In this document: positions 1-64,000 of the stretch, piece by piece
Position numbering within the stretch: position 1 is the first letter of the stretch
Layout: each line of letters starts with the position of its first letter
From: an uncultured delta proteobacterium
GTDB taxonomy: Bacteria; Desulfobacterota; Binatia; UBA9968
DNA length: 64,000 bases
Direction of reading: 5' to 3'
NCBI GenBank assembly: GCA_963816145.1
Contig: CAWFJP010000030.1
Span: 96,001-160,000 of the forward strand
Notes under the pieces: model-generated
Databases searched by the model: none
The model's input: only the letters and a program-made list of their open reading frames with translations
Told to the model about the DNA's origin: nothing
Program-made: the position numbers and the translations under genes

Positions 1-2
1 AT

Positions 3-920
3 GACAAAGATTTTACTAGGTTTGCGGCACAACACACTGAACTACGGACAATTTACGTGACGCCGGCGATATCCTGGCACCCCACTGAACAACTTTCAGT
101 CGGCGCCGGACTGAGCTTTGTTCATGCTTCAGGAGTCTTCACACGACAACTTTGCTTCGACTCCGCGGCGTGTACCGCGGTCGTCGGCAGTCCGGCCGAG
201 GCGCACTTACGACTAACCGACACGCAGAATGCGTTTACTTACAATCTTGGTGTCCTGATAAAACCAACTGAAGCTATTAAGTTAGGATTTAGCTATCGTG
301 CCCGCGCTGACATTCGATTTAAAGATGCCGATGTAAAGCTTGGCGGTCCCGCTTTTGCGGCGAATCCCAGCACTAATGCAGACGTCCGGCCACTGCCACT
401 CCCACCCGTAATCAATGTCGGCGCTTTCTGGCAGATCACTCCGGAGTGGGGCTCGGAATTGGTCTACGAGTTCACCCGATGGAGTGAGTTCAAGAACTTT
501 AAGGCGACGTTTTCCCCCGTACCATTATTTTTCGGTTTCGCCCCAGTTCCTGGATTTAACTTGCCCGAAGATTGGAAAGATACCAGTAGCGTCAGGTTCG
601 GTAGCTTTTATACTGTAAATACGAGTTGGCAGCTACGTGGCGGACTCAGTTATGACGGTGGGCCATCACCCAACAGAACTTTAAATCCGTCGATTCCTGG
701 CGGTGATGCTATAACACTCAACGTTGGGGTCGGTTATAAATGGGACAGATTCGGCATCGATGCCGGTTATATGGCGGTCTTTTATAAGACCAGAAAAATA
801 ACCAACAACGAACTTGAAGGTATTCCGGCGACCGGAATCCCATATAATGGAGCGCCCGGCAAAGATAAATACGAGACCTTTAATAATTTTCTGTCGCTGT
901 CAGCAAGTTACCGGTTCTAG
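3..920 (+). CDS. OmpP1/FadL family outer-membrane transporter (5' end outside window)
   Basis: Frame is open from the window edge. Amphipathic beta-strands, FadL-like segments (TPAISW, WKDTSSVRFG, LRGGLSYD) and a C-terminal aromatic residue (SYRF). Confidence 0.8.
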   Translation, partial: DKDFTRFAAQHTELRTIYVTPAISWHPTEQLSVGAGLSFVHASGVFTRQLCFDSAACTAVVGSPAEAHLRLTDTQNAFTYNLGVLIKPTEAIKLGFSYRARADIRFKDADVKLGGPAFAANPSTNADVRPLPLPPVINVGAFWQITPEWGSELVYEFTRWSEFKNFKATFSPVPLFFGFAPVPGFNLPEDWKDTSSVRFGSFYTVNTSWQLRGGLSYDGGPSPNRTLNPSIPGGDAITLNVGVGYKWDRFGIDAGYMAVFYKTRKITNNELEGIPATGIPYNGAPGKDKYETFNNFLSLSASYRF

Positions 921-990
921 GCCAAATATCAAGGTCGATGAGCATTCCCGGTGGCGCAACTAGAACTCAGGTCCCGTAATGCCACGAACC

Positions 991-2709
991 TCAACTCCTC
1001 TTCCCCACCTTCGCCCACGCATCCCGCAGCGTCACCGAGCGATTGAATACTTTCATCGCATCCGTCGATTCCCGATCGACGCAGAAATAACCCAGTCGCT
1101 CGAACTGATAGCGGCCGCCGGGTTTGGCGCTAGCTAGACAGGGTTCGACGTGACAGGAAGTAAGTCGTTCCAGAGATTGTGGATTCATGTTGGCGAGCCA
1201 ATCGACGCCTTCGGGAACGTCATCGGGATCTTCCGCCGCGAATAGATGATCGTACAGCCGCACTTCAGATCCAAGCGCGTGAGCTGCAGACACCCAATGT
1301 ATGGTTGCTTTGACTTTGCGCTTACTTTGGGACGAACCGCTCTTGGTTTCCGGATCGAAGGTACAACGCACTTCGCACACCTCGCCGCTACTGGGATCTT
1401 TGACGACTTCGGTGCATTTGATGATGTAGGCGTAACGCAGCCGAACTTCTTTGCCGGGTGAGAGCCGGAAAAACCCTTTGGGCGGCTCTTCACGAAAATC
1501 GTCTTGCTCGATGTAAAGCTCGCGCGCAAACGGCACTTTGCGGGTGCCGGCACTGGGGTCCTCGGGATTGTTAATCGCTTCCAGCTGTTCGACCTGCCCT
1601 TCGGGATAGTTTTCCAACACGACCTTGATCGGCCGTAGGACCGCCATCACGCGCGGCGCGCGCTTGTTCAAATCTTCGCGCAGGCTATGTTCGAGCATGG
1701 CGATATCGACGGTGCTATTGCCTTTGGCCACGCCGATGCGTTCGCAGAAGTTGCGGATCGCTTCCGGGGTGTACCCGCGCCGCCGTATGCCGGCCAACGT
1801 CGGCATGCGTGGATCGTCCCAGCCGGCCACATGATTTTGCTGGACTAGTTGCAGCAGTTTGCGTTTGCTCAATACCGTATGGGTTAGATTGAGCCGGGCG
1901 AATTCGATCTGCTGCGGGTGATGAACGGCCAATCGATCCAAGAACCAATCGTACAGCGGCCGGTGATCCTCGAACTCGAGCGTGCAGATCGAGTGAGTAA
2001 TCCCCTCGATGGAATCCGACTGACCGTGGGCAAAATCATAGGTCGGGTAAATGCACCATTCATCGCCGGTACGGTGATGCGTCGCACGCAACACCCGGTA
2101 CATCACTGGATCGCGCAGATTGATATTCGGCGACGCCATGTCGATCTTCGCGCGTAGCGTTCGGCTGCCGTCGGCGAACTCACCGGCGCGCATGCGCTGA
2201 AACAGATCGAGATTCTCGTCTGCCGGGCGATCGCGATACGGGCTCTGTTTGCCCGGCTCGGTCAGCGTGCCGCGATATTGGCGCATCTGCTCCGCGCTGA
2301 GATCGCAAACGAACGCATGGCCCGCCTCGATGAGTTGAATAGCGAAGCGGTAGAGCCGCTCGAAATAGTCCGAGGCATAATATTCCCCGTCCCAAGCGAA
2401 TCCCAACCAGCGGACATCGTCTTTGATCGAATCGACGTATTCGACATTCTCCTTGCTCGGATTGGTATCGTCGAATCGCAAATTGCACTTGCCGCCAAAC
2501 TCCGCCGCCAAGCCGAAGTTGAGACAGATTGATTTGGCGTGACCGATATGCAGATAACCGTTGGGCTCCGGGGGAAAACGCGTATGAACCCGGCCTTGGT
2601 TTTTGCCTTGCTTAATATCCTCGACAACAATGTTACGAATAAAGTGCGACGGCGCCGACTCGCCATCGGCGTCGTCGTTGCTCCTGCTTTCCGCTTCCAG
2701 CTTATCCAC
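991..2709 (-). CDS. glnS: Glutamine--tRNA ligase
   Basis: [27 protein letters not shown] and QFERLGYF motifs; 572 aa. Confidence 0.97.
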
Positions 2710-2803
2710 GCCCGGTTCTCCTTATCGAATCGATATTAGCATATCGTAGCCATTTTTGTAGCGCGCCGTTGACGCGATTTCCGACGCCTGTTAGCCTCAC
2801 TAG

Positions 2804-4219
2804 ATGGCACAAGTCAGAACCCGTTTCGCTCCCAGTCCGACCGGTTATCTCCACATCGGCGGTGCCCGCACCGCGCTGTTTAATTTTCTCTTCGCCCGTC
2901 ATCATGGCGGCAAGTTCGTCCTGCGTATCGAAGACACCGACCGCGAACGGTCGACCCCCGAGGCGATCCAGGCGATTCTCGACGCGATGAAGTGGCTGGA
3001 ACTCGACTACGATGAGGGGCCGTTTTATCAGACCGAGCGTTATCCTCTGTACAAGCAAAAGGTCCAAGAACTGTTGGCGATGGGCAAAGCCTACCCTTGC
3101 ACTTGCACCGCCGCCGACCTCGACGCCAAACGCCAAGCTGCCATGAAGGAAAAACGTAAACCGTCCTACGACGGCACCTGCCGGCCAGCCGAAGGCGTCA
3201 TTGCCGCCCTGCCGACTGACAAACCGTACACCATCCGCTTCCGCACGCCGCGCGAAGGGACCACCGTAGTCAAAGACTTGATCAAAGGCGATGTCGTCTT
3301 CGAGAACCACGAGCTCGACGATCTGATTATCGCCCGCACCGACGGCACGCCGACTTATAATTTTTGCGTCGTCATCGACGACATCGACATGGCGATCACC
3401 CATATCATCCGCGGCGACGACCACCTGTCCAACACACCGAGACAGATTCATTTTTACCAAGCTTTGGGCAGCCCCCTACCCCAATTCGCCCACGTACCTC
3501 TGATCCTCGGCACCGACAAAGCGCGGCTGAGCAAGCGCCACGGGGCCACTTCGGTAATGGCCTATCGTGACATGGGTTATTTCTCTGAGGCCGTGGTGAA
3601 TTATCTGGTCCGGCTCGCCTGGTCCCACGGCGATCAAGAAATTTTTACGCGCCAAGAATTGATCGACATGTTCGGTTTGGAAAGCGTCGGCAAGGCTGCC
3701 GGCGTTTTCAACCCCGAGAAGTTTCTCTGGGTCAATTTTCATTATTTGAAATCCAAACCGCTGCCGCAATTGGCCGAAGACGTCATTCCGTACATCCAAG
3801 CGAAGGGCTACCCGGTGCCGCAGGATCGCCAGTGGCTCGAAAAGATGATCGCCACCTTGCGCGAGCGCGCCAAGACTTTGGTTGAGCTGGTCGAGATGGC
3901 GCGTTACTACCTCGACGACCAAATCATCTACGACGAAAAGGCCGCGGCAAAGTTTTTGACGCCGGCCACGGCCGACAGCATGGCCGCCCTGGCTGGCAAA
4001 CTGGCGGCGCTGAGTGAATTCACCGAAGCCAACCTCGAGCATGCCTTCGCGAGCACGCTCGAAGAACTGGGACTAAAGATGGGTGAGCTGGCGCAACCCG
4101 TGCGCGTGGCCCTGACCGGTTCAACCGTGAGCCCCGGCATCCACGACGTCATCGCGGTCCTCGGCAAGGAAAGAACCGTTGCCCGGCTCAATCAAGCGGT
4201 TGCCAAAGCCAAAGCCTGA
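2804..4219 (+). CDS. gltX: Glutamate--tRNA ligase
   Basis: [27 protein letters not shown] and LSKRHG motifs; 471 aa. Confidence 0.97.
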
Positions 4220-4274
4220 CCACGCCAACTTGACTCTGTAATTCAATTCTTCTAGTTTGAATTCGCTGCGAAAT

Positions 4275-4350
4275 TGAGGAGTCGGCTAATTGGTAAGCCA
4301 CCTGACTCTGAATCAGGCGATTGTAGGTTCAAGTCCTGCCTCCTCAGCCA
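4275..4350 (+). tRNA. tRNA-Gln (anticodon CTG)
   Basis: Acceptor stem TGAGGAG/CTCCTCA, anticodon arm CCTGA-CTCTGAA-TCAGG, GGTTCAAGTCC T-arm, encoded CCA. Confidence 0.95.
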
Positions 4351-4351
4351 A

Positions 4352-4426
4352 GGTCCCATCGTCTAGCGGTTAGGACACCGGCCTCTCACGTCGGGAACAC
4401 GGGTTCGAGTCCCGTTGGGACCACCA
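4352..4426 (+). tRNA. tRNA-Glu (anticodon CTC)
   Basis: Acceptor stem GGTCCCA/TGGGACC, anticodon arm CCGGC-CTCTCAC-GTCGG, GGTTCGAGTCCC T-arm, encoded CCA. Confidence 0.95.
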
Positions 4427-4639
4427 GACTTAGTTAATTTTTAATTTTCCACTGCCCGGTTATTGTCCGGTCGCCGAGTCACATCCCCAGTCTCTCGACG
4501 GTCTTTTTCATCTGCTCGTCAAACCCGACAAAATGATACTCGTCGACAAGAGTTATCTCTATAATCTTTCGGCCCAACAGCTGTGGCAGAAAAAGCCATT
4601 GCGGCGGCGGCCCAAAGCCGCCAAGAAAAGGAAGCCAAG

Positions 4640-5176
4640 ATGACTCCTTTGCTGCTTCTACGCGCACTCGAGTTTGCCGCGCGCAAACACCGCGATCAGC
4701 GCAGCAAAGGTGATGAGGCCTCGCCTTTTATCAATCATCCAATCTCGGTGGCCTTGCTGATTGCCGAGATCGGAGGGGTCACGGACACGGACATCCTCGC
4801 CGCGGCGATTCTCCACGACACCCTGGAGGATACCGATACCACAGTCGAAGAGTTGGAAGCGCCCTTCGGTGTGCGGATTAGAAAACTCGTGGAAGAAGTT
4901 ACGGACGACAAGACATTTCCCAAGTACGCAAGGAAACGGCGCCAAATCGACCACGCCGAACATCTTTCAGCCAATGCCGTCTTGCTCAAGCTCGGCGACA
5001 AGATCGCCAACGTTGTCGATGTCACGCACTTCCCGCCAGCGAGCTGGAGTATCGATCGGCGTCGAGAATATCTCGACTCGGCAGAGGCAGTTGTCAGCAA
5101 TTGCCCGCGAGTCAACGCAGCGTTGGAGCAGCACTTCGCCCAGGCCCTTGAAGAAGGCCGGCGCAAACTGCTTTGA
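4640..5176 (+). CDS. HD-domain protein, Mesh1/small alarmone hydrolase-like
   Basis: ALEFAARKHRDQR, PFINHP, AAILHDTLEDT and LKLGDKIAN are typical of RelA/SpoT HD hydrolase domains. No synthetase domain. Confidence 0.85.
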   Translation: MTPLLLLRALEFAARKHRDQRSKGDEASPFINHPISVALLIAEIGGVTDTDILAAAILHDTLEDTDTTVEELEAPFGVRIRKLVEEVTDDKTFPKYARKRRQIDHAEHLSANAVLLKLGDKIANVVDVTHFPPASWSIDRRREYLDSAEAVVSNCPRVNAALEQHFAQALEEGRRKLL

Positions 5177-5375
5177 GGCAAATCTAGCATTGCTTGGTTT
5201 GAGAGTAGATTTAGAATCACTAAACGCTCGCCGCGCAGGTCGGGAGACAGCGGCAATCCGCGCGGCGGCGGTCGTGGCGCGATCGTGGGCTAGGCCGATT
5301 ATTCTGCCGGCGGATAGTCCGCCAGGAAAAGAAAACGCCTTAACAGGATACGTCCCGAATGGTCCGAGGTAATTC

Positions 5376-6690
5376 CAGGGTTGTCTATAGCGTGGTTCGC
5401 CAAAAGGTACCCGAGAAGTTCGTTTTTCCTTCGAGGAAAGTCATCTGACTCACTTTGGTGGGATGTGGCTCATCCAGCGTTTTTGCAACAAGCTGAGATT
5501 GAAGAAACGGCTTCAAGACTACGTCCGGCTGCCGCAAAGGCGTTCGGAATACCATTCCTCGGCAATGATCTTGGCACTGCTGTACGCGATCATTATGGGG
5601 CTGCGCCGCATCAACAAGACCGACATCCTGCAATACAACGGCGCGTTCTTGGAGATGCTCGGACTGAACAGATTCCCGGATCAATCGACCTTGCGCCGTT
5701 TTCTCAAGCGGCTGGCTCCTCAAAGCATCCGCCAAATCGCACGGCTGCACGACAGCCTGCGCGCCTATCTGTTTCCCTTGCCTCATCAGCGCAACTCGCT
5801 GGTCTTCGATGTGGACTCCACAGTCCTTATCATCTACGGCTGGGCCGAAGGCGCTCGCGTGGGATACAACCCCAAGAAGCCAGGCCGGCAGGTCTTACCA
5901 TCCCTTGCTTTGCTTCGAGGAAAGTTTCCAGGAGTTCTGGCATGGCAGCTTACGCCCAGGCAACGCCGGTGCTTCGACCGGTGCCGTGCCCTTTCTCAAA
6001 GTCTGTTTGGCGAAAGCCCCTTCGACCATCGCTCGCTCGCGTATGCGCTTTCGCATGGACTCGGGTTTCTACGGCAGCCGTGTGATTCGCTTCCTGGACG
6101 CCGCGGGATGCGGTTACGTGATGGTGGCGCGGGAGTATCGCAACATCAAGGCACGCGCCCAAGCTTGCCGCTTCCAAGCGCTCGGCAACGGCTGGCAGGT
6201 CGCCGAGTTCCAAGACAAGGTGCATCGCAACATGAAACGCTCGCCACCGCTTCGTCGTGGCGCGCCGTCCGATTCCTCAAGACCCAGAGGACGCGGCCCA
6301 ACTGACGCTGTTCAAGGATCGCAAGTACGCCTATCACGTCTTGGTGACCAATCTCACGCTGAGCCCCTGGCGCGTGTATCGCTTCTACAGTCTACGAGCA
6401 ACTATCGAGAAAAACATCCGGGAGTTTGTCTACGATTACCCTTTGGGCAAAATCCCAACCGATACTTGGACCGCCAATGTGGCCTTCTTCCAACTGGTGC
6501 TTTTCGCAGCCGACATCGTGCATTGGTTCAAGCGGCTGTGCTTACCGCCACAGTATCTGACGACAACGTTGGACAGCATCCGTACAGACTTTCTGGTGCT
6601 CCCAGCGCGACTGGTGCGCGAGAGCAAGCGCAATGTCGTCAAGCTGCCGCACGATTATCACTACCAGCGCGAGTTTATGCAATACGTTAT
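5376..6690 (+). mobile_element. IS1380-family transposase, frameshifted and 3'-truncated
   Basis: LTHFGG, PDQSTLRRFL, FDVDST, GYNPKK, YHPL, RMDSGFY and RATIEKNIRE motifs are spread over three frames (shifts near 5890 and 6245). Element ends are not clearly identified. Confidence 0.8.
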
Positions 6691-6927
6691 AATTTTACAT
6701 TGCCATCACCTCAGGCGGTCAAATGCTAAAGGACTTCGGCAAATTGCAATCCGAGAGGTCGGGCCATATCCGCGCGACAGCTTAGCCCAACTATCAAGTA
6801 CAGCCCTGACCCTCCAGACGCTTCGTCATGCGGAACACCATCTCACCTCTTTGTGTCGTCCCTGACGAGGCGCTAAGGTTGCCGTATCTCACGCCGCCGG
6901 CGCAGAGCATTTGCCGCAGGAGATTTC

Positions 6928-8214
6928 ATGACCACCACAAGGGGCGCATCACTGGGAAATATTTCACTTGCGGCCGCGATTGCCGGTTTGATCGCGACGG
7001 ACATTGCGCTGCGTCACGGTGCCGTGGCGGGCGCGAGTTGGCAAGTGATTCGCCAAGCGTTCGAGGCTGCGACCATCGGTGGTTTCGCGGATTGGTTCGC
7101 CGTGAGCGCGTTGTTTCATGAAGTTCCCCTGCCCCTGATTCGCCGCCACACCAATATCATCGTCAAGAACCGCCGGCGAATCGTCGAAGGCATAGCGGAC
7201 ATCGTGCAGAACCGCTGGCTGGCGCCGCATATCATTCGGGAGCATTTGTCGCTCTTTTCAGCCTCCCAATTTGTTTTGCATTATCTCGGGCAAGAAGAAC
7301 GTTTCGATAAGTGTCTAGGAATCATCCGCGACATCATCGGACAAATCGGGCGCGGGCTGGAAGCGTCTGAATTTGCCGGGTTTGTCGAACGCGTGGTCAA
7401 GGACCAACTGCGCGACATCCAATTCGCCAAACCGTTGGGCGGATGGTTGGGACAATATCTACGACGAGGCGATCACCATCGCGTCTGGGACGCTCTACTG
7501 ACCGCCGTGGAAAATGCGGCTCAAAGACCCGACTTGCAGCGACTCTTCCAAGGGATGATCAGCCGCGCACTGGACGAATACCACGCGGTAGGGTTCTTGA
7601 AACAGCTCGGCATCCAAATGGCCCGACGCCTCAACCTCGTGAACGAAGAGCAACTGGCTGCGATTCTCATCAGCAAAATGACCGAGGCCGTGCGCGAAGC
7701 CCGATCCGGTCCGTGCCATCCACTGCGATCTTGGGTCGACGCCATTATCATCGAATTCGCCGACAAGCTGGCCGGGGGCGACCAGGATGCATTGGCGATG
7801 GTCGAGAGTGCGCGGATCGCGCTGATCGAGGCAGCGGGTTCCGGCGAAATACTCCAGCGCGCATTGCGGCGGCTCGGTGCAACCATGGAGGAAGGGTTTA
7901 ATAACGTCGATTCGGATCCCAATCGGCTGCTGCGTCAAGAGCTGCACAGGCAACTCGATCTTTTCCGAGTGAATATCGCGGCCCAAGAACAACTCGATGG
8001 CTGGGTGAAAAACTTTGCGCTGGAGTTGGTCGAGCAGCGTCACGACATGATCGGAGAGATGGTCCGCAGCAGCCTCGAAAAACTATCGGATCTTGATTTA
8101 GTCAGGCAGATCGAAACCAAGGTCGGTCAGGATCTTCAATATATTCGATTGAATGGCGCGATCGTGGGCGGATTCGCAGGAGCCGTGCTGGCGATCATAA
8201 AAGTGCTGACATGA
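6928..8214 (+). CDS. DUF445 family membrane protein
   Basis: EAATIGGFADWFAVSALF near the N-terminus and DLQYIRLNGAIVGG at the C-terminus. Confidence 0.88.
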   Translation: MTTTRGASLGNISLAAAIAGLIATDIALRHGAVAGASWQVIRQAFEAATIGGFADWFAVSALFHEVPLPLIRRHTNIIVKNRRRIVEGIADIVQNRWLAPHIIREHLSLFSASQFVLHYLGQEERFDKCLGIIRDIIGQIGRGLEASEFAGFVERVVKDQLRDIQFAKPLGGWLGQYLRRGDHHRVWDALLTAVENAAQRPDLQRLFQGMISRALDEYHAVGFLKQLGIQMARRLNLVNEEQLAAILISKMTEAVREARSGPCHPLRSWVDAIIIEFADKLAGGDQDALAMVESARIALIEAAGSGEILQRALRRLGATMEEGFNNVDSDPNRLLRQELHRQLDLFRVNIAAQEQLDGWVKNFALELVEQRHDMIGEMVRSSLEKLSDLDLVRQIETKVGQDLQYIRLNGAIVGGFAGAVLAIIKVLT

Positions 8215-8310
8215 CTCCGCCTTTGCGAAGCATCCCTTTCACGATCAATGGCTTTGACGCCAAGATCATTTTTGACAGTATCAACTCAAGCCCGGCCGCC
8301 GGCCAACATT

Positions 8311-8390
8311 TTGAACGGAGCGCTTGTCCTGAGCGTAGCGAAGCGGAGTCGAAGGAAAGCGATTGAACGGCTTGAACGATTTGAACGGGC
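8311..8390. repeat. Intergenic REP-like element with TTGAACG repeats
   Basis: TTGAACG occurs at 8311, 8363, 8372 and 8381 (9-bp period for the last three), flanking CTTGTCCTGAGCGTAGCGAAGCGGAGTCGAAGGA. Confidence 0.45.
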
Positions 8391-8722
8391 TTCAGTTCTG
8401 TATGGGCGCGTGCTATCGCTTCTCTCTTGGAGTCTTTGTTTCGGCGCGAAAAAGCTTCGGCTAAGCCCTTAAACCGCCCGCATACTGCACCCTTCTTTTT
8501 GTAGATCAATGCTTTGCGCTGGTCCGAGAGCGACGCTGAGCGTGACGATGCAGGTGCCGCGGTCGGTATCGCATCGGGGGCAATGATCGCCTTGAGCTCG
8601 TCCTTCGAGACAAGGCTGCTCGGCAGGATGTCCCTCGGTATCGTTTTTATTCGTATCGTTTTTATTCGTGGACGCCATCGATATATCCGGATAAAGTTTC
8701 GGCGCAGCCCCTGAAGGTGCCC

Positions 8723-9718
8723 ATGCACAAACATTTAATGATGCGAGTGACGATAGCGGGTGGCTGCGCGCTCGCGTTGCTGCGATTCGGTGCCTGCGGC
8801 ATCGCGTCGGAATTCACTGCCGGCGCCGCCAATAGCGCCACACAGCCTTTGCCGATACGCGCACCCGAGAGGTTGTTCAGGGACTGTCCGGCTTGCCCGG
8901 AGATGGTGTGGATTCCGGGTGGACGGTTCGTCATGGGCGTGGCGCCGGGGGAAGAAGAGCGCGAGCAACTGGGCGAATCGTTTCGCCATCGCAGCCAGCC
9001 GCAGCGCGAGGTGACTGTGCGAAGTTTCGCTACCGGCAAATATGAGATCACACGAGGCCAGTACCGAGTGTTCGCCGAGGCAACGAACCGCGGCGGCGAC
9101 GGATGTTTTGTCTGGACTGGTAACGATTTCGCCATAGACAACACGAAGAACTGGCGCAATACCGGCTTTAGCCAGGACGACGCTCACCCGGCCGTGTGCG
9201 TCAGCTGGGAGGATGCCAACGCCTATGCGCGGTGGCTCAGCCGGACAACCGGAAAAAAATATCGCCTGCTGTCCGAAGCCGAATGGGAATATGCCGCCCG
9301 AGCGGGCGCCATGACGGCACGTTATTGGGGCAACGATGCCGACCAGTCCTGCGAGTATGCAAACGGCGCCGATCGCACCGCACAGGCGCAAATTCCAGAC
9401 GCGATCGCATCAAATGTCGCCAATTGCCGCGACCGCCATGCTTTCACCGCCCCGGTAGGCAGTTATCGCGCCAACTGGTTTGGCCTGCACGACATGCTGG
9501 GCAATGCGGGCGAGTGGACGCAGGACTGCTGGAACGGCGACTACAAAGGCGCGCCCACCGATGGCAGTGCGTGGGGCAGCGGCGAATGTTTCATGCGCGC
9601 CGTGCGCGGCGGCTCATGGGATGACAACCCGCTCGGCTTGCGCTCGGCGTACCGCGTTGGCAGCCCCATCGTCATCCGACTCTACAGCCGAGGCTTTCGC
9701 GTCGCGCGCGACGATTGA
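8723..9718 (+). CDS. Formylglycine-generating enzyme (FGE-sulfatase) domain protein, exported
   Basis: CPEMVWIPGGRF, HPAVCVSWEDA, RLLSEAEWEYAAR, GLHDMLGNAGEW, RGGSW and GFRVAR motifs. Confidence 0.9.
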   Translation: MHKHLMMRVTIAGGCALALLRFGACGIASEFTAGAANSATQPLPIRAPERLFRDCPACPEMVWIPGGRFVMGVAPGEEEREQLGESFRHRSQPQREVTVRSFATGKYEITRGQYRVFAEATNRGGDGCFVWTGNDFAIDNTKNWRNTGFSQDDAHPAVCVSWEDANAYARWLSRTTGKKYRLLSEAEWEYAARAGAMTARYWGNDADQSCEYANGADRTAQAQIPDAIASNVANCRDRHAFTAPVGSYRANWFGLHDMLGNAGEWTQDCWNGDYKGAPTDGSAWGSGECFMRAVRGGSWDDNPLGLRSAYRVGSPIVIRLYSRGFRVARDD

Positions 9719-9840
9719 CTCTAGCGCTAGCCATCAAATACTTTTAAAATCGCTTATTATTGGGCTGCCAAGGATGGTGGCCTTCGCTCCCGGCAATGAG
9801 TTTGGCGTGAAAGCCTAGTGCGTACGCGGTATTCCTCAAT

Positions 9841-11136
9841 ATGAAATACTTTGTCCTGATTGCTGCTTTGCTGATGAGCGCGCCGGTTTTCGGCGCCCTG
9901 CCGGGCGTTACGGAGTTAAAAATGCCGCCCGAAAAAATCCCCGACGCTGAACTCTCGGCACTGTTGGACGAGCGCGTCGCCGCAGCCGACGTTATCGCCA
10001 TCGGCGAAACGGTGCACGGCTCGTCGGCATTCCTGAAATTACAAGCACGCCTAATCCGTTACCTGGTTGCCAAGCACGGCTTACGGTTGATCGTCTGGGA
10101 AAACCCGCCGCTGCGCAGCCTCGAACTGAGCCGCTGGCTTGCCTCGTGCATCGAGACCAGGTCGCCGGCACCGGTGGCTGTGCTGTATTTCCCGACGGCA
10201 TCCGACGCCCCGTTGCTCGAATGGATGTGCGATTTCAACCGTTCCAACCCGGGCAATCCGATCATTTTCCGCGGCATGGATGTGTGGGACCGGCCTTGGG
10301 AACACTATGCGCGTATCCAGTCTCTGGGCATTCCTGTGGGGATCGATCCCGCGCGCCTCAAAAACGTCGAGAGCCACTGTCCCGCGCATCGAGCATCGAC
10401 ATGGGCGGAGGTCGACGCGGTTTTTGAAAACGTAGCAGCCGGCGAAAAATCTCTCCCCGACGCCGATTACCAAAAATGCCGCGCCTCGTTGACCGCGCTG
10501 CTCGACAGCGCGCGGCAATCGGGCCTGGAGAAGCAAAAGAAAAAAGCGCCGGGTGCCGATGATGCCTTTGAAGTGGCGATTTCCGCTTCAACCCTGCTGG
10601 GGTGGCTGGGCTATCACAACCAGCAGTGGTCGAACGATATCTTGAGCTGGAATGAACGCGACCTTGCGCAGGGCAGAAATTTGCTGTTGCTCATGGCCAA
10701 ACATGGTGCCACTCGCGCCATCCTATCGGCCCACAGCAGCCATGTGTCGCACAACCGCTCGCCGGCCGACTGGTGGGGCTACGGCGATCTTAAATCGGGC
10801 GTGTACTTTTTCACCCAGATGACCCGAAAAAAGGTTTTTAATATCGCGTTGACCGCTCACGAAGCCAGCGGCGCGCAAGGCGAATGGTCGCTGCCCACGG
10901 CTGGCAATTCGCTGGATAAAAAACTCACCGATGCCGGGCATGTGTTCTCGTTTTTCGCGTCAAACGCCGCTTTTTTGTCGGAACACAAAAAATGGTGGAT
11001 GCAAAACCAGAACTACCCAGGAACCTACGAAAGTGGCGTTGAACTTGTCCCGCCCGATCACTTTGACGCGTTTTTCTTTTTCAAACGGTCGCACCTGGAC
11101 AAGGCGTTGCCGGCGCGGCCGATGTGGCAGCCTTGA
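9841..11136 (+). CDS. Erythromycin esterase-like superfamily protein, exported
   Basis: Signal peptide; IAIGETVHG, IVWE, FRGMD and LSAHSSHV resemble Ere-family motifs. Confidence 0.7.
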   Translation: MKYFVLIAALLMSAPVFGALPGVTELKMPPEKIPDAELSALLDERVAAADVIAIGETVHGSSAFLKLQARLIRYLVAKHGLRLIVWENPPLRSLELSRWLASCIETRSPAPVAVLYFPTASDAPLLEWMCDFNRSNPGNPIIFRGMDVWDRPWEHYARIQSLGIPVGIDPARLKNVESHCPAHRASTWAEVDAVFENVAAGEKSLPDADYQKCRASLTALLDSARQSGLEKQKKKAPGADDAFEVAISASTLLGWLGYHNQQWSNDILSWNERDLAQGRNLLLLMAKHGATRAILSAHSSHVSHNRSPADWWGYGDLKSGVYFFTQMTRKKVFNIALTAHEASGAQGEWSLPTAGNSLDKKLTDAGHVFSFFASNAAFLSEHKKWWMQNQNYPGTYESGVELVPPDHFDAFFFFKRSHLDKALPARPMWQP

Positions 11137-12346
11137 GCGACAATGCCGATCGCACTGTTCCGAAACGACGCGGGCACTACAGGGACATCCTATAATTTTC
11201 CTGTCAAGTAGCAATTTACTGACACCCGTCCATCGAGCATGTTAGCCCCTTGCGAATGCGTTGTTGTTGAACCGGCGAAGCTATCACTTTGAACTCTGCA
11301 GCTAGAGCGGCTCTCTATTCCCCTAGACGCTGATAGATTCCCGGACGAAAATATCGAGCACTTTTAACGTGCGGAACCTCCCCCTGCGTAAAGCAATGGC
11401 AAGGCAAGATTCGATTAAGGTCGCGCGTGGACAGGGTTGAGTAAACAAATGAGTATCTTGCCGAAGCGGTTTCCCGATCCGGCCGCCGGCACCACCTTGG
11501 TGTTTCCCGCAGATGTCGTGAGAACCGCCTCTGCCTAGAGCAAGTCGTAGCCGTGCACGTCAGCGTCTAGCGAAATGGTTCTTTGAGTGACGTGATTGCC
11601 ATCAAAAATGCCCCTCAACAAACCACCGACGGCGCGGGGCTTTGTCTTTGAGAGCCGATAGGCGCTTTCGCTGGGCCAGAGTCCTGCGCGGGCTTCCCGG
11701 CCGCTTACTGAGCTCATCATCGGTCAGCGTGGCCATCACCGCAGGATCCAAACACCACCGCACTAACGTTAACACCTCGTTGGCTCCCCAATGACAATAC
11801 AACGGAACCCGAGAAGAACTTCGCCACCAAGTCATTCGCATACCTGCTGCTCAACACGCCGCTGGATTCTCCTTGAGTTTTCGTTGCGTCGTTATCGGTT
11901 GCGCAACGGCCGCTTCTGCAGGATACTGTCGTAGTTTCAGTGGAAATCAGGTCCGCCACCACATTGGCGCTGTCTTGGTCTGCTTGTTCCAGCGCATCGA
12001 GCAGCAGCGGTCGTGGCAGACTGGGGAGAGACCAAAACGCAACTTGCCGTGATCAAATGACTTTTCGGCATGGCAACCTCCCGCCGTGAGAGAAACTTAG
12101 GACTCATTAATAAAATGGCACTCCACCTCATCGATTCACGAGCCAGCGCCGTCGAAGTTCCCGCGTCCCTGAAAGCTTGAACTAGAGTCGGCATCGGTCG
12201 TCGGAGTTTACGAACTTTCGTTTGGCTGAGACATGAAGTTATTCGACGTGCGTGCGACGATGTTCGGTATTTTTAGCTGCCCTCGTTTCAAGTTGAGAAA
12301 AACATTGATCCAGCGGATTTCATAGGAGGAAATCCGCACGGCTTTC

Positions 12347-12619
12347 AATATCCAACGCCGCCTGTTTCCGGCGACTTAGTAAATGATCGAACCCTGCTCT
12401 ATTTGTTGTTTTCGTGTTTCGTATTCCCGGCGCGATATTCTTTCTTCTCTATAGTCATCGTTTAGCCTATCCATCTGGTAAAATGCACGATAATATCCAA
12501 CGTGCCTGTTTCCGGCGACTTAGTAAATGATCGAACCCTGCTCTATTTGTTGTTTTCGTGTTTCGTATTCCCGGCGCGATATTCTTTCTTCTCTATAGTC
12601 TCGTTAGCCTATCCATCTG
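12347..12619. repeat. ~130-bp direct duplication (12347-12477 and 12492-12619)
   Basis: Near-identical copies differing by a few 1-bp indels; the unit is the 3' end of the adjacent lipoprotein gene. Confidence 0.95.
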
Positions 12620-12744
12620 CGCCTTTTGGCTTGAATCTCATAGCCCGCGCCAGTGGCGACCGCTCCGGTGGCGGCCCCGGCGAGGAACTGACATCCCCAC
12701 TGACATGTAGTCAGCAGCATCAACAATGCAAAATATTTTTTCAT
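12520..12744 (-). pseudogene. Small lipoprotein (~74 aa) with compensating indels, possibly intact in vivo
   Basis: RBS GGAGG, then MKKYFALLMLLTTCQWGCQFLAGAATGAVATGAGYEIQAKR. The intact C-terminus QMDRLNDDYREERISRREYETRKQQIEQGSIIY* is readable in the duplicate copy. Missed by the ORF track. Confidence 0.7.
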
Positions 12745-12807
12745 AGTTCGGCCCTCCGTTGGTTAAAGGATAGACATCCTTTTGTTCGACGCTCGGTAAT
12801 GGATAAG

Positions 12808-12823
12808 GGCAAAGGAGATGCCA
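12808..12823 (-). promoter_or_regulatory. Sigma-54 promoter TGGCATCTCCTTTGCC
   Basis: Matches TGGCAY-N5-TTGC, 64 bp upstream of ATG 12744. UAS-like sites at 12900-12937. Confidence 0.7.
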
Positions 12824-13117
12824 ACCCGGCCGAATGAATCAAACCTTTGATTTCCAGCAAGAAAGCGATGCCGGGAGCGAATCGGTAAGATTTCTTTTTT
12901 GAAGGGATTTGCCCCTGTGAGCGGGATTTTACTAACAGTGGATGCGGCTTGGATGTAAGCAGGAAAATCGCCGAGCATCGGGCGCAACATTCAAAATCTT
13001 TTCCATAATTGCGGTGCGTCGTCCGACCAGCGCTGGAATGAATTTGGCCTCAAGTGCCGCGAGATCCGCGGCATCAAACGATAACTGAAAGGCGTTCGCC
13101 AGACCGCAGGAAGGAGA

Positions 13118-14680
13118 TCAAAACTGTTCAGGTTCGAGTTGTTTGTCTTGGGCGAAATTCTGATTTAGCGGAAGGTGAATAGTGAAGGTGGTTCCCTGTC
13201 CAGGCTCGCTTACCACGTCGATCCTACCGCCGTGAGATTTTATGATTCGCTCACATATCGGCAGACCCAAGCCCATGCCGCGCCACTTCTTAGCGGTAAA
13301 AAATGGCTGAAAGATCTTGGGCAGAGTGTCCGCGTCAATGCCAAAACCGGTATCCGCCACGGCTAGAATCATCTGGTCGGGCGAATTTTGCATTGCCCTC
13401 AACGTTAGCTTTCCACCAGCCGGCATGGCATCCACGGCATTCAAACACAGATTCACCAGCACCTGTTGCAGCTGCTGCGGGTCGGCATGGATGCGCGGCA
13501 ATTGCGGCGCGATCGCCTTGATGGCTTCGACGTTTTGCTTGTACAGCCTTGTCGAGATCATCTCCAACGTTTTATCAACGATCGCTTCGACCTCGGTCAA
13601 AATGAAATCCGTGCTTTTGGGCCGTCCGAATTCCAAAAGATCTCGCACCATTTTTTCACAGCGTTTGGTCTCTTCGGAGATAATCTGTATGGGACGATAG
13701 TTCGGGTCGGCGGGGTCCATGTCAGTTAAAAGTCCTTGAGCAAAGCCAAGAACTATCCCCAAAGGGTTGTTGAACTCATGGGCCATGGAAGCCGATAGCT
13801 CACCGACCGAAACCAGACGGCCCGAGGCGATGAGTTGCTGCTCCAGTTCCTGCGCTTGTTGGCGGAGCTTCTGCTCACTTTCGCGCAGGGCCTGCTCCGT
13901 CTGTTTACGATTGGTGATATCGATGATAGACACGAGGACGAAAGTTACGTCATTGATTTGGATCGGGTTGAGGCCGATCTCGACGGAAACCTCTGATCCA
14001 TCCTTGCGCATGCCAAAGAGGTCAAGACCCGCTCCCATGGGTCGTGATTTTGGATAGGAAAAAAAACTCGCCCGGAAGTCGGCATGTTTCCCGCGAAAGC
14101 GTTCCGGCACGAGCATTTCGATGGACTCGCGGAGCAGCTCCTCACGGGTATACCCGAAAAGATGCTCGGCGTGAGCGTTGGCCAGGACGATGCGCCCATC
14201 CTTTCCAACCATAATCATAGCGTTTGGCGAAGCTTCAACCGCAAGGTGAAACCGCGCCTCACTTTGCTCGAGCGCTTGCTGCTTGACCCGCTCATTCATG
14301 CGGAACAGATCAACGAACACCGCGACCTTGGCTTTCACGACTTCCGGAACGACTGGTTTGAAAAGATAATCGACCGCCCCGCAGACTACCCCTCGATAGA
14401 CGTCCGATTCCAAGGTATCCACCGCGGAAAGAAAAATGATCGGCACGTGGCGCAACCGCTCGCGTTGCCGGATCAGCGCCGCGGTCTCGAATCCGTCCAT
14501 CTCCGGCATGCGCACGTCGAGCAGGATGACGGCAAATTCCTGCCGCATGAGTTCGCGCAGCGCGTCAGTGCCCGACCGAGCCTTGACGATCTTGCGCCCC
14601 GGCCCCGAGAGCAGGGCTTCCATAGCGAGCAAACTTTTTTCGTCGTCGTCAACGACCAAAATGTTCGCCGTGGATTGCAT
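13118..14680 (-). CDS. Hybrid REC-PAS-HisKA-HATPase signalling protein
   Basis: ILVVDD and LLDVRMPEMDG (receiver), PAS (ANAHAEHLFGY), MAHEFNNPL H-box, GMGLGL G2 box. RBS GAGGAGG precedes ATG 14680. Confidence 0.92.
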   Translation of the reverse strand: MQSTANILVVDDDEKSLLAMEALLSGPGRKIVKARSGTDALRELMRQEFAVILLDVRMPEMDGFETAALIRQRERLRHVPIIFLSAVDTLESDVYRGVVCGAVDYLFKPVVPEVVKAKVAVFVDLFRMNERVKQQALEQSEARFHLAVEASPNAMIMVGKDGRIVLANAHAEHLFGYTREELLRESIEMLVPERFRGKHADFRASFFSYPKSRPMGAGLDLFGMRKDGSEVSVEIGLNPIQINDVTFVLVSIIDITNRKQTEQALRESEQKLRQQAQELEQQLIASGRLVSVGELSASMAHEFNNPLGIVLGFAQGLLTDMDPADPNYRPIQIISEETKRCEKMVRDLLEFGRPKSTDFILTEVEAIVDKTLEMISTRLYKQNVEAIKAIAPQLPRIHADPQQLQQVLVNLCLNAVDAMPAGGKLTLRAMQNSPDQMILAVADTGFGIDADTLPKIFQPFFTAKKWRGMGLGLPICERIIKSHGGRIDVVSEPGQGTTFTIHLPLNQNFAQDKQLEPEQF

Positions 14681-17600
14681 TGTAGCGACCTCCTCGTCGC
14701 GCCTGTTGCTTGCCGAATAACCAGATGCGCAACAGTCCAATCAGCTCCTCGCTGTTTACCGGTTTGGCGATATAATCAGACGCCCCCGCTTCCAAACATT
14801 TTTCCCGGTCGCCTTTCATCGCTCTGGCGGTAAGAGCAAGAATCGGCAGGATCTTGTGTCTGGGGTTTTGGCGGATGCGGCGCGTGATTTCGTAGCCGTC
14901 CATTTCCGGCATCATGATGTCCAAGAGCACAGCGTCGATATCGTCGTCTTGATCGAGCAGCGTAATCGCCTCACGACCGGTCTCGGAGTTTACCACCCGC
15001 AGCCCATGCTGCTCGAGCAGACTGGTCAAAGCGAAGATGTTGCGCACGTCATCGTCCACCACGAGCACTTTCCGGCCGTTCAGCGCTTCGTCGGACCGGT
15101 GCAAACGTTCCAGCATTTGCTGTTTGGCAGGCGGCAGCTCCGCAGCGATAGTGTGTAGAAATAGCGTCGTCTCGTCGAGCAGCCGCTCGGGAGATTCTAC
15201 CCCCTTGAGCACCACGCTCTCGGCCATCCGAATAAGTTTCAACTCATCCGCCTCGCTCAGTTCCTGGCCAGTGAACACGACGATCGGGAGATCGCGCAGC
15301 TCCGGCTCTTGACGGATCCGCTCCAACAACTCGAAGCCGGAGATATCCGGCAGTCGAAGATCAAGCACCACGCAGTCGAATTTTTGGCCATGCAGTGCGT
15401 CCCACGATTCGGCACCGCTCGCCGCGGCAACGATCTCAACACCATTGTGAGTGAGAAGCTCAATGATGCTCTGGCGCTCGATGTCGTTATCTTCGATGAT
15501 GAGTAAGCGTCTCTGACGCGCTTGCGCATAGCGGGTGACCCGGTCGATGGCCTCTCTCAGTTCGTCCGTCGTGGCCGGCTTGATCAGATAGGAAAACGCG
15601 CCGCGACCGAGCCCATGGAGCCTTTCCTCTTCCACGCTAACGACCTGGACCGGTATATGACGAGTGGCCGGATCTTGCTTCAAGTGGTTCAATACCGTCC
15701 ATCCCAACATGTCGGGCAGGAAGATATCGAGCACGATCGCCTGAGGCTTGAATTCGTGGGTTAAGGAACGCACCGGAGCGCCGCGAGCCGTCACTACTCC
15801 TTTGAAGCCGCGCTCCCGCGCCAGTCCCAACAAGACCCCGGCGAAATGCGGGTCGTCCTCGACAATCAAGACCACCGGATCGCCCGGCTCCACGGAGTCT
15901 CGGTCGTCGGCAACCTCTTCCGCCTTGACCGCTTGCTGGACGATCAGCGGCATCGGACTCACCGCGGTGCGTCGGGCGTCGACGGTCACGAGTCCGTAGT
16001 TTTGCGGCAGATACAGCGTAAAGGTGCTCCCGAGTGTGGGCGCGCTGATGAGGCGAATCTCGCCGCCGAGCAGAGTCGCCAGCTCGCGGCTAATCGCCAA
16101 GCCCAGACCCGTCCCGCCGTAACGCCGGCTCGTACCCGCGTCAGCCTGGTGGAAGGCTTCAAAAATGATCTTCTGCTTGTCCTGGGCGATGCCGATGCCG
16201 GTGTCTTTAACCTCGAAGGCAATCACCGTCGCAGCGCTTGCCAGCAGCTGATGATCGGGACTAAAACCGCTCTTCGCGACTTTCATAGTGAACGTGACGC
16301 TGCCGTGGCTGGTGAACTTAAACGCGTTGGACAGCAGGTTCTTTAACACCTGCTGCAAGCGCTTCAGGTCCGTGGTCAGCGCGGTCGGCAGCTCATCATC
16401 CATTTCAATATGAAAAGCCAGATGGCGCGCCTCGGCGACGTGGCGGAAGCTTCGCTCCACCGCCTCGCGCAGCTTGGCGAACGATACTGCTTCCGGTTCG
16501 ACCGTAACTGTGCCCGATTCGATCTTGGAGAGATCGAGAATGTCAGTGATCAGATTCAGCAAATCGGTGCCGGCAGCGTGAATATTCTTGGAAAACTCGA
16601 CCTGCTTCGGCTCCAGGTTGTGCGCGGAATTGTCGGCCAGCTGCTGGGCCAGAATTAAGATACTGTTAAGCGGCGTGCGCAACTCGTGCGACATATTGGC
16701 AAGAAATTCAGATTTGTACTTGGAAGTCAGCGCCAGCTCGGCGGCTTTTTCCTCTAGCGCATGTCGCGCCTGCTCGATTTCTTGATTCTTCCGCTCGACC
16801 TCGGCATTTTGCTCGGCCAGCTGTTTCGCCTTAGTGCCAAGTTCCTGATTGGTTTGCTGTAATTCAGTCTGCTGCGCCTGCAGCTCTCGGGCAAGCTCCT
16901 GTGACTGCTGCAGCAAACCTTCAGTGCGCATAGTCGCCTCAATCGTGTTGAGCACAATGCCGATGCTTTCGGTGAGCTGAGCGAGAAAGGTCTGGTGCGT
17001 TGAGGTAAACTCTTTGACCGAGGCCAATTCAATGACGGCTTTGGTCGCGCCCTCAAAGAGCACCGGGAAGACAATCAAGTTACGCGCCCGGGTATCGCCC
17101 AGGGCGGAGCCGATGCGGACGTAATCTCCCGGCACATCGTCGAGAAGGATTCGCCGTTTTTCCAGTGCGCATTGGCCGACCAGACCGGCGCCCAAAGGCA
17201 GACGGTCCGGCACACTCCGGCTGTCAGCCCCGGCATAGCTTGACAGCACCTGAAGGCAGGCGTCACCATTGCTGGCATTCATTTGATAGATCGCGCCGTA
17301 CTGTGCGTTCACCAGAGGCGCCAATTCCGAGAGCAGCATCTGTCCGACCGCGGTAAGATCGCGCTGGCCCTGGAGCATGCTCGTGAACCTGGCGAGGTTG
17401 GTCTTGAGCCAATCCTGCTCCTTGTTCTCGTCCGTGGTGGCGCGCAGGTTATGAATCATTGAGTTGATGTTGTCTTTGAGCTCTGCGACCTCGCCACGCA
17501 CATCCACTTGAATCGCACGCGTGAGATCTCCCTTGGTGACGGCGGTAGCGACATCCGCGATGGCGCGCACCTGAGTGGTCAAATTGGCCGCCAACAGGTT

Positions 17601-20192
17601 GACGTTGTCGGTCAAATCCTTCCAGATGCCGGCCGCGCCGGGAACGTTGGCTTGTCCGCCCAAACGGCCCTCCACGCCGACTTCTCTCGCCACTGTGGTT
17701 ACTTGCTCGGCGAAGATCGCCAGAGTATTGGTCATGTTGTTGATGGTTTCCGCCAGCGCCGCCACTTCGCCTTTGGCCTCGACCGTGAGCTTTTCGCGCA
17801 AACTGCCATTGGCAACTGCGGTAACAACCTTGACGATACCGCGCACTTGCGCGGTTAGATTGGCCGCCATATCGTTGACGTTGTCCGTCAGATCCTTCCA
17901 CGTGCCGGCCACGCCGGGGACCTGCGCTTGGCCGCCGAGCTTTCCTTCCGTGCCGACCTCGCGCGCCACACGGGTCACCTCCGCGGCGAAACTTCGCAGC
18001 TGATCGACCATGGTATTAATGGCATTTTTGAGCTGGAGTATCTCGCCTTTGACGTCCACGGCGATCTTCTTCGATAAGTCGCCATTGGCGACGGCGATCG
18101 TCACCTCGGCGATATTACGCACCTGGGCGGTTAGGTTACCCGCCATGAAATTCACGCTGTCGGTCAAATCTTTCCACGTGCCGGCCACGCCCGGCACCAC
18201 TGCCTGGCCGCCGAGCTTGCCATCCGTGCCGACCTCGCGCGCCACGCGGGTGACCTCCGCGGCGAAGCCATTGAGCTGGTCGACCATCGTGTTGATGGCT
18301 TCCTTTAACTGCAATATTTCGCCGCGCACATCGACGGTAATTTTTTTCGACAGATCGCCGTTGGCCACGGCGATGGTCACGTCAGCAATGTTCCTGACTT
18401 GCGCAGTCAAATTGCCGGCCATCAAGTTAACGTTGTCGGTCAAATCTTTCCACGTGCCGGCCACGCCCGGCACCACTGCCTGGCCGCCGAGCTTGCCTTC
18501 CGTGCCGACCTCGCGCGCCACACGGGTGACTTCCGCGGCGAAGCCGTTGAGCTGGTCGACCATCGTGTTGATGGCTTCCTTGAGCTGCAGAATTTCGCCT
18601 TTGACGTCGACGGTAATTTTTTTGGAAAGGTCGCCGTTGGCGACGGCGATCGTGACATCGGCGATGTTTCTCACCTGGCCGGTCAAGTTGCCGGCCATCG
18701 CGTTGACGCTATCAGTCAGGTCCTTCCACGTTCCAGCAACGCCGGGGACCTGCGCTTGGCCGCCGAGCTTGCCATCCGTGCCAACCTCGCGCGCTACCCG
18801 CGTTACTTCCGCGGCGAAGCCGTTGAGCTGGTCGACCATCGTGTTGATGGCTTCCTTGAGGAGCAAAATCTCACCGCGCACGTCAACGGTGATTTTCTTC
18901 GATAAGTCACCGTTGGCGACGGCGATCGTGACATCGGCGATGTTTCTCACCTGGCCGGTCAAGTTGCCGGCCATGATATTGACGCTTTCCGTCAGGTCCT
19001 TCCATACGCCGCTCACATCGCGGACCTGCGCCTGGCCGCCGAGCTTTCCTTCCGTGCCGACCTCGCGCGCCACACGGGTGACCTCCGCAGCGAAACTTCG
19101 CAGCTGATCGACCATGGTGTTGATGGTGTCTTTGAGTTGGAGGATCTCGCCTTTGACGTCCACGGCGATCTTCTTGGACAAATCGCCATTGGCGACGGCG
19201 ATTGTCACTTCGGCGATATTACGCACCTGGGCGGTTAAGTTACCCGCCATGAAATTCACGCTGTCGGTCAAATCTTTCCATGTGCCGGCGACCCCCGGCA
19301 CCACCGCCTGGCCGCCGAGCTTGCCATCCGTGCCGACCTCGCGCGCCACACGGGTGACCTCCGCAGCGAAACTTCGCAGCTGATCGACCATGGTGTTGAT
19401 GGTGTCTTTGAGTTGGAGGATCTCGCCTTTGACGTCCACGGCGATCTTCTTGGACAAATCGCCATTGGCGACGGCGATTGTCACTTCGGCGATATTACGC
19501 ACCTGGGCGGTTAAGTTACCCGCCATGAAATTCACGCTGTCGGTCAAATCTTTCCATGTGCCGGCGACCCCCGGCACCACCGCCTGGCCACCGAGCTTGC
19601 CATCCGTGCCGACCTCGCGCGCCACCCGGGTGACCTCCGCGGCGAAGTTGTCGAGCTGTACGACCATGGCGTTGACCATCTTTGCGACGCGCAAAAACTC
19701 GCCGCGCAGCGGTTGTCCCTCCGCCTCCAGAGCCATGGTTTGGTTCAGATCGCCTTTGACAACCGAGCCGATCACCCGCGCCATCTCCGTGGTCGGCCGA
19801 ACCAGGCTATCGATCAACTCGTTGATCGCATTGACCTGAACCTTCCATGCCCCTCCAGCGGCAGGAAGCGCCGCCCGCTGAGATATCTTCCCTTCTTTGC
19901 CGACGACACGGTTGACGCGCTCGAATTGCTTCGTGCTCTCGGCCATCAGTTCGATAATCTCATTGAGAGTATCGGCGATCTTTCCGTCGATGCCGCTCCA
20001 AAAGTCGGGAAGCCGAGCCGAGAAATCGCCTTTTTTAATCGACGTGAGCACGGTGAGAAGCTGCTTGCTGTTCAGCTTGTCGCCATCGACTGCAAGCGCG
20101 CTTTTAGTCGGCATAAACTTTCTCCCGCTCGACCGACTCAGGGCCAATGGTCTAGCGCGCTGTTTGACTTTTGTTGAGTCTTTCGCGCTCAT
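14649..20192 (-). CDS. Cytoplasmic poly-HAMP hybrid histidine kinase (HAMP repeats-GAF-HisKA-HATPase-3xREC), OsaA / fungal group III-like
   Basis: About 8-9 repeats of 92 aa ([17 protein letters not shown]), [17 protein letters not shown] and three receiver domains. No obvious TM helix. Confidence 0.93.
17600..19660. repeat. 276-bp coding tandem repeat (HAMP units)
   Basis: Period of 276 nt; 19051-19349 and 19327-19625 are almost identical. Confidence 0.92.
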
Positions 20193-20542
20193 CGACTAAA
20201 TCGGCTTGTGACTCGGCCGGAAAGATGGTGGCTCGTTAGTTCTTATGCACGGCTACAGGACTTGGGATCAGAGCGTGAGAAATAATTGCTCGATCTACGC
20301 ACCCTTCCGCGCACACTGCCTGTCAAAAATACCAGGAAATATAAGGAATCAATGAAGTAGGCTGGAAACCTTGTCGGCAAATCGTCTCTGCGGCCCATCC
20401 TTGTTACAAACTGATTCACCAGCAACTCCGAGTGTAGAGGTTACTCCAAGTCGGCTGGAATCCACTATGCCCTCGCAGTTTGTTCGATAGTGGGTCCGCC
20501 CTCAACAACGCGATAACTCGCAAGCGAAATGATGCTAAAAGT

Positions 20543-20558
20543 TGCAGAAATCATTCCA
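20543..20558 (-). promoter_or_regulatory. Sigma-54 promoter TGGAATGATTTCTGCA
   Basis: GG-N10-GC spacing, upstream of the poly-HAMP kinase. UAS-like sites at 20631-20649 and 20651-20669. Confidence 0.6.
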
Positions 20559-20837
20559 CTTCTTGAGCTGCGGGATGTCATGGATTTTTAATGATATTTT
20601 CATTTACCTCGACCGGTTCGAAAGCAAGTCTATAGGTGTTTTTCCTTCTTTGACGGTAATTTCCCTCCAAGTTGTCGGGTATACGGTTCGCTTAGGCTAG
20701 CTGTTGGGGTTAAAACCCGCTGTGCGCAATACTATCCCCAACTCTCCCGCCAACCAGGCCCATGCGTCCCGGTTTATTATCGAACGGACTATCGCAATCT
20801 CAGAAAAGAGGCGATCAGCGTCGAACTCGGCTTGGCA

Positions 20838-21188
20838 CTACGACGTTGTATGATGCGGAAGTTCAGACGGGGACGAAACCGTGGTCTTGAGTTGGGCATT
20901 TTCCGCTTCGAGTTCGTGGACCCGCTGTTCCAGATCGGCGACGGTATGCTTGGTTTTTTTTATCGCGCGATCTTTTCCATAGATCGTCAACGTCGAGGAA
21001 ACCGACCTGGCAAAATAGAGAATCCCTGCCATGAAGAGTCCGACCAATAACGACCCCACGATAACCAGATACAAGGGGACATCGTTCCAGACGTAGTCGT
21101 TGAGCCGGATCGTCACCGGGCTAATGTTTTGCATTCCAAAGTAAGCGATCGCGATCCCGGAAATAACTGCTACAAGTAAAACCAACAT
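20838..21188 (-). CDS. LapA / DUF1049 family membrane protein
   Basis: Two TM segments with FGMQN and VPLYLVIVGSLLVG, followed by a coiled coil. Confidence 0.75.
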   Translation of the reverse strand: MLVLLVAVISGIAIAYFGMQNISPVTIRLNDYVWNDVPLYLVIVGSLLVGLFMAGILYFARSVSSTLTIYGKDRAIKKTKHTVADLEQRVHELEAENAQLKTTVSSPSELPHHTTS

Positions 21189-21267
21189 TTGATGACGACC
21201 TGCTTTCTCTTGCGCCAACGAAACTCTCAGGTTGAATCATCCGAGTCTACCAATGTTCATCCTGCGC

Positions 21268-21699
21268 TCACTCGGCGAGAGTCTCTGAGAGTCCATGAAT
21301 GGTGTTCAACAGCTCCTGGAGATCGACGGGTTTAGTGAAATAAGCAGTGGCGCCTTTGCCAAACGCGTGTCTTCGGGAATCGCTGGTCGGATAGGCCGTC
21401 ATCATGATCACTTTGATTTCCGGCAAGCGCTGCTTCACTTCATCCAAAAGCGATAGCCCATCCACAGGTCCCATTCTGATGTCGATCAATGCTAAGTCGG
21501 GAGATGCTTTTTCGACGAGCTCCAGAGCTTCTTCGCCGTTCAGTGCGGTTCGCACCTCGTATCCCCGCTTGGTCAAAAACCAATCGAGAAGACTCACAAA
21601 GTTTTGCTCATCATCGACGACCAATACAGATTTGACCACAGTTTTATCCGCACTTATGGTCGAAAAATTGTACATACACCCACATAGAGAGCAAATCAC
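21268..21699 (-). CDS. Single-domain response regulator
   Basis: VLVVDDE, LIDIRMG, MMTAY and FTKP motifs. Start codon uncertain. Confidence 0.9.
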   Translation of the reverse strand: MICSLCGCMYNFSTISADKTVVKSVLVVDDEQNFVSLLDWFLTKRGYEVRTALNGEEALELVEKASPDLALIDIRMGPVDGLSLLDEVKQRLPEIKVIMMTAYPTSDSRRHAFGKGATAYFTKPVDLQELLNTIHGLSETLAE

Positions 21700-21729
21700 C
21701 TTTCGTCAGCGTTAACTCCTTCACAACTA

Positions 21730-21745
21730 AGCAGAAATCATTCCA
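21730..21745 (-). promoter_or_regulatory. Sigma-54 promoter TGGAATGATTTCTGCT
   Basis: GG-N10-GC spacing; 15/16 identical to the 20543 site. UAS-like TGAAGTA-N5-CCCTACA at 21840-21858. Confidence 0.6.
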
Positions 21746-22478
21746 ACACCGGTCATTCCAAAAAAATTGCGATTTTCAAAGGTGTTGTAGTTTCGCCGGA
21801 TTGTCAGTGCGGTTTACTTCAGACGCTTTTCTCCTATTTTGAAGTAAATTTCCCTACAATAAATCATGACGTTAATAAGCTTTGCTAACCATGCGCTTGA
21901 TTCTACTAAACGCGCCAAAGTTTCTGTTGTATCACCCGAGACCGATAACCGATGGCACTTGGCTTTCAGTCGAAAAGATACCCGGGAAATCTAATCCAAG
22001 CAAATGCAGGGCGGCGTTGCCGCACTTCGCCGAATCAACAATGGGAACGGGAGTGGGTGCATGGCTAGCAAAAACTTACATCAATTATCATTAGGAGTCG
22101 TCGGGAAATTTAACAGCGCCCCAAATCCAAGCACGGAGTCATGAATCCCGCGACAATCTGGAATGACGATAAATAGCGTAAGCCATCGCGACCGTCTCGA
22201 GGTCGCTGATTGCCAAGAATTTGGGCTTCTCCTTCTGCGAGCGGCTGTAAACCCATGTGGCGATCGAAACAGCTACGCGAAAGCCTTTGCAGTCGTGAAG
22301 CGCGGCTCGCAAGAGTCACTTGGCGACCATTGACCGTCATCCCTGAAGGATCGTTATAGCAAGTAGACAGTAAAATTCCTCCGCTATCGATATGAAAAGC
22401 TCTTTCTCTCAATCTCGTCAACCGCATCGTTAGTTACAAAAACGCATCAAGTTCAAGCTCATCCGACTACACCTCGGT

Positions 22479-22494
22479 TGGCACCCGGCTTGCT
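22479..22494 (+). promoter_or_regulatory. Sigma-54 promoter TGGCACCCGGCTTGCT
   Basis: Near-perfect consensus, 50 bp before ATG 22545. Confidence 0.8.
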
Positions 22495-22544
22495 CACTTG
22501 CCGTGATGGCGATGAGTGATCGCTTTAGCCAAGGAGGCGCAAGC

Positions 22545-23159
22545 ATGAACTCCTATTCCACGCACAAACGGTGGCTGCCCTTAGTTGGGGTCATTTATCT
22601 ATTCGTTGCTTTGCCGATAAGCGCCGGAGCCCCGAGCGATCAGACGCGGGCCACGATTGAAAAGGTTCTGACGATTCTCAAGAATCCCGCCGCTAAATCA
22701 GAACGACGCGAGCGATTACGACAGGTCATTTACCCGAGTTTTGACTTCGCCGAGATGGCCAAGCGTTCTCTTGGACCCCACTGGCAGCGGAGAAGCTCAA
22801 CTGAACAGCAGGAGTTCGTCAAACTCTTCACGGACCTTGTCGAATCATCTTATGTCGACGCAATCGAATCCTATAATGGTGAAAAAGTTGTGGTCGCCAA
22901 TGAGAAGCTGGACAAAGACCTTGCCGAAGTGAATACCAAGATCTTTACAAAAAAAGGTGAAGAATTTGCCGTCGATTACAAACTTCACGAGACCAGTGGC
23001 AGCTGGAAAATTTACGACGCAATAATTGAAAATGTCAGCCTGGTCAATAACTATCGCTCGCAATTCAACCGCGTTATCGCCAAGTCTTCCTACGAAGATC
23101 TCATGACGAAGATGAAGGAGAAGCAGTTCGAAGCACCAGGGAAAAAAACAAAAACATAG
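22545..23159 (+). CDS. mlaC: MlaC/Ttg2D family periplasmic lipid-binding protein
   Basis: FDFAEMAKRSLG, WKIYDAIIENVSLVNNYRSQF; RBS AGGAGG. Confidence 0.85.
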   Translation: MNSYSTHKRWLPLVGVIYLFVALPISAGAPSDQTRATIEKVLTILKNPAAKSERRERLRQVIYPSFDFAEMAKRSLGPHWQRRSSTEQQEFVKLFTDLVESSYVDAIESYNGEKVVVANEKLDKDLAEVNTKIFTKKGEEFAVDYKLHETSGSWKIYDAIIENVSLVNNYRSQFNRVIAKSSYEDLMTKMKEKQFEAPGKKTKT

Positions 23160-23200
23160 ATCCGCGCGAAGTCCAAAGAACTAAATAGGGAGATTGTCCC

Positions 23201-23596
23201 ATGAAAACATTTGCTACTAGACATTTGGTTACTGCATCCGTCATCGTGTCGTTGGCCGGTCTAACCTTAGGGTTGAGCGGTGCCCAAGAAAAACCGGCAC
23301 TGCAACAACCCAGCAAGCAATCCGAGATCGGCGACAAAGAGCTTAAAGCCTTTGCAAAGTCCTACCTGGAGTTCCATAAGATTCGCGCCGAGTACGAACC
23401 GGCTCTAAACCAGGCTCGCGATTCGCAAGAGCAGGGAAAAATCGAGCAGGAGGCGCTGGCAAAGTTTGGCAAGGCCGTTCAGAAACAAGGCCTCACGCTA
23501 GAAGGCTATTTCCGGCTTTATCAAATCGTTAACGCAAACGAACATATTCGCGACAAGGCCCTCAAGTTAATCGATGAAGAACGGAAAAAAGCCTAA
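23201..23596 (+). CDS. DUF4168-like exported helical protein
   Basis: Signal peptide, DKELKAFAKSY and AVQKQGLTLEGY pattern. Confidence 0.65.
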   Translation: MKTFATRHLVTASVIVSLAGLTLGLSGAQEKPALQQPSKQSEIGDKELKAFAKSYLEFHKIRAEYEPALNQARDSQEQGKIEQEALAKFGKAVQKQGLTLEGYFRLYQIVNANEHIRDKALKLIDEERKKA

Positions 23597-23681
23597 CCCA
23601 TACCACGGCGGCGACGACGCGGCGACGGAATCGCGTTCACCTCGGCGACCGAATCGGAAGCGCTAAACTTGAGTACAAGAG

Positions 23682-24089
23682 ATGCAGACTGACCTCAATA
23701 CAAGAATCGATTTAGTGACCTATAGGGTGAATAGGCCTTCGGGGAAAGTATATGTCGGCTCGTTGTTTCAAGCGGACACGCTTGCGCCTCAGCAATACCA
23801 GCAGAGCGCGCGCAGAACGCTTTTCCAAGAACCAGAACAGGAGCTTATGTTCGCAGTTCTGAAAGACGCGATTTGCTGCTTTCAGAAGTATGCGTCGGCG
23901 CGCGACAAAATGAGAACGCGCCTGTATCTCGAAGCTAGGAAATGGCTCATGGAGGAGGATAACGACTGGCCGTTTTCCTTTGCCAACATCTGTGAGGCCA
24001 TTGGACTCTCTCCTCAGTATGTTCGTGCCGGGTTACTGGGGCACCAGGAAGCGAAATTGGCGAATCTTAGCAAGGCGAGGAATGTTTAA
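23682..24089 (+). CDS. Conserved hypothetical protein
   Basis: PEQELMFAVLKDAICCF and WPFSFANICEAIGL look like a recurrent uncharacterised family. Function unknown. Confidence 0.7.
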   Translation: MQTDLNTRIDLVTYRVNRPSGKVYVGSLFQADTLAPQQYQQSARRTLFQEPEQELMFAVLKDAICCFQKYASARDKMRTRLYLEARKWLMEEDNDWPFSFANICEAIGLSPQYVRAGLLGHQEAKLANLSKARNV

Positions 24090-24209
24090 TGCACAGCTGG
24101 TCCACCGAGACAAAGCCGCCATCGAAACTGAGATATCAAACGGCTGCCACGTGATAATTAATGAACATTTCAACGGCGATTGCATTAGTGTGGCTGGATA
24201 GGAGCGCCG

Positions 24210-24575
24210 ATGAACGGGTTGAAAGTCTTACTCGTCGAGGACGATGACAATTTATCCTTTGTCCTTCAGGAAAGACTCAAGTCCGAAGGGTGCGAAACCA
24301 GAATAGCGAAGGATGCGGCCGCGGGATTTTCCATCTATCTGCAATTCAGGCCAGACCTGGTGATTTCGGACCTCCTGCTGCCGGGGGAAAACGGGGTGGA
24401 ACTTCTTCGACGAATAAGGAGGGTCCGTAATCCCAACGTGAGAACCATCTACATGAGCGCGCATTTGGGATGGTTCGAGTCGGAGATGGAACAGGAGAAA
24501 GGCAGACCCGAGGTAGACGTGCTCGCAAAGCCTTTTTCTTCGTGTGAACTGATGAGTTTGGTTTCCGCCCATTAG
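24210..24575 (+). CDS. Single-domain response regulator
   Basis: VLLVEDD, VISDLLLPG, YMSA and LAKPF motifs. Confidence 0.88.
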   Translation: MNGLKVLLVEDDDNLSFVLQERLKSEGCETRIAKDAAAGFSIYLQFRPDLVISDLLLPGENGVELLRRIRRVRNPNVRTIYMSAHLGWFESEMEQEKGRPEVDVLAKPFSSCELMSLVSAH

Positions 24576-24635
24576 CAGGGGCGTGAATCACAACAGGACG
24601 AGAGAACCATAGTCCTGAAATGAAGAGGGTTTTGG

Positions 24636-24992
24636 ATGGGTAGTAAAAACATCGGCTTCAAGCACATCGCGGTGATATTTATTGTCATGACTCTGATCGG
24701 TACAGGCTGTGCCGGAGGATCATTGACGACCAGAGAGAAGGGAGCAGGCATCGGCGCGCTCGGCGGAGCCGCGGTGGGAGGTATCATCGGCAGTGCTGTT
24801 GGACATCCCGGGGCCGGAGCTGCAATCGGTGGTGGCCTAGGACTCGGCGCAGGCGCCTTGATCGGCGATCAGCTTCAGGGTCAGGAAAACCAAAACTACC
24901 GGCAACAGGATCAGATTCAACGCAATCAGTATGAGATCGATCAGCAGCGTCAAGAAACGGAGCGTTTAAAGCGTCAGAGCCGCGAGTATTAA
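24636..24992 (+). CDS. Glycine-zipper lipoprotein
   Basis: Lipobox-like GTGC, LTTREKG, GxxxG repeats and a Q-rich coiled coil. Confidence 0.82.
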   Translation: MGSKNIGFKHIAVIFIVMTLIGTGCAGGSLTTREKGAGIGALGGAAVGGIIGSAVGHPGAGAAIGGGLGLGAGALIGDQLQGQENQNYRQQDQIQRNQYEIDQQRQETERLKRQSREY

Positions 24993-25097
24993 TGACATTT
25001 TCAATTCCAACCTGCGCGTTGTTCGATCTGAACAATCTCAATAGTGCGCATCACCATAAATTGCGTTCCTTGTCTGATTGAGGAAAGGGGGAAATGA

Positions 25098-25536
25098 GAT
25101 GGCAGCATTAAAACACCGAAAACGGTGGTATCGGGTTCTAGTTGTTGGATTTAGCCTGACGGTTGGAGCGATGCGAGCGGGGCTTGCCTCTGCGGACGTT
25201 GTTGCCGTCGCACAGAATAACCAGAAGATCGTTACAGTTGACAATGTCGCGGTGCACAATGGCGTCGTCTCGGGCGAGATTGTGAATCATTCGAACCGGG
25301 AAGTTCGGGACGTGGAGTTGCTCATACGCCACACCTGGCTGTGGACGAATGAGTTCCAACCCGGCAACAGTGATCCGGGAATGGCTTCGTATCATACTCT
25401 CAACAATCTAATTCGCCCTGGCGAATCGTTGCCGTTCAACTTTGTCGAGAGTTCAACACTACCCGCCCGCAGCGATGGCCAATTCAAGTCGACGGTGTCG
25501 GTGACCGGATTTACCGAGATCGTGCGAAACCGCTAA
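25098..25536 (+). CDS. Exported hypothetical protein (Ig-like / FxLYD-like)
   Basis: Signal peptide, VSGEIVNHS and IRPGESLPF pattern. Confidence 0.55.
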
Positions 25537-25562
25537 GGAGGACACCAGCACTGAATCAGCGA

Positions 25563-25855
25563 ATGTTCTGGATCAGTGGCGGCGTCATAGGCGGAGGCAT
25601 CACGGCCTTGGTTATCTTCATGCTGCTCGGCGGTCTTTATACGATTACGACCCTAATGGTCCGGTGGACACCGCTTGTAAAATAAATCGACTGACCGGCC
25701 ATGTCTGGCTTGTTAAGACCTACACCAAGCAAGTGGGCGACCTTCGCGTGCTTGCCGCCCATGAGGCTGAGGTTGAAAAGACCAAGCAGTTATCCGAGGC
25801 AAACCTACCGCCGGTCGGGATGCAGGGTGCGCCCGCGGGCGATCGACGCAAATAA
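25563..25855 (+). pseudogene. Small membrane protein with a frameshift near 25650
   Basis: TM segment MFWISGGVIGGGITALVIFMLLGG continues in another frame as VDTACKINRLTGHVWLVK. Confidence 0.45.
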
Positions 25856-26142
25856 CCATTGAGAACGACAAACTTGGCGCATCCCTTTAAGCCTAGACTC
25901 AATTTTTGTCGGCCGAGATCGCCGGGGGTACGAGACCGTTTTCGTTCCGTTTAAGCATAGGCGGGTTAACGCCCGGTCACTCCGCCCTCGTTAAAACGAG
26001 CCGGATGGGTGAGTCGAAAGCCTGAAGGAGAATCATCGGTTTCCCGTGAGTTATATCGCGGTGAGAAATTCACAAGCGCGGGAATCTTCAAAAGATCGCG
26101 GTTAATCGCGGTCTGGACGAAATTTAGCTTCAAAGAGGAGTC

Positions 26143-27009
26143 ATGCAGATGCAAACAACAATGAGAGTTACCAAATACAACCGCGCTTCTTTCCAGCCGG
26201 GGAAAGCAAATGGACAAAATAAAATCAGCAAACCTCCCGCTATGACTGTCTCGACAGCAGCGCTACGCGTAGGCCTCGCGCACTTCATCCACGAGATCAA
26301 CAACCCTCTTCAGCAGGTTTACTGGACAGCGAGCATGATGGATAAGCTCATGCCGAGGGCCCACGGCAGTGGCGATCCCTCCGTCGGTAAGTTGTTCCAG
26401 CAACTAAAATGCGGGCTGGACCATTTAGTTTCTCTGATTAGCTCATTAGAGCCCCAATTAAAGATCCTTTGGATGATCAACCCTTCGTACGACTCGGTGA
26501 ATTTAAATTCGCTCATCGACGAAATTCTTCGAATTGACGCAGTACGCTTGGACACTAATGGGATTCGTATTGACAAGGACGCCATCGGCGAGCTGCCCGT
26601 TATCCAGGGCGATAAACAACTTTTACGACATGTCTTCCTTAATCTTTTTAGGAACGCGCTCGACGCCATGCCTAACGGCGGAATTTTGACTGTCAGAGCA
26701 GGGACGCGCGAACGCGCGTTGTGGCTCGAACTCTCCGACACCGGTGGCGCAATTCCACCTGACTTGGATGCTTTTCAACCCTTTGCAACATCGAAACCCG
26801 AAGGCCTGGGGCTCGGACTGGCAATTACGCGGCATATCGTTGAAATCCATGGCGGCACAATCAGCTATCAGAGCGAGTTAGGCAAAGGCACGACCTTTTA
26901 CCTCACTTTTCCCCAAATGAGCGAAACAACTTCTGCCCGGCCAGAAGCGGTGGAAGATGACAGCTCAGATGATCATTGGGAGCCGCGCGGTGACGCGGCG
27001 GATGGATAA
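26143..27009 (+). CDS. Histidine kinase core (HisKA-HATPase) without a sensor domain
   Basis: FIHEINNPL, NLFRNALDAM, DTGG and GLGLGL motifs. Confidence 0.85.
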   Translation: MQMQTTMRVTKYNRASFQPGKANGQNKISKPPAMTVSTAALRVGLAHFIHEINNPLQQVYWTASMMDKLMPRAHGSGDPSVGKLFQQLKCGLDHLVSLISSLEPQLKILWMINPSYDSVNLNSLIDEILRIDAVRLDTNGIRIDKDAIGELPVIQGDKQLLRHVFLNLFRNALDAMPNGGILTVRAGTRERALWLELSDTGGAIPPDLDAFQPFATSKPEGLGLGLAITRHIVEIHGGTISYQSELGKGTTFYLTFPQMSETTSARPEAVEDDSSDDHWEPRGDAADG

Positions 27010-27104
27010 TCTCCTCAATTGTAACTCAGGCGGCGACGCAATCGCCGTGGGCAAGGGTGATGATGATTTTCATTAATTGAACTTCCTACCGGTTTTGACT
27101 TCTT

Positions 27105-27123
27105 TGTAGGGCAAATCCCTTCA
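27105..27123. promoter_or_regulatory. Candidate bEBP upstream activating sequence TGTAGGGCAAATCCCTTCA
   Basis: Best copy of the recurring 19-bp imperfect palindrome, 73 bp upstream of the promoter at 27196. Confidence 0.55.
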
Positions 27124-27195
27124 CAAGAACACAGCAACTCAATTACTCAAATAAGATTCGCCGCAAATGTACCGATCATACGCGCTTCAAGCAGC

Positions 27196-27211
27196 TGGCA
27201 CGCGCCTTGCG
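27196..27211 (+). promoter_or_regulatory. Sigma-54 promoter TGGCACGCGCCTTGCG
   Basis: Consensus match, upstream of ATG 27268. Confidence 0.75.
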
Positions 27212-27267
27212 GAGACAAGTCTTCGTGAGTTTCCTTGCTGGAGGAAGTGGGATCGCGGAGTATCAGT

Positions 27268-27435
27268 ATGAAGATCGACGAAACGGAAGAAATCACGTTA
27301 AGCACACTTATTGCGGCATTTACCGAAGAGCTTCTAGCGTCTGCTCGTGATGAGAAAGAAGCCGGCAGAGTGGCCGCCAATATCCTTACAGATTTTTTGC
27401 ACAACGCCGAACCAATTTCCAAGTGCTGGCACTAA
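27268..27435 (+). CDS. Small hypothetical protein (55 aa), similar to 31511-31693
   Basis: RBS GGAG; ITLSTLIAAFTEE aligns with ATLGELIEAVTNE. Confidence 0.6.
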   Translation: MKIDETEEITLSTLIAAFTEELLASARDEKEAGRVAANILTDFLHNAEPISKCWH

Positions 27436-27575
27436 ATCTAATGGAAAACATCATGCCATCTCGATTGATAAGATTGGTGTCGATTGCGTTCGTTCTTTTA
27501 ATGCTATCGGCGGTTCCGCAATCGTCGCACGCTCAAGTTAGTGATTTCATCAGAAGTTAGAGACTAGGGGGGGTT

Positions 27576-27890
27576 ATGAGGTCAATACTAAACAACGAGA
27601 CTGCGAGCCAACTCGCGGATGCGTCGGCAGTGCGTTGCCGAGCCAGGAGGGAAATTCGTACCCATGGAGGAAATGTGCGGCCAGCTGCAGTGGGCACGAT
27701 AATTTCCGAGATCGACAATCTTGGCCGCCATCTACTCGAGGTCCGTTGGAGCAACGGCGTCTGTTCTTACGTATTTCCTCATGAGGTGGAGATTATCGGC
27801 GACCATGGTGCCGTTAATCGTGCGGCATACCCCAGAGAAGACGAGACGTGCATTACCAAGGAAGGAGTCGGCAATGAATCAAGGAGCTAA
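27576..27890 (+). CDS. Hypothetical protein, small beta-barrel-like
   Basis: G-rich RBS; VGTIISEIDNLGRHLLEVRWSNG and VFPHEVEI. Confidence 0.55.
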   Translation: MRSILNNETASQLADASAVRCRARREIRTHGGNVRPAAVGTIISEIDNLGRHLLEVRWSNGVCSYVFPHEVEIIGDHGAVNRAAYPREDETCITKEGVGNESRS

Positions 27891-28166
27891 ATTGAGATTA
27901 GCAGTGTTCCTTACCGTTCTGGTTGTGTCCGGCTGCTCATCGCCTCTGACCACCAGAGAGAAAGGCGGACTCATCGGCGGGGCAGCCGGAGCAGGCACCG
28001 GCGCGATCATTGGCAGTGCGGTGGGGGCCATGCCGCGGTTGGAGCACTGATTGGGGGCCCGGTTGGGCTTGTCGCCGGCGCGTTAATCGGCGACCAGCTT
28101 ATGGGTCAGGAACAAAGGCAGGATGATCAGCAACGCCAGATCAATACGGCTGCGCAGAGAGAATGA
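27874..28166 (+). pseudogene. Glycine-zipper lipoprotein paralog, frameshifted in the G run at 28023-28027
   Basis: VSGC lipobox and LTTREKG, then HAAVGALIGGPVGLVAGALIGDQLMGQE in another frame. Confidence 0.7.
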
Positions 28167-28757
28167 GCGATTGAGGGAACAGTCGGCAAGATGAACGGTC
28201 CAAGAAAAAACCTGGCGAAGGAGTCTTCGCGGCGAGAGCGGAATTGAGCCATGACAATAATGGCATCCGAACCATCTGCGACAATATTGTGGACTATCAA
28301 TTCAGCCGGTAATTGTGACCTTTGTCTCCACCTCGTCGCGCGATCGGCGCCGATTGCCGATTTTGGATGTGATTTAACCGAGCAATCGAACATCAAGTAA
28401 ATTCAGCTTCTCAAGCGGTTCGTTGTCGTGGTGATTTTTGACAAGATGAACGGCCGCAGGTACTCGACCGATCGCTTTCTGGAGCGTTGGACGCCGAACG
28501 ACTGTAGCGTTAGATCTTTAACGTACTTGTATTGATTCGCGATCTTATTGCACCGAGCTTTGGCCAATCAGATCACGCTGCATTTTTGTACTGGAGAACT
28601 TTACGGCCGGTAGAAAGCGAGACGACAGATTTTATCACTACCGTTTGATTGATAATATTGACCCCGGAAGCTTGGACCTCTACAGGCCGACCGAGGATCA
28701 AAAACGGCCGACCGGTAGACGACGCATTGCTCGAGTCGACACAGGAGATTTTGAGTC

Positions 28758-28988
28758 TCAATCTCTGTGAGCCGGCGGATGATTCCGCCACCCACCCCGC
28801 TCACACCAAGCTTCCCCCCAGCGGGCTGCTTCTTCTTTCTGGTCACCGTAACGTTTTTGCACAGCCCCACGGATCGTGGCGTCATCACCGGCAACTGCCA
28901 GAAGATCGCTATCCGTTAGCTGACCCCAGTGCTTCTTCAGCTTTCGCGTGAAATGTTGCCAACTCCCTTTGAATTGGTCCTTGTTCAT
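28758..28988 (-). CDS. CsbD/YjbJ family stress protein (divergent copy)
   Basis: MNKDQFKGSW, WGQLTDSDL and VQKRYG; RBS AAGGAGG. Confidence 0.8.
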   Translation of the reverse strand: MNKDQFKGSWQHFTRKLKKHWGQLTDSDLLAVAGDDATIRGAVQKRYGDQKEEAARWGEAWCERGGWRNHPPAHRD

Positions 28989-29018
28989 AAATTCAACCTC
29001 CTTATAGGCGATGTCACC

Positions 29019-29049
29019 GGGGGAGGCGGCCAACTTCTCCGCCTCCCCC
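29019..29049. other. GC-rich intergenic hairpin
   Basis: GGGGGAGGCGG-9 nt-CCGCCTCCCCC with no U-tract; may stabilise mRNA or cause pausing. Confidence 0.5.
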
Positions 29050-29093
29050 CTGGCGTGGAGGTACTAGTCAACGATGTCCAATTGTGAATGGGT

Positions 29094-29465
29094 TTACCTA
29101 GAAGCCCCGGCGCCTTCCATCGGTCCGGACTTGCTTACAGCGTCGGCCACTAGAATCCCGCCCTGGTCCCGATAGGAAACGTTCACCTTATCCCCGACCT
29201 TGATCGACTCCAGCGCCTTTTTAGTCGCGCTGGCCTGGACGTTGAGGCTAAGATCCTGCTCGGCGGTCTTGACCGATAGTTTGCCGGCTTTGGCCTCGAT
29301 AAAAGTCACTTCACCCGTCGCTCGCTTAGGGCCGGCTTTGTTTTCCACGCCCGACCCCGGGCTGGATGGTTTCGCGGGCATAGTTTCAGCGAAGCTCATT
29401 CCCGCCACTGCCAGCATTCCGACGCCGACCAAACATGATGTCATAACTTTATACCGCATAAGCAT
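29094..29465 (-). CDS. Exported small OB-fold protein (CusF/DUF1344-like)
   Basis: Signal peptide; ATGEVTFIE and IKVGDKVNVSY. Confidence 0.65.
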   Translation of the reverse strand: MLMRYKVMTSCLVGVGMLAVAGMSFAETMPAKPSSPGSGVENKAGPKRATGEVTFIEAKAGKLSVKTAEQDLSLNVQASATKKALESIKVGDKVNVSYRDQGGILVADAVSKSGPMEGAGASR

Positions 29466-29484
29466 TCTCCTTCTCGTTTTCACC

Positions 29485-29724
29485 TTATATATGCTGTCTG
29501 GAATCCGTCGCCTTGCGGGATTTGATCACGTTCTTATCGTACCAATCCTCCGCCCAGCGCTCTACTTCCTCTTTTTGGTCGCCGTAGCGCTTTTGAACAA
29601 CCCCGAGGAACTTGTCGTAATCACCCTCAGCCTCCAAAAGATCGTTGTCGGTGAATTGACCCCAGTGTTTCTTCACCTCCCCCTTAAACTGTCGCCAGCT
29701 CCCTTTGAATTGATCTTTATTCAT
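29485..29724 (-). CDS. CsbD/YjbJ family stress protein
   Basis: MNKDQFKGSWRQFKGEVKKHWGQFTDNDL and QKRYG; RBS AAGGAGG. Confidence 0.88.
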   Translation of the reverse strand: MNKDQFKGSWRQFKGEVKKHWGQFTDNDLLEAEGDYDKFLGVVQKRYGDQKEEVERWAEDWYDKNVIKSRKATDSRQHI

Positions 29725-29738
29725 AATTTTAACCTCCT

Positions 29739-29897
29739 TCATTCGTGAAACGCTCTTTCTCCTGCTTCCCGCTCAGCACCACCAATAGTTTGGTTCACCC
29801 GGTTCTTGTCGTCGAACACGAAGTCGTTTGCTTCGCCGATGTTGCCGTCCTTTGCGCCTATCGCAAACCCCTTCAGATCTCGCATCTTTTGCAGCAT
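29739..29897 (-). pseudogene. PRC-barrel domain protein, N-terminal fragment
   Basis: MLQKMRDLKGFAIGAKDGNIGEANDFVFDD is followed by unrelated sequence and a stop. Missed by the ORF track. Confidence 0.65.
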
Positions 29898-30017
29898 AGC
29901 GACCGATCTCCCTTTTCGCGTGAGAATTGTGGTTGTGCGGATGTAGGGTAAATAATAAATGAATCAACCATCGCGCGAATCACTCGATTGTGGGTGCGCT
30001 TATTACTGGCTGACTAA

Positions 30018-30033
30018 CGCACATACGGTGCCA
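30018..30033 (-). promoter_or_regulatory. Sigma-54 promoter TGGCACCGTATGTGCG
   Basis: GG-N10-GC spacing, upstream of the PRC/csbD unit. UAS-like site ending CCCTACA at 30108-30126. Confidence 0.65.
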
Positions 30034-30299
30034 AGCCGGTTGCTTCTACATAACGTTCGCGTTATCGGCGAGTTATGAATTTTCAATTCTTCGAATGAGT
30101 TGTCGACAGCAGAACTATTCCCTACACAAGTAACGGACAGGGTTAGAGATTTTCATGCGACGAACGACACGGTCAACGACCAAGGCGGGAGGCCCCGATC
30201 TCGTCGTCATCATTGGCGAGTTGACCGGGACCTTTGTATAGGCGGGGGTTATGGGAATTTGCTGGTAAGCCTCCAACGTCGTGCCACTTTCATCCCTTA

Positions 30300-30464
30300 T
30301 TAAACAGGCGGTCTTCGACCCATGACCAAGCCCACGAGAAATAGGATCAAAAACACGACGAACAGAATCCATGCGATCTGAGTTGCCGCACCCGCCACAC
30401 CGCTAAGGCCCAATACACCGGCAATCAGCGCGATAACCAGAAATGTAATAGCCCAATTCAACAT
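30300..30464 (-). CDS. DUF1328 (UPF0391, YtjA-like) small membrane protein, 54 aa
   Basis: [42 protein letters not shown]; RBS GGAGGT. Confidence 0.88.
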
Positions 30465-30527
30465 AGGCACCTCCCCCTTTCCGCGAACCTCGCGTTCGCT
30501 GATCTGATCTTTTTTAACCGCACTTGA

Positions 30528-30665
30528 TTACATTCGCACCAAGCCCAAGATACCGATCACGATAAAATAGAGAGCTACGATGTAGTTCAACAACCTCGGA
30601 ATCATTAGGATCAACATTCCGGCGATGAGTGCGACCAAGGGCTGCAGTGCGATATAAATTTGCAT
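30528..30665 (-). CDS. DUF3096 small membrane protein, 45 aa
   Basis: LQPLVALIAGMLILMIPRLLNYIVALYFIVIGILGL. Confidence 0.85.
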   Translation of the reverse strand: MQIYIALQPLVALIAGMLILMIPRLLNYIVALYFIVIGILGLVRM

Positions 30666-30721
30666 ATCTTAGGCACTCCAAAGACGCTCACTTGTCCGAG
30701 TCATGTCGCCTCGTTTAGATG

Positions 30722-31228
30722 CTATCGATTCCCGTTCCGAACTTTTTCGGCGATCACCGCCTCTTCGAGTTCTTCAACTCGAACTTTGGCGATTCCCTTG
30801 CCGGTCATTTCAAGAGCATTGGCCGCGGCTTGCGAGAGGTCGATCATGCGTCCCTCGGTATAGGGACCGCGGTCATTGATCAAAACTTCAACGGACTTTC
30901 CATTGGCCAAATGCGTGACTCTAACCCGACGCCCGAGCGGTATTGACCGATGTGCCGCAGTAAGCTTCGTCGGATCGAAGATGTCGCCACTGGCGGTCTT
31001 TTTCCCATTGAACCCGGGCCCGTACCAAGACGCCGCACCGATACGAATCTTGGCCGATGAGTCAGAACTTGAATTCACTGCATCATGCGCCGGCACAGGA
31101 TCACGGCCCGTTTGCAGGCGGGATCCCGGAACCCCTGTTAGGGAGCACCCTTGGATCGCCACCAAGGTCGATAGGATTACGGTGGTCCCAATCAGTCCGC
31201 TGCGGCGCGAATTCCTAGGTTCGATCAT
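30722..31228 (-). CDS. rlpA: RlpA family lytic transglycosylase lipoprotein
   Basis: ASWYG, TASG, TAAHR, INDRGP and IDLS motifs. Confidence 0.9.
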   Translation of the reverse strand: MIEPRNSRRSGLIGTTVILSTLVAIQGCSLTGVPGSRLQTGRDPVPAHDAVNSSSDSSAKIRIGAASWYGPGFNGKKTASGDIFDPTKLTAAHRSIPLGRRVRVTHLANGKSVEVLINDRGPYTEGRMIDLSQAAANALEMTGKGIAKVRVEELEEAVIAEKVRNGNR

Positions 31229-31270
31229 ACCCCTCGCCTAATTACGCAAATTTATCTGTAGGCTTAGCCA

Positions 31271-31387
31271 TCACGTGCAACCGCGAACCACAAACAAAAT
31301 AAATAACACCGGTATCGGCACACCGAGTGCCCACAGGAGAATCCAGCCGATTTTGCCCTTTTCGTTAGCTAGCATTGCGTTTCTCAT
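31271..31387 (-). CDS. Small membrane peptide, 38 aa
   Basis: MRNAMLANEKGKIGWILLWALGVPIPVLFILFVVRGCT*, a WxLGVPIP-type small protein. Confidence 0.65.
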   Translation of the reverse strand: MRNAMLANEKGKIGWILLWALGVPIPVLFILFVVRGCT

Positions 31388-31510
31388 TTTCTTGTCAGCT
31401 ACGCTTAACATGCCGAATCGATCAATCCGCCAAGCGCACAAACCGGTAGTGCCAGAGTATTGCCGATAATCTTCGCAGTGCCGCTGCTTTCATTTTAAAC
31501 CTTCCCTTGC

Positions 31511-31693
31511 CTAAGCGATTTTTAGAACCCTCCGCCTTTTTAGCCGCACGCGTCGCGTAGTGAAGAGGTCTCTCACAATATGCGACACCAAAACGTTGGT
31601 ATTCGTCGAGCCTCGTGTTACCCGTGATACTTCATTGGTCACGGCCTCAATCAACTCGCCCAGCGTCGCTTTCTTTCGTAGTTCCATCGCCAT
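31511..31693 (-). CDS. Small hypothetical protein (60 aa), similar to 27268-27435
   Basis: G-rich RBS, ATLGELIEAVTNEV and a basic tail. Confidence 0.6.
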   Translation of the reverse strand: MAMELRKKATLGELIEAVTNEVSRVTRGSTNTNVLVSHIVRDLFTTRRVRLKRRRVLKIA

Positions 31694-31767
31694 ACTCGCA
31701 CCCCCTCAACTTCGTATTCTCGTCTTTTGCGGAGTTCGATTTATCGTCGAGATATTTGAGCGGTTGG

Positions 31768-31783
31768 AGCAACGGTCATGCCA
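31768..31783 (-). promoter_or_regulatory. Sigma-54 promoter TGGCATGACCGTTGCT
   Basis: Consensus match. UAS-like sites at 31882-31900 and 31902-31920. Confidence 0.78.
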
Positions 31784-32448
31784 GCGCATGAGCGAATGAA
31801 AATTCTCCCGAGTTAACGAGGCTCTTACTTGATCTTGCCGCACGGACAGTCACCCAAGCCGGCAGCGCTTTTCATGCAAACTGTCAGGAATTCACCTCTT
31901 GGGTAGGTTTTCCGCTGACGCTTTTGCAAGATGTGGCGTCTCGTTGGTTCGCTGATCCTCGTGGCAGCGCGGTTACTTATATAGAGTTTGTCGGCTGCGC
32001 AACGATCCGCAACGATCGCGCTCAAAAGCTCACTCCGATACAACTTAAATATTTCTGGGAAACTCCACACCTGATGCGCCAAAACCGCTGCCGGCGCACC
32101 ACCGCGGGTGAATCGCCAACAAACCAGATTACCGCACAGTCTCTGAACTCGGTTCCGTCCATTAGGGTTTTGCCAGGGTGGCGGTCTGCCGGCTATTTCG
32201 ATTTCTCACTTTGCTTTCGATCCACGCGCCGTGTGGTTCAGCAATTTTGTTCCCGCTTTTATACTAAGGCCTGTCGCTTCATTTCCTTCAGAAGACCTAG
32301 CCAAATCCAAGTGCGAGGATGCGATCTTCCTGAAACGTCAGTGTTTTCCCTCCGAGACATAGGGACAAATCGGACACAGTGAATCTGATAGAAATTTACC
32401 GGCCCGCTAACTCTTCCAAAGCACAGCGATATTGAGCGAGGAGAGTTT

Positions 32449-32464
32449 TGGCATATCGTTTGTA
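32449..32464 (+). promoter_or_regulatory. Sigma-54-like promoter TGGCATATCGTTTGTA (-12 variant)
   Basis: Good -24 box, GT instead of GC at -12. UAS-like sites at 32336-32354 and 32358-32376. Confidence 0.5.
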
Positions 32465-32529
32465 AGTTAATAAGTTTGAGACCCAGTTCCCGGCCAAACA
32501 TAAAAGCAAAATGCCGAAAAGGAGGAGAG

Positions 32530-32880
32530 ATGAAATATTTATTTTGGCTGACGCCCGCCGTTCTAAGTTGCACCTTAATATTGCCGGGTTGCGACAAAGG
32601 TCAAAATGATCGCGCGCCGTCATCGGAAAGCGCACCGGGCGCTAACGCGATGAAGATGTCGGATGCCGACTTGGAAAGCGCGATTCGCGCCAAATTAGAA
32701 AGCGATGACGCCATCAAACAGGCGAATTTATCGGTGAGCGTCGACGCCGACGCGAATAAGGCAACTTTATCAGGCAAGCTAGACTCCCAAGAACTCAGGA
32801 CTAAAGCGATTGAGCTCGCCAAGAGCGCGCAGCCGACTTTAACTATCGAAGACAAGATCGATGTTAAGCCGGCCGCTTAA
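32530..32880 (+). CDS. BON domain lipoprotein
   Basis: LPGC lipobox; SDADLESAIRAKL and ATLSGKL. Confidence 0.85.
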   Translation: MKYLFWLTPAVLSCTLILPGCDKGQNDRAPSSESAPGANAMKMSDADLESAIRAKLESDDAIKQANLSVSVDADANKATLSGKLDSQELRTKAIELAKSAQPTLTIEDKIDVKPAA

Positions 32881-32907
32881 GTTGGTCCGAGTAGAGAGCT
32901 TCACAGA

Positions 32908-34020
32908 ATGGCAGCTGCCAAGACAATTCAACTACCAGGGGCAGGAAAGAATATGCAACATATCGCTTCAATCTCTGTCAATGGATTTTCTTGCGCCAGG
33001 GATCTCGCGGCGCCACTTTGTGGGCTCGTGCTAGCCGGCGGCGAGGGACGGCGACTCAAGTCTTACATAAAGCGCTTGCGCGGTGACTCGTTGCCCAAAC
33101 AGTATGTGAAGTTCACCGGCGCTCATTCCATGCTTGAACACACCTACCGTCGAGCTGAAAAACTGATTCCCAGGGAGCGACTATTTACAGTCGTCAACCA
33201 GGCCCATATGAAGCACCAAGCTGTGGTCGATCAGCTCGGTGGGCGGGAGCCGGGCACAGTCATTGTGCAACCGGAAAATCGCGAGACCGGTCCAGGCTTG
33301 CTGCTGCCGTTGATGCACATCTACAAACGCTACGCGAACGCGATTGTCGCCGTGTTTCCGTCCGATCAGTTTATCTGGGAAGAAGACCATTTGATGAGAC
33401 ATGTTCGCCTTGCGCACGCGATCGTCAAGCGTGTTCCGTCCAAGCTCGTTTTACTTGGCATCAAGCCCGATTATGAAGAGTCCGAGTACGGTTACATCGT
33501 GCCCGACTTCGACGCGGCTGCCAACGGTTGGGGGATCTGCACTGTGACAGATTTCGTCGAAAAGCCGGATGTCATACGCGCTCACAGGCTCACTGCGCGA
33601 GGTGCTTTGTGGAACACGATGATGATGGTTTTCAAAGCGAGCGAATTGCTCCAATGGGTGGAGGAACTACGGCCGGAGATGTATCACCCCTTCAAGCACA
33701 TCTACGCAGCGATCGATACGGCATTGGAGAAAGCCATGGTTCGGGAAATCTACGATGGTCTCGAAAGCGTTAACTTCTCGAAGCAGCTGCTCGAACCAAT
33801 GGCGCGACAACATCCGGACCGGCTGGCAGTTCTCCCCGTAAGTAATGTTACTTGGAGCGATTGGGGTAGCGAGTCGCGGATTGTCAAAACCCTAAGGCGA
33901 ATTGGACGTGTGCCGCAGACCCTTGTTGATGCGCCCACGAATGCCAATGAAACCGCCCGGCCGGGTCTGCGACCGCTGCCGTGGCCTGATTTGATATTGC
34001 AATCACGGCCGGGTCGCTAA
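32908..34020 (+). CDS. Sugar-phosphate nucleotidyltransferase (mannose-1-phosphate guanylyltransferase-like)
   Basis: LAGGEGRRL, PKQY, FPSDQ, YGYI, FVEKP and WSDWG motifs. Confidence 0.85.
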   Translation: MAAAKTIQLPGAGKNMQHIASISVNGFSCARDLAAPLCGLVLAGGEGRRLKSYIKRLRGDSLPKQYVKFTGAHSMLEHTYRRAEKLIPRERLFTVVNQAHMKHQAVVDQLGGREPGTVIVQPENRETGPGLLLPLMHIYKRYANAIVAVFPSDQFIWEEDHLMRHVRLAHAIVKRVPSKLVLLGIKPDYEESEYGYIVPDFDAAANGWGICTVTDFVEKPDVIRAHRLTARGALWNTMMMVFKASELLQWVEELRPEMYHPFKHIYAAIDTALEKAMVREIYDGLESVNFSKQLLEPMARQHPDRLAVLPVSNVTWSDWGSESRIVKTLRRIGRVPQTLVDAPTNANETARPGLRPLPWPDLILQSRPGR

Positions 34021-34046
34021 CGATTCAGCCGCGAGCTGGAGCTCAC

Positions 34047-34109
34047 ACTATAGGCACGATTCTAATCATCATACTAATTCTGCTGCTTGTCGGCGCATTG
34101 CCCTCATCG
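34047..34109 (+). pseudogene. DUF3309-like small membrane protein remnant
   Basis: TIGTILIIILILLLVGALP with no start codon; similarity stops at a hairpin. Confidence 0.5.
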
Positions 34110-34292
34110 CCAAACGGCAGATGGACCGTTTGGGGGATGACTACAAGCACGAAAGAATCTCACGCCGAGAGTATGAAACCCACAGAAGTCAGATCGAAAG
34201 CGGGTCAATATTCTATTAAAAACCTTGAACCCAATAATGCCGCCTAACGGTCCCATCGGCCGTTAGCAGCGCCCGCTGAGGAGGAACTCGCT

Positions 34293-34616
34293 ATGAAACG
34301 ATCGGCTCTTACACCCATTATAGGTTCGTTTGCTTTAGCTCTGCTGTTGTCCGTGACTGGCTGCACGTCCATGACCGGTGAAACGGCGGGACAATATGTC
34401 GACGATTCGACGATCACTACTTCCGTGAAAGCCAAGCTGGTAGCGGACAAGGTGGTGAACGTTACCCGGATCGATGTCGACACGACGAATCGTGTGGTCT
34501 CACTCAATGGCGTGGTCGAGTCGCCTGAACAGAAGACACGCGCTGAGCAACTGGCCATGCAAGTGGGCGGCGTGCGCCGAGTGGATAATAATTTGCAAAT
34601 CCAACGGCGCAACTAA
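34293..34616 (+). CDS. BON domain (OsmY-like) lipoprotein
   Basis: VTGC lipobox, DDSTITTSVKAKL and GGVRRVDNNL. Confidence 0.9.
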   Translation: MKRSALTPIIGSFALALLLSVTGCTSMTGETAGQYVDDSTITTSVKAKLVADKVVNVTRIDVDTTNRVVSLNGVVESPEQKTRAEQLAMQVGGVRRVDNNLQIQRRN

Positions 34617-34669
34617 CACTGCTCCCGGGCAAATCGACGGTAAATAGGCTTTAAAGGAGAACACCGTAC

Positions 34670-34942
34670 ATGCACGCAGCTGGAAATTATCGATTCCCAC
34701 TTTTGATCGTCGGCGTCGGCCTGGCCATATTGGTAGGGTTTATGTGGTCGCCCCGAGCCGGGAAAGAGCTGCGCGAAGAACTACGGCGCGACAGGGATGA
34801 AGGCGTAAACTTCATGAGCGGCAAACGAGAAAAAGTCCGGGTCGGCGCCGATCGTTGGTTCGCCAAGATTAGCGAATATTTTGGCGGCGCCAAGGCCCGA
34901 CTCCGTGGCCACCTTGGCGAGCAGGCAGATCGGGCAGAATAA
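34670..34942 (+). CDS. YtxH-like general stress protein
   Basis: TM segment followed by SPRAGKELREEL. Confidence 0.6.
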   Translation: MHAAGNYRFPLLIVGVGLAILVGFMWSPRAGKELREELRRDRDEGVNFMSGKREKVRVGADRWFAKISEYFGGAKARLRGHLGEQADRAE

Positions 34943-35002
34943 CACGATAAAAGGCCACGGCATAGGCGGCGTATCTCCAGGTTTCAAACATGCCATTGGA
35001 CG

Positions 35003-35158
35003 ATGCACATGTTAATGGCGATCTTCTTTCTTATCTTGCTAATTTGGTTGGCAGGCGTGCTTACCGGGTACACACTGGGTGGTTTGCTTCACCTCCTCCT
35101 ACTGCAGGCATTGATTGTTCTCTACCTCAGATATCTCGAAGCACACACGCGATCATAA
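35003..35158 (+). CDS. lmo0937/DUF5670 family small membrane protein, 51 aa
   Basis: ILLIWLAGVLTGYTLGGLLHLLL. Missed by the ORF track. Confidence 0.75.
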   Translation: MHMLMAIFFLILLIWLAGVLTGYTLGGLLHLLLLQALIVLYLRYLEAHTRS

Positions 35159-35178
35159 AATGACCCTGGGAGCAAAAT

Positions 35179-35397
35179 ATGAAACCACTCATCCTCGCCG
35201 GTATCGCCTTGATTCTGCTCGGTATCTTAGCGCTGTCCTATAACCGTATATCCTACACCAGCAAAGAAAAAATCCTCGATATTGGTCCAGTCGAGGCGAC
35301 TGCCGAAAAAGAAAAGTCGATACCACTGCCGCCCTTGCTCGGCGGACTAGTTTTAGTTGCAGGAATCGGCCTGGTTGCGGCGGCTTACAAGAAATAG
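35179..35397 (+). CDS. Small two-TM protein (DUF3185-like)
   Basis: TM - ISYTSKEKILDIGPVE - IPLPP - TM. Confidence 0.7.
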   Translation: MKPLILAGIALILLGILALSYNRISYTSKEKILDIGPVEATAEKEKSIPLPPLLGGLVLVAGIGLVAAAYKK

Positions 35398-35443
35398 TCG
35401 AAAATGTTCCATCCAATTTCCCACCAAGAATAAGGAATAAGTT

Positions 35444-36064
35444 ATGTACAAAGCCAAACAATATAATCTAAGCGGCCTCAAAGGGATCTCGGATCAGACA
35501 CTGGAGATGCATTTCAAACTTTACCAAGGCTATGTCAACGAGACCAACAACCTTCACGAAAAGATCGCCCAAATCCTGCGGGATGGCAAGGTCGATCAAG
35601 AAGAAATGCCCGCCTATTCGGAACTCAAACGACGCCTTGGTTTTGAATATAACGGCATGGTGTTGCACGAGTACTACTTCGGCAATTTGAAGAAAGGCGG
35701 AGGCGGAGGACCTGATTCACAATCCTCGTTTATTAAAGCCGCCACCGTTAGTTTCGGTAGCTATAATCTTTGGCAGGCGGATTTCACCGGCGTCAGCAAA
35801 ATGCGCGGCGTCGGATGGGCGATTTGTTATCAGGATCCGACTACGGATCAGTTGTCGAATCACTGGGTCTCCCTGCACGAGATCGGCAATATCGCCGGCT
35901 ATAACCCTGTGCTTGTCATGGACGTTTGGGAGCACGCTTTTCTTCTCGATTATAAACCGGCGGATCGAGCGAAATATATCGAGGCGTTTTTTGCAAACAT
36001 CGATTGGACAATAGTCGACGGGCGACTGCGAAGACCGGCAATTCGGCGCTCTCACGCAGCCTAG
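35444..36064 (+). CDS. Fe/Mn superoxide dismutase family protein
   Basis: Metal ligands in EMHFKLY, VLHEYYF and DVWEHAF. Confidence 0.88.
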   Translation: MYKAKQYNLSGLKGISDQTLEMHFKLYQGYVNETNNLHEKIAQILRDGKVDQEEMPAYSELKRRLGFEYNGMVLHEYYFGNLKKGGGGGPDSQSSFIKAATVSFGSYNLWQADFTGVSKMRGVGWAICYQDPTTDQLSNHWVSLHEIGNIAGYNPVLVMDVWEHAFLLDYKPADRAKYIEAFFANIDWTIVDGRLRRPAIRRSHAA

Positions 36065-36193
36065 CACAGTGCATATTTTGAAACGCATCCCCGATGGTCG
36101 AGTCGCGGCGGCGACTTATGTTCCTGTCCGGCTCCATACGAACGCAAGTGTCCGATAGGGGATCGCAATGCGATCCGGAAAGCGTAACCCCCT

Positions 36194-36439
36194 ATGACTT
36201 ACGCTAACTCGTTAAGAACCATGGGCCAGTTGCTAGAGTCCGCGAACATTGTCGCTTTCGAGGTAAAAAAAACCGGCCAATACTATATTGTCCAAAGCGA
36301 TTCGTTGACGCGCACGGGCAAATGGATGTTGCGAAACGCCCTTAGCGGGGCCGATGTTTCAGTACCAAACGGCCGCCGATCGGCCGCTGAGCGCTCCTTG
36401 TGTTTCACGCAACCGGATATTTCACGGCTTGACGCCTAG
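36194..36439 (+). pseudogene. Truncated hypothetical protein
   Basis: YANSLRTMGQLLE start and a premature-looking TAG followed by GKRRRR. Confidence 0.35.
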
Positions 36440-36623
36440 GGGAAAAGACGAAGGCGAGAACATTCGTCCGCGCACTGATGACGGGTGGAATCACGATGGC
36501 TTTGATGCCCCGCTCGCGGCAGGAATCCTTTGTGCTGTCATCGCCTATGACCGCTGGCGCCTCACGCCACAGCGCGAATAGATCTTGCCCTTTATGGCCA
36601 ACGATCAACGGCTTGCGCACTGA

Positions 36624-38072
36624 TCACTCGGATTTCTTGTAATCGGCTACTTTAATTTCGTGTTTTTTTAACAAATCATAGAAATCCGCCCGATATTTCC
36701 CGGCAATCTCAGCAGCTTTCGACGCTTTACCACTGCAAATCTCCAGCAGCTGAATGAGATATGCTTTTTCAAATTCTGCCCTGGCTTCTTTTAACGACTT
36801 GAGAGCTTCCGGCGTGGGTAACAGATCGGCCTGCGGCAGACCCACTACGGGCGTTGGAACCGCCGGCACTTCTTTCTGTACGACTAGATCGTCGGTAATA
36901 ACATCCTGCTGCGTCATGGTCACGGCATACTCCAAGGTATTCTCCAATTCGCGCACGTTGCCTGGCCAGTCATGCTGCATCAGCTTTTGCATCGCCTTAG
37001 GAGTCAGGCCGGTGACGTTCTTCTTCGTTTGTTGGCAAATCTTTTTCAGCAGATGATCGACGAGATGGGGAATGTCTTCCGCGCGATCTTTTAGCGGCGG
37101 CAGAATCAGGGGAATGACATGAATGCGATAGAAGAGATCTTCACGAAATGTCCCCTTCTTCACTTCCTCGACCAAGTCTTTCTTCGTCGCGACTACCACC
37201 CGAACATCGACTTGAACCGGTTTATCGCTCCCGACGGGATAAAATTCACGTTCTTCCAATGCCCTCAAGAGCTTCACCTGGATGGTGATCGGCATGTCGC
37301 CGATCTCATCGAGAAAAAGCGTGCCTTCATGAGCCTGGGTAAATAACCCCTTGGTGCTGCGCACAGCTCCTGTAAACGCGCCTTTCTCATGTCCGAAAAG
37401 TTCACTTTCGAGCAAGGTTTCCGGGATGGCGGCGCAATTGATCGCGACAAATGGCTTATCCTTGCGTGCGCTCGCAAGGTGGATCGCCTTGGCGATCAGT
37501 TCTTTGCCGGTCCCGCTTTCGCCGTGAATGTAGACCGTGGAGTCGGCATTGGCGATTCGAGTCACCGCCTCGAGCACTCTTTGCATCTTATCGCTCTTGG
37601 CGACGATGTTGGCGAAATCATATTTTTCCTTCAACATGTCTTTGAGCCGGAGGTTTTCGGATGCGAGTTTGCGGCTTTCCAGAGCGCGCTCGATTTGTAA
37701 AAACAGCTCGCGCGGATCAAACGGTTTCGTAAGATAGGTGTAAGCGCCTCGCTTCATCGCCTCGACGGCGCTCTCGATGCTGGCATAACCGGTGAGAATG
37801 ATGACCGGCATCTCCGGATTGACCGAGTGCAAGCGCTCCATCAGCGTCATTCCATCTTGGTCAGCGATACGCAGATCGACGATCGATAGATCGAACTTGC
37901 CCCTCTTGGTCGCGTCGACTGCCGCTTCGGCATCGCCAGCCACCACCACATCGTAATTCGCGCCATTGAGCCGGGCTCTGACTAATTCGAGCAAATTCTG
38001 GTCGTCGTCGACCACCAAAAGTCTTGATGTCGGCATAACGATTCTCTCAATAGCCGTTTTATTTGTATCCAT
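36624..38072 (-). CDS. Sigma-54-dependent response regulator (REC-AAA+-HTH), GlrR/NtrC-like
   Basis: Receiver domain, GESGTGKE, intact GAFTGA, LFLDEIG, FREDLFYR, WPGNVREL and a GlrR-like HTH (RADFYDLLKKH). Confidence 0.93.
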   Translation of the reverse strand: MDTNKTAIERIVMPTSRLLVVDDDQNLLELVRARLNGANYDVVVAGDAEAAVDATKRGKFDLSIVDLRIADQDGMTLMERLHSVNPEMPVIILTGYASIESAVEAMKRGAYTYLTKPFDPRELFLQIERALESRKLASENLRLKDMLKEKYDFANIVAKSDKMQRVLEAVTRIANADSTVYIHGESGTGKELIAKAIHLASARKDKPFVAINCAAIPETLLESELFGHEKGAFTGAVRSTKGLFTQAHEGTLFLDEIGDMPITIQVKLLRALEEREFYPVGSDKPVQVDVRVVVATKKDLVEEVKKGTFREDLFYRIHVIPLILPPLKDRAEDIPHLVDHLLKKICQQTKKNVTGLTPKAMQKLMQHDWPGNVRELENTLEYAVTMTQQDVITDDLVVQKEVPAVPTPVVGLPQADLLPTPEALKSLKEARAEFEKAYLIQLLEICSGKASKAAEIAGKYRADFYDLLKKHEIKVADYKKSE

Positions 38073-38564
38073 ATCCGACCACTAACTCAGCGATAGTGCA
38101 GCGCAAATTTCCGGATTCAATGGTACCGCACCGACATGGAACCGACGGGTGTCAATGTCGCACCTTACTCAGTCAGGAAACCGGCGGCGAGAGGCCGGCA
38201 GGTTAGCTGACAAACTGCGCAATCCTACCCTCGCAACTCTTCGCGTCATCACGGTCTGGCACATAAGACATCAAACGGGGTGCCTCGGTCAACCTGTGAA
38301 GGTCGGCTGTGCACATCGATTCTTTTACACGCGTCATCCAGCCGAGCGCGTCCATCACAATCCGCTTGGGAACCCACCCATGGCAACATTGATTTCTCGG
38401 CTCGCTATAACACCGATCCGTGCGTCAACATGACATCCCATTGACGCAAGCTGGCCAACATCTATTGGGCCAACCCAACTAGTTAGTAAAGAGCTACAAT
38501 ATTATTTACGCCCAAGATACACCCGGTTAAACGGAATGATTCCAACATACTCCACCTGGTCAGT

Positions 38565-38580
38565 ATCAAGCCACGTGCCA
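38565..38580 (-). promoter_or_regulatory. Sigma-54-like promoter TGGCACGTGGCTTGAT (-12 variant)
   Basis: Strong -24 box, GA at -12. Tandem UAS-like sites at 38656-38674 and 38675-38693; points towards the bEBP gene. Confidence 0.5.
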
Positions 38581-39029
38581 CCATGTCCACACGATCTAAA
38601 GCGTGATATTTGCTGAAATTCTCGGTAACAACCCGTGACCCCGCCAATTCCGAATTGAAGGGTTTTTGCTAAGATGAAGGATTTTCTCTAACATTAGCTG
38701 AGGCAACGACCTACCGTTCGTGGTTTATGCAGGGGGAACGAAACAAATTTCCGTCGTAGCCCGCACTGGCCTTTGAATTGCCTTCGTAAGTGATGACAAG
38801 AAACGAAAATGTACTTGGCGAGTTAGATCTGGCTTCAAAAAAAGATGTTGGGTAACGTCGTTTCATAGTGATCGATCGCACAGGGAGATGTTGAGACTTA
38901 AACCCAGAGTGATTAAAGGACAATGACCGTCGGATAGGTTACGGCCAGATTCAATACGAGTGGCAGGAGATTTTCACAACGTTTACACCGTTTTTCAATA
39001 TCGGCATCGCCGATGTCATCGACATTATC

Positions 39030-40160
39030 GTGGTGGCGGTTCTGCTCTACACAGCGATTGCGTTTCTTAAGCAGACCCGGGCAGCATTCATCATTCGCGG
39101 CATTTTTATTCTAGCCGCGATTTATATTCTCGCACGTTATCTCGATCTGCAGCTTACGGCGTGGCTCTTTCAAGGTTTCTTCGCTATTTTTCTGATCATC
39201 ATAGTGGTTATTTTCCAGGAGGAACTTAGACAGATATTCGAACGGATTGCGGTTTGGAGTCTCGCGCCATCCGGTGCCCCTTCACTGCGTTCGGATGCCG
39301 CTGACATCCTAATCGGCACGATCGCGGACCTGGCCAAGGACAAGATCGGCGCGTTGATCATCGTCGAAGGCAAAGATCCCATCGCCCGTCACATTACTGG
39401 CGGAATCGAATTGGAGGGAAAGATCAGCGAGCCTCTGTTAAAAAGCATTTTTGATCCCCATTCGCCGGGTCACGACGGCGCTGTCATCATCAAGAACGAT
39501 CAGATCGCCCGCTTCGCCGCTCACCTGCCGTTGTCAAAGGATTTCCGCCAACTAGCTCGTGTTGGCACCCGTCACGGTGCCGCCCTTGGCCTGGCCGAAC
39601 TAAGCGATGCTCTGTGCATCGCTGTTTCCGAAGAGCGTGGCAAGATTTCCCTGGCCCGCGATGGACAGCTGCGTCAAGTTGAAAATATGCAAGAGTTGGG
39701 TTCGTTGTTGCAGCGATTCTTACGCGAGAAATACCCGGCGTCGGAGCATCGCGGATTCTCATTTTCGCTAGTACGACAGAACTGGCCGGCAAAACTGGTG
39801 ACGTTCTCGCTTGCAGTCGGGCTTTGGTATGTGTTGGTACCCGGCTCGAGCACCATTGAAGTAACCTACAAACTTCCGGTGCAATTAGAAAATCTGCCGG
39901 CGGATATGCGTGTCCAAGAAGTCCAGCCTCGAGAAATAAAAGCAACATTTATCGGGCCGAAGCGAACCTTTTATTTTTTCGATCCCTCCAAACTCAAGGT
40001 CACGGTCGACCTATCATCCGCGTCAATCGGCCAAAAAACCCTACGACTTTCTGAGCAAAACATCCGCCATCCGCAAAATCTCACGCTACAACAGCTAAAC
40101 CCGGCGATGTTACGAATCTCGATAGCGCAGTCGCCGCGCAAAGAAAGTGACAGCGGTTAA
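39030..40160 (+). CDS. cdaA: Diadenylate cyclase CdaA fused to a TM helix and YbbR-like domain
   Basis: Three TM helices, VIFQEELR, PGHDGA, GTRHGAALG and VSEERG, then a C-terminal YbbR-like region. The true start may lie about 60 bp upstream. Confidence 0.87.
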   Translation: MVAVLLYTAIAFLKQTRAAFIIRGIFILAAIYILARYLDLQLTAWLFQGFFAIFLIIIVVIFQEELRQIFERIAVWSLAPSGAPSLRSDAADILIGTIADLAKDKIGALIIVEGKDPIARHITGGIELEGKISEPLLKSIFDPHSPGHDGAVIIKNDQIARFAAHLPLSKDFRQLARVGTRHGAALGLAELSDALCIAVSEERGKISLARDGQLRQVENMQELGSLLQRFLREKYPASEHRGFSFSLVRQNWPAKLVTFSLAVGLWYVLVPGSSTIEVTYKLPVQLENLPADMRVQEVQPREIKATFIGPKRTFYFFDPSKLKVTVDLSSASIGQKTLRLSEQNIRHPQNLTLQQLNPAMLRISIAQSPRKESDSG

Positions 40161-40214
40161 GCAAGCCATTTGTGAGAGCCAACGGGAACCCACTAAATGC
40201 CGCGCGGCGCGATC

Positions 40215-43200
40215 TCAGAGTGGCGCTTGTAAAATGTCGAGCATGCCCCGAATCGGTGCGTCTACCCAATCCGGTCGACTATTGAGCTCATAGGTCAACT
40301 CGTAAATCGCCTTTTGCAGGGTACATAGGTCGAGCAATATCTTGACCTCGTCGTTAGAGGCCGGCAGGAAGCCGCCGCAATTCGCGGACTTCAGATAGCT
40401 GTCGAGAAAACTTGTCGATACCCAATGAACCCAGAATTGTGCCCATGCCACCAAGCCAGGCCGGTCCTCTGGACGGTATTCGCCGGTTTTTAGAGCAAAG
40501 ATCGCCGCGTAATCGATCGACCGCAGCATTGCCGCGACGTCCACCAATGCCGAGCGTTTGGCGCGCCGCTCGGCAAGCGGCCGCGCCGGCTCTCCCTCGA
40601 AATCGATGATGACGAAATCTTTACCGGTATAAAGCAATTGGCCCAGGTGGTAATCGCCATGGCAACGGATCCGCATGGCCGTGATTTTTCTGTCCACCGC
40701 ATCGCGAAAACGCTCGATAATCGTATTTTTCAATGGCAAAAGCATGAGCGCCCCTGCGCGCGTTTCTTCGGGCAGACTCGTTAAGCGCTCGCCGAGCAGT
40801 GTCAAAGCGCGATCTGTTGCGGCGCGCAAACTTTGATAAAGTGACCGTCGATAGAAGTGGGTAAAGGGCTCAGGGGCAAAATCGGGATCTTGGTGGTCCG
40901 ATGCGAGCGCTATGTGTAGCTCGCCGGTGCGCTGACCTAAGAGACTTGCCGATGCGAGAAACGGGCCGATCATTTCTCGGGCCAGGGGGGGGACTTCTTG
41001 GCTCCGATTATCCAATACAGGGGCGCTCGCCCAGCTCAGTTCGTCGGGCTTGGCGCTGCTCGCTACGCAAACTTCAAAATAATCAGTGAGATGGTCGAGC
41101 GTGTAGTTCCACGCGTCACCTTCGTTGCTCACCCAGGCTTGCAAGATCCCGACGGTAGCGATTCCATTAGAGTTTTTGCGAAATTCCAGACTTCCAGCCA
41201 GAGGAGGAGTGTTCCGATAAGCGGTTCGTTCCGTGATGAAGCGCCCGATTTCGAGATCGGGATTGACCCCTTGGTACAATCGGCGAAAGATTTTCAAGAT
41301 AAAGCGCTCGCCATATCTGATCGAAGTGTTGCTCTGCTCCTTGTTCGTCAGTGCGGGTTCCAATTTCGAATCCGATCGCTCCTTGAGACTACGAAAGCAT
41401 TTCGACGGAACGGCCAGGATCTCCGACGACTGACCTCGGAAAGTGCGACGCCGAGACACCGCGTCGAGCAGCGCGTCGGCAAAGCGGCGGTCAAATGCGG
41501 CATCGTAAACTATTCCGTCGCCACCCGCCCCTGCCGCCGTCGCCTTGATTTGTGCGACGACTGCCTCGCTATGAAACTGGCACAGTTCAGCGGCCCGTTC
41601 ACCGGCGGCGAATGCCATCGGCACGAGATAAGTTTCCGGATCGCCGTCACTATAATTAAGTTCGACGGCGACAAAATAGGCCCGGGTGGAATCGAGCGGC
41701 ACGGCGATCGCTTCGACGATCTTGGCGGCGCGAATCTTTCGCGCCTTGCCGCCAAACCAGCGCCGGTTGTACAGATAGCGCGGCAAGATTTTTTCCAGCG
41801 CGGGAGTGGCGTTACCGTTGATGAGTTGATCCCAGACACCGGCGATTTCAATGACCGGCGCCTGCCCGTCCAGTAAAGTCCCGGCAGCACCCCGCGGGGT
41901 TTCCAGCTTGAACCAGTAAAAACCATGTGGACCCAGGGTGATGAAATAGGGCAGATCGCCGATCGGCGGAAACTCGGTTTGGCCGAAAAGCTCGACTGGA
42001 ACTTTCCCCTTAAAAGGCGAAAAATCGAGCTCCACGCACTGCACGAAACGAGACAAATTCGCCACCGTTAAAATAACCTCACTCTCCAGGCGGCGGATAA
42101 AAACCAGGACCCGGCGATTGTTGGGATTGAGAAATTCCGTCGTACCTCTACCGAAGGCGTGAAAGCGTTTACGCAATGTGATCAAACGTTTGGTCCACCA
42201 TAGGATCGAACTCAAGTTTTGCTGTTGCGCCTCGACGTTGACTGCCTCGTAATGGTTTTCCGGATCGATAATGATCGGCAGGAAAAGCCGTTGTGGATTC
42301 GCTTGCGAAAAGCCTGCGTTTCGGTCGGTGCTCCATTGCATGGGCGTGCGCACACCGTTGCGATCGCCAAGATAGATGTTGTCGCCCATGCCAATTTCGT
42401 CGCCGTAGTAGAGCACCGGGGTGCCGGCAAGAGAGAAAAGCAGCGCATTGAGCAGCTCGATTTTGCGCCGATTGTTGCCCAGCAGCGGCGCCAAGCGGCG
42501 GCGAATGCCGAGATTGAGCCGCGCCTTGGGATCGGTAGCGTAGACTTTGTACATATAGTCGCGGTCTTCATCGGTCACCATTTCGAGGGTGAGCTCGTCA
42601 TGGTTGCGCAAAAATAGCGTCCATTGGCAGTTGTCCGGAATCGCCGGCGTTTGATCGAGGATATCGACAATCGGAAAACGGTCCTCCATATGCAAAGCCA
42701 TAAAAATCCGCGGCATCACAGGAAAGTGAAATGCCATGTGGCATTCGTCACCGTCGCCGAAATAAGTGACGGCCTCTTCGGGCCACTGGTTCGCTTCAGC
42801 GAGCAGCATGCGATCGCGAAATGTTCGATCAACATGCCGGCGCAGTTCTTTTAAAAACAGGTGGGTCTCCGGTAGATTTTCACAGGTCGTGCCTTCGCGC
42901 TCGAATAAATACGGCACTGCGTCCAGCCGCAAACCGTCGACGCCCAATCCCAGCCAGAAATCGACGACATCGAAAAGCGCCTGTTTAAGCTCGGGATTAG
43001 CGAAATTTAAATCCGGCTGGTGGGTGTAAAAGCGATGCCAGTAATAAGCCTTGGCCACCGGATCCCAAGCCCAGTTGGACGTTTCGAAGTCCTTAAAAAT
43101 GATGCGCGCTTCCTGGTATTTGTCCTGGGTATCGCTCCAGACATAGAATTCACGCTCTTTGCTGCCCGGGGCGGCGCGCCGGGAACGCTGAAACCAAGGG

Positions 43201-43562
43201 TGCTGATCGGAGGTGTGATTGAGCACCAACTCGGTGATCACCCGCAGCCCGCGGCGGTGCGCTTCACGCATGAACAGTTTAAAATCCTTGAGCGTGCCAT
43301 AGTCCGGATGGATCTCGGTGTAGCCTGCGATATCGTAGCCGTCGTCGCGCAAAGGTGATGGATAAAAAGGCAAGAGCCAGAGCGCCGTGACGCCGAGATC
43401 GCTAAGATAGTCGAGCCTGCCGGTCAAACCCTTGAAATCGCCGATGCCGTCGGCGTTCCCGTCGGCGAACGCGCGCACGTGCAGCTCATAAATCACCGCG
43501 TCCTTGTACCAGAGCGGATTGTCGCCCAACGCAACCGTGGCCGTGTTTTTTTCCCGGTGCAT
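40215..43562 (-). CDS. treS: Trehalose synthase fused to maltokinase (TreS-Mak/Pep2)
   Basis: [29 protein letters not shown], then [20 protein letters not shown] and IDFEGEP. Confidence 0.95.
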
Positions 43563-43567
43563 GATCC

Positions 43568-45577
43568 TCAGCTGAAATAGTCGAAGTCCTGCTCACGTCG
43601 CACGCGCCGGCGCAAGCGAAAAATATGAGCCGGACAGGAGCGTGGATCGAGCTCAATGTAATTGCTCGTCCCTTGCCAGAGAAAACGCGCGCCAGTCAGC
43701 TGATCATGCGCCTGATAAGATGCGTCGCCGCCGAAGCCCAAAGCCTCGAGGTCGAGGGAAAGCCAGCCGGATTGAACGTGATGCGGATCGAGGTTGACCG
43801 CGACAACAACAACATTCATGCGGTCGCCACTCTGTTTCGAGTAGCAAATGATCTGTTCGTTATCGATGTCGTGAAACGACAAACCTGAGTTACTTTGCAG
43901 CGCGGGGTTTTCCCGGCGAATCCGGTTCACCCGGGCGATGAACTCTTTCAGACTGTCGGCATTCCCGCTGTGCCAATTTTGGATCTGGTATTTTTCCGAG
44001 TCGAGATACTCCTCGCTGCCGGGCTCCCGTGCTCGGTCCACGCAGAGCTCGAAGGCCGGCCCGTAAACTCCGTAATTTGCCCCCAGCGTGGCCGCTAAAA
44101 CTAATCGCGTCATGAACGCCGGCCGGCCGCCAAACTGTAAATACTCGGTTAGGATATCCGGCGTGTTCGGCCACAGGCTCGGACGGAAATATTCGCGCAC
44201 CTCGGATTTGGTGAGCTCGCGAAAATACTGAATCAGCTCCCGTTTGGTGTTGCGCCAGGCGAAATAGGTATAGGATTGGCTGAAGCCCAGTTTCGCCAGA
44301 CGGTACATCACCTTGGGACGGGTAAACGCCTCGGCGAGAAAAATCGTCTCGGCATGATCCTTCTTTACTTCGGTGATCAACCATTGCCAAAACGGCAAGG
44401 GCTTGGTGTGCGGATTATCGACGCGAAATATGCGAATGCCCTGCTCGATCCAGAAATCCACCACACTCTTCAGTTCGTGCCATAATTCCTGCCACCCCTC
44501 GGTGGTGAAATCGAACGGGTAGATGTCTTGATATTTCTTTGGCGGATTTTCGGCAAATTGGATCGTCCGATCCGGGCGACGGCGGAACCACTCAAGATTT
44601 TGCGTTACGTACGGATGGTCGGGGCTGCATTGAAAAGCCAGATCGAGGGCGACCTCGATGCCGTATTCGTTCGCTTTCCTGACCAGTCGCTTGAAATCAT
44701 CGAGGGTGCCAAGCTCCGGGTGAATCGACTTGTGACCGCCTTCCTGAGCGCCGATCGCCCACGGGCTGCCCGGATCATCGGTACCGGCGTCGTTAGCATT
44801 GTTCTTTCCCCTGCGTTGAGTGTGCCCGATGGGATGAATTGGCGGTAGATAAAGAGTGTCAAAGCCCATCACCGCAATGTGCGGCAAGCAGCGTTCGCAA
44901 TCCGTGAAACTGCCATGACGCCCGGGTTCTGGCGAACAGGAGCGCGGAAACATTTCGTACCAGGAACTGAAACGAGCTTTGTCGCGCTCGACCACGACGA
45001 CCAACTCCTTGGCGTAACGGGTGGCGAAACGTCGCTCGGGATACTTTTCTAACAAACCGGCCAAATCACTGCAGAGCGCGCGCTTGAGTTTATCCGCCAA
45101 ACCAAGGTTTTTCGCCCGCAGCATCTGCGCGTATTCTCTAAGTTCCTTTACCTCGGTGCCGGCAGCCCGTTGGCTCGCCGCTTCGACAAGAATCGCGCCC
45201 GCTGCCAAATCCACCTCGGTGTGCTGCTCCACCTCGACTTTTTTCTGCAAGTCGCGGCGCCAGGATTTGAAAGGGTCGACGTAGGCCGTAAGAGTATACA
45301 TGTAGCGACCAAGCTCAGTAACAACGAAGGCGCCTCGCCAGCGGTCGTTGACGATAAGTTCCATTGGCGCTTGGCACCATTGGTCGTCCGGTTCACGGCG
45401 AAACATCAGCGCGCAGGAAATGACTTCGTGGCCGTCGCCAAAAACATCGGCCTCGACCGCCACTGTTTCACCCGGCGTGCGTTTGATGGGAAACAGGCCG
45501 CCGTCAATTTCCGGTTCGACACCCTCGATAACGACACGGCTTCTTCCTTGATCAAAAGTGCTCGAAACTTGCCGCAC
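43568..45577 (-). CDS. glgE: Alpha-1,4-glucan:maltose-1-phosphate maltosyltransferase
   Basis: [30 protein letters not shown] and PNTPDIL. GTG start after GGAGGA. Confidence 0.93.
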
Positions 45578-48422
45578 TCGTGCGTTCCTCCTGAAGAACC
45601 GGTTCATCCATCGCACCGGTGCTGAAGAGCAGCGCGACGGGGAACTCTTTGAGCGCCACTTGTAACGGTAAAACTTTCCCCGTCCCGACGGCCAACGCTT
45701 CCGTGTGTCTACCGGTGACAATATTGACCCACTGAGCCGGCGCGTCCTTCGGCAGGTGAACCGCCGTGGAGCGCCAGAAAACGCCGCCCAGCGGCACGGC
45801 ACCGTTGAAAACCGCCGCACCGATCAGGCGCGGCGTCACAGCCACCGCCCAAGCTGATCCCGAGCGCCGGGCGAAGGCGCACACTCGATCGCCAAGTTCA
45901 CCCGAAACATCGAGCGGTAGATAGTCACCGTCGATCATGATCTCGGGGTACGCACGGCGAAAATTGTTTAGTTTATAGGTTAGGTAGAATTTGATCCGCC
46001 CGTCGTGCCAATTTTGACGCAAATCGCGCAGCAACTCCGGGCGGTCTTCTGTTTCGGAATGCTTGAGATTGTCAAGCAGCTGCGCTCGCTTAGCAAAATC
46101 AACTTGCCGCCGGTTGTCGGGATCGACGAAGCTTAAGTCCCACAGCTCGGTCCCTTGATAGAAATCCGCTACACCCGGAACCGTGATCTTAAGCAGAGTC
46201 TGGCCGAGTGAATTATACATGCCGCAGTGAGCAATCTTTTTTGCGACGGGCGCGAACTGGGAAAGAAACCGGTTGCTATCCGCGGGGACGAGCAGCGAGG
46301 TGACGAAATTGGTAAAAGCCTGTTCGTAAGCCAAGTCAGGCTTGAGCCATTCGGTGTGCATCTTAGCCTCGCGCACCGCTTTCACCAGATAGGCGCACAA
46401 GCGCGGTAAAAACTCCGTATGTCCAGTCTCCGAGACGGGATAGGATCCGATCAGTGTCTGATAAAGAAAATGCTCATCGTTGCGGTCCGGTGCCTCTTGG
46501 CCCTTAATTTTGATCTTCTTCCCGTGGTTAATTTTGCTCCAAGCCTTCAGACACTCATCCCACTGGTCCGGAATTTCGGAGAGCACGTTGATTCTTGCCC
46601 GCGCATCTTCGCCCCGTTTAGTGTCGTGGGTCGCAGTCGTGTTCATAGCATGGGGCCAACGCTCTTTACGCCGCTGGATAAAGTCATGAAACTCATCGAC
46701 GTCCACGCCGAATCGATCCGGATCGCCGCCCACTTCGTTTAGCGATAGGAGGCGGTTGTAAACATACATCGTGGTGTCTTCAAAACCTTTCGCCATGAGC
46801 GGACCGGTGAGCTGCTGGAAGCGCATTACAAAGTGGGTCCAACGGGCTTTTTCTTCCGCGCTCAAATGCGCGGCAAAATCGAGAAGCAAGAAGCGTTCGA
46901 TAAAATTCAGTTCAAGCAGCAAACCTGCGTTGGCTTCCTTGGCCCGCGCGATGGCGGTGCCGAGCTCGCAACGGTCCTGAGCGCTGAAACTGTCGGCGCT
47001 GACATAACTGCGGTAGACCGGGAAGAACGTCAGCACCTCCACCAACGCGCGTTTAAGGCCGTAGAGCGTGATGTCGGCAGCGTGACGGTTGCGGCTCGAC
47101 ACGCTTTTCAGAAGATAAGCCAGGCCCTCGATGTCGCCGGCCATATATTTGCCGATAATCAGCCGCTTTTTGTCGCTCATCAGCGCCGAGCAGGAGTCTT
47201 CCAAGCCGGTGAAACGGCTATAAATCTGGCTAAACCGACGGCGCTGTTGGCGCGCACAAAACATTCCGCTGACGAAGTTGAGAAATTCATAACCGGTGGT
47301 TCCTTCGATCGGCCATTGACCCGGCAGCTCCTCCTCGAAACCTAAAATTTTCTCAACGATCAAGTAGATTTCACCGGCCTCGCGCCGCAGTCTTTGGAGA
47401 TAACCGAGCGGATCGTAGAGACCGTCAACGTGATCGACTCTAAGGCCGGTGAACCGGCCCTCGCGCGCCAGCTTGACCGCGAGCGCGTGGGTGTGGCGAA
47501 ATACCTTTTCTTCCTCGACTCTAAGAGAAATCAACTCGTTGATGTTGAAAAATCTCCGGTAATCGAGCTCTTCGGCGGCGACTTTCCAAAACGACAGCCG
47601 ATACCATTGCTGCGCCAACAAGCTGTCGAGTAAATTGAAAGTCTCAGGCTTACCCGGTACGCCGTTGAAGCGATTGACGTTGCTGTCGATAAACTCCTGA
47701 ATCTCGCCGTTATGGCAGTAGAGTTCCCAGAGCATCTGTTTGATAAAGACGATTTGATCGGCCCGTTCGCCGCTTTCCTCTTTTGGTGCGATATTCTTAA
47801 GCGCGTACAGCACGCCGAGGAGCTTGATGAAATCAAGATCGCCGGCGCCGCACCTTTTGCGCAAGCGCGCCAGATTGTGCGTCAGGACATCGCCGTAGGA
47901 CTCGATGCTCAGCGGAAACCTCATCTCATGGTAGCGGATACCGATGCCGTTCTGGCCGAAGTAAAGCGAAATCTCTCCCTTCTCCAAACAATCGCCGTAG
48001 AATTCGCCGAGAAACGGCGCAAGAATCTTAGCTTTCAGGTTTTCGTAGGGGTGGTTCCAATCGATGTCGAAGTAATCCTTGAACCGCGATGCTTCGCCGT
48101 TTTCGAGGACATCCATGAGCATATGGTTTTGCCCGTCATAGGCCATATGGTTGGGCACGATGTCCTGCAACCAACCCAAGTCGTGGCGGCACGCTTGATC
48201 GATCAGCGACGCGAATTCTTGTTCGCTGCCGAGCTCGGGATTGAGACGGTTGGGATCGACGATATCGTAGCCATGCATGCTGCCGGAGCGCGCGTGAAAG
48301 ATCGGCGACGCGTAAATATCACTGACCCCTAGTTCGCGCAGATACGCGACCGCCGCCTCTGCGTCGGCAAAGCCGAACTCTCGGTTGAACTGCAACCGGT
48401 AGGTTGTCGCCGGAATTTTCAT
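45552..48422 (-). CDS. treY: Malto-oligosyltrehalose synthase
   Basis: [34 protein letters not shown] and [10 protein letters not shown]. Confidence 0.95.
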
Positions 48423-50629
48423 AGTAGTGTCCGCTCGGCTTCCATAGCGCGTAGGCTGCCGCGCGCCGCGAAGACGTCCTGTCGTTTATCTTCGCGGGCT
48501 TCGACATGCTTCGGTAGCCGCAGCAAGGCTAGGGACCGGGCATTGAGCTCGTAAACCTCACCGCCACGCATCTGCCGGGGCTTTTTCCGAATGGATTTTG
48601 GATCGTAGGTGTCGAGAATCGATTCCCAACGAACCTTGCGCCGGTGCGCGGGTAAGACGAAGGGAATCGTCTCGTGATGGGCGTTTAACAGAATCAGTAG
48701 TGTGTCGTCGACGATCGGATTGCCGCGTTCATCGGATTCTTCGATGGCGTCGCCCGCGAGGCGGAGCCCGAAACAACGGTTTTCCGCATCGTTCCATTCC
48801 TCATCGGTCATCTCTTTGCCGTCAGGCCGAAACCAAACTAGATCTTTGACTTCTGATCCACGAATCCGCCACCCTTGAAAAAAATGGCGCCGCCGCAGCA
48901 CCGGATGGGCATGCACCAACCGGATGAGATGGCTGGTAAATTCCAGCAGCTCCCGGCGCGTCCGATCGAGTTTCCAATCAATCCACGAAACTCCGTTGTC
49001 CTGGCAATAGGCGTTATTATTGCCCTTCTGAGTGCGCCCTATTTCATCGCCAGCCAATAGCATCGGCACGCCTTGAGACAACAGCAGCGTCGCGAGAAAA
49101 TTTCTTTTTTGCCTTTCGCGCAGCGCGAGCAACTGAATATCATCGGTCTCCCCTTCGGCGCCGCAATTCCAACTGAGATTTTCACTGTGGCCGTCGCGGT
49201 TTTCCTCGCCGTTGGCTTCATTATGCTTGTCGTTATAGCTGACCAAATCCTGCAGCGTGAAGCCGTCGTGGGCGGTGACAAAATTGATGCTGGCGTAGGG
49301 CAGCCGGCCGTTGTGGGCGTATAAGTCGCTCGATCCCGTAAGACGAAAGCCGAGCCCTGCAACTTGTCCACCGTCGCCTTTCCAAAAGCGCCGCACGGTG
49401 TCGCGGTACGTCGCATTCCATTCCGCCCATAGCACAGGAAAATTGCCGACCTGGTAGCCGCCTGGTCCCAGGTCCCAAGGCTCGGCAATCAGTTTCACTT
49501 GAGAGATCACCGGATCCTGCTGAATAATGTCGAAGAAGGCGCCCAAGCGGTCGACGTCGTGGAGCTCCCGCGCCAACGTCGCTGCTAGATCAAAACGAAA
49601 TCCATCAACGTGCATCTCCAACACCCAGTAGCGCAGGCTATCCATGATCATCTGAAGCACTCGCGGATGAGTCATATCTAGGGTATTGCCGCAACCGGTG
49701 TAGTCCATATAGTAACGCCGGTCATTCTCCACTAAGCGGTAGTAAGACGCGTTGTCGATACCGCGGAAGCACAGCGTCGGACCGAGGTGATTGCCCTCGC
49801 CGGTGTGGTTATAGACTACGTCCAAGATCACTTCGATGCCTTCGCGGTGCAACGCGCGCACCATGCTTTTGAACTCCGCCACTTGCTCGCCGGCGGTACC
49901 GCAGCAGGCATAGCGCGTCTCCGGCGCGAAGAAACCGATCGAGTTATAGCCCCAATAGTTGGTTAGACCGCTGTCTTCCAAATGCTTGTCCGCGACAAAT
50001 TGATGCACCGGCATCAACTCCACCGCGGTGATGCCGAGAGACTTGAGATAACTGATCACCGGCGGATGAGCGAGGGATGCGTAAGTGCCGCGTAATTCCG
50101 GCGGCACCGCCGGATGGCGCTTGGTGAAGCCTTTCACATGCAGTTCATAGATGATGGTCTTGTGCCAGGGTGTCGCCGGCGGCGTGTCGTTGCCCCAACT
50201 AAAGGCAGGGTCGATGACAACGCATTTCGCCGCTCCCGCCGCGCTATCCTTTCCGTCACGTGATAGATCCTGATCCGGATGGCCGACGGCATAACCGAAA
50301 AGATCGTCGCTCCACTGAACATCTCCGGTAAACGCTTTGGCGTACGGGTCCAAAAGTAATTTCGCCGCATTGAATCGATGGCCCTGACTCGGCTCGTAGG
50401 GGCCGTCAACGCGATAGCCATAAAACTGTCCCGGACGCGCTTCGGGAAGGTAGACATGCCAAACCTGATGGGTCTGTTCTTTCATTGTCACGCGCAATTC
50501 AGCGCCCTTCGTGTCGAACAAACAGAGCTCGACCTGGGTCGCGTTTTCGGAGAAAAGCGAAAAATTTACGCCGGCGCCGTCCCAGGTCGCGCCCAGCGGA
50601 TAAGGTTTTCCCGGCCAAATTTTCATCAT
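48419..50629 (-). CDS. glgX: Glycogen debranching enzyme
   Basis: PYPLGA, NYWGY, DVVYNH, GFRFDLA and [10 protein letters not shown]. Confidence 0.95.
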
Positions 50630-50646
50630 CTTCCCTACAATCGGAA

Positions 50647-52585
50647 CTAAATTGGGCCCTGCCCTTCCTTGTCGCGGACGAATAGCGCGCACGATTTCGC
50701 CGCGAGCGTGAAACCATTTTCCCCTACGGTGTCGAACTCCTGTGGCGACAAGCTGCCCGCGCCGCGCCAGGTTTGATCCGCGGAATCGACGATCTTGCGC
50801 CAATGGCCGCGCAGAAGCGAAACCGTTACCGTCGCTGCCGCTTCGCCTAGATTCGCCATCAACAACGTCCTGTCATCCGCGCGCCAACGATGCACTGCCA
50901 GCACCCTATCGCTTTCAAAGCCAATCACGTCCAATTCGCTTTTCTCGGCGGTACCGAGAGTTGGAATTGTTTTTCTTAGTGCGATCAGTTGGCGATAATA
51001 TTTCAGGAGAACCATATGCTCACCGGCATTGCGCAGCTCATGATCGAGTTTGGCGCGCAAAAAATTTTTACCTTCCTGAGGATTGGGAACTTCGCCCTGC
51101 CATTGAAAGCCGGAAAACTCCGACTCGCGGCCGCGCCGAACTGCTTCGATCAGCCCGGTATCCGAGTGACTGACGAAATAGGGGAACGGCGACTTCTCGC
51201 CGTACTCTTCTCCCATGAAGAGCATGGGAATAAACGGCGAAAGAATGACCAGACCGGCGGCAAGTTTTAGGTCTTCGAAAGCCACGGTTTGGCTCAACCG
51301 GTCGCCAAGCATGCGGTTGCCCACCTGATCATGGTTCTGCGCAAACACGACGAAGCGTTCGGCCGGAATATCGCTCGAAGAGTTACCATGGCGGCGCCGG
51401 CGAAAGCGCGAATACTCCCCGGAATAGGCGAATCCGTCGCGGTAGGCTTTGACAAATTGAGCGAATCCGCCGTAGTCCTCGTAGTAGCCACTGTGCTCGC
51501 CGGTGAGAAGAGCACGAAGGCAGTGATGGAAGTCATCGTTCCATTGCGCGTCAAGGCCGTAACCACCCTGCTCGCGCGGGCGAATAAGGCGGGCATCGTT
51601 GTCGGCGCTTTCAGCGATCAGAAACATCTGCCTTTTGAGCCGCTCCGCGGTGCAATGAACTTGGCTGCTGAGATCTTCGAGAAAAGTTGTCGGTGCACGG
51701 TCGAGTATCGCGTGCACGGCATCTACGCGCAGCGCGTCGATGTGAAACTCCGTGAGCCAATACAAGGCGTTTTGAATGAAGTAAGTCCTAACTTCGTCGC
51801 TGAACGGGCCGTCGAAATTCAGCGCCGGTCCCCATGGGGTTTGATAGCGATCGGTAAAATAAGGACCGAAGTCGGCGAGATAATTTCCCTCCGGTCCGAG
51901 ATGGTTGTAGACGACGTCGAGAATGACCGCGAGCCCGCGCTGGTGACAGACATTGACGAGCTGTTTCAAGCCTGGCGGTCCGCCGTAAGAGTTTTGCACT
52001 GCAAACGGAAACACCCCGTCGTATCCCCAGTTGCGCCCGCCGGGGAACTGCGCTACCGGCATGAGTTCGATCGCCGTGACGCCAAGCTGGATCAGATATT
52101 CAAGGTAGGCAATGACTGCAGCGAAACTGCCCGTCGGCGTGAAAGTGCCGACGTGCAGCTCGTAAATGATGTAATCTTTAAGCGGCAGCCCGGACCAGCC
52201 CTTGTCGTCCCAACGAAACTTGCCGTCGACTACTTGCGACGGACCGTGAACACCGTCGGGCTGAAAACGCGACGCCGGGTCTGCGCGCTCGGTTTGCGGT
52301 TTCAATTGGTACAAATAAAGATCGCCGGGTTTAACTCCCTGCCACTTTCGCTTCGTGATAACCGCGCTCGGTTTCTTGCATCGGCACGATCCGATTGGTT
52401 CCGAGTAGCCGGACATTGAGCGGCGCCAGATTAGGTGCCCAGACTCGAAACTGGCAAATTGATCCGTCCAAGATGCTCGCTCCGAGCGCTTCTCCTTGGT
52501 CTTGCGTCAGGGTGTGCTCTGCCAATTCCCCGGCTGCCATCGCTGTCGCATCCACACATCTGTTGTTACGTCTCGATTTTGTCAT
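50647..52585 (-). CDS. treZ: Malto-oligosyltrehalose trehalohydrolase with one frameshift near 52338
   Basis: ATGA overlap with glgB. FRVWAP lies in one frame; [22 protein letters not shown] and QNHDQVGNR lie in another. Confidence 0.9.
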
Positions 52586-54585
52586 GGGGACACGCCTCTG
52601 AAGCTGCTGGGTGGGTCCGCCGAGGTAAGAAACAAAACCGCCAATGGCGGTAAGGTCAGGCATAGCGAGTACCGCCGGCCCTGACAGCCAACCGGTCCGG
52701 CTTCCACACCGCCCAGGTTACCCACGCCGCTGCCGCCGTATTCCTTCGCATCGCTATTGAGTATTTCGCTCCAAAGCCCGTCGCGCGGCGCGCCGACCCG
52801 GTAATTACTGCGAACCACCGGCGTGAAATTACAAACCACTAAGACAGTCGCGTGGTCATGCCGCCCAATGCGCAGCAGGCTTACGACGCTGGCATCGGCG
52901 TCGCTGCAGTCGATCCACGCGAATCCTGCCGGATCGAAATCCAGTTCATGGAGCGCCCCATGGTCGCGGTAGCACTGGTTGAGATCGCCGACCCATTTCT
53001 GCACTCCGGCGTGAAGCGGCATTTCGAGCAGTTCCCAGTCGAGACTTTGATCATGCCTCCACTCGCGTTGCTGGCCGAACTCGCCGCCCATGAACAAGAG
53101 TTTTTTTCCCGGCTGCGCGTACATATAGCCGAGCAGCAATCTTAGATTGGCAAAACGCTGCCATTCGTCGCCGGGCATCTTGTTCAACAGCGAGCGTTTC
53201 CCGTACACCACTTCGTCGTGGGAAAGCGGCAGAATAAAATTTTCTTGAAAGGAGTAAAGCAGTCTAAAGGTCAGGCGCTGATGATGATATTTGCGGTTGA
53301 TCGGATTCTGGCAAAAATACTCCAGGGTATCGTGCATCCAACCCATGTCCCATTTAAGACCGAATCCTAATCCGCCGTTGTCTACTGGACGGGACACCAG
53401 CGGCCACGCCGTGGACTCCTCTGCAATGGTCTGAACATCGGGATAGTTTTCATACACGGTGGCGTTTAGCTGCTTGATAAACTCGATCGCTTCAAGATTT
53501 TCCCTACCGCCGTAGCGATTGGCCACCCACTCACCGTTCCGCCGCGCGTAATCGAGATAAAGCATCGACGCCACGGCGTCGACGCGCAAACCGTCGACGT
53601 GGTACTTGTCGAGCCAAAACAGCGCGTTGCTGACCAAATAACTGCGCACTTCATGGCGCCCGTAGTTAAAACTCCGACTATTCCATTCCGGTTGAATGCC
53701 TTGGCGCGGATCGGCATGGTCAAAAACATGACTGCCGTCAAAATAGGCCAGTCCATGCGCGTCGCCTGGGAAATGGGACGGCACCCAATCGAAGATCACA
53801 CCGATGTTGTTTTGATGCAGCGTGTCGATGAGAAACATTAGATCCTGCGGCGTGCCGTAGTTGGCCGACGGAGCGAAATAACCGGTGATTTGATAGCCCC
53901 ACGAACCGAAAAACGGATGGTCCATCAGCGGCAAGAATTCTACGTGGGTGAACCCCATGCGCTGCATATATTCGGCGAGAACCGGCGCCATCTCACGGTA
54001 GGATAGCGAGCGATTACCTTCGCTGCCGATGCGCCGCCAGGAGCCTAAATGAATCTCGTAGATAGAAATTGGCGCCGATAGCGAATTGCGCGAGCCTCGC
54101 TTGGCCATCCACGCCTTATCGCCCCAGGAATAATTGAGATCCCAGACGATCGATGCGCTCCGCGGCGGGATCTCATTGAAGATGGAAAAAGGATCGGCCT
54201 TTTCCAGCCGCTGATTCATGAAGCGCGAATGGATGAAATATTTGTAGAGCGCGCCCCGATCGACGCCGGCAACGAAGCCTTCCCAGATGCCCGAATTTCC
54301 GCGCGGGTGAAGCTCATCGGTTTCCTTGTCCCAATCGTTGAAACTGCCGGTCACAAAAACTCGCTCGGCGTCTGGCGCCCACACCGCGAAATAGGTTCCT
54401 TGGACTCCTTCGCGGACCCACTCGTGAGCGCCGAGTTTATTGTAAGCCCGCGAATGACTACCTTGGTTGAAAAGATACAGATCGTCATCGGTGAGTGGGC
54501 GGAAGCCAGAGCCAGAGCACATGCCGCTCCGCTCCTTGGCCGCCGCATAGGAATCTGCATTCCTGTCCAGAGTTTCGCTAATCAT
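52582..54585 (-). CDS. glgB: 1,4-alpha-glucan branching enzyme
   Basis: FAVWAP, SWGYQ, DWVPSHF, LRVDAVASM and LSHDEVV. Confidence 0.95.
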   Translation of the reverse strand: MISETLDRNADSYAAAKERSGMCSGSGFRPLTDDDLYLFNQGSHSRAYNKLGAHEWVREGVQGTYFAVWAPDAERVFVTGSFNDWDKETDELHPRGNSGIWEGFVAGVDRGALYKYFIHSRFMNQRLEKADPFSIFNEIPPRSASIVWDLNYSWGDKAWMAKRGSRNSLSAPISIYEIHLGSWRRIGSEGNRSLSYREMAPVLAEYMQRMGFTHVEFLPLMDHPFFGSWGYQITGYFAPSANYGTPQDLMFLIDTLHQNNIGVIFDWVPSHFPGDAHGLAYFDGSHVFDHADPRQGIQPEWNSRSFNYGRHEVRSYLVSNALFWLDKYHVDGLRVDAVASMLYLDYARRNGEWVANRYGGRENLEAIEFIKQLNATVYENYPDVQTIAEESTAWPLVSRPVDNGGLGFGLKWDMGWMHDTLEYFCQNPINRKYHHQRLTFRLLYSFQENFILPLSHDEVVYGKRSLLNKMPGDEWQRFANLRLLLGYMYAQPGKKLLFMGGEFGQQREWRHDQSLDWELLEMPLHAGVQKWVGDLNQCYRDHGALHELDFDPAGFAWIDCSDADASVVSLLRIGRHDHATVLVVCNFTPVVRSNYRVGAPRDGLWSEILNSDAKEYGGSGVGNLGGVEAGPVGCQGRRYSLCLTLPPLAVLFLTSADPPSSFRGVSP

Positions 54586-54592
54586 GGCGTTT

Positions 54593-55894
54593 TCACAACT
54601 CCGCTAGGTATGGGTGTGGTGTTTCGCGGACGAGAGAAGATCCGGCGATACTCAAACTGCCGCGCTGGACGACAACGATATCGTCGTCGGATACAAAATA
54701 ACGCTCGCGATCTTGCTCGAAGTTTGTCCCGATCTCGGTACCAGCCGGAATTGCGTTATGCTTATCGATAATCGCCCGGCGAATCCGGCATCCCCGACCG
54801 ATCTCCACCCGGTCCATAATGATCGAATCTTCGATAAGGGAGTAGCTATTGATCCGCACGTTGCGGCCGATAACCGATCCGCGCACCAGACTGCCGCTGA
54901 TGATGGTGCCTTCGCCGACGATGGAATTGACTGATACGCCGCGCCGGCCGTTCTCGTCGAAAACAAATTTTGCCGGTGGATTATCATAAGCTACGGTGCG
55001 TATAGGCCAGCTCTGATTATAAAGATTAAACGACGGCGCCACCGACCGCAGGTCCATATTGGCCTCGTAGTAGGCCGAGAGCGTGCCGACATCACGCCAA
55101 TAGCTTGGCTCTTCGCTCCGCGAAGTAATGGGAATTCGGTTCTTGCGAAAATCGTAGGCGAACACCTTGGTCTTATTTAGCAGCGTCGGAATGACGTCGC
55201 CGCCAAAGTCCTGGCTCGCGGCCGTTGGCCCCGTTCCCCCGCTCAACGCGTCGCAGAGAACCCGGCTATTGAACAAATAATTGCCCATAGAGCCCAAAGC
55301 ATACTCCGCCTCGCTGGGAATTCGCTTCGGTTCACTCGGCTTTTCCTCGAAGCCGATGATGCGCCAGTCGCGATCGATTTGAATGACACCCAGGCTTCCG
55401 GTCGCGTCCTCGGCTTTTACCGGAAGCGCGGCCACCGTAACTTCCGCCTGCTTAGCCCGATGCTCCGCAATCATCTGGGCTACGTTCATCCGGTAGATAT
55501 GATCGGCGCTGAAGACCGCAACGAGGTCGGGTTTATCTCGCTCGATGAGGTGCTTGTTCTGGTAAACAGCGTCGGCAGTACCGCTGTACCAACCGTCGCC
55601 CGTGCGCATCTGAGCGGGAACCGCTTTTACGAAACGATCCTGCAACAAATCGGAGAGGCGCCAACCCGCCTCCAGATGATCGATGAGCGATTGCGATTTA
55701 AATTGCGTGAGCACATAGATTCGGCGGATGCCAGAATTGACAAAGTTGGAAAGGACAAAATCGATAATGCGGTATTTCCCACCAAAGGGAACAGCTGGTT
55801 TGGCGCGGTCATTGGTCAGTGGGAAAAGCCTCTCTCCTCGTCCACCTGCCAGGACGATGCCAAGAACATTGTCGTTGTTTCGCTCTTTTTCCAT
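54593..55894 (-). CDS. glgC: Glucose-1-phosphate adenylyltransferase
   Basis: LAGGRGERL, RAKPAVPFGGKYR, GTADAVYQN and YWRDVGT. Confidence 0.95.
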   Translation of the reverse strand: MEKERNNDNVLGIVLAGGRGERLFPLTNDRAKPAVPFGGKYRIIDFVLSNFVNSGIRRIYVLTQFKSQSLIDHLEAGWRLSDLLQDRFVKAVPAQMRTGDGWYSGTADAVYQNKHLIERDKPDLVAVFSADHIYRMNVAQMIAEHRAKQAEVTVAALPVKAEDATGSLGVIQIDRDWRIIGFEEKPSEPKRIPSEAEYALGSMGNYLFNSRVLCDALSGGTGPTAASQDFGGDVIPTLLNKTKVFAYDFRKNRIPITSRSEEPSYWRDVGTLSAYYEANMDLRSVAPSFNLYNQSWPIRTVAYDNPPAKFVFDENGRRGVSVNSIVGEGTIISGSLVRGSVIGRNVRINSYSLIEDSIIMDRVEIGRGCRIRRAIIDKHNAIPAGTEIGTNFEQDRERYFVSDDDIVVVQRGSLSIAGSSLVRETPHPYLAEL

Positions 55895-56067
55895 TGTTTT
55901 GTTGCCTGCGAGCACGTCGGCTTTCTCGCTCCATAGCCACGCTGATGGCTGCAGAATTGAGGGTTGAACAGGTTCTCAACTACGCGCCATTAGCGCGGTC
56001 GCGGGATTTCGAAAATTGCCGTGACCATCTGGAACCACCAATCCAACACAAAGTAATCCCTGACAGG

Positions 56068-56083
56068 CGCAAGAAAGATACCA
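56068..56083 (-). promoter_or_regulatory. Sigma-54 promoter TGGTATCTTTCTTGCG for the glg/tre operon
   Basis: GG-N10-GC spacing. Tandem UAS-like sites at 56155-56173 and 56174-56192. Confidence 0.65.
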
Positions 56084-56591
56084 GCGCCGACGAAGGTGAA
56101 AGTGCTCGAAAGTAAAGGAATCGGACTTGTCGGAGAAGTAAATGGCGCCTGGAGTGACGGGTTTTTTCTACTTTGGAAGAGTTTTTCCTACAAATCTAAA
56201 GCGTTCTCGATGAACCTAATCCGACGGTGAGATAAGGCAGCCAAAACCCTCGAAGTCACGGAGCCCATTTAAAGATGATTTTCCGAAGCAGCTTCGCCGT
56301 ACATATTCAGGTAGCGGCCAGGAGGGAAGGTCATCTGATTCGTTCAGCGACAGAGAGGCCCCAACAATCAGCGTTCCACATGTTGGCCTGGCATCGCGAT
56401 CCATTCAAGGAAAGATTCAGATAGCAGTTGCTGCGCATCCGCTGATAGCCTGCAGCATTGAAATTAGAATTTTTCGATCACGCCGAAATCTGAAAGTCGA
56501 AAACCGCCGCAAGTCGCCACAACATTCCCGCATCGCAGTAAACAAACACATGCTCGAATTACTAAATTATTGACAGCATACCAATCTTGCC

Positions 56592-57398
56592 TCAATTATC
56601 CTCTTCTGCCGCGGTCCAGTTTGCGGCTTCCTCCGCAGTCAGTGAACCAATCGGGATGTACCGCGCATCCGAATATCCCCACGTCTCAACATCGTCGCGA
56701 TATTGAGTGCGCGACAGCAGCGTGCCCCGGCACACGCGGTTCCTCGACAACGGCCCGCCTTTCTCGATCTGTAGCTGATCCAGCAGAGATCCCATCACCG
56801 GCGAAGGCACCAGAGGATGTTCCGACGGATAAATATATCCAAAAAGAATTAGATGGCTAAGGAGCACCCGCCAGTGTGGTCCAAAACGCTCCAACAGCCG
56901 TCGCCAGTCGAGACGCGCCGCGCACGCACGTATAAGATGCGCGACATCGGCGCCGTCATAGCGTTCGCGCTCCATGACAAACGCCTTGGACCAAATCATT
57001 TCTTCCGGTGGGCAGAAAATCACCGGTACATCGTACACCTCTCCCACAACCGCATGCTCAAACCAGCCACCGTCGACCGCGCAGACACCATTTCCCGAAC
57101 TGAAAATGAGGTCGATATAATCCCGACCGCTGAAAATCTTTCCAAGCCAATGAGGATAGCAAAGCTTAGTTTCAAACTGACTCCCCGCGAGCGTCTTTAG
57201 AGCGAACTCGACGTCCGAAGGCCGCACGAAGATATCCATATCTTTCGTCTTGCGACTGATTCCGGAGTACAACTCCACGGCGTGGCCACCGCCAACGAGA
57301 TATCTAATCTTAGATTCGTTGAACACTTCGAGGACACTGCGGTAAAAATCTTGCCGGTTGGACGTTGTCGACAAAACTGACTCGACGGCTTTACTCAT
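56592..57398 (-). CDS. Nucleotidyltransferase (DNA polymerase beta superfamily), uncharacterised
   Basis: LVGGGHA and TKDMDIF (GG/DxD) motifs. Overlaps the upstream gene by 8 bp. Confidence 0.82.
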   Translation of the reverse strand: MSKAVESVLSTTSNRQDFYRSVLEVFNESKIRYLVGGGHAVELYSGISRKTKDMDIFVRPSDVEFALKTLAGSQFETKLCYPHWLGKIFSGRDYIDLIFSSGNGVCAVDGGWFEHAVVGEVYDVPVIFCPPEEMIWSKAFVMERERYDGADVAHLIRACAARLDWRRLLERFGPHWRVLLSHLILFGYIYPSEHPLVPSPVMGSLLDQLQIEKGGPLSRNRVCRGTLLSRTQYRDDVETWGYSDARYIPIGSLTAEEAANWTAAEEDN

Positions 57399-58131
57399 TA
57401 TGTCTCGGCTCCAAACTCTGCGGGATCTCCATTATTCGAAACCCAGGATGGTCCGGAAACACATGTTGTAAGAGCTTCATGGCGACATTGTAAACGGGCA
57501 CACCGTTTTTCGTGCGTCCCTCCGGAGCGCCGTGATGCGCGTGCCCATGAAAGACAGCGGTTACCGGATATCGATTAAGCGGTTCCTCGAGTCTGCTCGA
57601 TCCCAGAAACGGAAATATCTCGGCCGGCTCACCCACCACCGTGGCTTGAATCGGCGAATAGTGCAGCAGAACTATACGCGTTTCCGAGCGCAGCCGTGCC
57701 AGGGCTGATTCTAGCTTCAGTGCCTCATCGATCGCCTCGTGGACAAAACGTTTGACGGTTTCCTCGCCCCAGGGGCCGAGAGCCCGCTCGCCAAAGCCGC
57801 CGCCGAACCCTTTGACGCCGGCAAAACCAACTCCGCCAACCTCACGGGCGTCGCCGTCGAGCACTATGGCACCGGCATCGGAAATAATTCTTTTGACTTC
57901 GTCCGGTTTACCAGACTCAAATTCATGATTGCCGAGCACAGCTAAGACCGGGATTTTCAGGCTGCTTATTTCCTTCGCCAGAACCATCGCCTCTTCGGGC
58001 AAACCATAATCAATAAGATCACCACACAGCAGAAGCACGTCGGCACTTTGAGCGATCTGCATAATCAGGGGTCGCATCCAATCATGCGAAGTATTGTTGC
58101 AATGCAGGTCTGCGAGAGCGGCGATGCGCAT
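57391..58131 (-). CDS. Calcineurin-like metallophosphoesterase
   Basis: DLH, GD, GNHE, LLHY and HGHAH motifs. Confidence 0.9.
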   Translation of the reverse strand: MRIAALADLHCNNTSHDWMRPLIMQIAQSADVLLLCGDLIDYGLPEEAMVLAKEISSLKIPVLAVLGNHEFESGKPDEVKRIISDAGAIVLDGDAREVGGVGFAGVKGFGGGFGERALGPWGEETVKRFVHEAIDEALKLESALARLRSETRIVLLHYSPIQATVVGEPAEIFPFLGSSRLEEPLNRYPVTAVFHGHAHHGAPEGRTKNGVPVYNVAMKLLQHVFPDHPGFRIMEIPQSLEPRHNE

Positions 58132-58179
58132 GTCCTTCTCCCGGAAGTTTCTCGTCTGCCAATGGGCGCGATCGAAACG

Positions 58180-58524
58180 TTATCGCGTGCCTTTTGGCTG
58201 CCACTTTTTGGCGGTTCTAAGACTGCGCTTCTTCAAATTGATCGGCGCATCCGCGTGCGTAGAGGTTGCGCGCCGAGCCAAGCCCGGGGTCACCGCAGCC
58301 GTTCGACGCTTGCTGCCCGCATTTTTTTTCGCACTACCTCTTGGTCCTTTACCGTAGCCGGAGCCACCTGGTTTATTGCCACCGCCATCGGTCTTGTTGA
58401 CGGTCGCCCAAGCGCGGCTCATGGCCTCACGTTCGCCAATCCCCTCGCGCTCGTAACCGAGCTCTATATGTCTGGCTTGGCGCTTTTGTTTGTCTGTGTA
58501 CTTTGCCTTACTACCGCTGGCCAT
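58180..58524 (-). CDS. Basic small stress protein (YTDKQKRQA/AWATVNK family)
   Basis: KYTDKQKRQARHIE and RAWATVNK, then a Lys/Arg-rich tail. Confidence 0.75.
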   Translation of the reverse strand: MASGSKAKYTDKQKRQARHIELGYEREGIGEREAMSRAWATVNKTDGGGNKPGGSGYGKGPRGSAKKNAGSKRRTAAVTPGLARRATSTHADAPINLKKRSLRTAKKWQPKGTR

Positions 58525-58648
58525 AACGCTATCCCCATATCGCTATTTGCTCGGTGTGATCTTCGCCGAACACTTCGTCGGGGCCGACGCGTATCCCTTG
58601 ACGGGGAAAATTTCCACCGGCCCTTGGTTCCATTTGTTGAATGTGACG

Positions 58649-58664
58649 CGCAAAAGGCGTGCCG
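58649..58664 (-). promoter_or_regulatory. Sigma-54 promoter CGGCACGCCTTTTGCG
   Basis: GGCAC-N5-TTGC match. UAS-like TGTCGGA-N5-GCCTACG at 58734-58752. Confidence 0.7.
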
Positions 58665-59016
58665 GTCAATTAACTGGCAAATCACCTATAAACGAAGTGT
58701 TTTCCCGAGCTAATTCCGACATGCACGCGCATTTGTCGGAGATTCGCCTACGGAGTTTTCCTACGCGCAGATTCAATTCCGTGGGAATCTCGATATTTGT
58801 GTGGCAAGTTGAAAACAGCAAAGCAGCGCGATCACTGCACGAGGCAGCGTTCAGATAATATGTGTTGTCGCTTCCGGAAGCCTAATCGTGCGACGATGCC
58901 TACGTCCGAGGTCGGTGCACTCACGATGACTGTCAGATAGCCAAGACAAGGTAGAAAGGTATTACGGATCCAATCGCGGGTGTTCTTTGTAGACGCTTCG
59001 ACTGACCGTGGGGCAC

Positions 59017-60081
59017 CTAAATCTCGCTAAACATGCATGAACGCAATGCCTCGATCTTTCTTTTGTAACAGCCCGGGTCGAGAAACCGCAGCGTGGCAGC
59101 GATGCTACTCAACAATGAATTGCCGTCCTGCGGGGTGAAACACACGCCGACCACTTCACGGTCTCCCTTGAGCGCGAGACTTTGCCGGACAACGACCGTC
59201 TGGTTCAAAATTCGACCGAAGAGTCCATGATCGCGCCCGAAGGAAAATACTGAAGCCGAAGAGCTCTTATTGGTCAAAGCGATTCTCGGGTTGGCCTCGA
59301 TCCGCTGTATGACATTCTCTAACGTCGTCGGCCGGCGCAACACCAGATCGAAATGAATCATATGCATATACTGGGTGTTTAACTTCAGTGCCGAGGAAAA
59401 TATATTCAAGTCCAGACCGCGGGTTTTAAACAGATAATGGGCGTCTCGTGCCTGATGTGTGCCAAAACGGCGATCATCATGTTTTCCGGCTTCGGGTGCC
59501 GCGATGAACGCGCCATCCTCGCTCAGATCGTTGGCCCGGCGCATACAAACAAAACGTGCCTCTGCCAAATTGTCTTCCTGTGCCGGCCCCAATGCGATGG
59601 TGTCGATTACTGCGGCCAAGTTATGCGTATTGCAACTCACCACCTGTACGAACCGGTCGCAATCCCTATCGAGTATTGTGTCGTTGATCCCGTGTGCATA
59701 CATTTTACCGAAGCCAAATTCACTGCCTTGGGCAATAAAGCCGCAGCCGTTGGTAGCGTAACGATCATAATATTTCCGCTTGTTTTCATTACCCGCGGGT
59801 GTGCAATCGATCACCACCTTCGCGCGCCCGATCGCATCCTCCGCTTCATAGCAGGGCTCCATGCCGAGGTCGCTGAACGTTCCCCAACGCTCCTTGTCGA
59901 CGCACAGTTTTGCGCCGTGGCCGGCCAGCACTGCCACTTTTGACCGGTCGGTCACCAAGGGAGTTCGTTTATGAAAGGTGATTTCGTCGATACCGAACGG
60001 CTGGCGAAAGTTGGCCAACAGGCCAATCAGCGGCTCGCCGATGGTTCCAGTTCCGACCACGTGGACGATGTTTTTGTGCAT
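59017..60081 (-). CDS. Class II (archaeal-type) GAPDH-like dehydrogenase
   Basis: GTGTIG Rossmann motif, IDCTP, QG, catalytic VVSCNT and RRAND. Confidence 0.65.
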   Translation of the reverse strand: MHKNIVHVVGTGTIGEPLIGLLANFRQPFGIDEITFHKRTPLVTDRSKVAVLAGHGAKLCVDKERWGTFSDLGMEPCYEAEDAIGRAKVVIDCTPAGNENKRKYYDRYATNGCGFIAQGSEFGFGKMYAHGINDTILDRDCDRFVQVVSCNTHNLAAVIDTIALGPAQEDNLAEARFVCMRRANDLSEDGAFIAAPEAGKHDDRRFGTHQARDAHYLFKTRGLDLNIFSSALKLNTQYMHMIHFDLVLRRPTTLENVIQRIEANPRIALTNKSSSASVFSFGRDHGLFGRILNQTVVVRQSLALKGDREVVGVCFTPQDGNSLLSSIAATLRFLDPGCYKRKIEALRSCMFSEI

Positions 60082-60200
60082 ACGTGCTCCTGTCTCCGCT
60101 TTGCGCGTGACTTGCAGTTTTACATTCAGTTGTTTAGTACGCGGGCGCGAACCATCCCATGAATCTACGGTATGGGATCTTAGGTTCGGTGTGACGGATG

Positions 60201-60216
60201 AGCAACCGTTATGCCA
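60201..60216 (-). promoter_or_regulatory. Sigma-54 promoter TGGCATAACGGTTGCT
   Basis: Consensus match. UAS-like site at 60313-60331. Confidence 0.78.
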
Positions 60217-60413
60217 ACACCTCGCCGCTTGGTATTCACTCGCTTTGAAACTGTTTTGAGTATCAGCTCGCCGATAAGAGTCGTCAATTCATTAGTGGGT
60301 TTCATACAACCCAGGAAGAGTTTTTCCTGCGATTTTTAACTCTGTTGAATCTCCGTGATATCTCGGTACTGCGCGGCATGTAACCCACGAACAGCAGAAC
60401 TCAACGTTGCAGA

Positions 60414-60952
60414 TCATAAGACCGTGATGCCTTCCTCCCGATAACGGCGATGCATTCGCTTGACAAATTCATGTTTGTACAAAAAGTTGTCACCCAGTCC
60501 CCGGCCGCTCAATGTCACCGCAAAATCAACCCCCGAAGGATTGAACGCAGAAAAACGGACGAAGGTATCGCGGTGCGAATCTCGTTTGCATAGGGTTTTA
60601 AACATTTCTCGCACGACGTGGCAGGTTACCTGCTCGACTGCTTCCAGGTCGTTGTTGCAGTGCACCCTCAGCTGAACCTAGACCATCGAGTCGTTAGAGT
60701 GGCTGTGAAAGTTGCTGATGTTACTCTGCACGAGTTTGCTGTTGGGCACATAGACCGTAACTTGGGGAAGTTCCCTGATCTGCGTATTGCGCCAGCCTAT
60801 ATGCTCTACATAGCCTTCTTCCCCCGTTGAAAGTCTCACGTATTGGCCGACCTGCAGCGGTTGGTCGGCTTTGATGTATAACCCGGCAAAGAGGTTGCCG
60901 AGCGTGTCCTGAAGCGCGATGACGATTGCCAAACTGCCGATGCCAAGTGTCG
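60414..60952 (-). pseudogene. MscS small mechanosensitive channel, N-truncated and frameshifted
   Basis: LGIGSLAIVIALQDTLGNLFAG, GYVEHIGWRNT, VPNS and RYREEGI. Confidence 0.85.
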
Positions 60953-61129
60953 TCACGCGCCTTTGGTTGCAGCGGAGAATTCGACGGTCTCCTGGCCCTT
61001 GTCGGTCTTCAGCAAAATTTGTTTTTTGCCCTGATCGACCCTCGCCACGGTACCTTCCAGGAGCGCCGCGTAAACGGAAATCGTGGGAACAAACAGCACG
61101 ACGGCCGCAAATGCTAATAGCTTCCTCAT
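60953..61129 (-). pseudogene. Exported OB-fold protein, truncated at the junction with the mscS remnant
   Basis: RBS AGGAGGTGA; MRKLLAFAAVVLFVPTISVYAALLEGTVARVDQGKKQILLKTDKGQETVEFSAATKGA*. Confidence 0.6.
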
Positions 61130-61205
61130 GGTTTATCACCTCCTTTCTCTGTATGTTGTTGAGCGCGCTTAGAAGAAATCGCCGTGTCGCCCAGTGCGGT
61201 ATTTG

Positions 61206-61221
61206 CGCAAGGCCTGTGCCA
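61206..61221 (-). promoter_or_regulatory. Sigma-54 promoter TGGCACAGGCCTTGCG
   Basis: Consensus match. UAS-like site at 61293-61311. Confidence 0.78.
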
Positions 61222-61498
61222 GATGCCCAGGGTTATTAAATTGCTATAATTTTCATGTCCATTGACGACCGACATGAATGCTCAACGGCTTTTGTAAGGG
61301 TTTTTCCGCTGAAGGAAAGTAGATATTTCCTGCGCTTGATTACCGATAACCGTGATTCACATCGACACTCGACCGCGCCTACATTTCGATGGTTCGCGCG
61401 CGATCATCAATTGCACTCCGTGAAACGCCCATTAAAGAGGTTATTCCCCTTGGTGATTTCGGTTGACCGGGGTAAGCCGCGGCGATTAATAAAAGTCC

Positions 61499-62074
61499 TC
61501 ACAGGTTCGATGGATGGCGAACTGAACCGGCAACGTTGCTCCAGAAGGAAAAAGAGATCCAGGCGAATAGAAGGGAATAGTTTACGATGATGGCCACTTG
61601 TAAAGCGTTCAGCTCGCGGTTGGAAAAAGTACGCCCCAGTGACCAACTCGCAAGTGCGGTCTGCCCGAGCGCGACGAGCGCGAGCGCAATGCGCCGCCGT
61701 TTTGCCACGCGACGCCACTCGATCTGAACATCGGCACTCTCGGATAGTTCACTGCCGATTGGATCGGCGGAAAATGAGTGTGTTCCGGTGCGTTCTTTAC
61801 GGTTAGCCAATCTAGACCAGAGCCGGTGCCACAGGCCGAGTTCAATTTTGCTTGGCGCCATGGGAATACGGCGTGTTTCTGGCGTCGCAAACCGGCTCGG
61901 ACAGTCCTGCCAATAGTTACTAAAATGGTCGCAGTTTTGACTGACCCCGTTCTCATGCTTGGCGCGGTGCTGCGCCAGAATCTGGTGTCGTTGAGACGCT
62001 TGAACGGAGCCTCCCAGTCCGCCTTCGGCAGCTTGTTCCGATTGTCACACTGGTTGATATCTAGATTCGCTCAT
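61499..62074 (-). pseudogene. opgH: OpgH/MdoH glucosyltransferase, N-terminal remnant
   Basis: WRRVAKRRRIAL, QT and LLFAWISFSFW. ATGA overlap with the opgG stop; the GT domain is missing. Confidence 0.75.
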
Positions 62075-62860
62075 GACTCCAGTTGATAGCTCCAAGTTTC
62101 GCTGAGCGCGCGATCACCGGCCTGAAGAAAAGCGCGCAGCTCCAACGGCTTCCCCTTGGGCAGCCTTACCTGGAAACTCAAGCGCCAGCCCCCGTTCACC
62201 GGGTTTCGCAACAGATTTTGTTGCACCAGGGCTTGCGCAGAAATAACCGGGCGCGCACATTCACAGTGCTCCGCTCCCCCGGTTGGACAATGAATGAAAA
62301 GGCGCCGGCGACGCTGGCACTGTCGAGCAACGCGTAAAGCTTTACTACACGAGCTTCGCGCGACGGCCGCGCCAACCAGAACTCCTTGAAATATGGAAAT
62401 TCTTCCCCGGTCGGCAAGCCGGTATCGATCGCCAAACCGCGTGCAGAGAGACCGAACACTTGACCTTTGGCCACCGCGCGAAAATAACTAGCGTTGGCAA
62501 AAACAACCACATGATTAAATTCGCTGTTTTTAAAAAACGGATAAGCGATGCGAAAACCGGCAAAACCCAGATCGGCTAGAATCCGATCGGCGAATTTGTT
62601 CTTACCGTAAGTGAAAAGTTGCTGCGAGAAAGGCAACGCTCGGCTAGCACCGGCATCGATGAGATTGATTCTAACGGTTTGGCTAAAATATGGACCGGTG
62701 CCGGGCGCGAGGGGGGGGCGTCATAACGGCCTCAAGGGTTCGAAGCTGATCATTGTCAGGCGTTCTTCAACCCCAACTCGCGGGTTTGTAAGTGTCGCTG
62801 ATATAATCTTGCTAATGCCTCAAGGTTTTCACAAAGTTAAGCAACAGACTTCAGCACAGC
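62071..62860 (-). pseudogene. opgG: OpgG/MdoG periplasmic glucan biosynthesis protein, internally deleted
   Basis: GFAGFR, ASYFRA, GLSARGLAIDT and EEFPYFKEFW are joined near 62225 almost directly to the C-terminal ELRAFL...SETWSYQ*. Confidence 0.85.
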
Positions 62861-63473
62861 CATGACCGTTTTTTCCCTTTTCTCTCAGTCTAAGTTATAC
62901 CCCGTTCAGACCGGCGGTGCGACAAGCGGTTTCCATGCTTTCGTAATGTCCTAATCGGCTGGCCGTCGGTATGAAACAACCGAACCGATCAACAGACGCG
63001 GTCAAGAACTATCGGCGTTTTCGTAATTACGAAAGGCTGCACATGAGTCTGGGGGTACCACACTCCGTCCTTGGTGTATTTAAACAAGTACGGCCACAGT
63101 CCAGCTATTAACTTTCATCTGAGGCGGAAGAAGCGATTCGAAAACTTATCGTCTAACCAGCATAGCGCAAAGATAAACATGCTGCTCTGTGCCAATCGAG
63201 GGCCAGCTGGGATTTACCCCAGACCGGGCTTTTTTCATGCCTCCATTACGCATTTCAAGGGCGCGATTGCCATGCTGTGAACTTTGCCGGCTCACTATAT
63301 TTCTCAATTTTCTTTCTGAAAACGTTCCCACAATAAAACTTGAAGGTTCAAAACGATTTGGAATCAGCAGCGATCGGAACAAGGGTGTGCCGTCGAAACA
63401 CTTTTTGCCATAGTTCTTAACTTGAAAAAGCGCATGAGCTATCAACCCGAAGGGAGGGTATGGCTAATAACCA

Positions 63474-64000
63474 CTAATTTTGCTGGGCGTCCTTTTTCAA
63501 GTGCGCAGCAAGCGCTGCCAATTTCTCGGCAGGCAAACCGTCGAGCAGCTTTGCCAAATCGTTTTTCTGCCCTTGCGCGGCAACGGTAACCGACGGCCGC
63601 CGCTGCGAGAGATCTTTAAGATACTGTTCCATTGGAAAAATCGAAAGTCCCAATACGTAGTCCGTTGCGGCCTTGCTTGAATCCTCCGAAAGCCGGTAAA
63701 ACTCTGCTTCGTCGTTTAGCAAGTTTCGCAGTGTGGCATCCCACGCGTCTACGTTTTGGTCGGGAATCACCGGTATAGGAAGCCGGTTTTCGTCTCGGCG
63801 TTTCTCATAAGTCTCAATCCGGTGCACAGGCAAGGAGTAATCTACCCCTAGTTTTGCTTCGATTAGTCCACCCACATTACTTGCGAGCACAGGAATTCCT
63901 CGGAGCATCGCCTCTACCACAACCAGACCGAAAGCCTCGCCCCATAAGGATGGCACAAGCAAAATTCGCGTCTGTTTGAAAATCTCATCGATATTTTCGC
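63474..64000 (-). CDS. Glycosyltransferase family 4 (5' end outside window)
   Basis: VPSLWGEAFGLVVVEAMLRGIPVLASNVGG (EX7E motif). Confidence 0.85.
   Translation of the reverse strand, partial: ENIDEIFKQTRILLVPSLWGEAFGLVVVEAMLRGIPVLASNVGGLIEAKLGVDYSLPVHRIETYEKRRDENRLPIPVIPDQNVDAWDATLRNLLNDEAEFYRLSEDSSKAATDYVLGLSIFPMEQYLKDLSQRRPSVTVAAQGQKNDLAKLLDGLPAEKLAALAAHLKKDAQQN

Follow-up and report, generated by a model that had tools for sequence, protein, structure and literature searches.

In textbook bacteria, genes that protect against salt, drought and oxidation are controlled by stress sigma factors. The window (the whole stretch of 64,000 nucleotides analysed) raises the question of whether such classic protection genes can be run by sigma-54 together with a dedicated, self-amplifying activator, as is apparently the case here. 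An original prediction had placed 13 sigma-54 (RpoN) promoters in this DNA, and the sequence suggests that the 49-kb region carrying them is probably one regulon under a single, positively autoregulated enhancer-binding protein (EBP) of the NtrC type. No description of such a regulon was found in a literature search, the RpoN-dependent expression of glg/tre in Pseudomonas being a partial precedent. The host is an uncultured bacterium of soil and wetland. Its 7.8-Mb genome contains one rpoN and 34 strong EBPs.

All 13 claimed -24/-12 matches are present between ORFs and each is aimed at the downstream ORF, but the minus-strand positions had been given one base too low (e.g., 12808 for 12809). 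The GG-N10-GC core is kept in 11 of 13, the exceptions being 32449 (..TTGT) and 38566 (..TTGA), and the first 12 kb, said to be devoid of matches, indeed contain no intergenic match of at least 12 bits. Intergenic regions and operons were called with a crude ORF-based gene caller; the operon extents given below are predicted. The sequence TGGCAC-N5-TTGC with at most one mismatch occurs 12 times in the window versus 5.4 +/- 2.1 times after shuffling, a count reached by 0 of 100 shuffles. The enrichment over the genome, suggested as a check, was assessed with a PWM trained on 115 sites, all outside the window, and was well above expectation: the island contains 7 intergenic matches of at least 16 bits, against 0.62 (by length) or 0.95 (by intergenic bases) expected (P 4e-6 and 6e-5, respectively), and 11 of at least 12 bits, against 1.56 or 2.41. 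In 1331 sliding windows of 48.9 kb, only a region on contig C1 was as dense or denser, which makes the island (48,901 bp) one of the two regions of the genome richest in sigma-54 motifs. Genome-wide, 27 of 34 exact TGGCAC-N5-TTGC sequences are intergenic and gene-oriented, in a genome that is only 16% intergenic. Three of the 13 sites (20544, 21731 and 32449) score below 8 bits.

The second check, conservation before orthologues, revealed cores upstream of orthologues in relatives in which the gene order is shuffled, namely those of the csbD unit, the DUF1328 unit, sp45, p104, the metallophosphoesterase, MlaC, MscS and the response regulator. Computation supports that the motifs behave like real sigma-54 promoters, being enriched, correctly oriented and conserved in other species. 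It is very improbable that the matches are chance occurrences or relics and that the genes depend on promoters of the sigma-70 family, since enrichment, orientation, conservation despite shuffled gene order and the fixed-register element described below are unexpected by chance. Such a reading could draw on the lack of enrichment at up to two mismatches (81 versus 67.7 +/- 8.4, reached by 6 of 100 shuffles), on the second RpoD-like sigma and the approximately 11 ECF-type sigmas of the genome, and on the fact that many stress genes have dual promoters; additional sigma-70-type promoters may exist. A sigma-70-like consensus was not enriched in the 27-39 kb interval (8 versus 9.8 +/- 3.4). None of the 14 sigma-70-family loci lies on the contig of the island and, in agreement with the original prediction, no sigma or anti-sigma gene was found among the 100 ORFs scanned in the window. 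The predicted transcription units (TU), apart from that of the EBP, are as follows, UAS being the shared upstream element and registers being counted from the -24 element:

TU1, minus strand: core 12809..12823 (18.4 bits); UAS 12899..12916 (register -93); five small ORFs, 11535-12741.
TU2, minus strand: weak core 20544..20558 (<8 bits; 15-mer identical to that at 21731); tandem UAS boxes 20630-20647 and 20650-20667 (leave-out 14.0 and 12.3 bits at -109 and -89); poly-HAMP hybrid kinase of AskA type 14649-20192, REC-PAS kinase 13118-14740.
TU3, minus strand: weak core 21731..21745; UAS 21839..21856 (leave-out 17.5 bits at -111); response regulator 21268-21699, LapA-domain protein 20838-21218.
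TU4, plus strand: core 22479..22493 (18.8 bits, exact consensus); UAS 22391..22408 (register -88); HpnM/MlaC-like, DUF4168, REC, OsmB/YiaD-like glycine-zipper lipoprotein, small ORFs, kinase 26143-27009.
TU5, plus strand: core 27196..27210 (18.0 bits); UAS 27107..27124 (register -89; 20.9 bits); small ORFs including 27576-27890.
TU6, minus strand: core 30019..30033 (16.6 bits; unusual ATGTGC -12 variant); UAS 30107..30124 (register -91; 11.3 bits); 52-aa ORF, CsbD 29485-29742, 129-aa ORF, CsbD 28758-29033.
TU7, minus strand: core 31769..31783 (19.3 bits); UAS 31881..31898 (register -115); two small ORFs, RlpA-like 30722-31228, DUF3096 30528-30665, DUF1328 30300-30470.
TU8, plus strand: weak core 32449..32463 (..TTGT; <8 bits); UAS 32360..32377 (leave-out 8.7 bits, exactly at -89); BON 32530-32880, NTP-transferase 32908-34020, BON 34293-34616, small ORFs, DUF5670, SOD 35444-36064.
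TU10, minus strand: core 56069..56083 (TGGTAT..; 12.1 bits); tandem UAS boxes within 56154..56190 (23.2 and 13.0 bits); glgC, glgB, treZ, glgX, treY, glgE, treS-mak (NCBIfam names), 40215-55915.
TU11, minus strand: core 58650..58664 (13.5 bits); UAS 58733..58750 (register -86; 18.5 bits); 114-aa ORF, metallophosphoesterase 57391-58131, 268-aa ORF.
TU12, minus strand: core 60202..60216 (19.7 bits); UAS 60312..60329 (register -113; 17.1 bits); 354-aa protein 59017-60081 with a weak type II GAPDH likeness (NCBIfam 86 bits, below cut-off).
TU13, minus strand: core 61207..61221 (20.5 bits, exact consensus); UAS 61292..61309 (register -88; 18.6 bits); MscS, across 60414-61139, read in three frames.

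The names originally given to csbD, BON, DUF1328, SOD, treS/treY/treZ/glgE and MscS were confirmed, while no match was found for YtxH; the lmo0937-like ORF fell short in NCBIfam (25.4, below the cut-off of 30) but passed Pfam DUF5670.

The present analysis adds a new finding, which is that all 13 promoters share an imperfect inverted repeat, usually of about TAGGGAAAnTCCCTTCA and in its ideal form the 16-bp palindrome GAAGGGAATTCCCTTC, located in two fixed registers relative to the -24 element, ~89 and ~110 nt further upstream. An EM search on the 13 upstream regions, blind to position, had its best match at -86 to -93 or at -107 to -115 in 13 out of 13, among ~183 possible positions. The 13 promoters themselves had served to train the initial element matrix, a circularity mitigated by sites from relatives and by a leave-out test, in which a matrix from the 10 strong promoters was applied to the 3 weak ones and gave best matches in register at TU2, TU3 and TU8 (14.0, 17.5 and 8.7 bits, respectively); in random intergenic DNA, the probability of at least 14 bits in such a 46-nt window is 0.001. 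The support for the weak sites 20544, 21731 and 32449 comes from the element in register. Among 1491 genomic sigma-54 matches of at least 10 bits, an element of at least 12 bits lies within -125 to -80 at 15, versus 1 and 3 at control offsets, and 10 of these 15 pairs fall in the window. The matrix alone is unspecific (1221 matches of at least 11 bits genome-wide), and at lax thresholds the pairs with a sigma-54 match outnumber the controls by only about two to one (26 versus 11 and 15).

Of 90 sigma-54 matches in five relatives, 9 carry the element in register, whereas the control offsets gave 2 and 1. Sites with the element precede the sp45 homologue of TU1 in G003 and the response regulator orthologue of TU3 in G006 and G014. 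The TU7 orthologous site in G003 scores 16.9 bits and its UAS 14.3 bits, and a core nearly identical to that of TU5 precedes the orthologue in G003 and G004, with a UAS of 18.1 bits at -85 in G004. The ATGTGC variant of TU6 is kept in both of these genomes, and sigma-54 sites precede the orthologues of TU4 (MlaC, G018) and TU11 (G003; 19.8 bits) and the MscS homologue of TU13 (G014; 20.0 bits). An element of at least 11 bits is missing at several orthologous promoters (G014 36991, G003 47667 and 32962, and G004 33961).

The presumed protein binding this element is the EBP encoded within the island, next to a divergent neighbour:

36624..38072, minus strand: NtrC-type EBP gene (Pfam Sigma54_activat 245.6 bits, REC 96 bits).
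38566..38580, minus strand: sigma-54 core of the EBP promoter (..TTGA; 12.9 bits).
38655..38672 and 38674..38691, minus strand: tandem UAS boxes of the EBP promoter (16.3 and 11.7 bits).
39030..40160, plus strand: CdaA-type diadenylate cyclase gene (Pfam DAC 122 bits).

The EBP contains REC, Walker A, an AAA+ domain with GAFTGA and a C-terminal helix-turn-helix. Phosphorylated dimers would bind the inverted repeat in one or both registers, ~89 and ~110 nt upstream of TGGCAC, oligomerise there and then open the sigma-54 closed complex using ATP. The island also encodes three histidine kinases, which are putative phosphorelay partners, and two single-domain response regulators. The same module precedes the EBP gene, the response-regulator/LapA unit and the two-kinase operon, so that the circuit would be positively autoregulated, with its own kinases as part of the cargo. 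Within the genus, element and core lie in front of the EBP gene of six species, including G018, G017, G014, G006 and G015, in which five the -12 is likewise non-consensus (TTGA, TTGT or TTGG); the tandem boxes are kept in G018, G014 and G006, and in G014, G006 and G016 the orthologues of the REC-PAS kinase and of the EBP are neighbours. The diadenylate cyclase gene, preceded only by an 11.0-bit plus-strand sigma-54 match at 38767, adjoins the EBP orthologue in G018 too.

It is quite unlikely, although the promoters be real, that the element is bound by another protein (the paralogue of the EBP, a different member of the set of 34, or an architectural or repressor protein that is not an EBP) and that the island EBP controls only a subset or something else. 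A paralogue with 65% identity is encoded on the same contig (C30:352860-354254), and the G003 island has two EBPs, of which the less similar is the one in a sigma-54 operon, so that assignment to the island EBP is not unique; moreover, the closest EBP orthologues in G003 and G004 have no upstream sigma-54 site. However, the module precedes the EBP orthologue in the six species mentioned, the surroundings of the paralogue yielded no element-promoter pair, and a position ~110-135 nt from the predicted start, dyad symmetry and tandem boxes all fit the enhancers of NtrC-family EBPs.

The cargo of the regulon under the island EBP would protect against water, osmotic and oxidative stress. It would include two CsbD, two BON/OsmY-like proteins, DUF1328/YtjA, DUF3096, the OsmB/YiaD-like glycine-zipper lipoprotein, SOD, MscS, the RlpA-like protein and the GlgC-GlgB-TreZ-GlgX-TreY-GlgE-TreS/Mak trehalose/alpha-glucan operon, as well as, behind the same module elsewhere in the genome, Hsp20-LonC-like-DksA-like genes, an AAA-BON protein and a REC-Pat-like pair. 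We infer a general stress role, the most likely inducing signal being hyperosmotic or desiccation stress. The originally proposed wiring to RpoN, an island EBP and a phosphorelay is partly supported, by the motifs, the shared element and the EBP with the island's kinases, and membership and cargo are limited in two respects. The tre/glg operon lies beside the EBP in G018, the one relative checked, yet has no site of at least 10 bits upstream of its first gene, so that its membership is not conserved there. In addition, the second dense cluster, on contig C1 (Hsp20, Usp, hibernation factor, alanine dehydrogenase and similar genes), lacks the shared element except at the Hsp20 promoter (C1:155480), so that stress genes in this genome belong to more than one EBP circuit.

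A dormancy or differentiation programme leading to a cyst- or spore-like resting state, in place of an acute general stress response, seems unlikely, and the two readings are not mutually exclusive. Development and sporulation of Myxococcus involve NtrC-like activators and poly-HAMP kinases of the AskA type. The TU2 kinase matches solved AskA arrays (E 5e-120), and AskA deletion is reported to affect fruiting and sporulation (PMC13446029). Storage/protectant synthesis, the RlpA-like wall enzyme, a positive autoregulation suited to a commitment switch and the gene content of the C1 cluster point in the same direction, while the window showed none of the genes of spore-coat, exo or nfs type.

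Transcripts were found in several bulk soil metatranscriptomes, which is compatible with either the stress-response or the dormancy reading. Contigs from three studies, 95-99% identical, cover DUF1328, CsbD, BON, NTP-transferase and SOD. RNA contigs of four runs (three studies) begin at 32499-32513, between the predicted TU8 start (~32475) and the start codon at 32530, as contig ends that show neither start nor strand. These ends concern the weakest promoter of the 13.

All 13 sigma-54 sites named in the original prediction are present in the island (window 12500-61400, about 49 kb), with the minus-strand cores (-24/-12 matches) beginning one base higher than first given, and each core lies between ORFs and faces a downstream ORF, as had been described. 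GG and GC located exactly 10 nts apart are likewise kept in 11 of the 13; the exceptions lie in the -12 element of cores 32449, which ends in TTGT, and 38566, which ends in TTGA. The cores at 20544 and 21731 have the same 15-mer, in which TGGAAT replaces TGGCAC. Where starts preceded by a Shine-Dalgarno sequence could be called, they are found 52-125 nts past the core.

The pattern TGGCAC-N5-TTGC, allowing at most one mismatch, occurs 12 times in the window compared with 5.4 +/- 2.1 times after shuffling (0 of 100 shuffles reached 12). With up to two mismatches, no enrichment was observed in the window (81 matches vs 67.7 +/- 8.4 in shuffles), hence a PWM was used in its place, trained on 115 intergenic, gene-oriented sites, all from outside the window. 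In the host genome (7.82 Mb, 31 contigs, 56.4% G+C), 141 matches score at least 16 bits, 105 of which are intergenic. Seven intergenic sites of at least 16 bits fall in the island, against 0.62 expected from its length (P = 4e-6) or 0.95 from its intergenic bases (P = 6e-5), which bears out the enrichment over the genomic background that had been anticipated. At 12 bits or more the island holds 11 sites, against 1.56 (length) or 2.41 (intergenic bases) expected, and the enrichment by length is 7- to 11-fold. Among 1331 sliding windows of island size, an equal or higher density was reached only in one region of contig C1 of the host. Ten of the 13 cores score at least 12 bits on this PWM; the weak ones, 20544, 21731 and 32449, each remain below 8 bits. 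Genome-wide, 27 of 34 exact matches fall between genes and face one, although intergenic DNA makes up just 16% of the genome by a crude ORF-based gene calling, indicating that the motif is functional in the host organism. The genome contains a single copy of rpoN; the sigma-54 interaction domain is matched 40 times, very strongly in 34 cases, and one enhancer-binding protein (EBP) is encoded inside the island.

Predicted units behind the 13 cores. Domain and family calls are from Pfam and NCBIfam; the operons were delimited solely by adjacency on the same strand.
TU1: five small ORFs without family (including sp45)
TU2: 1847-aa hybrid kinase (8-9 HAMP, GAF, three receivers), then a REC-PAS kinase
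TU3: single-domain response regulator and LapA-domain protein
TU4: HpnM/MlaC-like protein, DUF4168, second receiver, OsmB/YiaD-like glycine-zipper lipoprotein, third kinase
TU5: small ORFs, among them a conserved 104-aa protein
TU6: two CsbD/YjbJ proteins
TU7: RlpA-like protein, DUF3096, DUF1328 (YtjA)
TU8: two BON proteins (OsmY-like), nucleotidyl transferase, DUF5670, Fe/Mn SOD
EBP unit: NtrC-type EBP gene, 36624-38072 (-), under its own core 38566
TU10: GlgC-GlgB-TreZ-GlgX-TreY-GlgE-TreS/Mak
TU11: metallophosphoesterase unit
TU12: 354-aa protein with a weak likeness to type II GAPDH
TU13: MscS

CsbD/YjbJ, OsmY/BON, YtjA/DUF1328, OsmB-like proteins, SOD, trehalose and glycogen enzymes, Hsp20 and MscS are members of the RpoS, SigB or EcfG regulons. 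The gene content on which a general stress regulon had been proposed largely stood, and the regulon predicted here may plausibly be called a "general stress response". Two gene names were not borne out as given: the protein reported as lmo0937-like is assigned to DUF5670 and its lmo0937-like match lies below the NCBIfam cut-off, and no YtxH match was found in the window. The MscS reading frame, 60414-61139 (-), is split over two or three frames.

Reading by eye of the 300 nts upstream of each core revealed a recurrent A-rich box between GG and CCCTTCA, and counting of exact dyads and k-mers in the upstream regions returned A-rich words only. An EM search over -220 to -20 of the 13 regions, run blind to position, settled on about TAGGGAAAnTCCCTTCA, an imperfect inverted repeat whose best match is located at -86 to -93 or -107 to -115 from the first base of the core in 13 of 13 regions. 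Two boxes about 19-21 bp apart are found at several promoters (EBP, glgC, kinase), and a near-perfect palindrome, GAAGGGAATTCCCTTC, occurs at C14:674627 in the host and in the relative G014. Genome-wide, an element of at least 12 bits lies within -125 to -80 at 15 of 1491 sigma-54 matches of at least 10 bits, compared with 1 and 3 at control offsets, and 10 of the 15 fall in the window.

Because the matrix was trained on these very promoters, leave-out and cross-species checks were run. When the matrix was rebuilt on the 10 strong promoters only, scanning of about 285 positions at each of the weak three gave best matches at -109/-89 (14.0/12.3 bits), -111 (17.5 bits) and -89 (8.7 bits); the chance that a 46-nt window of random intergenic DNA scores 14 bits or more is P = 0.001. 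Across 60-kb regions from five further species of the genus, the element was in register at 9 of 90 sigma-54 matches; the control offsets gave 2 and 1 of 90. Used by itself, the matrix is unspecific (1221 matches of at least 11 bits genome-wide) and at lax thresholds element-promoter pairs are about twice as frequent as in controls (26 vs 11 and 15), hence only strong pairs are credible. The element has dyad symmetry, lies within the range of about 80-150 nts upstream, is common to the putative regulon and is conserved, all of which are features of EBP enhancers, and a putative enhancer for the EBP is its best-supported reading. A possible fourteenth, divergent sigma-54 site, 21953-21967 (+) with 8.6 bits, which reuses the 21839-21856 element in reverse, was dropped because it has no clear downstream gene.

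The EBP matches REC (96 bits), Sigma54_activat (245.6 bits) and an AAA lid in Pfam, and its sequence has the receiver acidic pocket, Walker A and B, GAFTGA and a C-terminal helix-turn-helix. It hence carries every feature expected of an NtrC-class (response-regulator) EBP and is predicted to be one. Against the NCBIfam equivalog cut-offs, it scores 467.5 for GlrR (cut-off 763) and 444.6 for AtoC (714), the closest two, 433.6 for NtrC (558.6) and 434.6 for PEP_resp_reg, the PEP-CTERM response regulator (502.6); judged by these scores, it is not a member of a named EBP family. The best-supported mechanism for the island is that this single, positively autoregulated NtrC-type EBP would drive at least 13 sigma-54 promoters by acting through the conserved dyad enhancer in fixed register, the cargo of the regulon serving osmotic, desiccation and oxidative protection.

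The leader of the EBP gene, window 38073-38565, extends about 490 nts from promoter to start codon (320-650 nts in relatives), and in G017 and G015 a homologue of the 72-aa ORF at 35179-35397 fills this space. An Rfam scan of the window at gathering thresholds gave two tRNAs only, with no riboswitch in the long leaders, that of the EBP gene included. The tRNA-Gln(CTG) and tRNA-Glu(CTC) genes are at 4275-4426 (+), immediately 3' of the GluRS gene, and the GlnRS gene adjoins on the opposite strand. Divergent from the EBP gene and on the same enhancer region lies a gene for a CdaA-type c-di-AMP cyclase, 39030-40160 (+), with a plus-strand sigma-54 match of 11.0 bits at 38767; the adjacency of both genes is conserved in G018. 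c-di-AMP is an osmoregulatory messenger, and from this arrangement it is tempting to connect cdaA with the EBP circuit.

The 1847-aa kinase of TU2 contains 8-9 HAMP domains (Pfam), GAF, HisKA-HATPase and three REC domains, and matches the solved AskA arrays 9trk (E 5e-120) and 9trj (1e-71), which identifies it as a predicted AskA-type poly-HAMP hybrid histidine kinase. It resembles AskA/AskB of Myxococcus xanthus and the fungal group III (Nik1/Os-1) osmosensor kinases; in contrast to them, it has a shorter array and an extra GAF, and it sits in a sigma-54/enhancer-controlled operon together with the REC-PAS kinase. According to the available excerpts of PMC13446029, bacterial poly-HAMP kinases of this type are poorly characterised, AskA deletions alter fruiting and sporulation in Myxococcus, and the related group III kinases of fungi take part in osmosensing, upstream of the HOG pathway. 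Any link of the island kinase to water stress would come from this fungal analogy and from the cargo. The REC-PAS kinase orthologue adjoins the EBP orthologue in G014, G006 and G016, and this kinase is accordingly the leading candidate as cognate partner of the EBP.

In the same genus, EBP orthologues are 68-80% identical and are surrounded by the same gene set, clustered but in shuffled order. None of the findings depends on G005, an unpublished genome. Conservation of the cores upstream of orthologues, which had been put forward as a check, held for all of the units listed below and failed for the tre/glg operon of G018, which lies beside the EBP and cdaA genes and has no site of at least 10 bits ahead of its first gene.

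Cores found upstream of orthologues in relatives' genomes.
EBP gene: G018, G017, G014, G006, G015; -12 always of the non-consensus TTGA/TTGT/TTGG type
104-aa protein of TU5: G003, G004
csbD unit: G003, G004; sharing the unusual ATGTGC -12 variant
DUF3096-DUF1328 unit: G003
sp45: G003
Metallophosphoesterase: G003
MlaC: G018
MscS: G014
Single-domain response regulator: G006, G014

Paired adjacent boxes are conserved in the EBP promoters of the window, G018, G014 and G006, and in G016 a site of 17.1 bits precedes an RlpA-like gene and the EBP gene. The next three observations weigh against the regulon reading, as do the tre/glg operon of G018 and the result for G025 below. The closest EBP orthologues of G003 and G004 have no sigma-54 site upstream; G003 encodes a second EBP, in an operon preceded by a sigma-54 site and the element, together with sp45 and DUF1328 homologues. 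Several of the orthologous promoters in relatives have no scoring element. About 190 nts upstream of glgC, a conserved CGGCACCGG-N-TTTGT match is found in G017 at 9642(+) with 10.7 bits and in G018 at 16305(+) with 10.8 bits (coordinates of the re-oriented 60-kb regions). It lacks the island's element, and may represent a different sigma-54 input to the glycogen genes or chance. In G025, from another family (EBP 59.5% identical), the signature was absent from the 12.8-kb contig piece. A search of genome contigs for loci related to the EBP yielded 80, all generic NtrC-family paralogues of at most 50% identity and from many phyla; a homologue of any island stress protein was found at only 3 of the 80 and the module at none. 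Because these are generic paralogues, the search is uninformative on the distribution outside the genus.

Outside the window, three strong promoter-element pairs were found in the host: at C1:155480, ahead of an Hsp20-LonC-like-DksA-like unit; at C14:674627, ahead of an AAA_22-BON protein; and at C2:71912, ahead of a receiver and a GNAT/ADP-forming acyl-CoA-synthetase-type protein. Pairs at C18:158102, C14:686247, C13:233513, C11:501254 and a few others were rejected as coding, weak or having no downstream gene. The only region matching or exceeding the sigma-54 motif density of the island is C1:14000-160000. Sites of at least 14 bits precede there two Hsp20 genes and genes for an alpha-glucan phosphorylase-like protein, a universal stress protein, a ribosome hibernation factor fused to a cold-shock domain, archease, alanine dehydrogenase, a PFOR subunit, cytochrome c and a SHOCT protein. 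Most sites of this cluster lack the island's upstream element, and a second EBP circuit with dormancy-type cargo is therefore likely to operate there.

At least 59% of the words sampled from window 27-37 kb were found in each of 14 soil or wetland DNA runs, and 6-20% in six RNA runs. In four soil metatranscriptome runs from three studies, contigs of 95-99% identity cover DUF1328, the CsbD unit, the two BON genes, the nucleotidyl transferase and SOD; gaps in the RNA contig cover at 20-40 kb (e.g., 21.3-22.7 and 38.7-39.3 kb) are no evidence of silence. Four contigs, one per run, start at 32499-32513, where no loose end is listed, that is 24-38 nts past the start predicted at about 32475 and ahead of the start codon at 32530. 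Metatranscriptome contigs reveal neither strand, level nor start, and this position at the weakest promoter (32449) is a weak hint of agreement with the predicted start.

General stress responses are the textbook cases of control by alternative sigma-70-family factors, and sigma-54 is associated with nitrogen, motility, envelope functions and a few narrow stress modules. The host genome has 14 sigma-70-family loci, none of them on the contig of the island, read as RpoD, a 509-aa RpoD-like protein, RpoH-like and ECF-type factors, with no FliA- or SigB-type sigma seen among the 14. The RpoD-like protein scores 259 against an RpoS cut-off of 378.7 and is under the RpoD cut-offs as well. Matches to a sigma-70-like consensus at window 27-39 kb show no enrichment (8 vs 9.8 +/- 3.4), a count that is uninformative on such promoters. 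No equivalent of RpoS, SigB or PhyR passed a curated threshold (one protein was scored for RpoS and SigB), and neither a sigma-70-family stress sigma nor an anti-sigma/partner-switching module was found among the 100 window ORFs scanned, in line with the original statement on sigma and anti-sigma genes.

The cargo of the island is like that of RpoS in Gammaproteobacteria, SigB in Firmicutes and EcfG-NepR-PhyR in Alphaproteobacteria. In contrast to the promoters of these systems, those predicted in the island are of the -24/-12 type and would require an ATP-driven EBP; control would be exerted by a response regulator on an enhancer, whereas RpoS, SigB and EcfG rely on sigma competition, proteolysis or partner switching. 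Enterobacterial sigma-54 stress modules include PspF-psp, ZraSR-zraP, GlrKR, NorR and RtcR, and ZraR is also autoregulated, from a divergent pair of sigma-54 promoters. The island would have in common with them one EBP, a specific enhancer about 100 nts upstream and a stress input. However, the enterobacterial regulons are small, with one to few operons of narrow function, whereas the island would comprise at least 13 units, with about three elsewhere, and the canonical general-stress gene set. The island would combine the mode of action of the small enterobacterial modules with the gene set of the RpoS, SigB and EcfG regulons.

A partial precedent is provided by the RpoN-dependent glg/tre operons of Pseudomonas. 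In the accessible text of PMC8202526, glgA/X/B/E and treZ/Y/S are decreased in a P. fluorescens rpoN mutant and homologues are described as RpoN-activated in a P. aeruginosa kinB mutant; that text presents transcriptomes, defines no direct promoters or enhancer, and reports other stress genes as RpoS-dependent. In the excerpted text of Francke et al. 2011 (PMC3162934), osmotolerance comes up for Listeria alone, and in PMC6641147 rpoN is a mere reference gene. In a full-text library with few of the subscription journals, no account of a sigma-54/EBP regulon with csbD, BON, DUF1328 and trehalose genes was found.

If the proposed mechanism is true, the same protective genes can be wired to all-or-none, ATP-gated promoters without basal leak, a mode of control suited to costly desiccation and osmotic defences in soil. 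It would also connect for the first time, though by gene context only, a poly-HAMP kinase of bacteria with an output of the osmotic-stress type. What the analysis offers for this uncultured group, which is common in metagenomes of soil and wetland, is a concrete enhancer sequence together with a shortlist of sensor kinases. A broader and rather doubtful reading is that sigma-54 with self-amplifying NtrC-type EBPs replaces RpoS, SigB and EcfG as master of general stress and anhydrobiosis in this soil lineage, perhaps in several soil phyla, with the AskA-type poly-HAMP kinase, as bacterial counterpart of the fungal HOG osmosensor, serving as water-stress sensor and the C1 EBP circuit in charge of dormancy (Hsp20, Usp, ribosome hibernation).

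The gene order differs in every relative examined, which marks window 20000-40000 as a flexible region. Its G+C content is 48.5-53% compared with 56.4% for the genome, and the intergenic share of the island is about 25%, against 16% genome-wide by our own gene calls. In the flanks, an MdoG-like gene, 62071-62636 (-), and a DDE transposase gene, 5463-6865 (+), are each broken across two or three frames.
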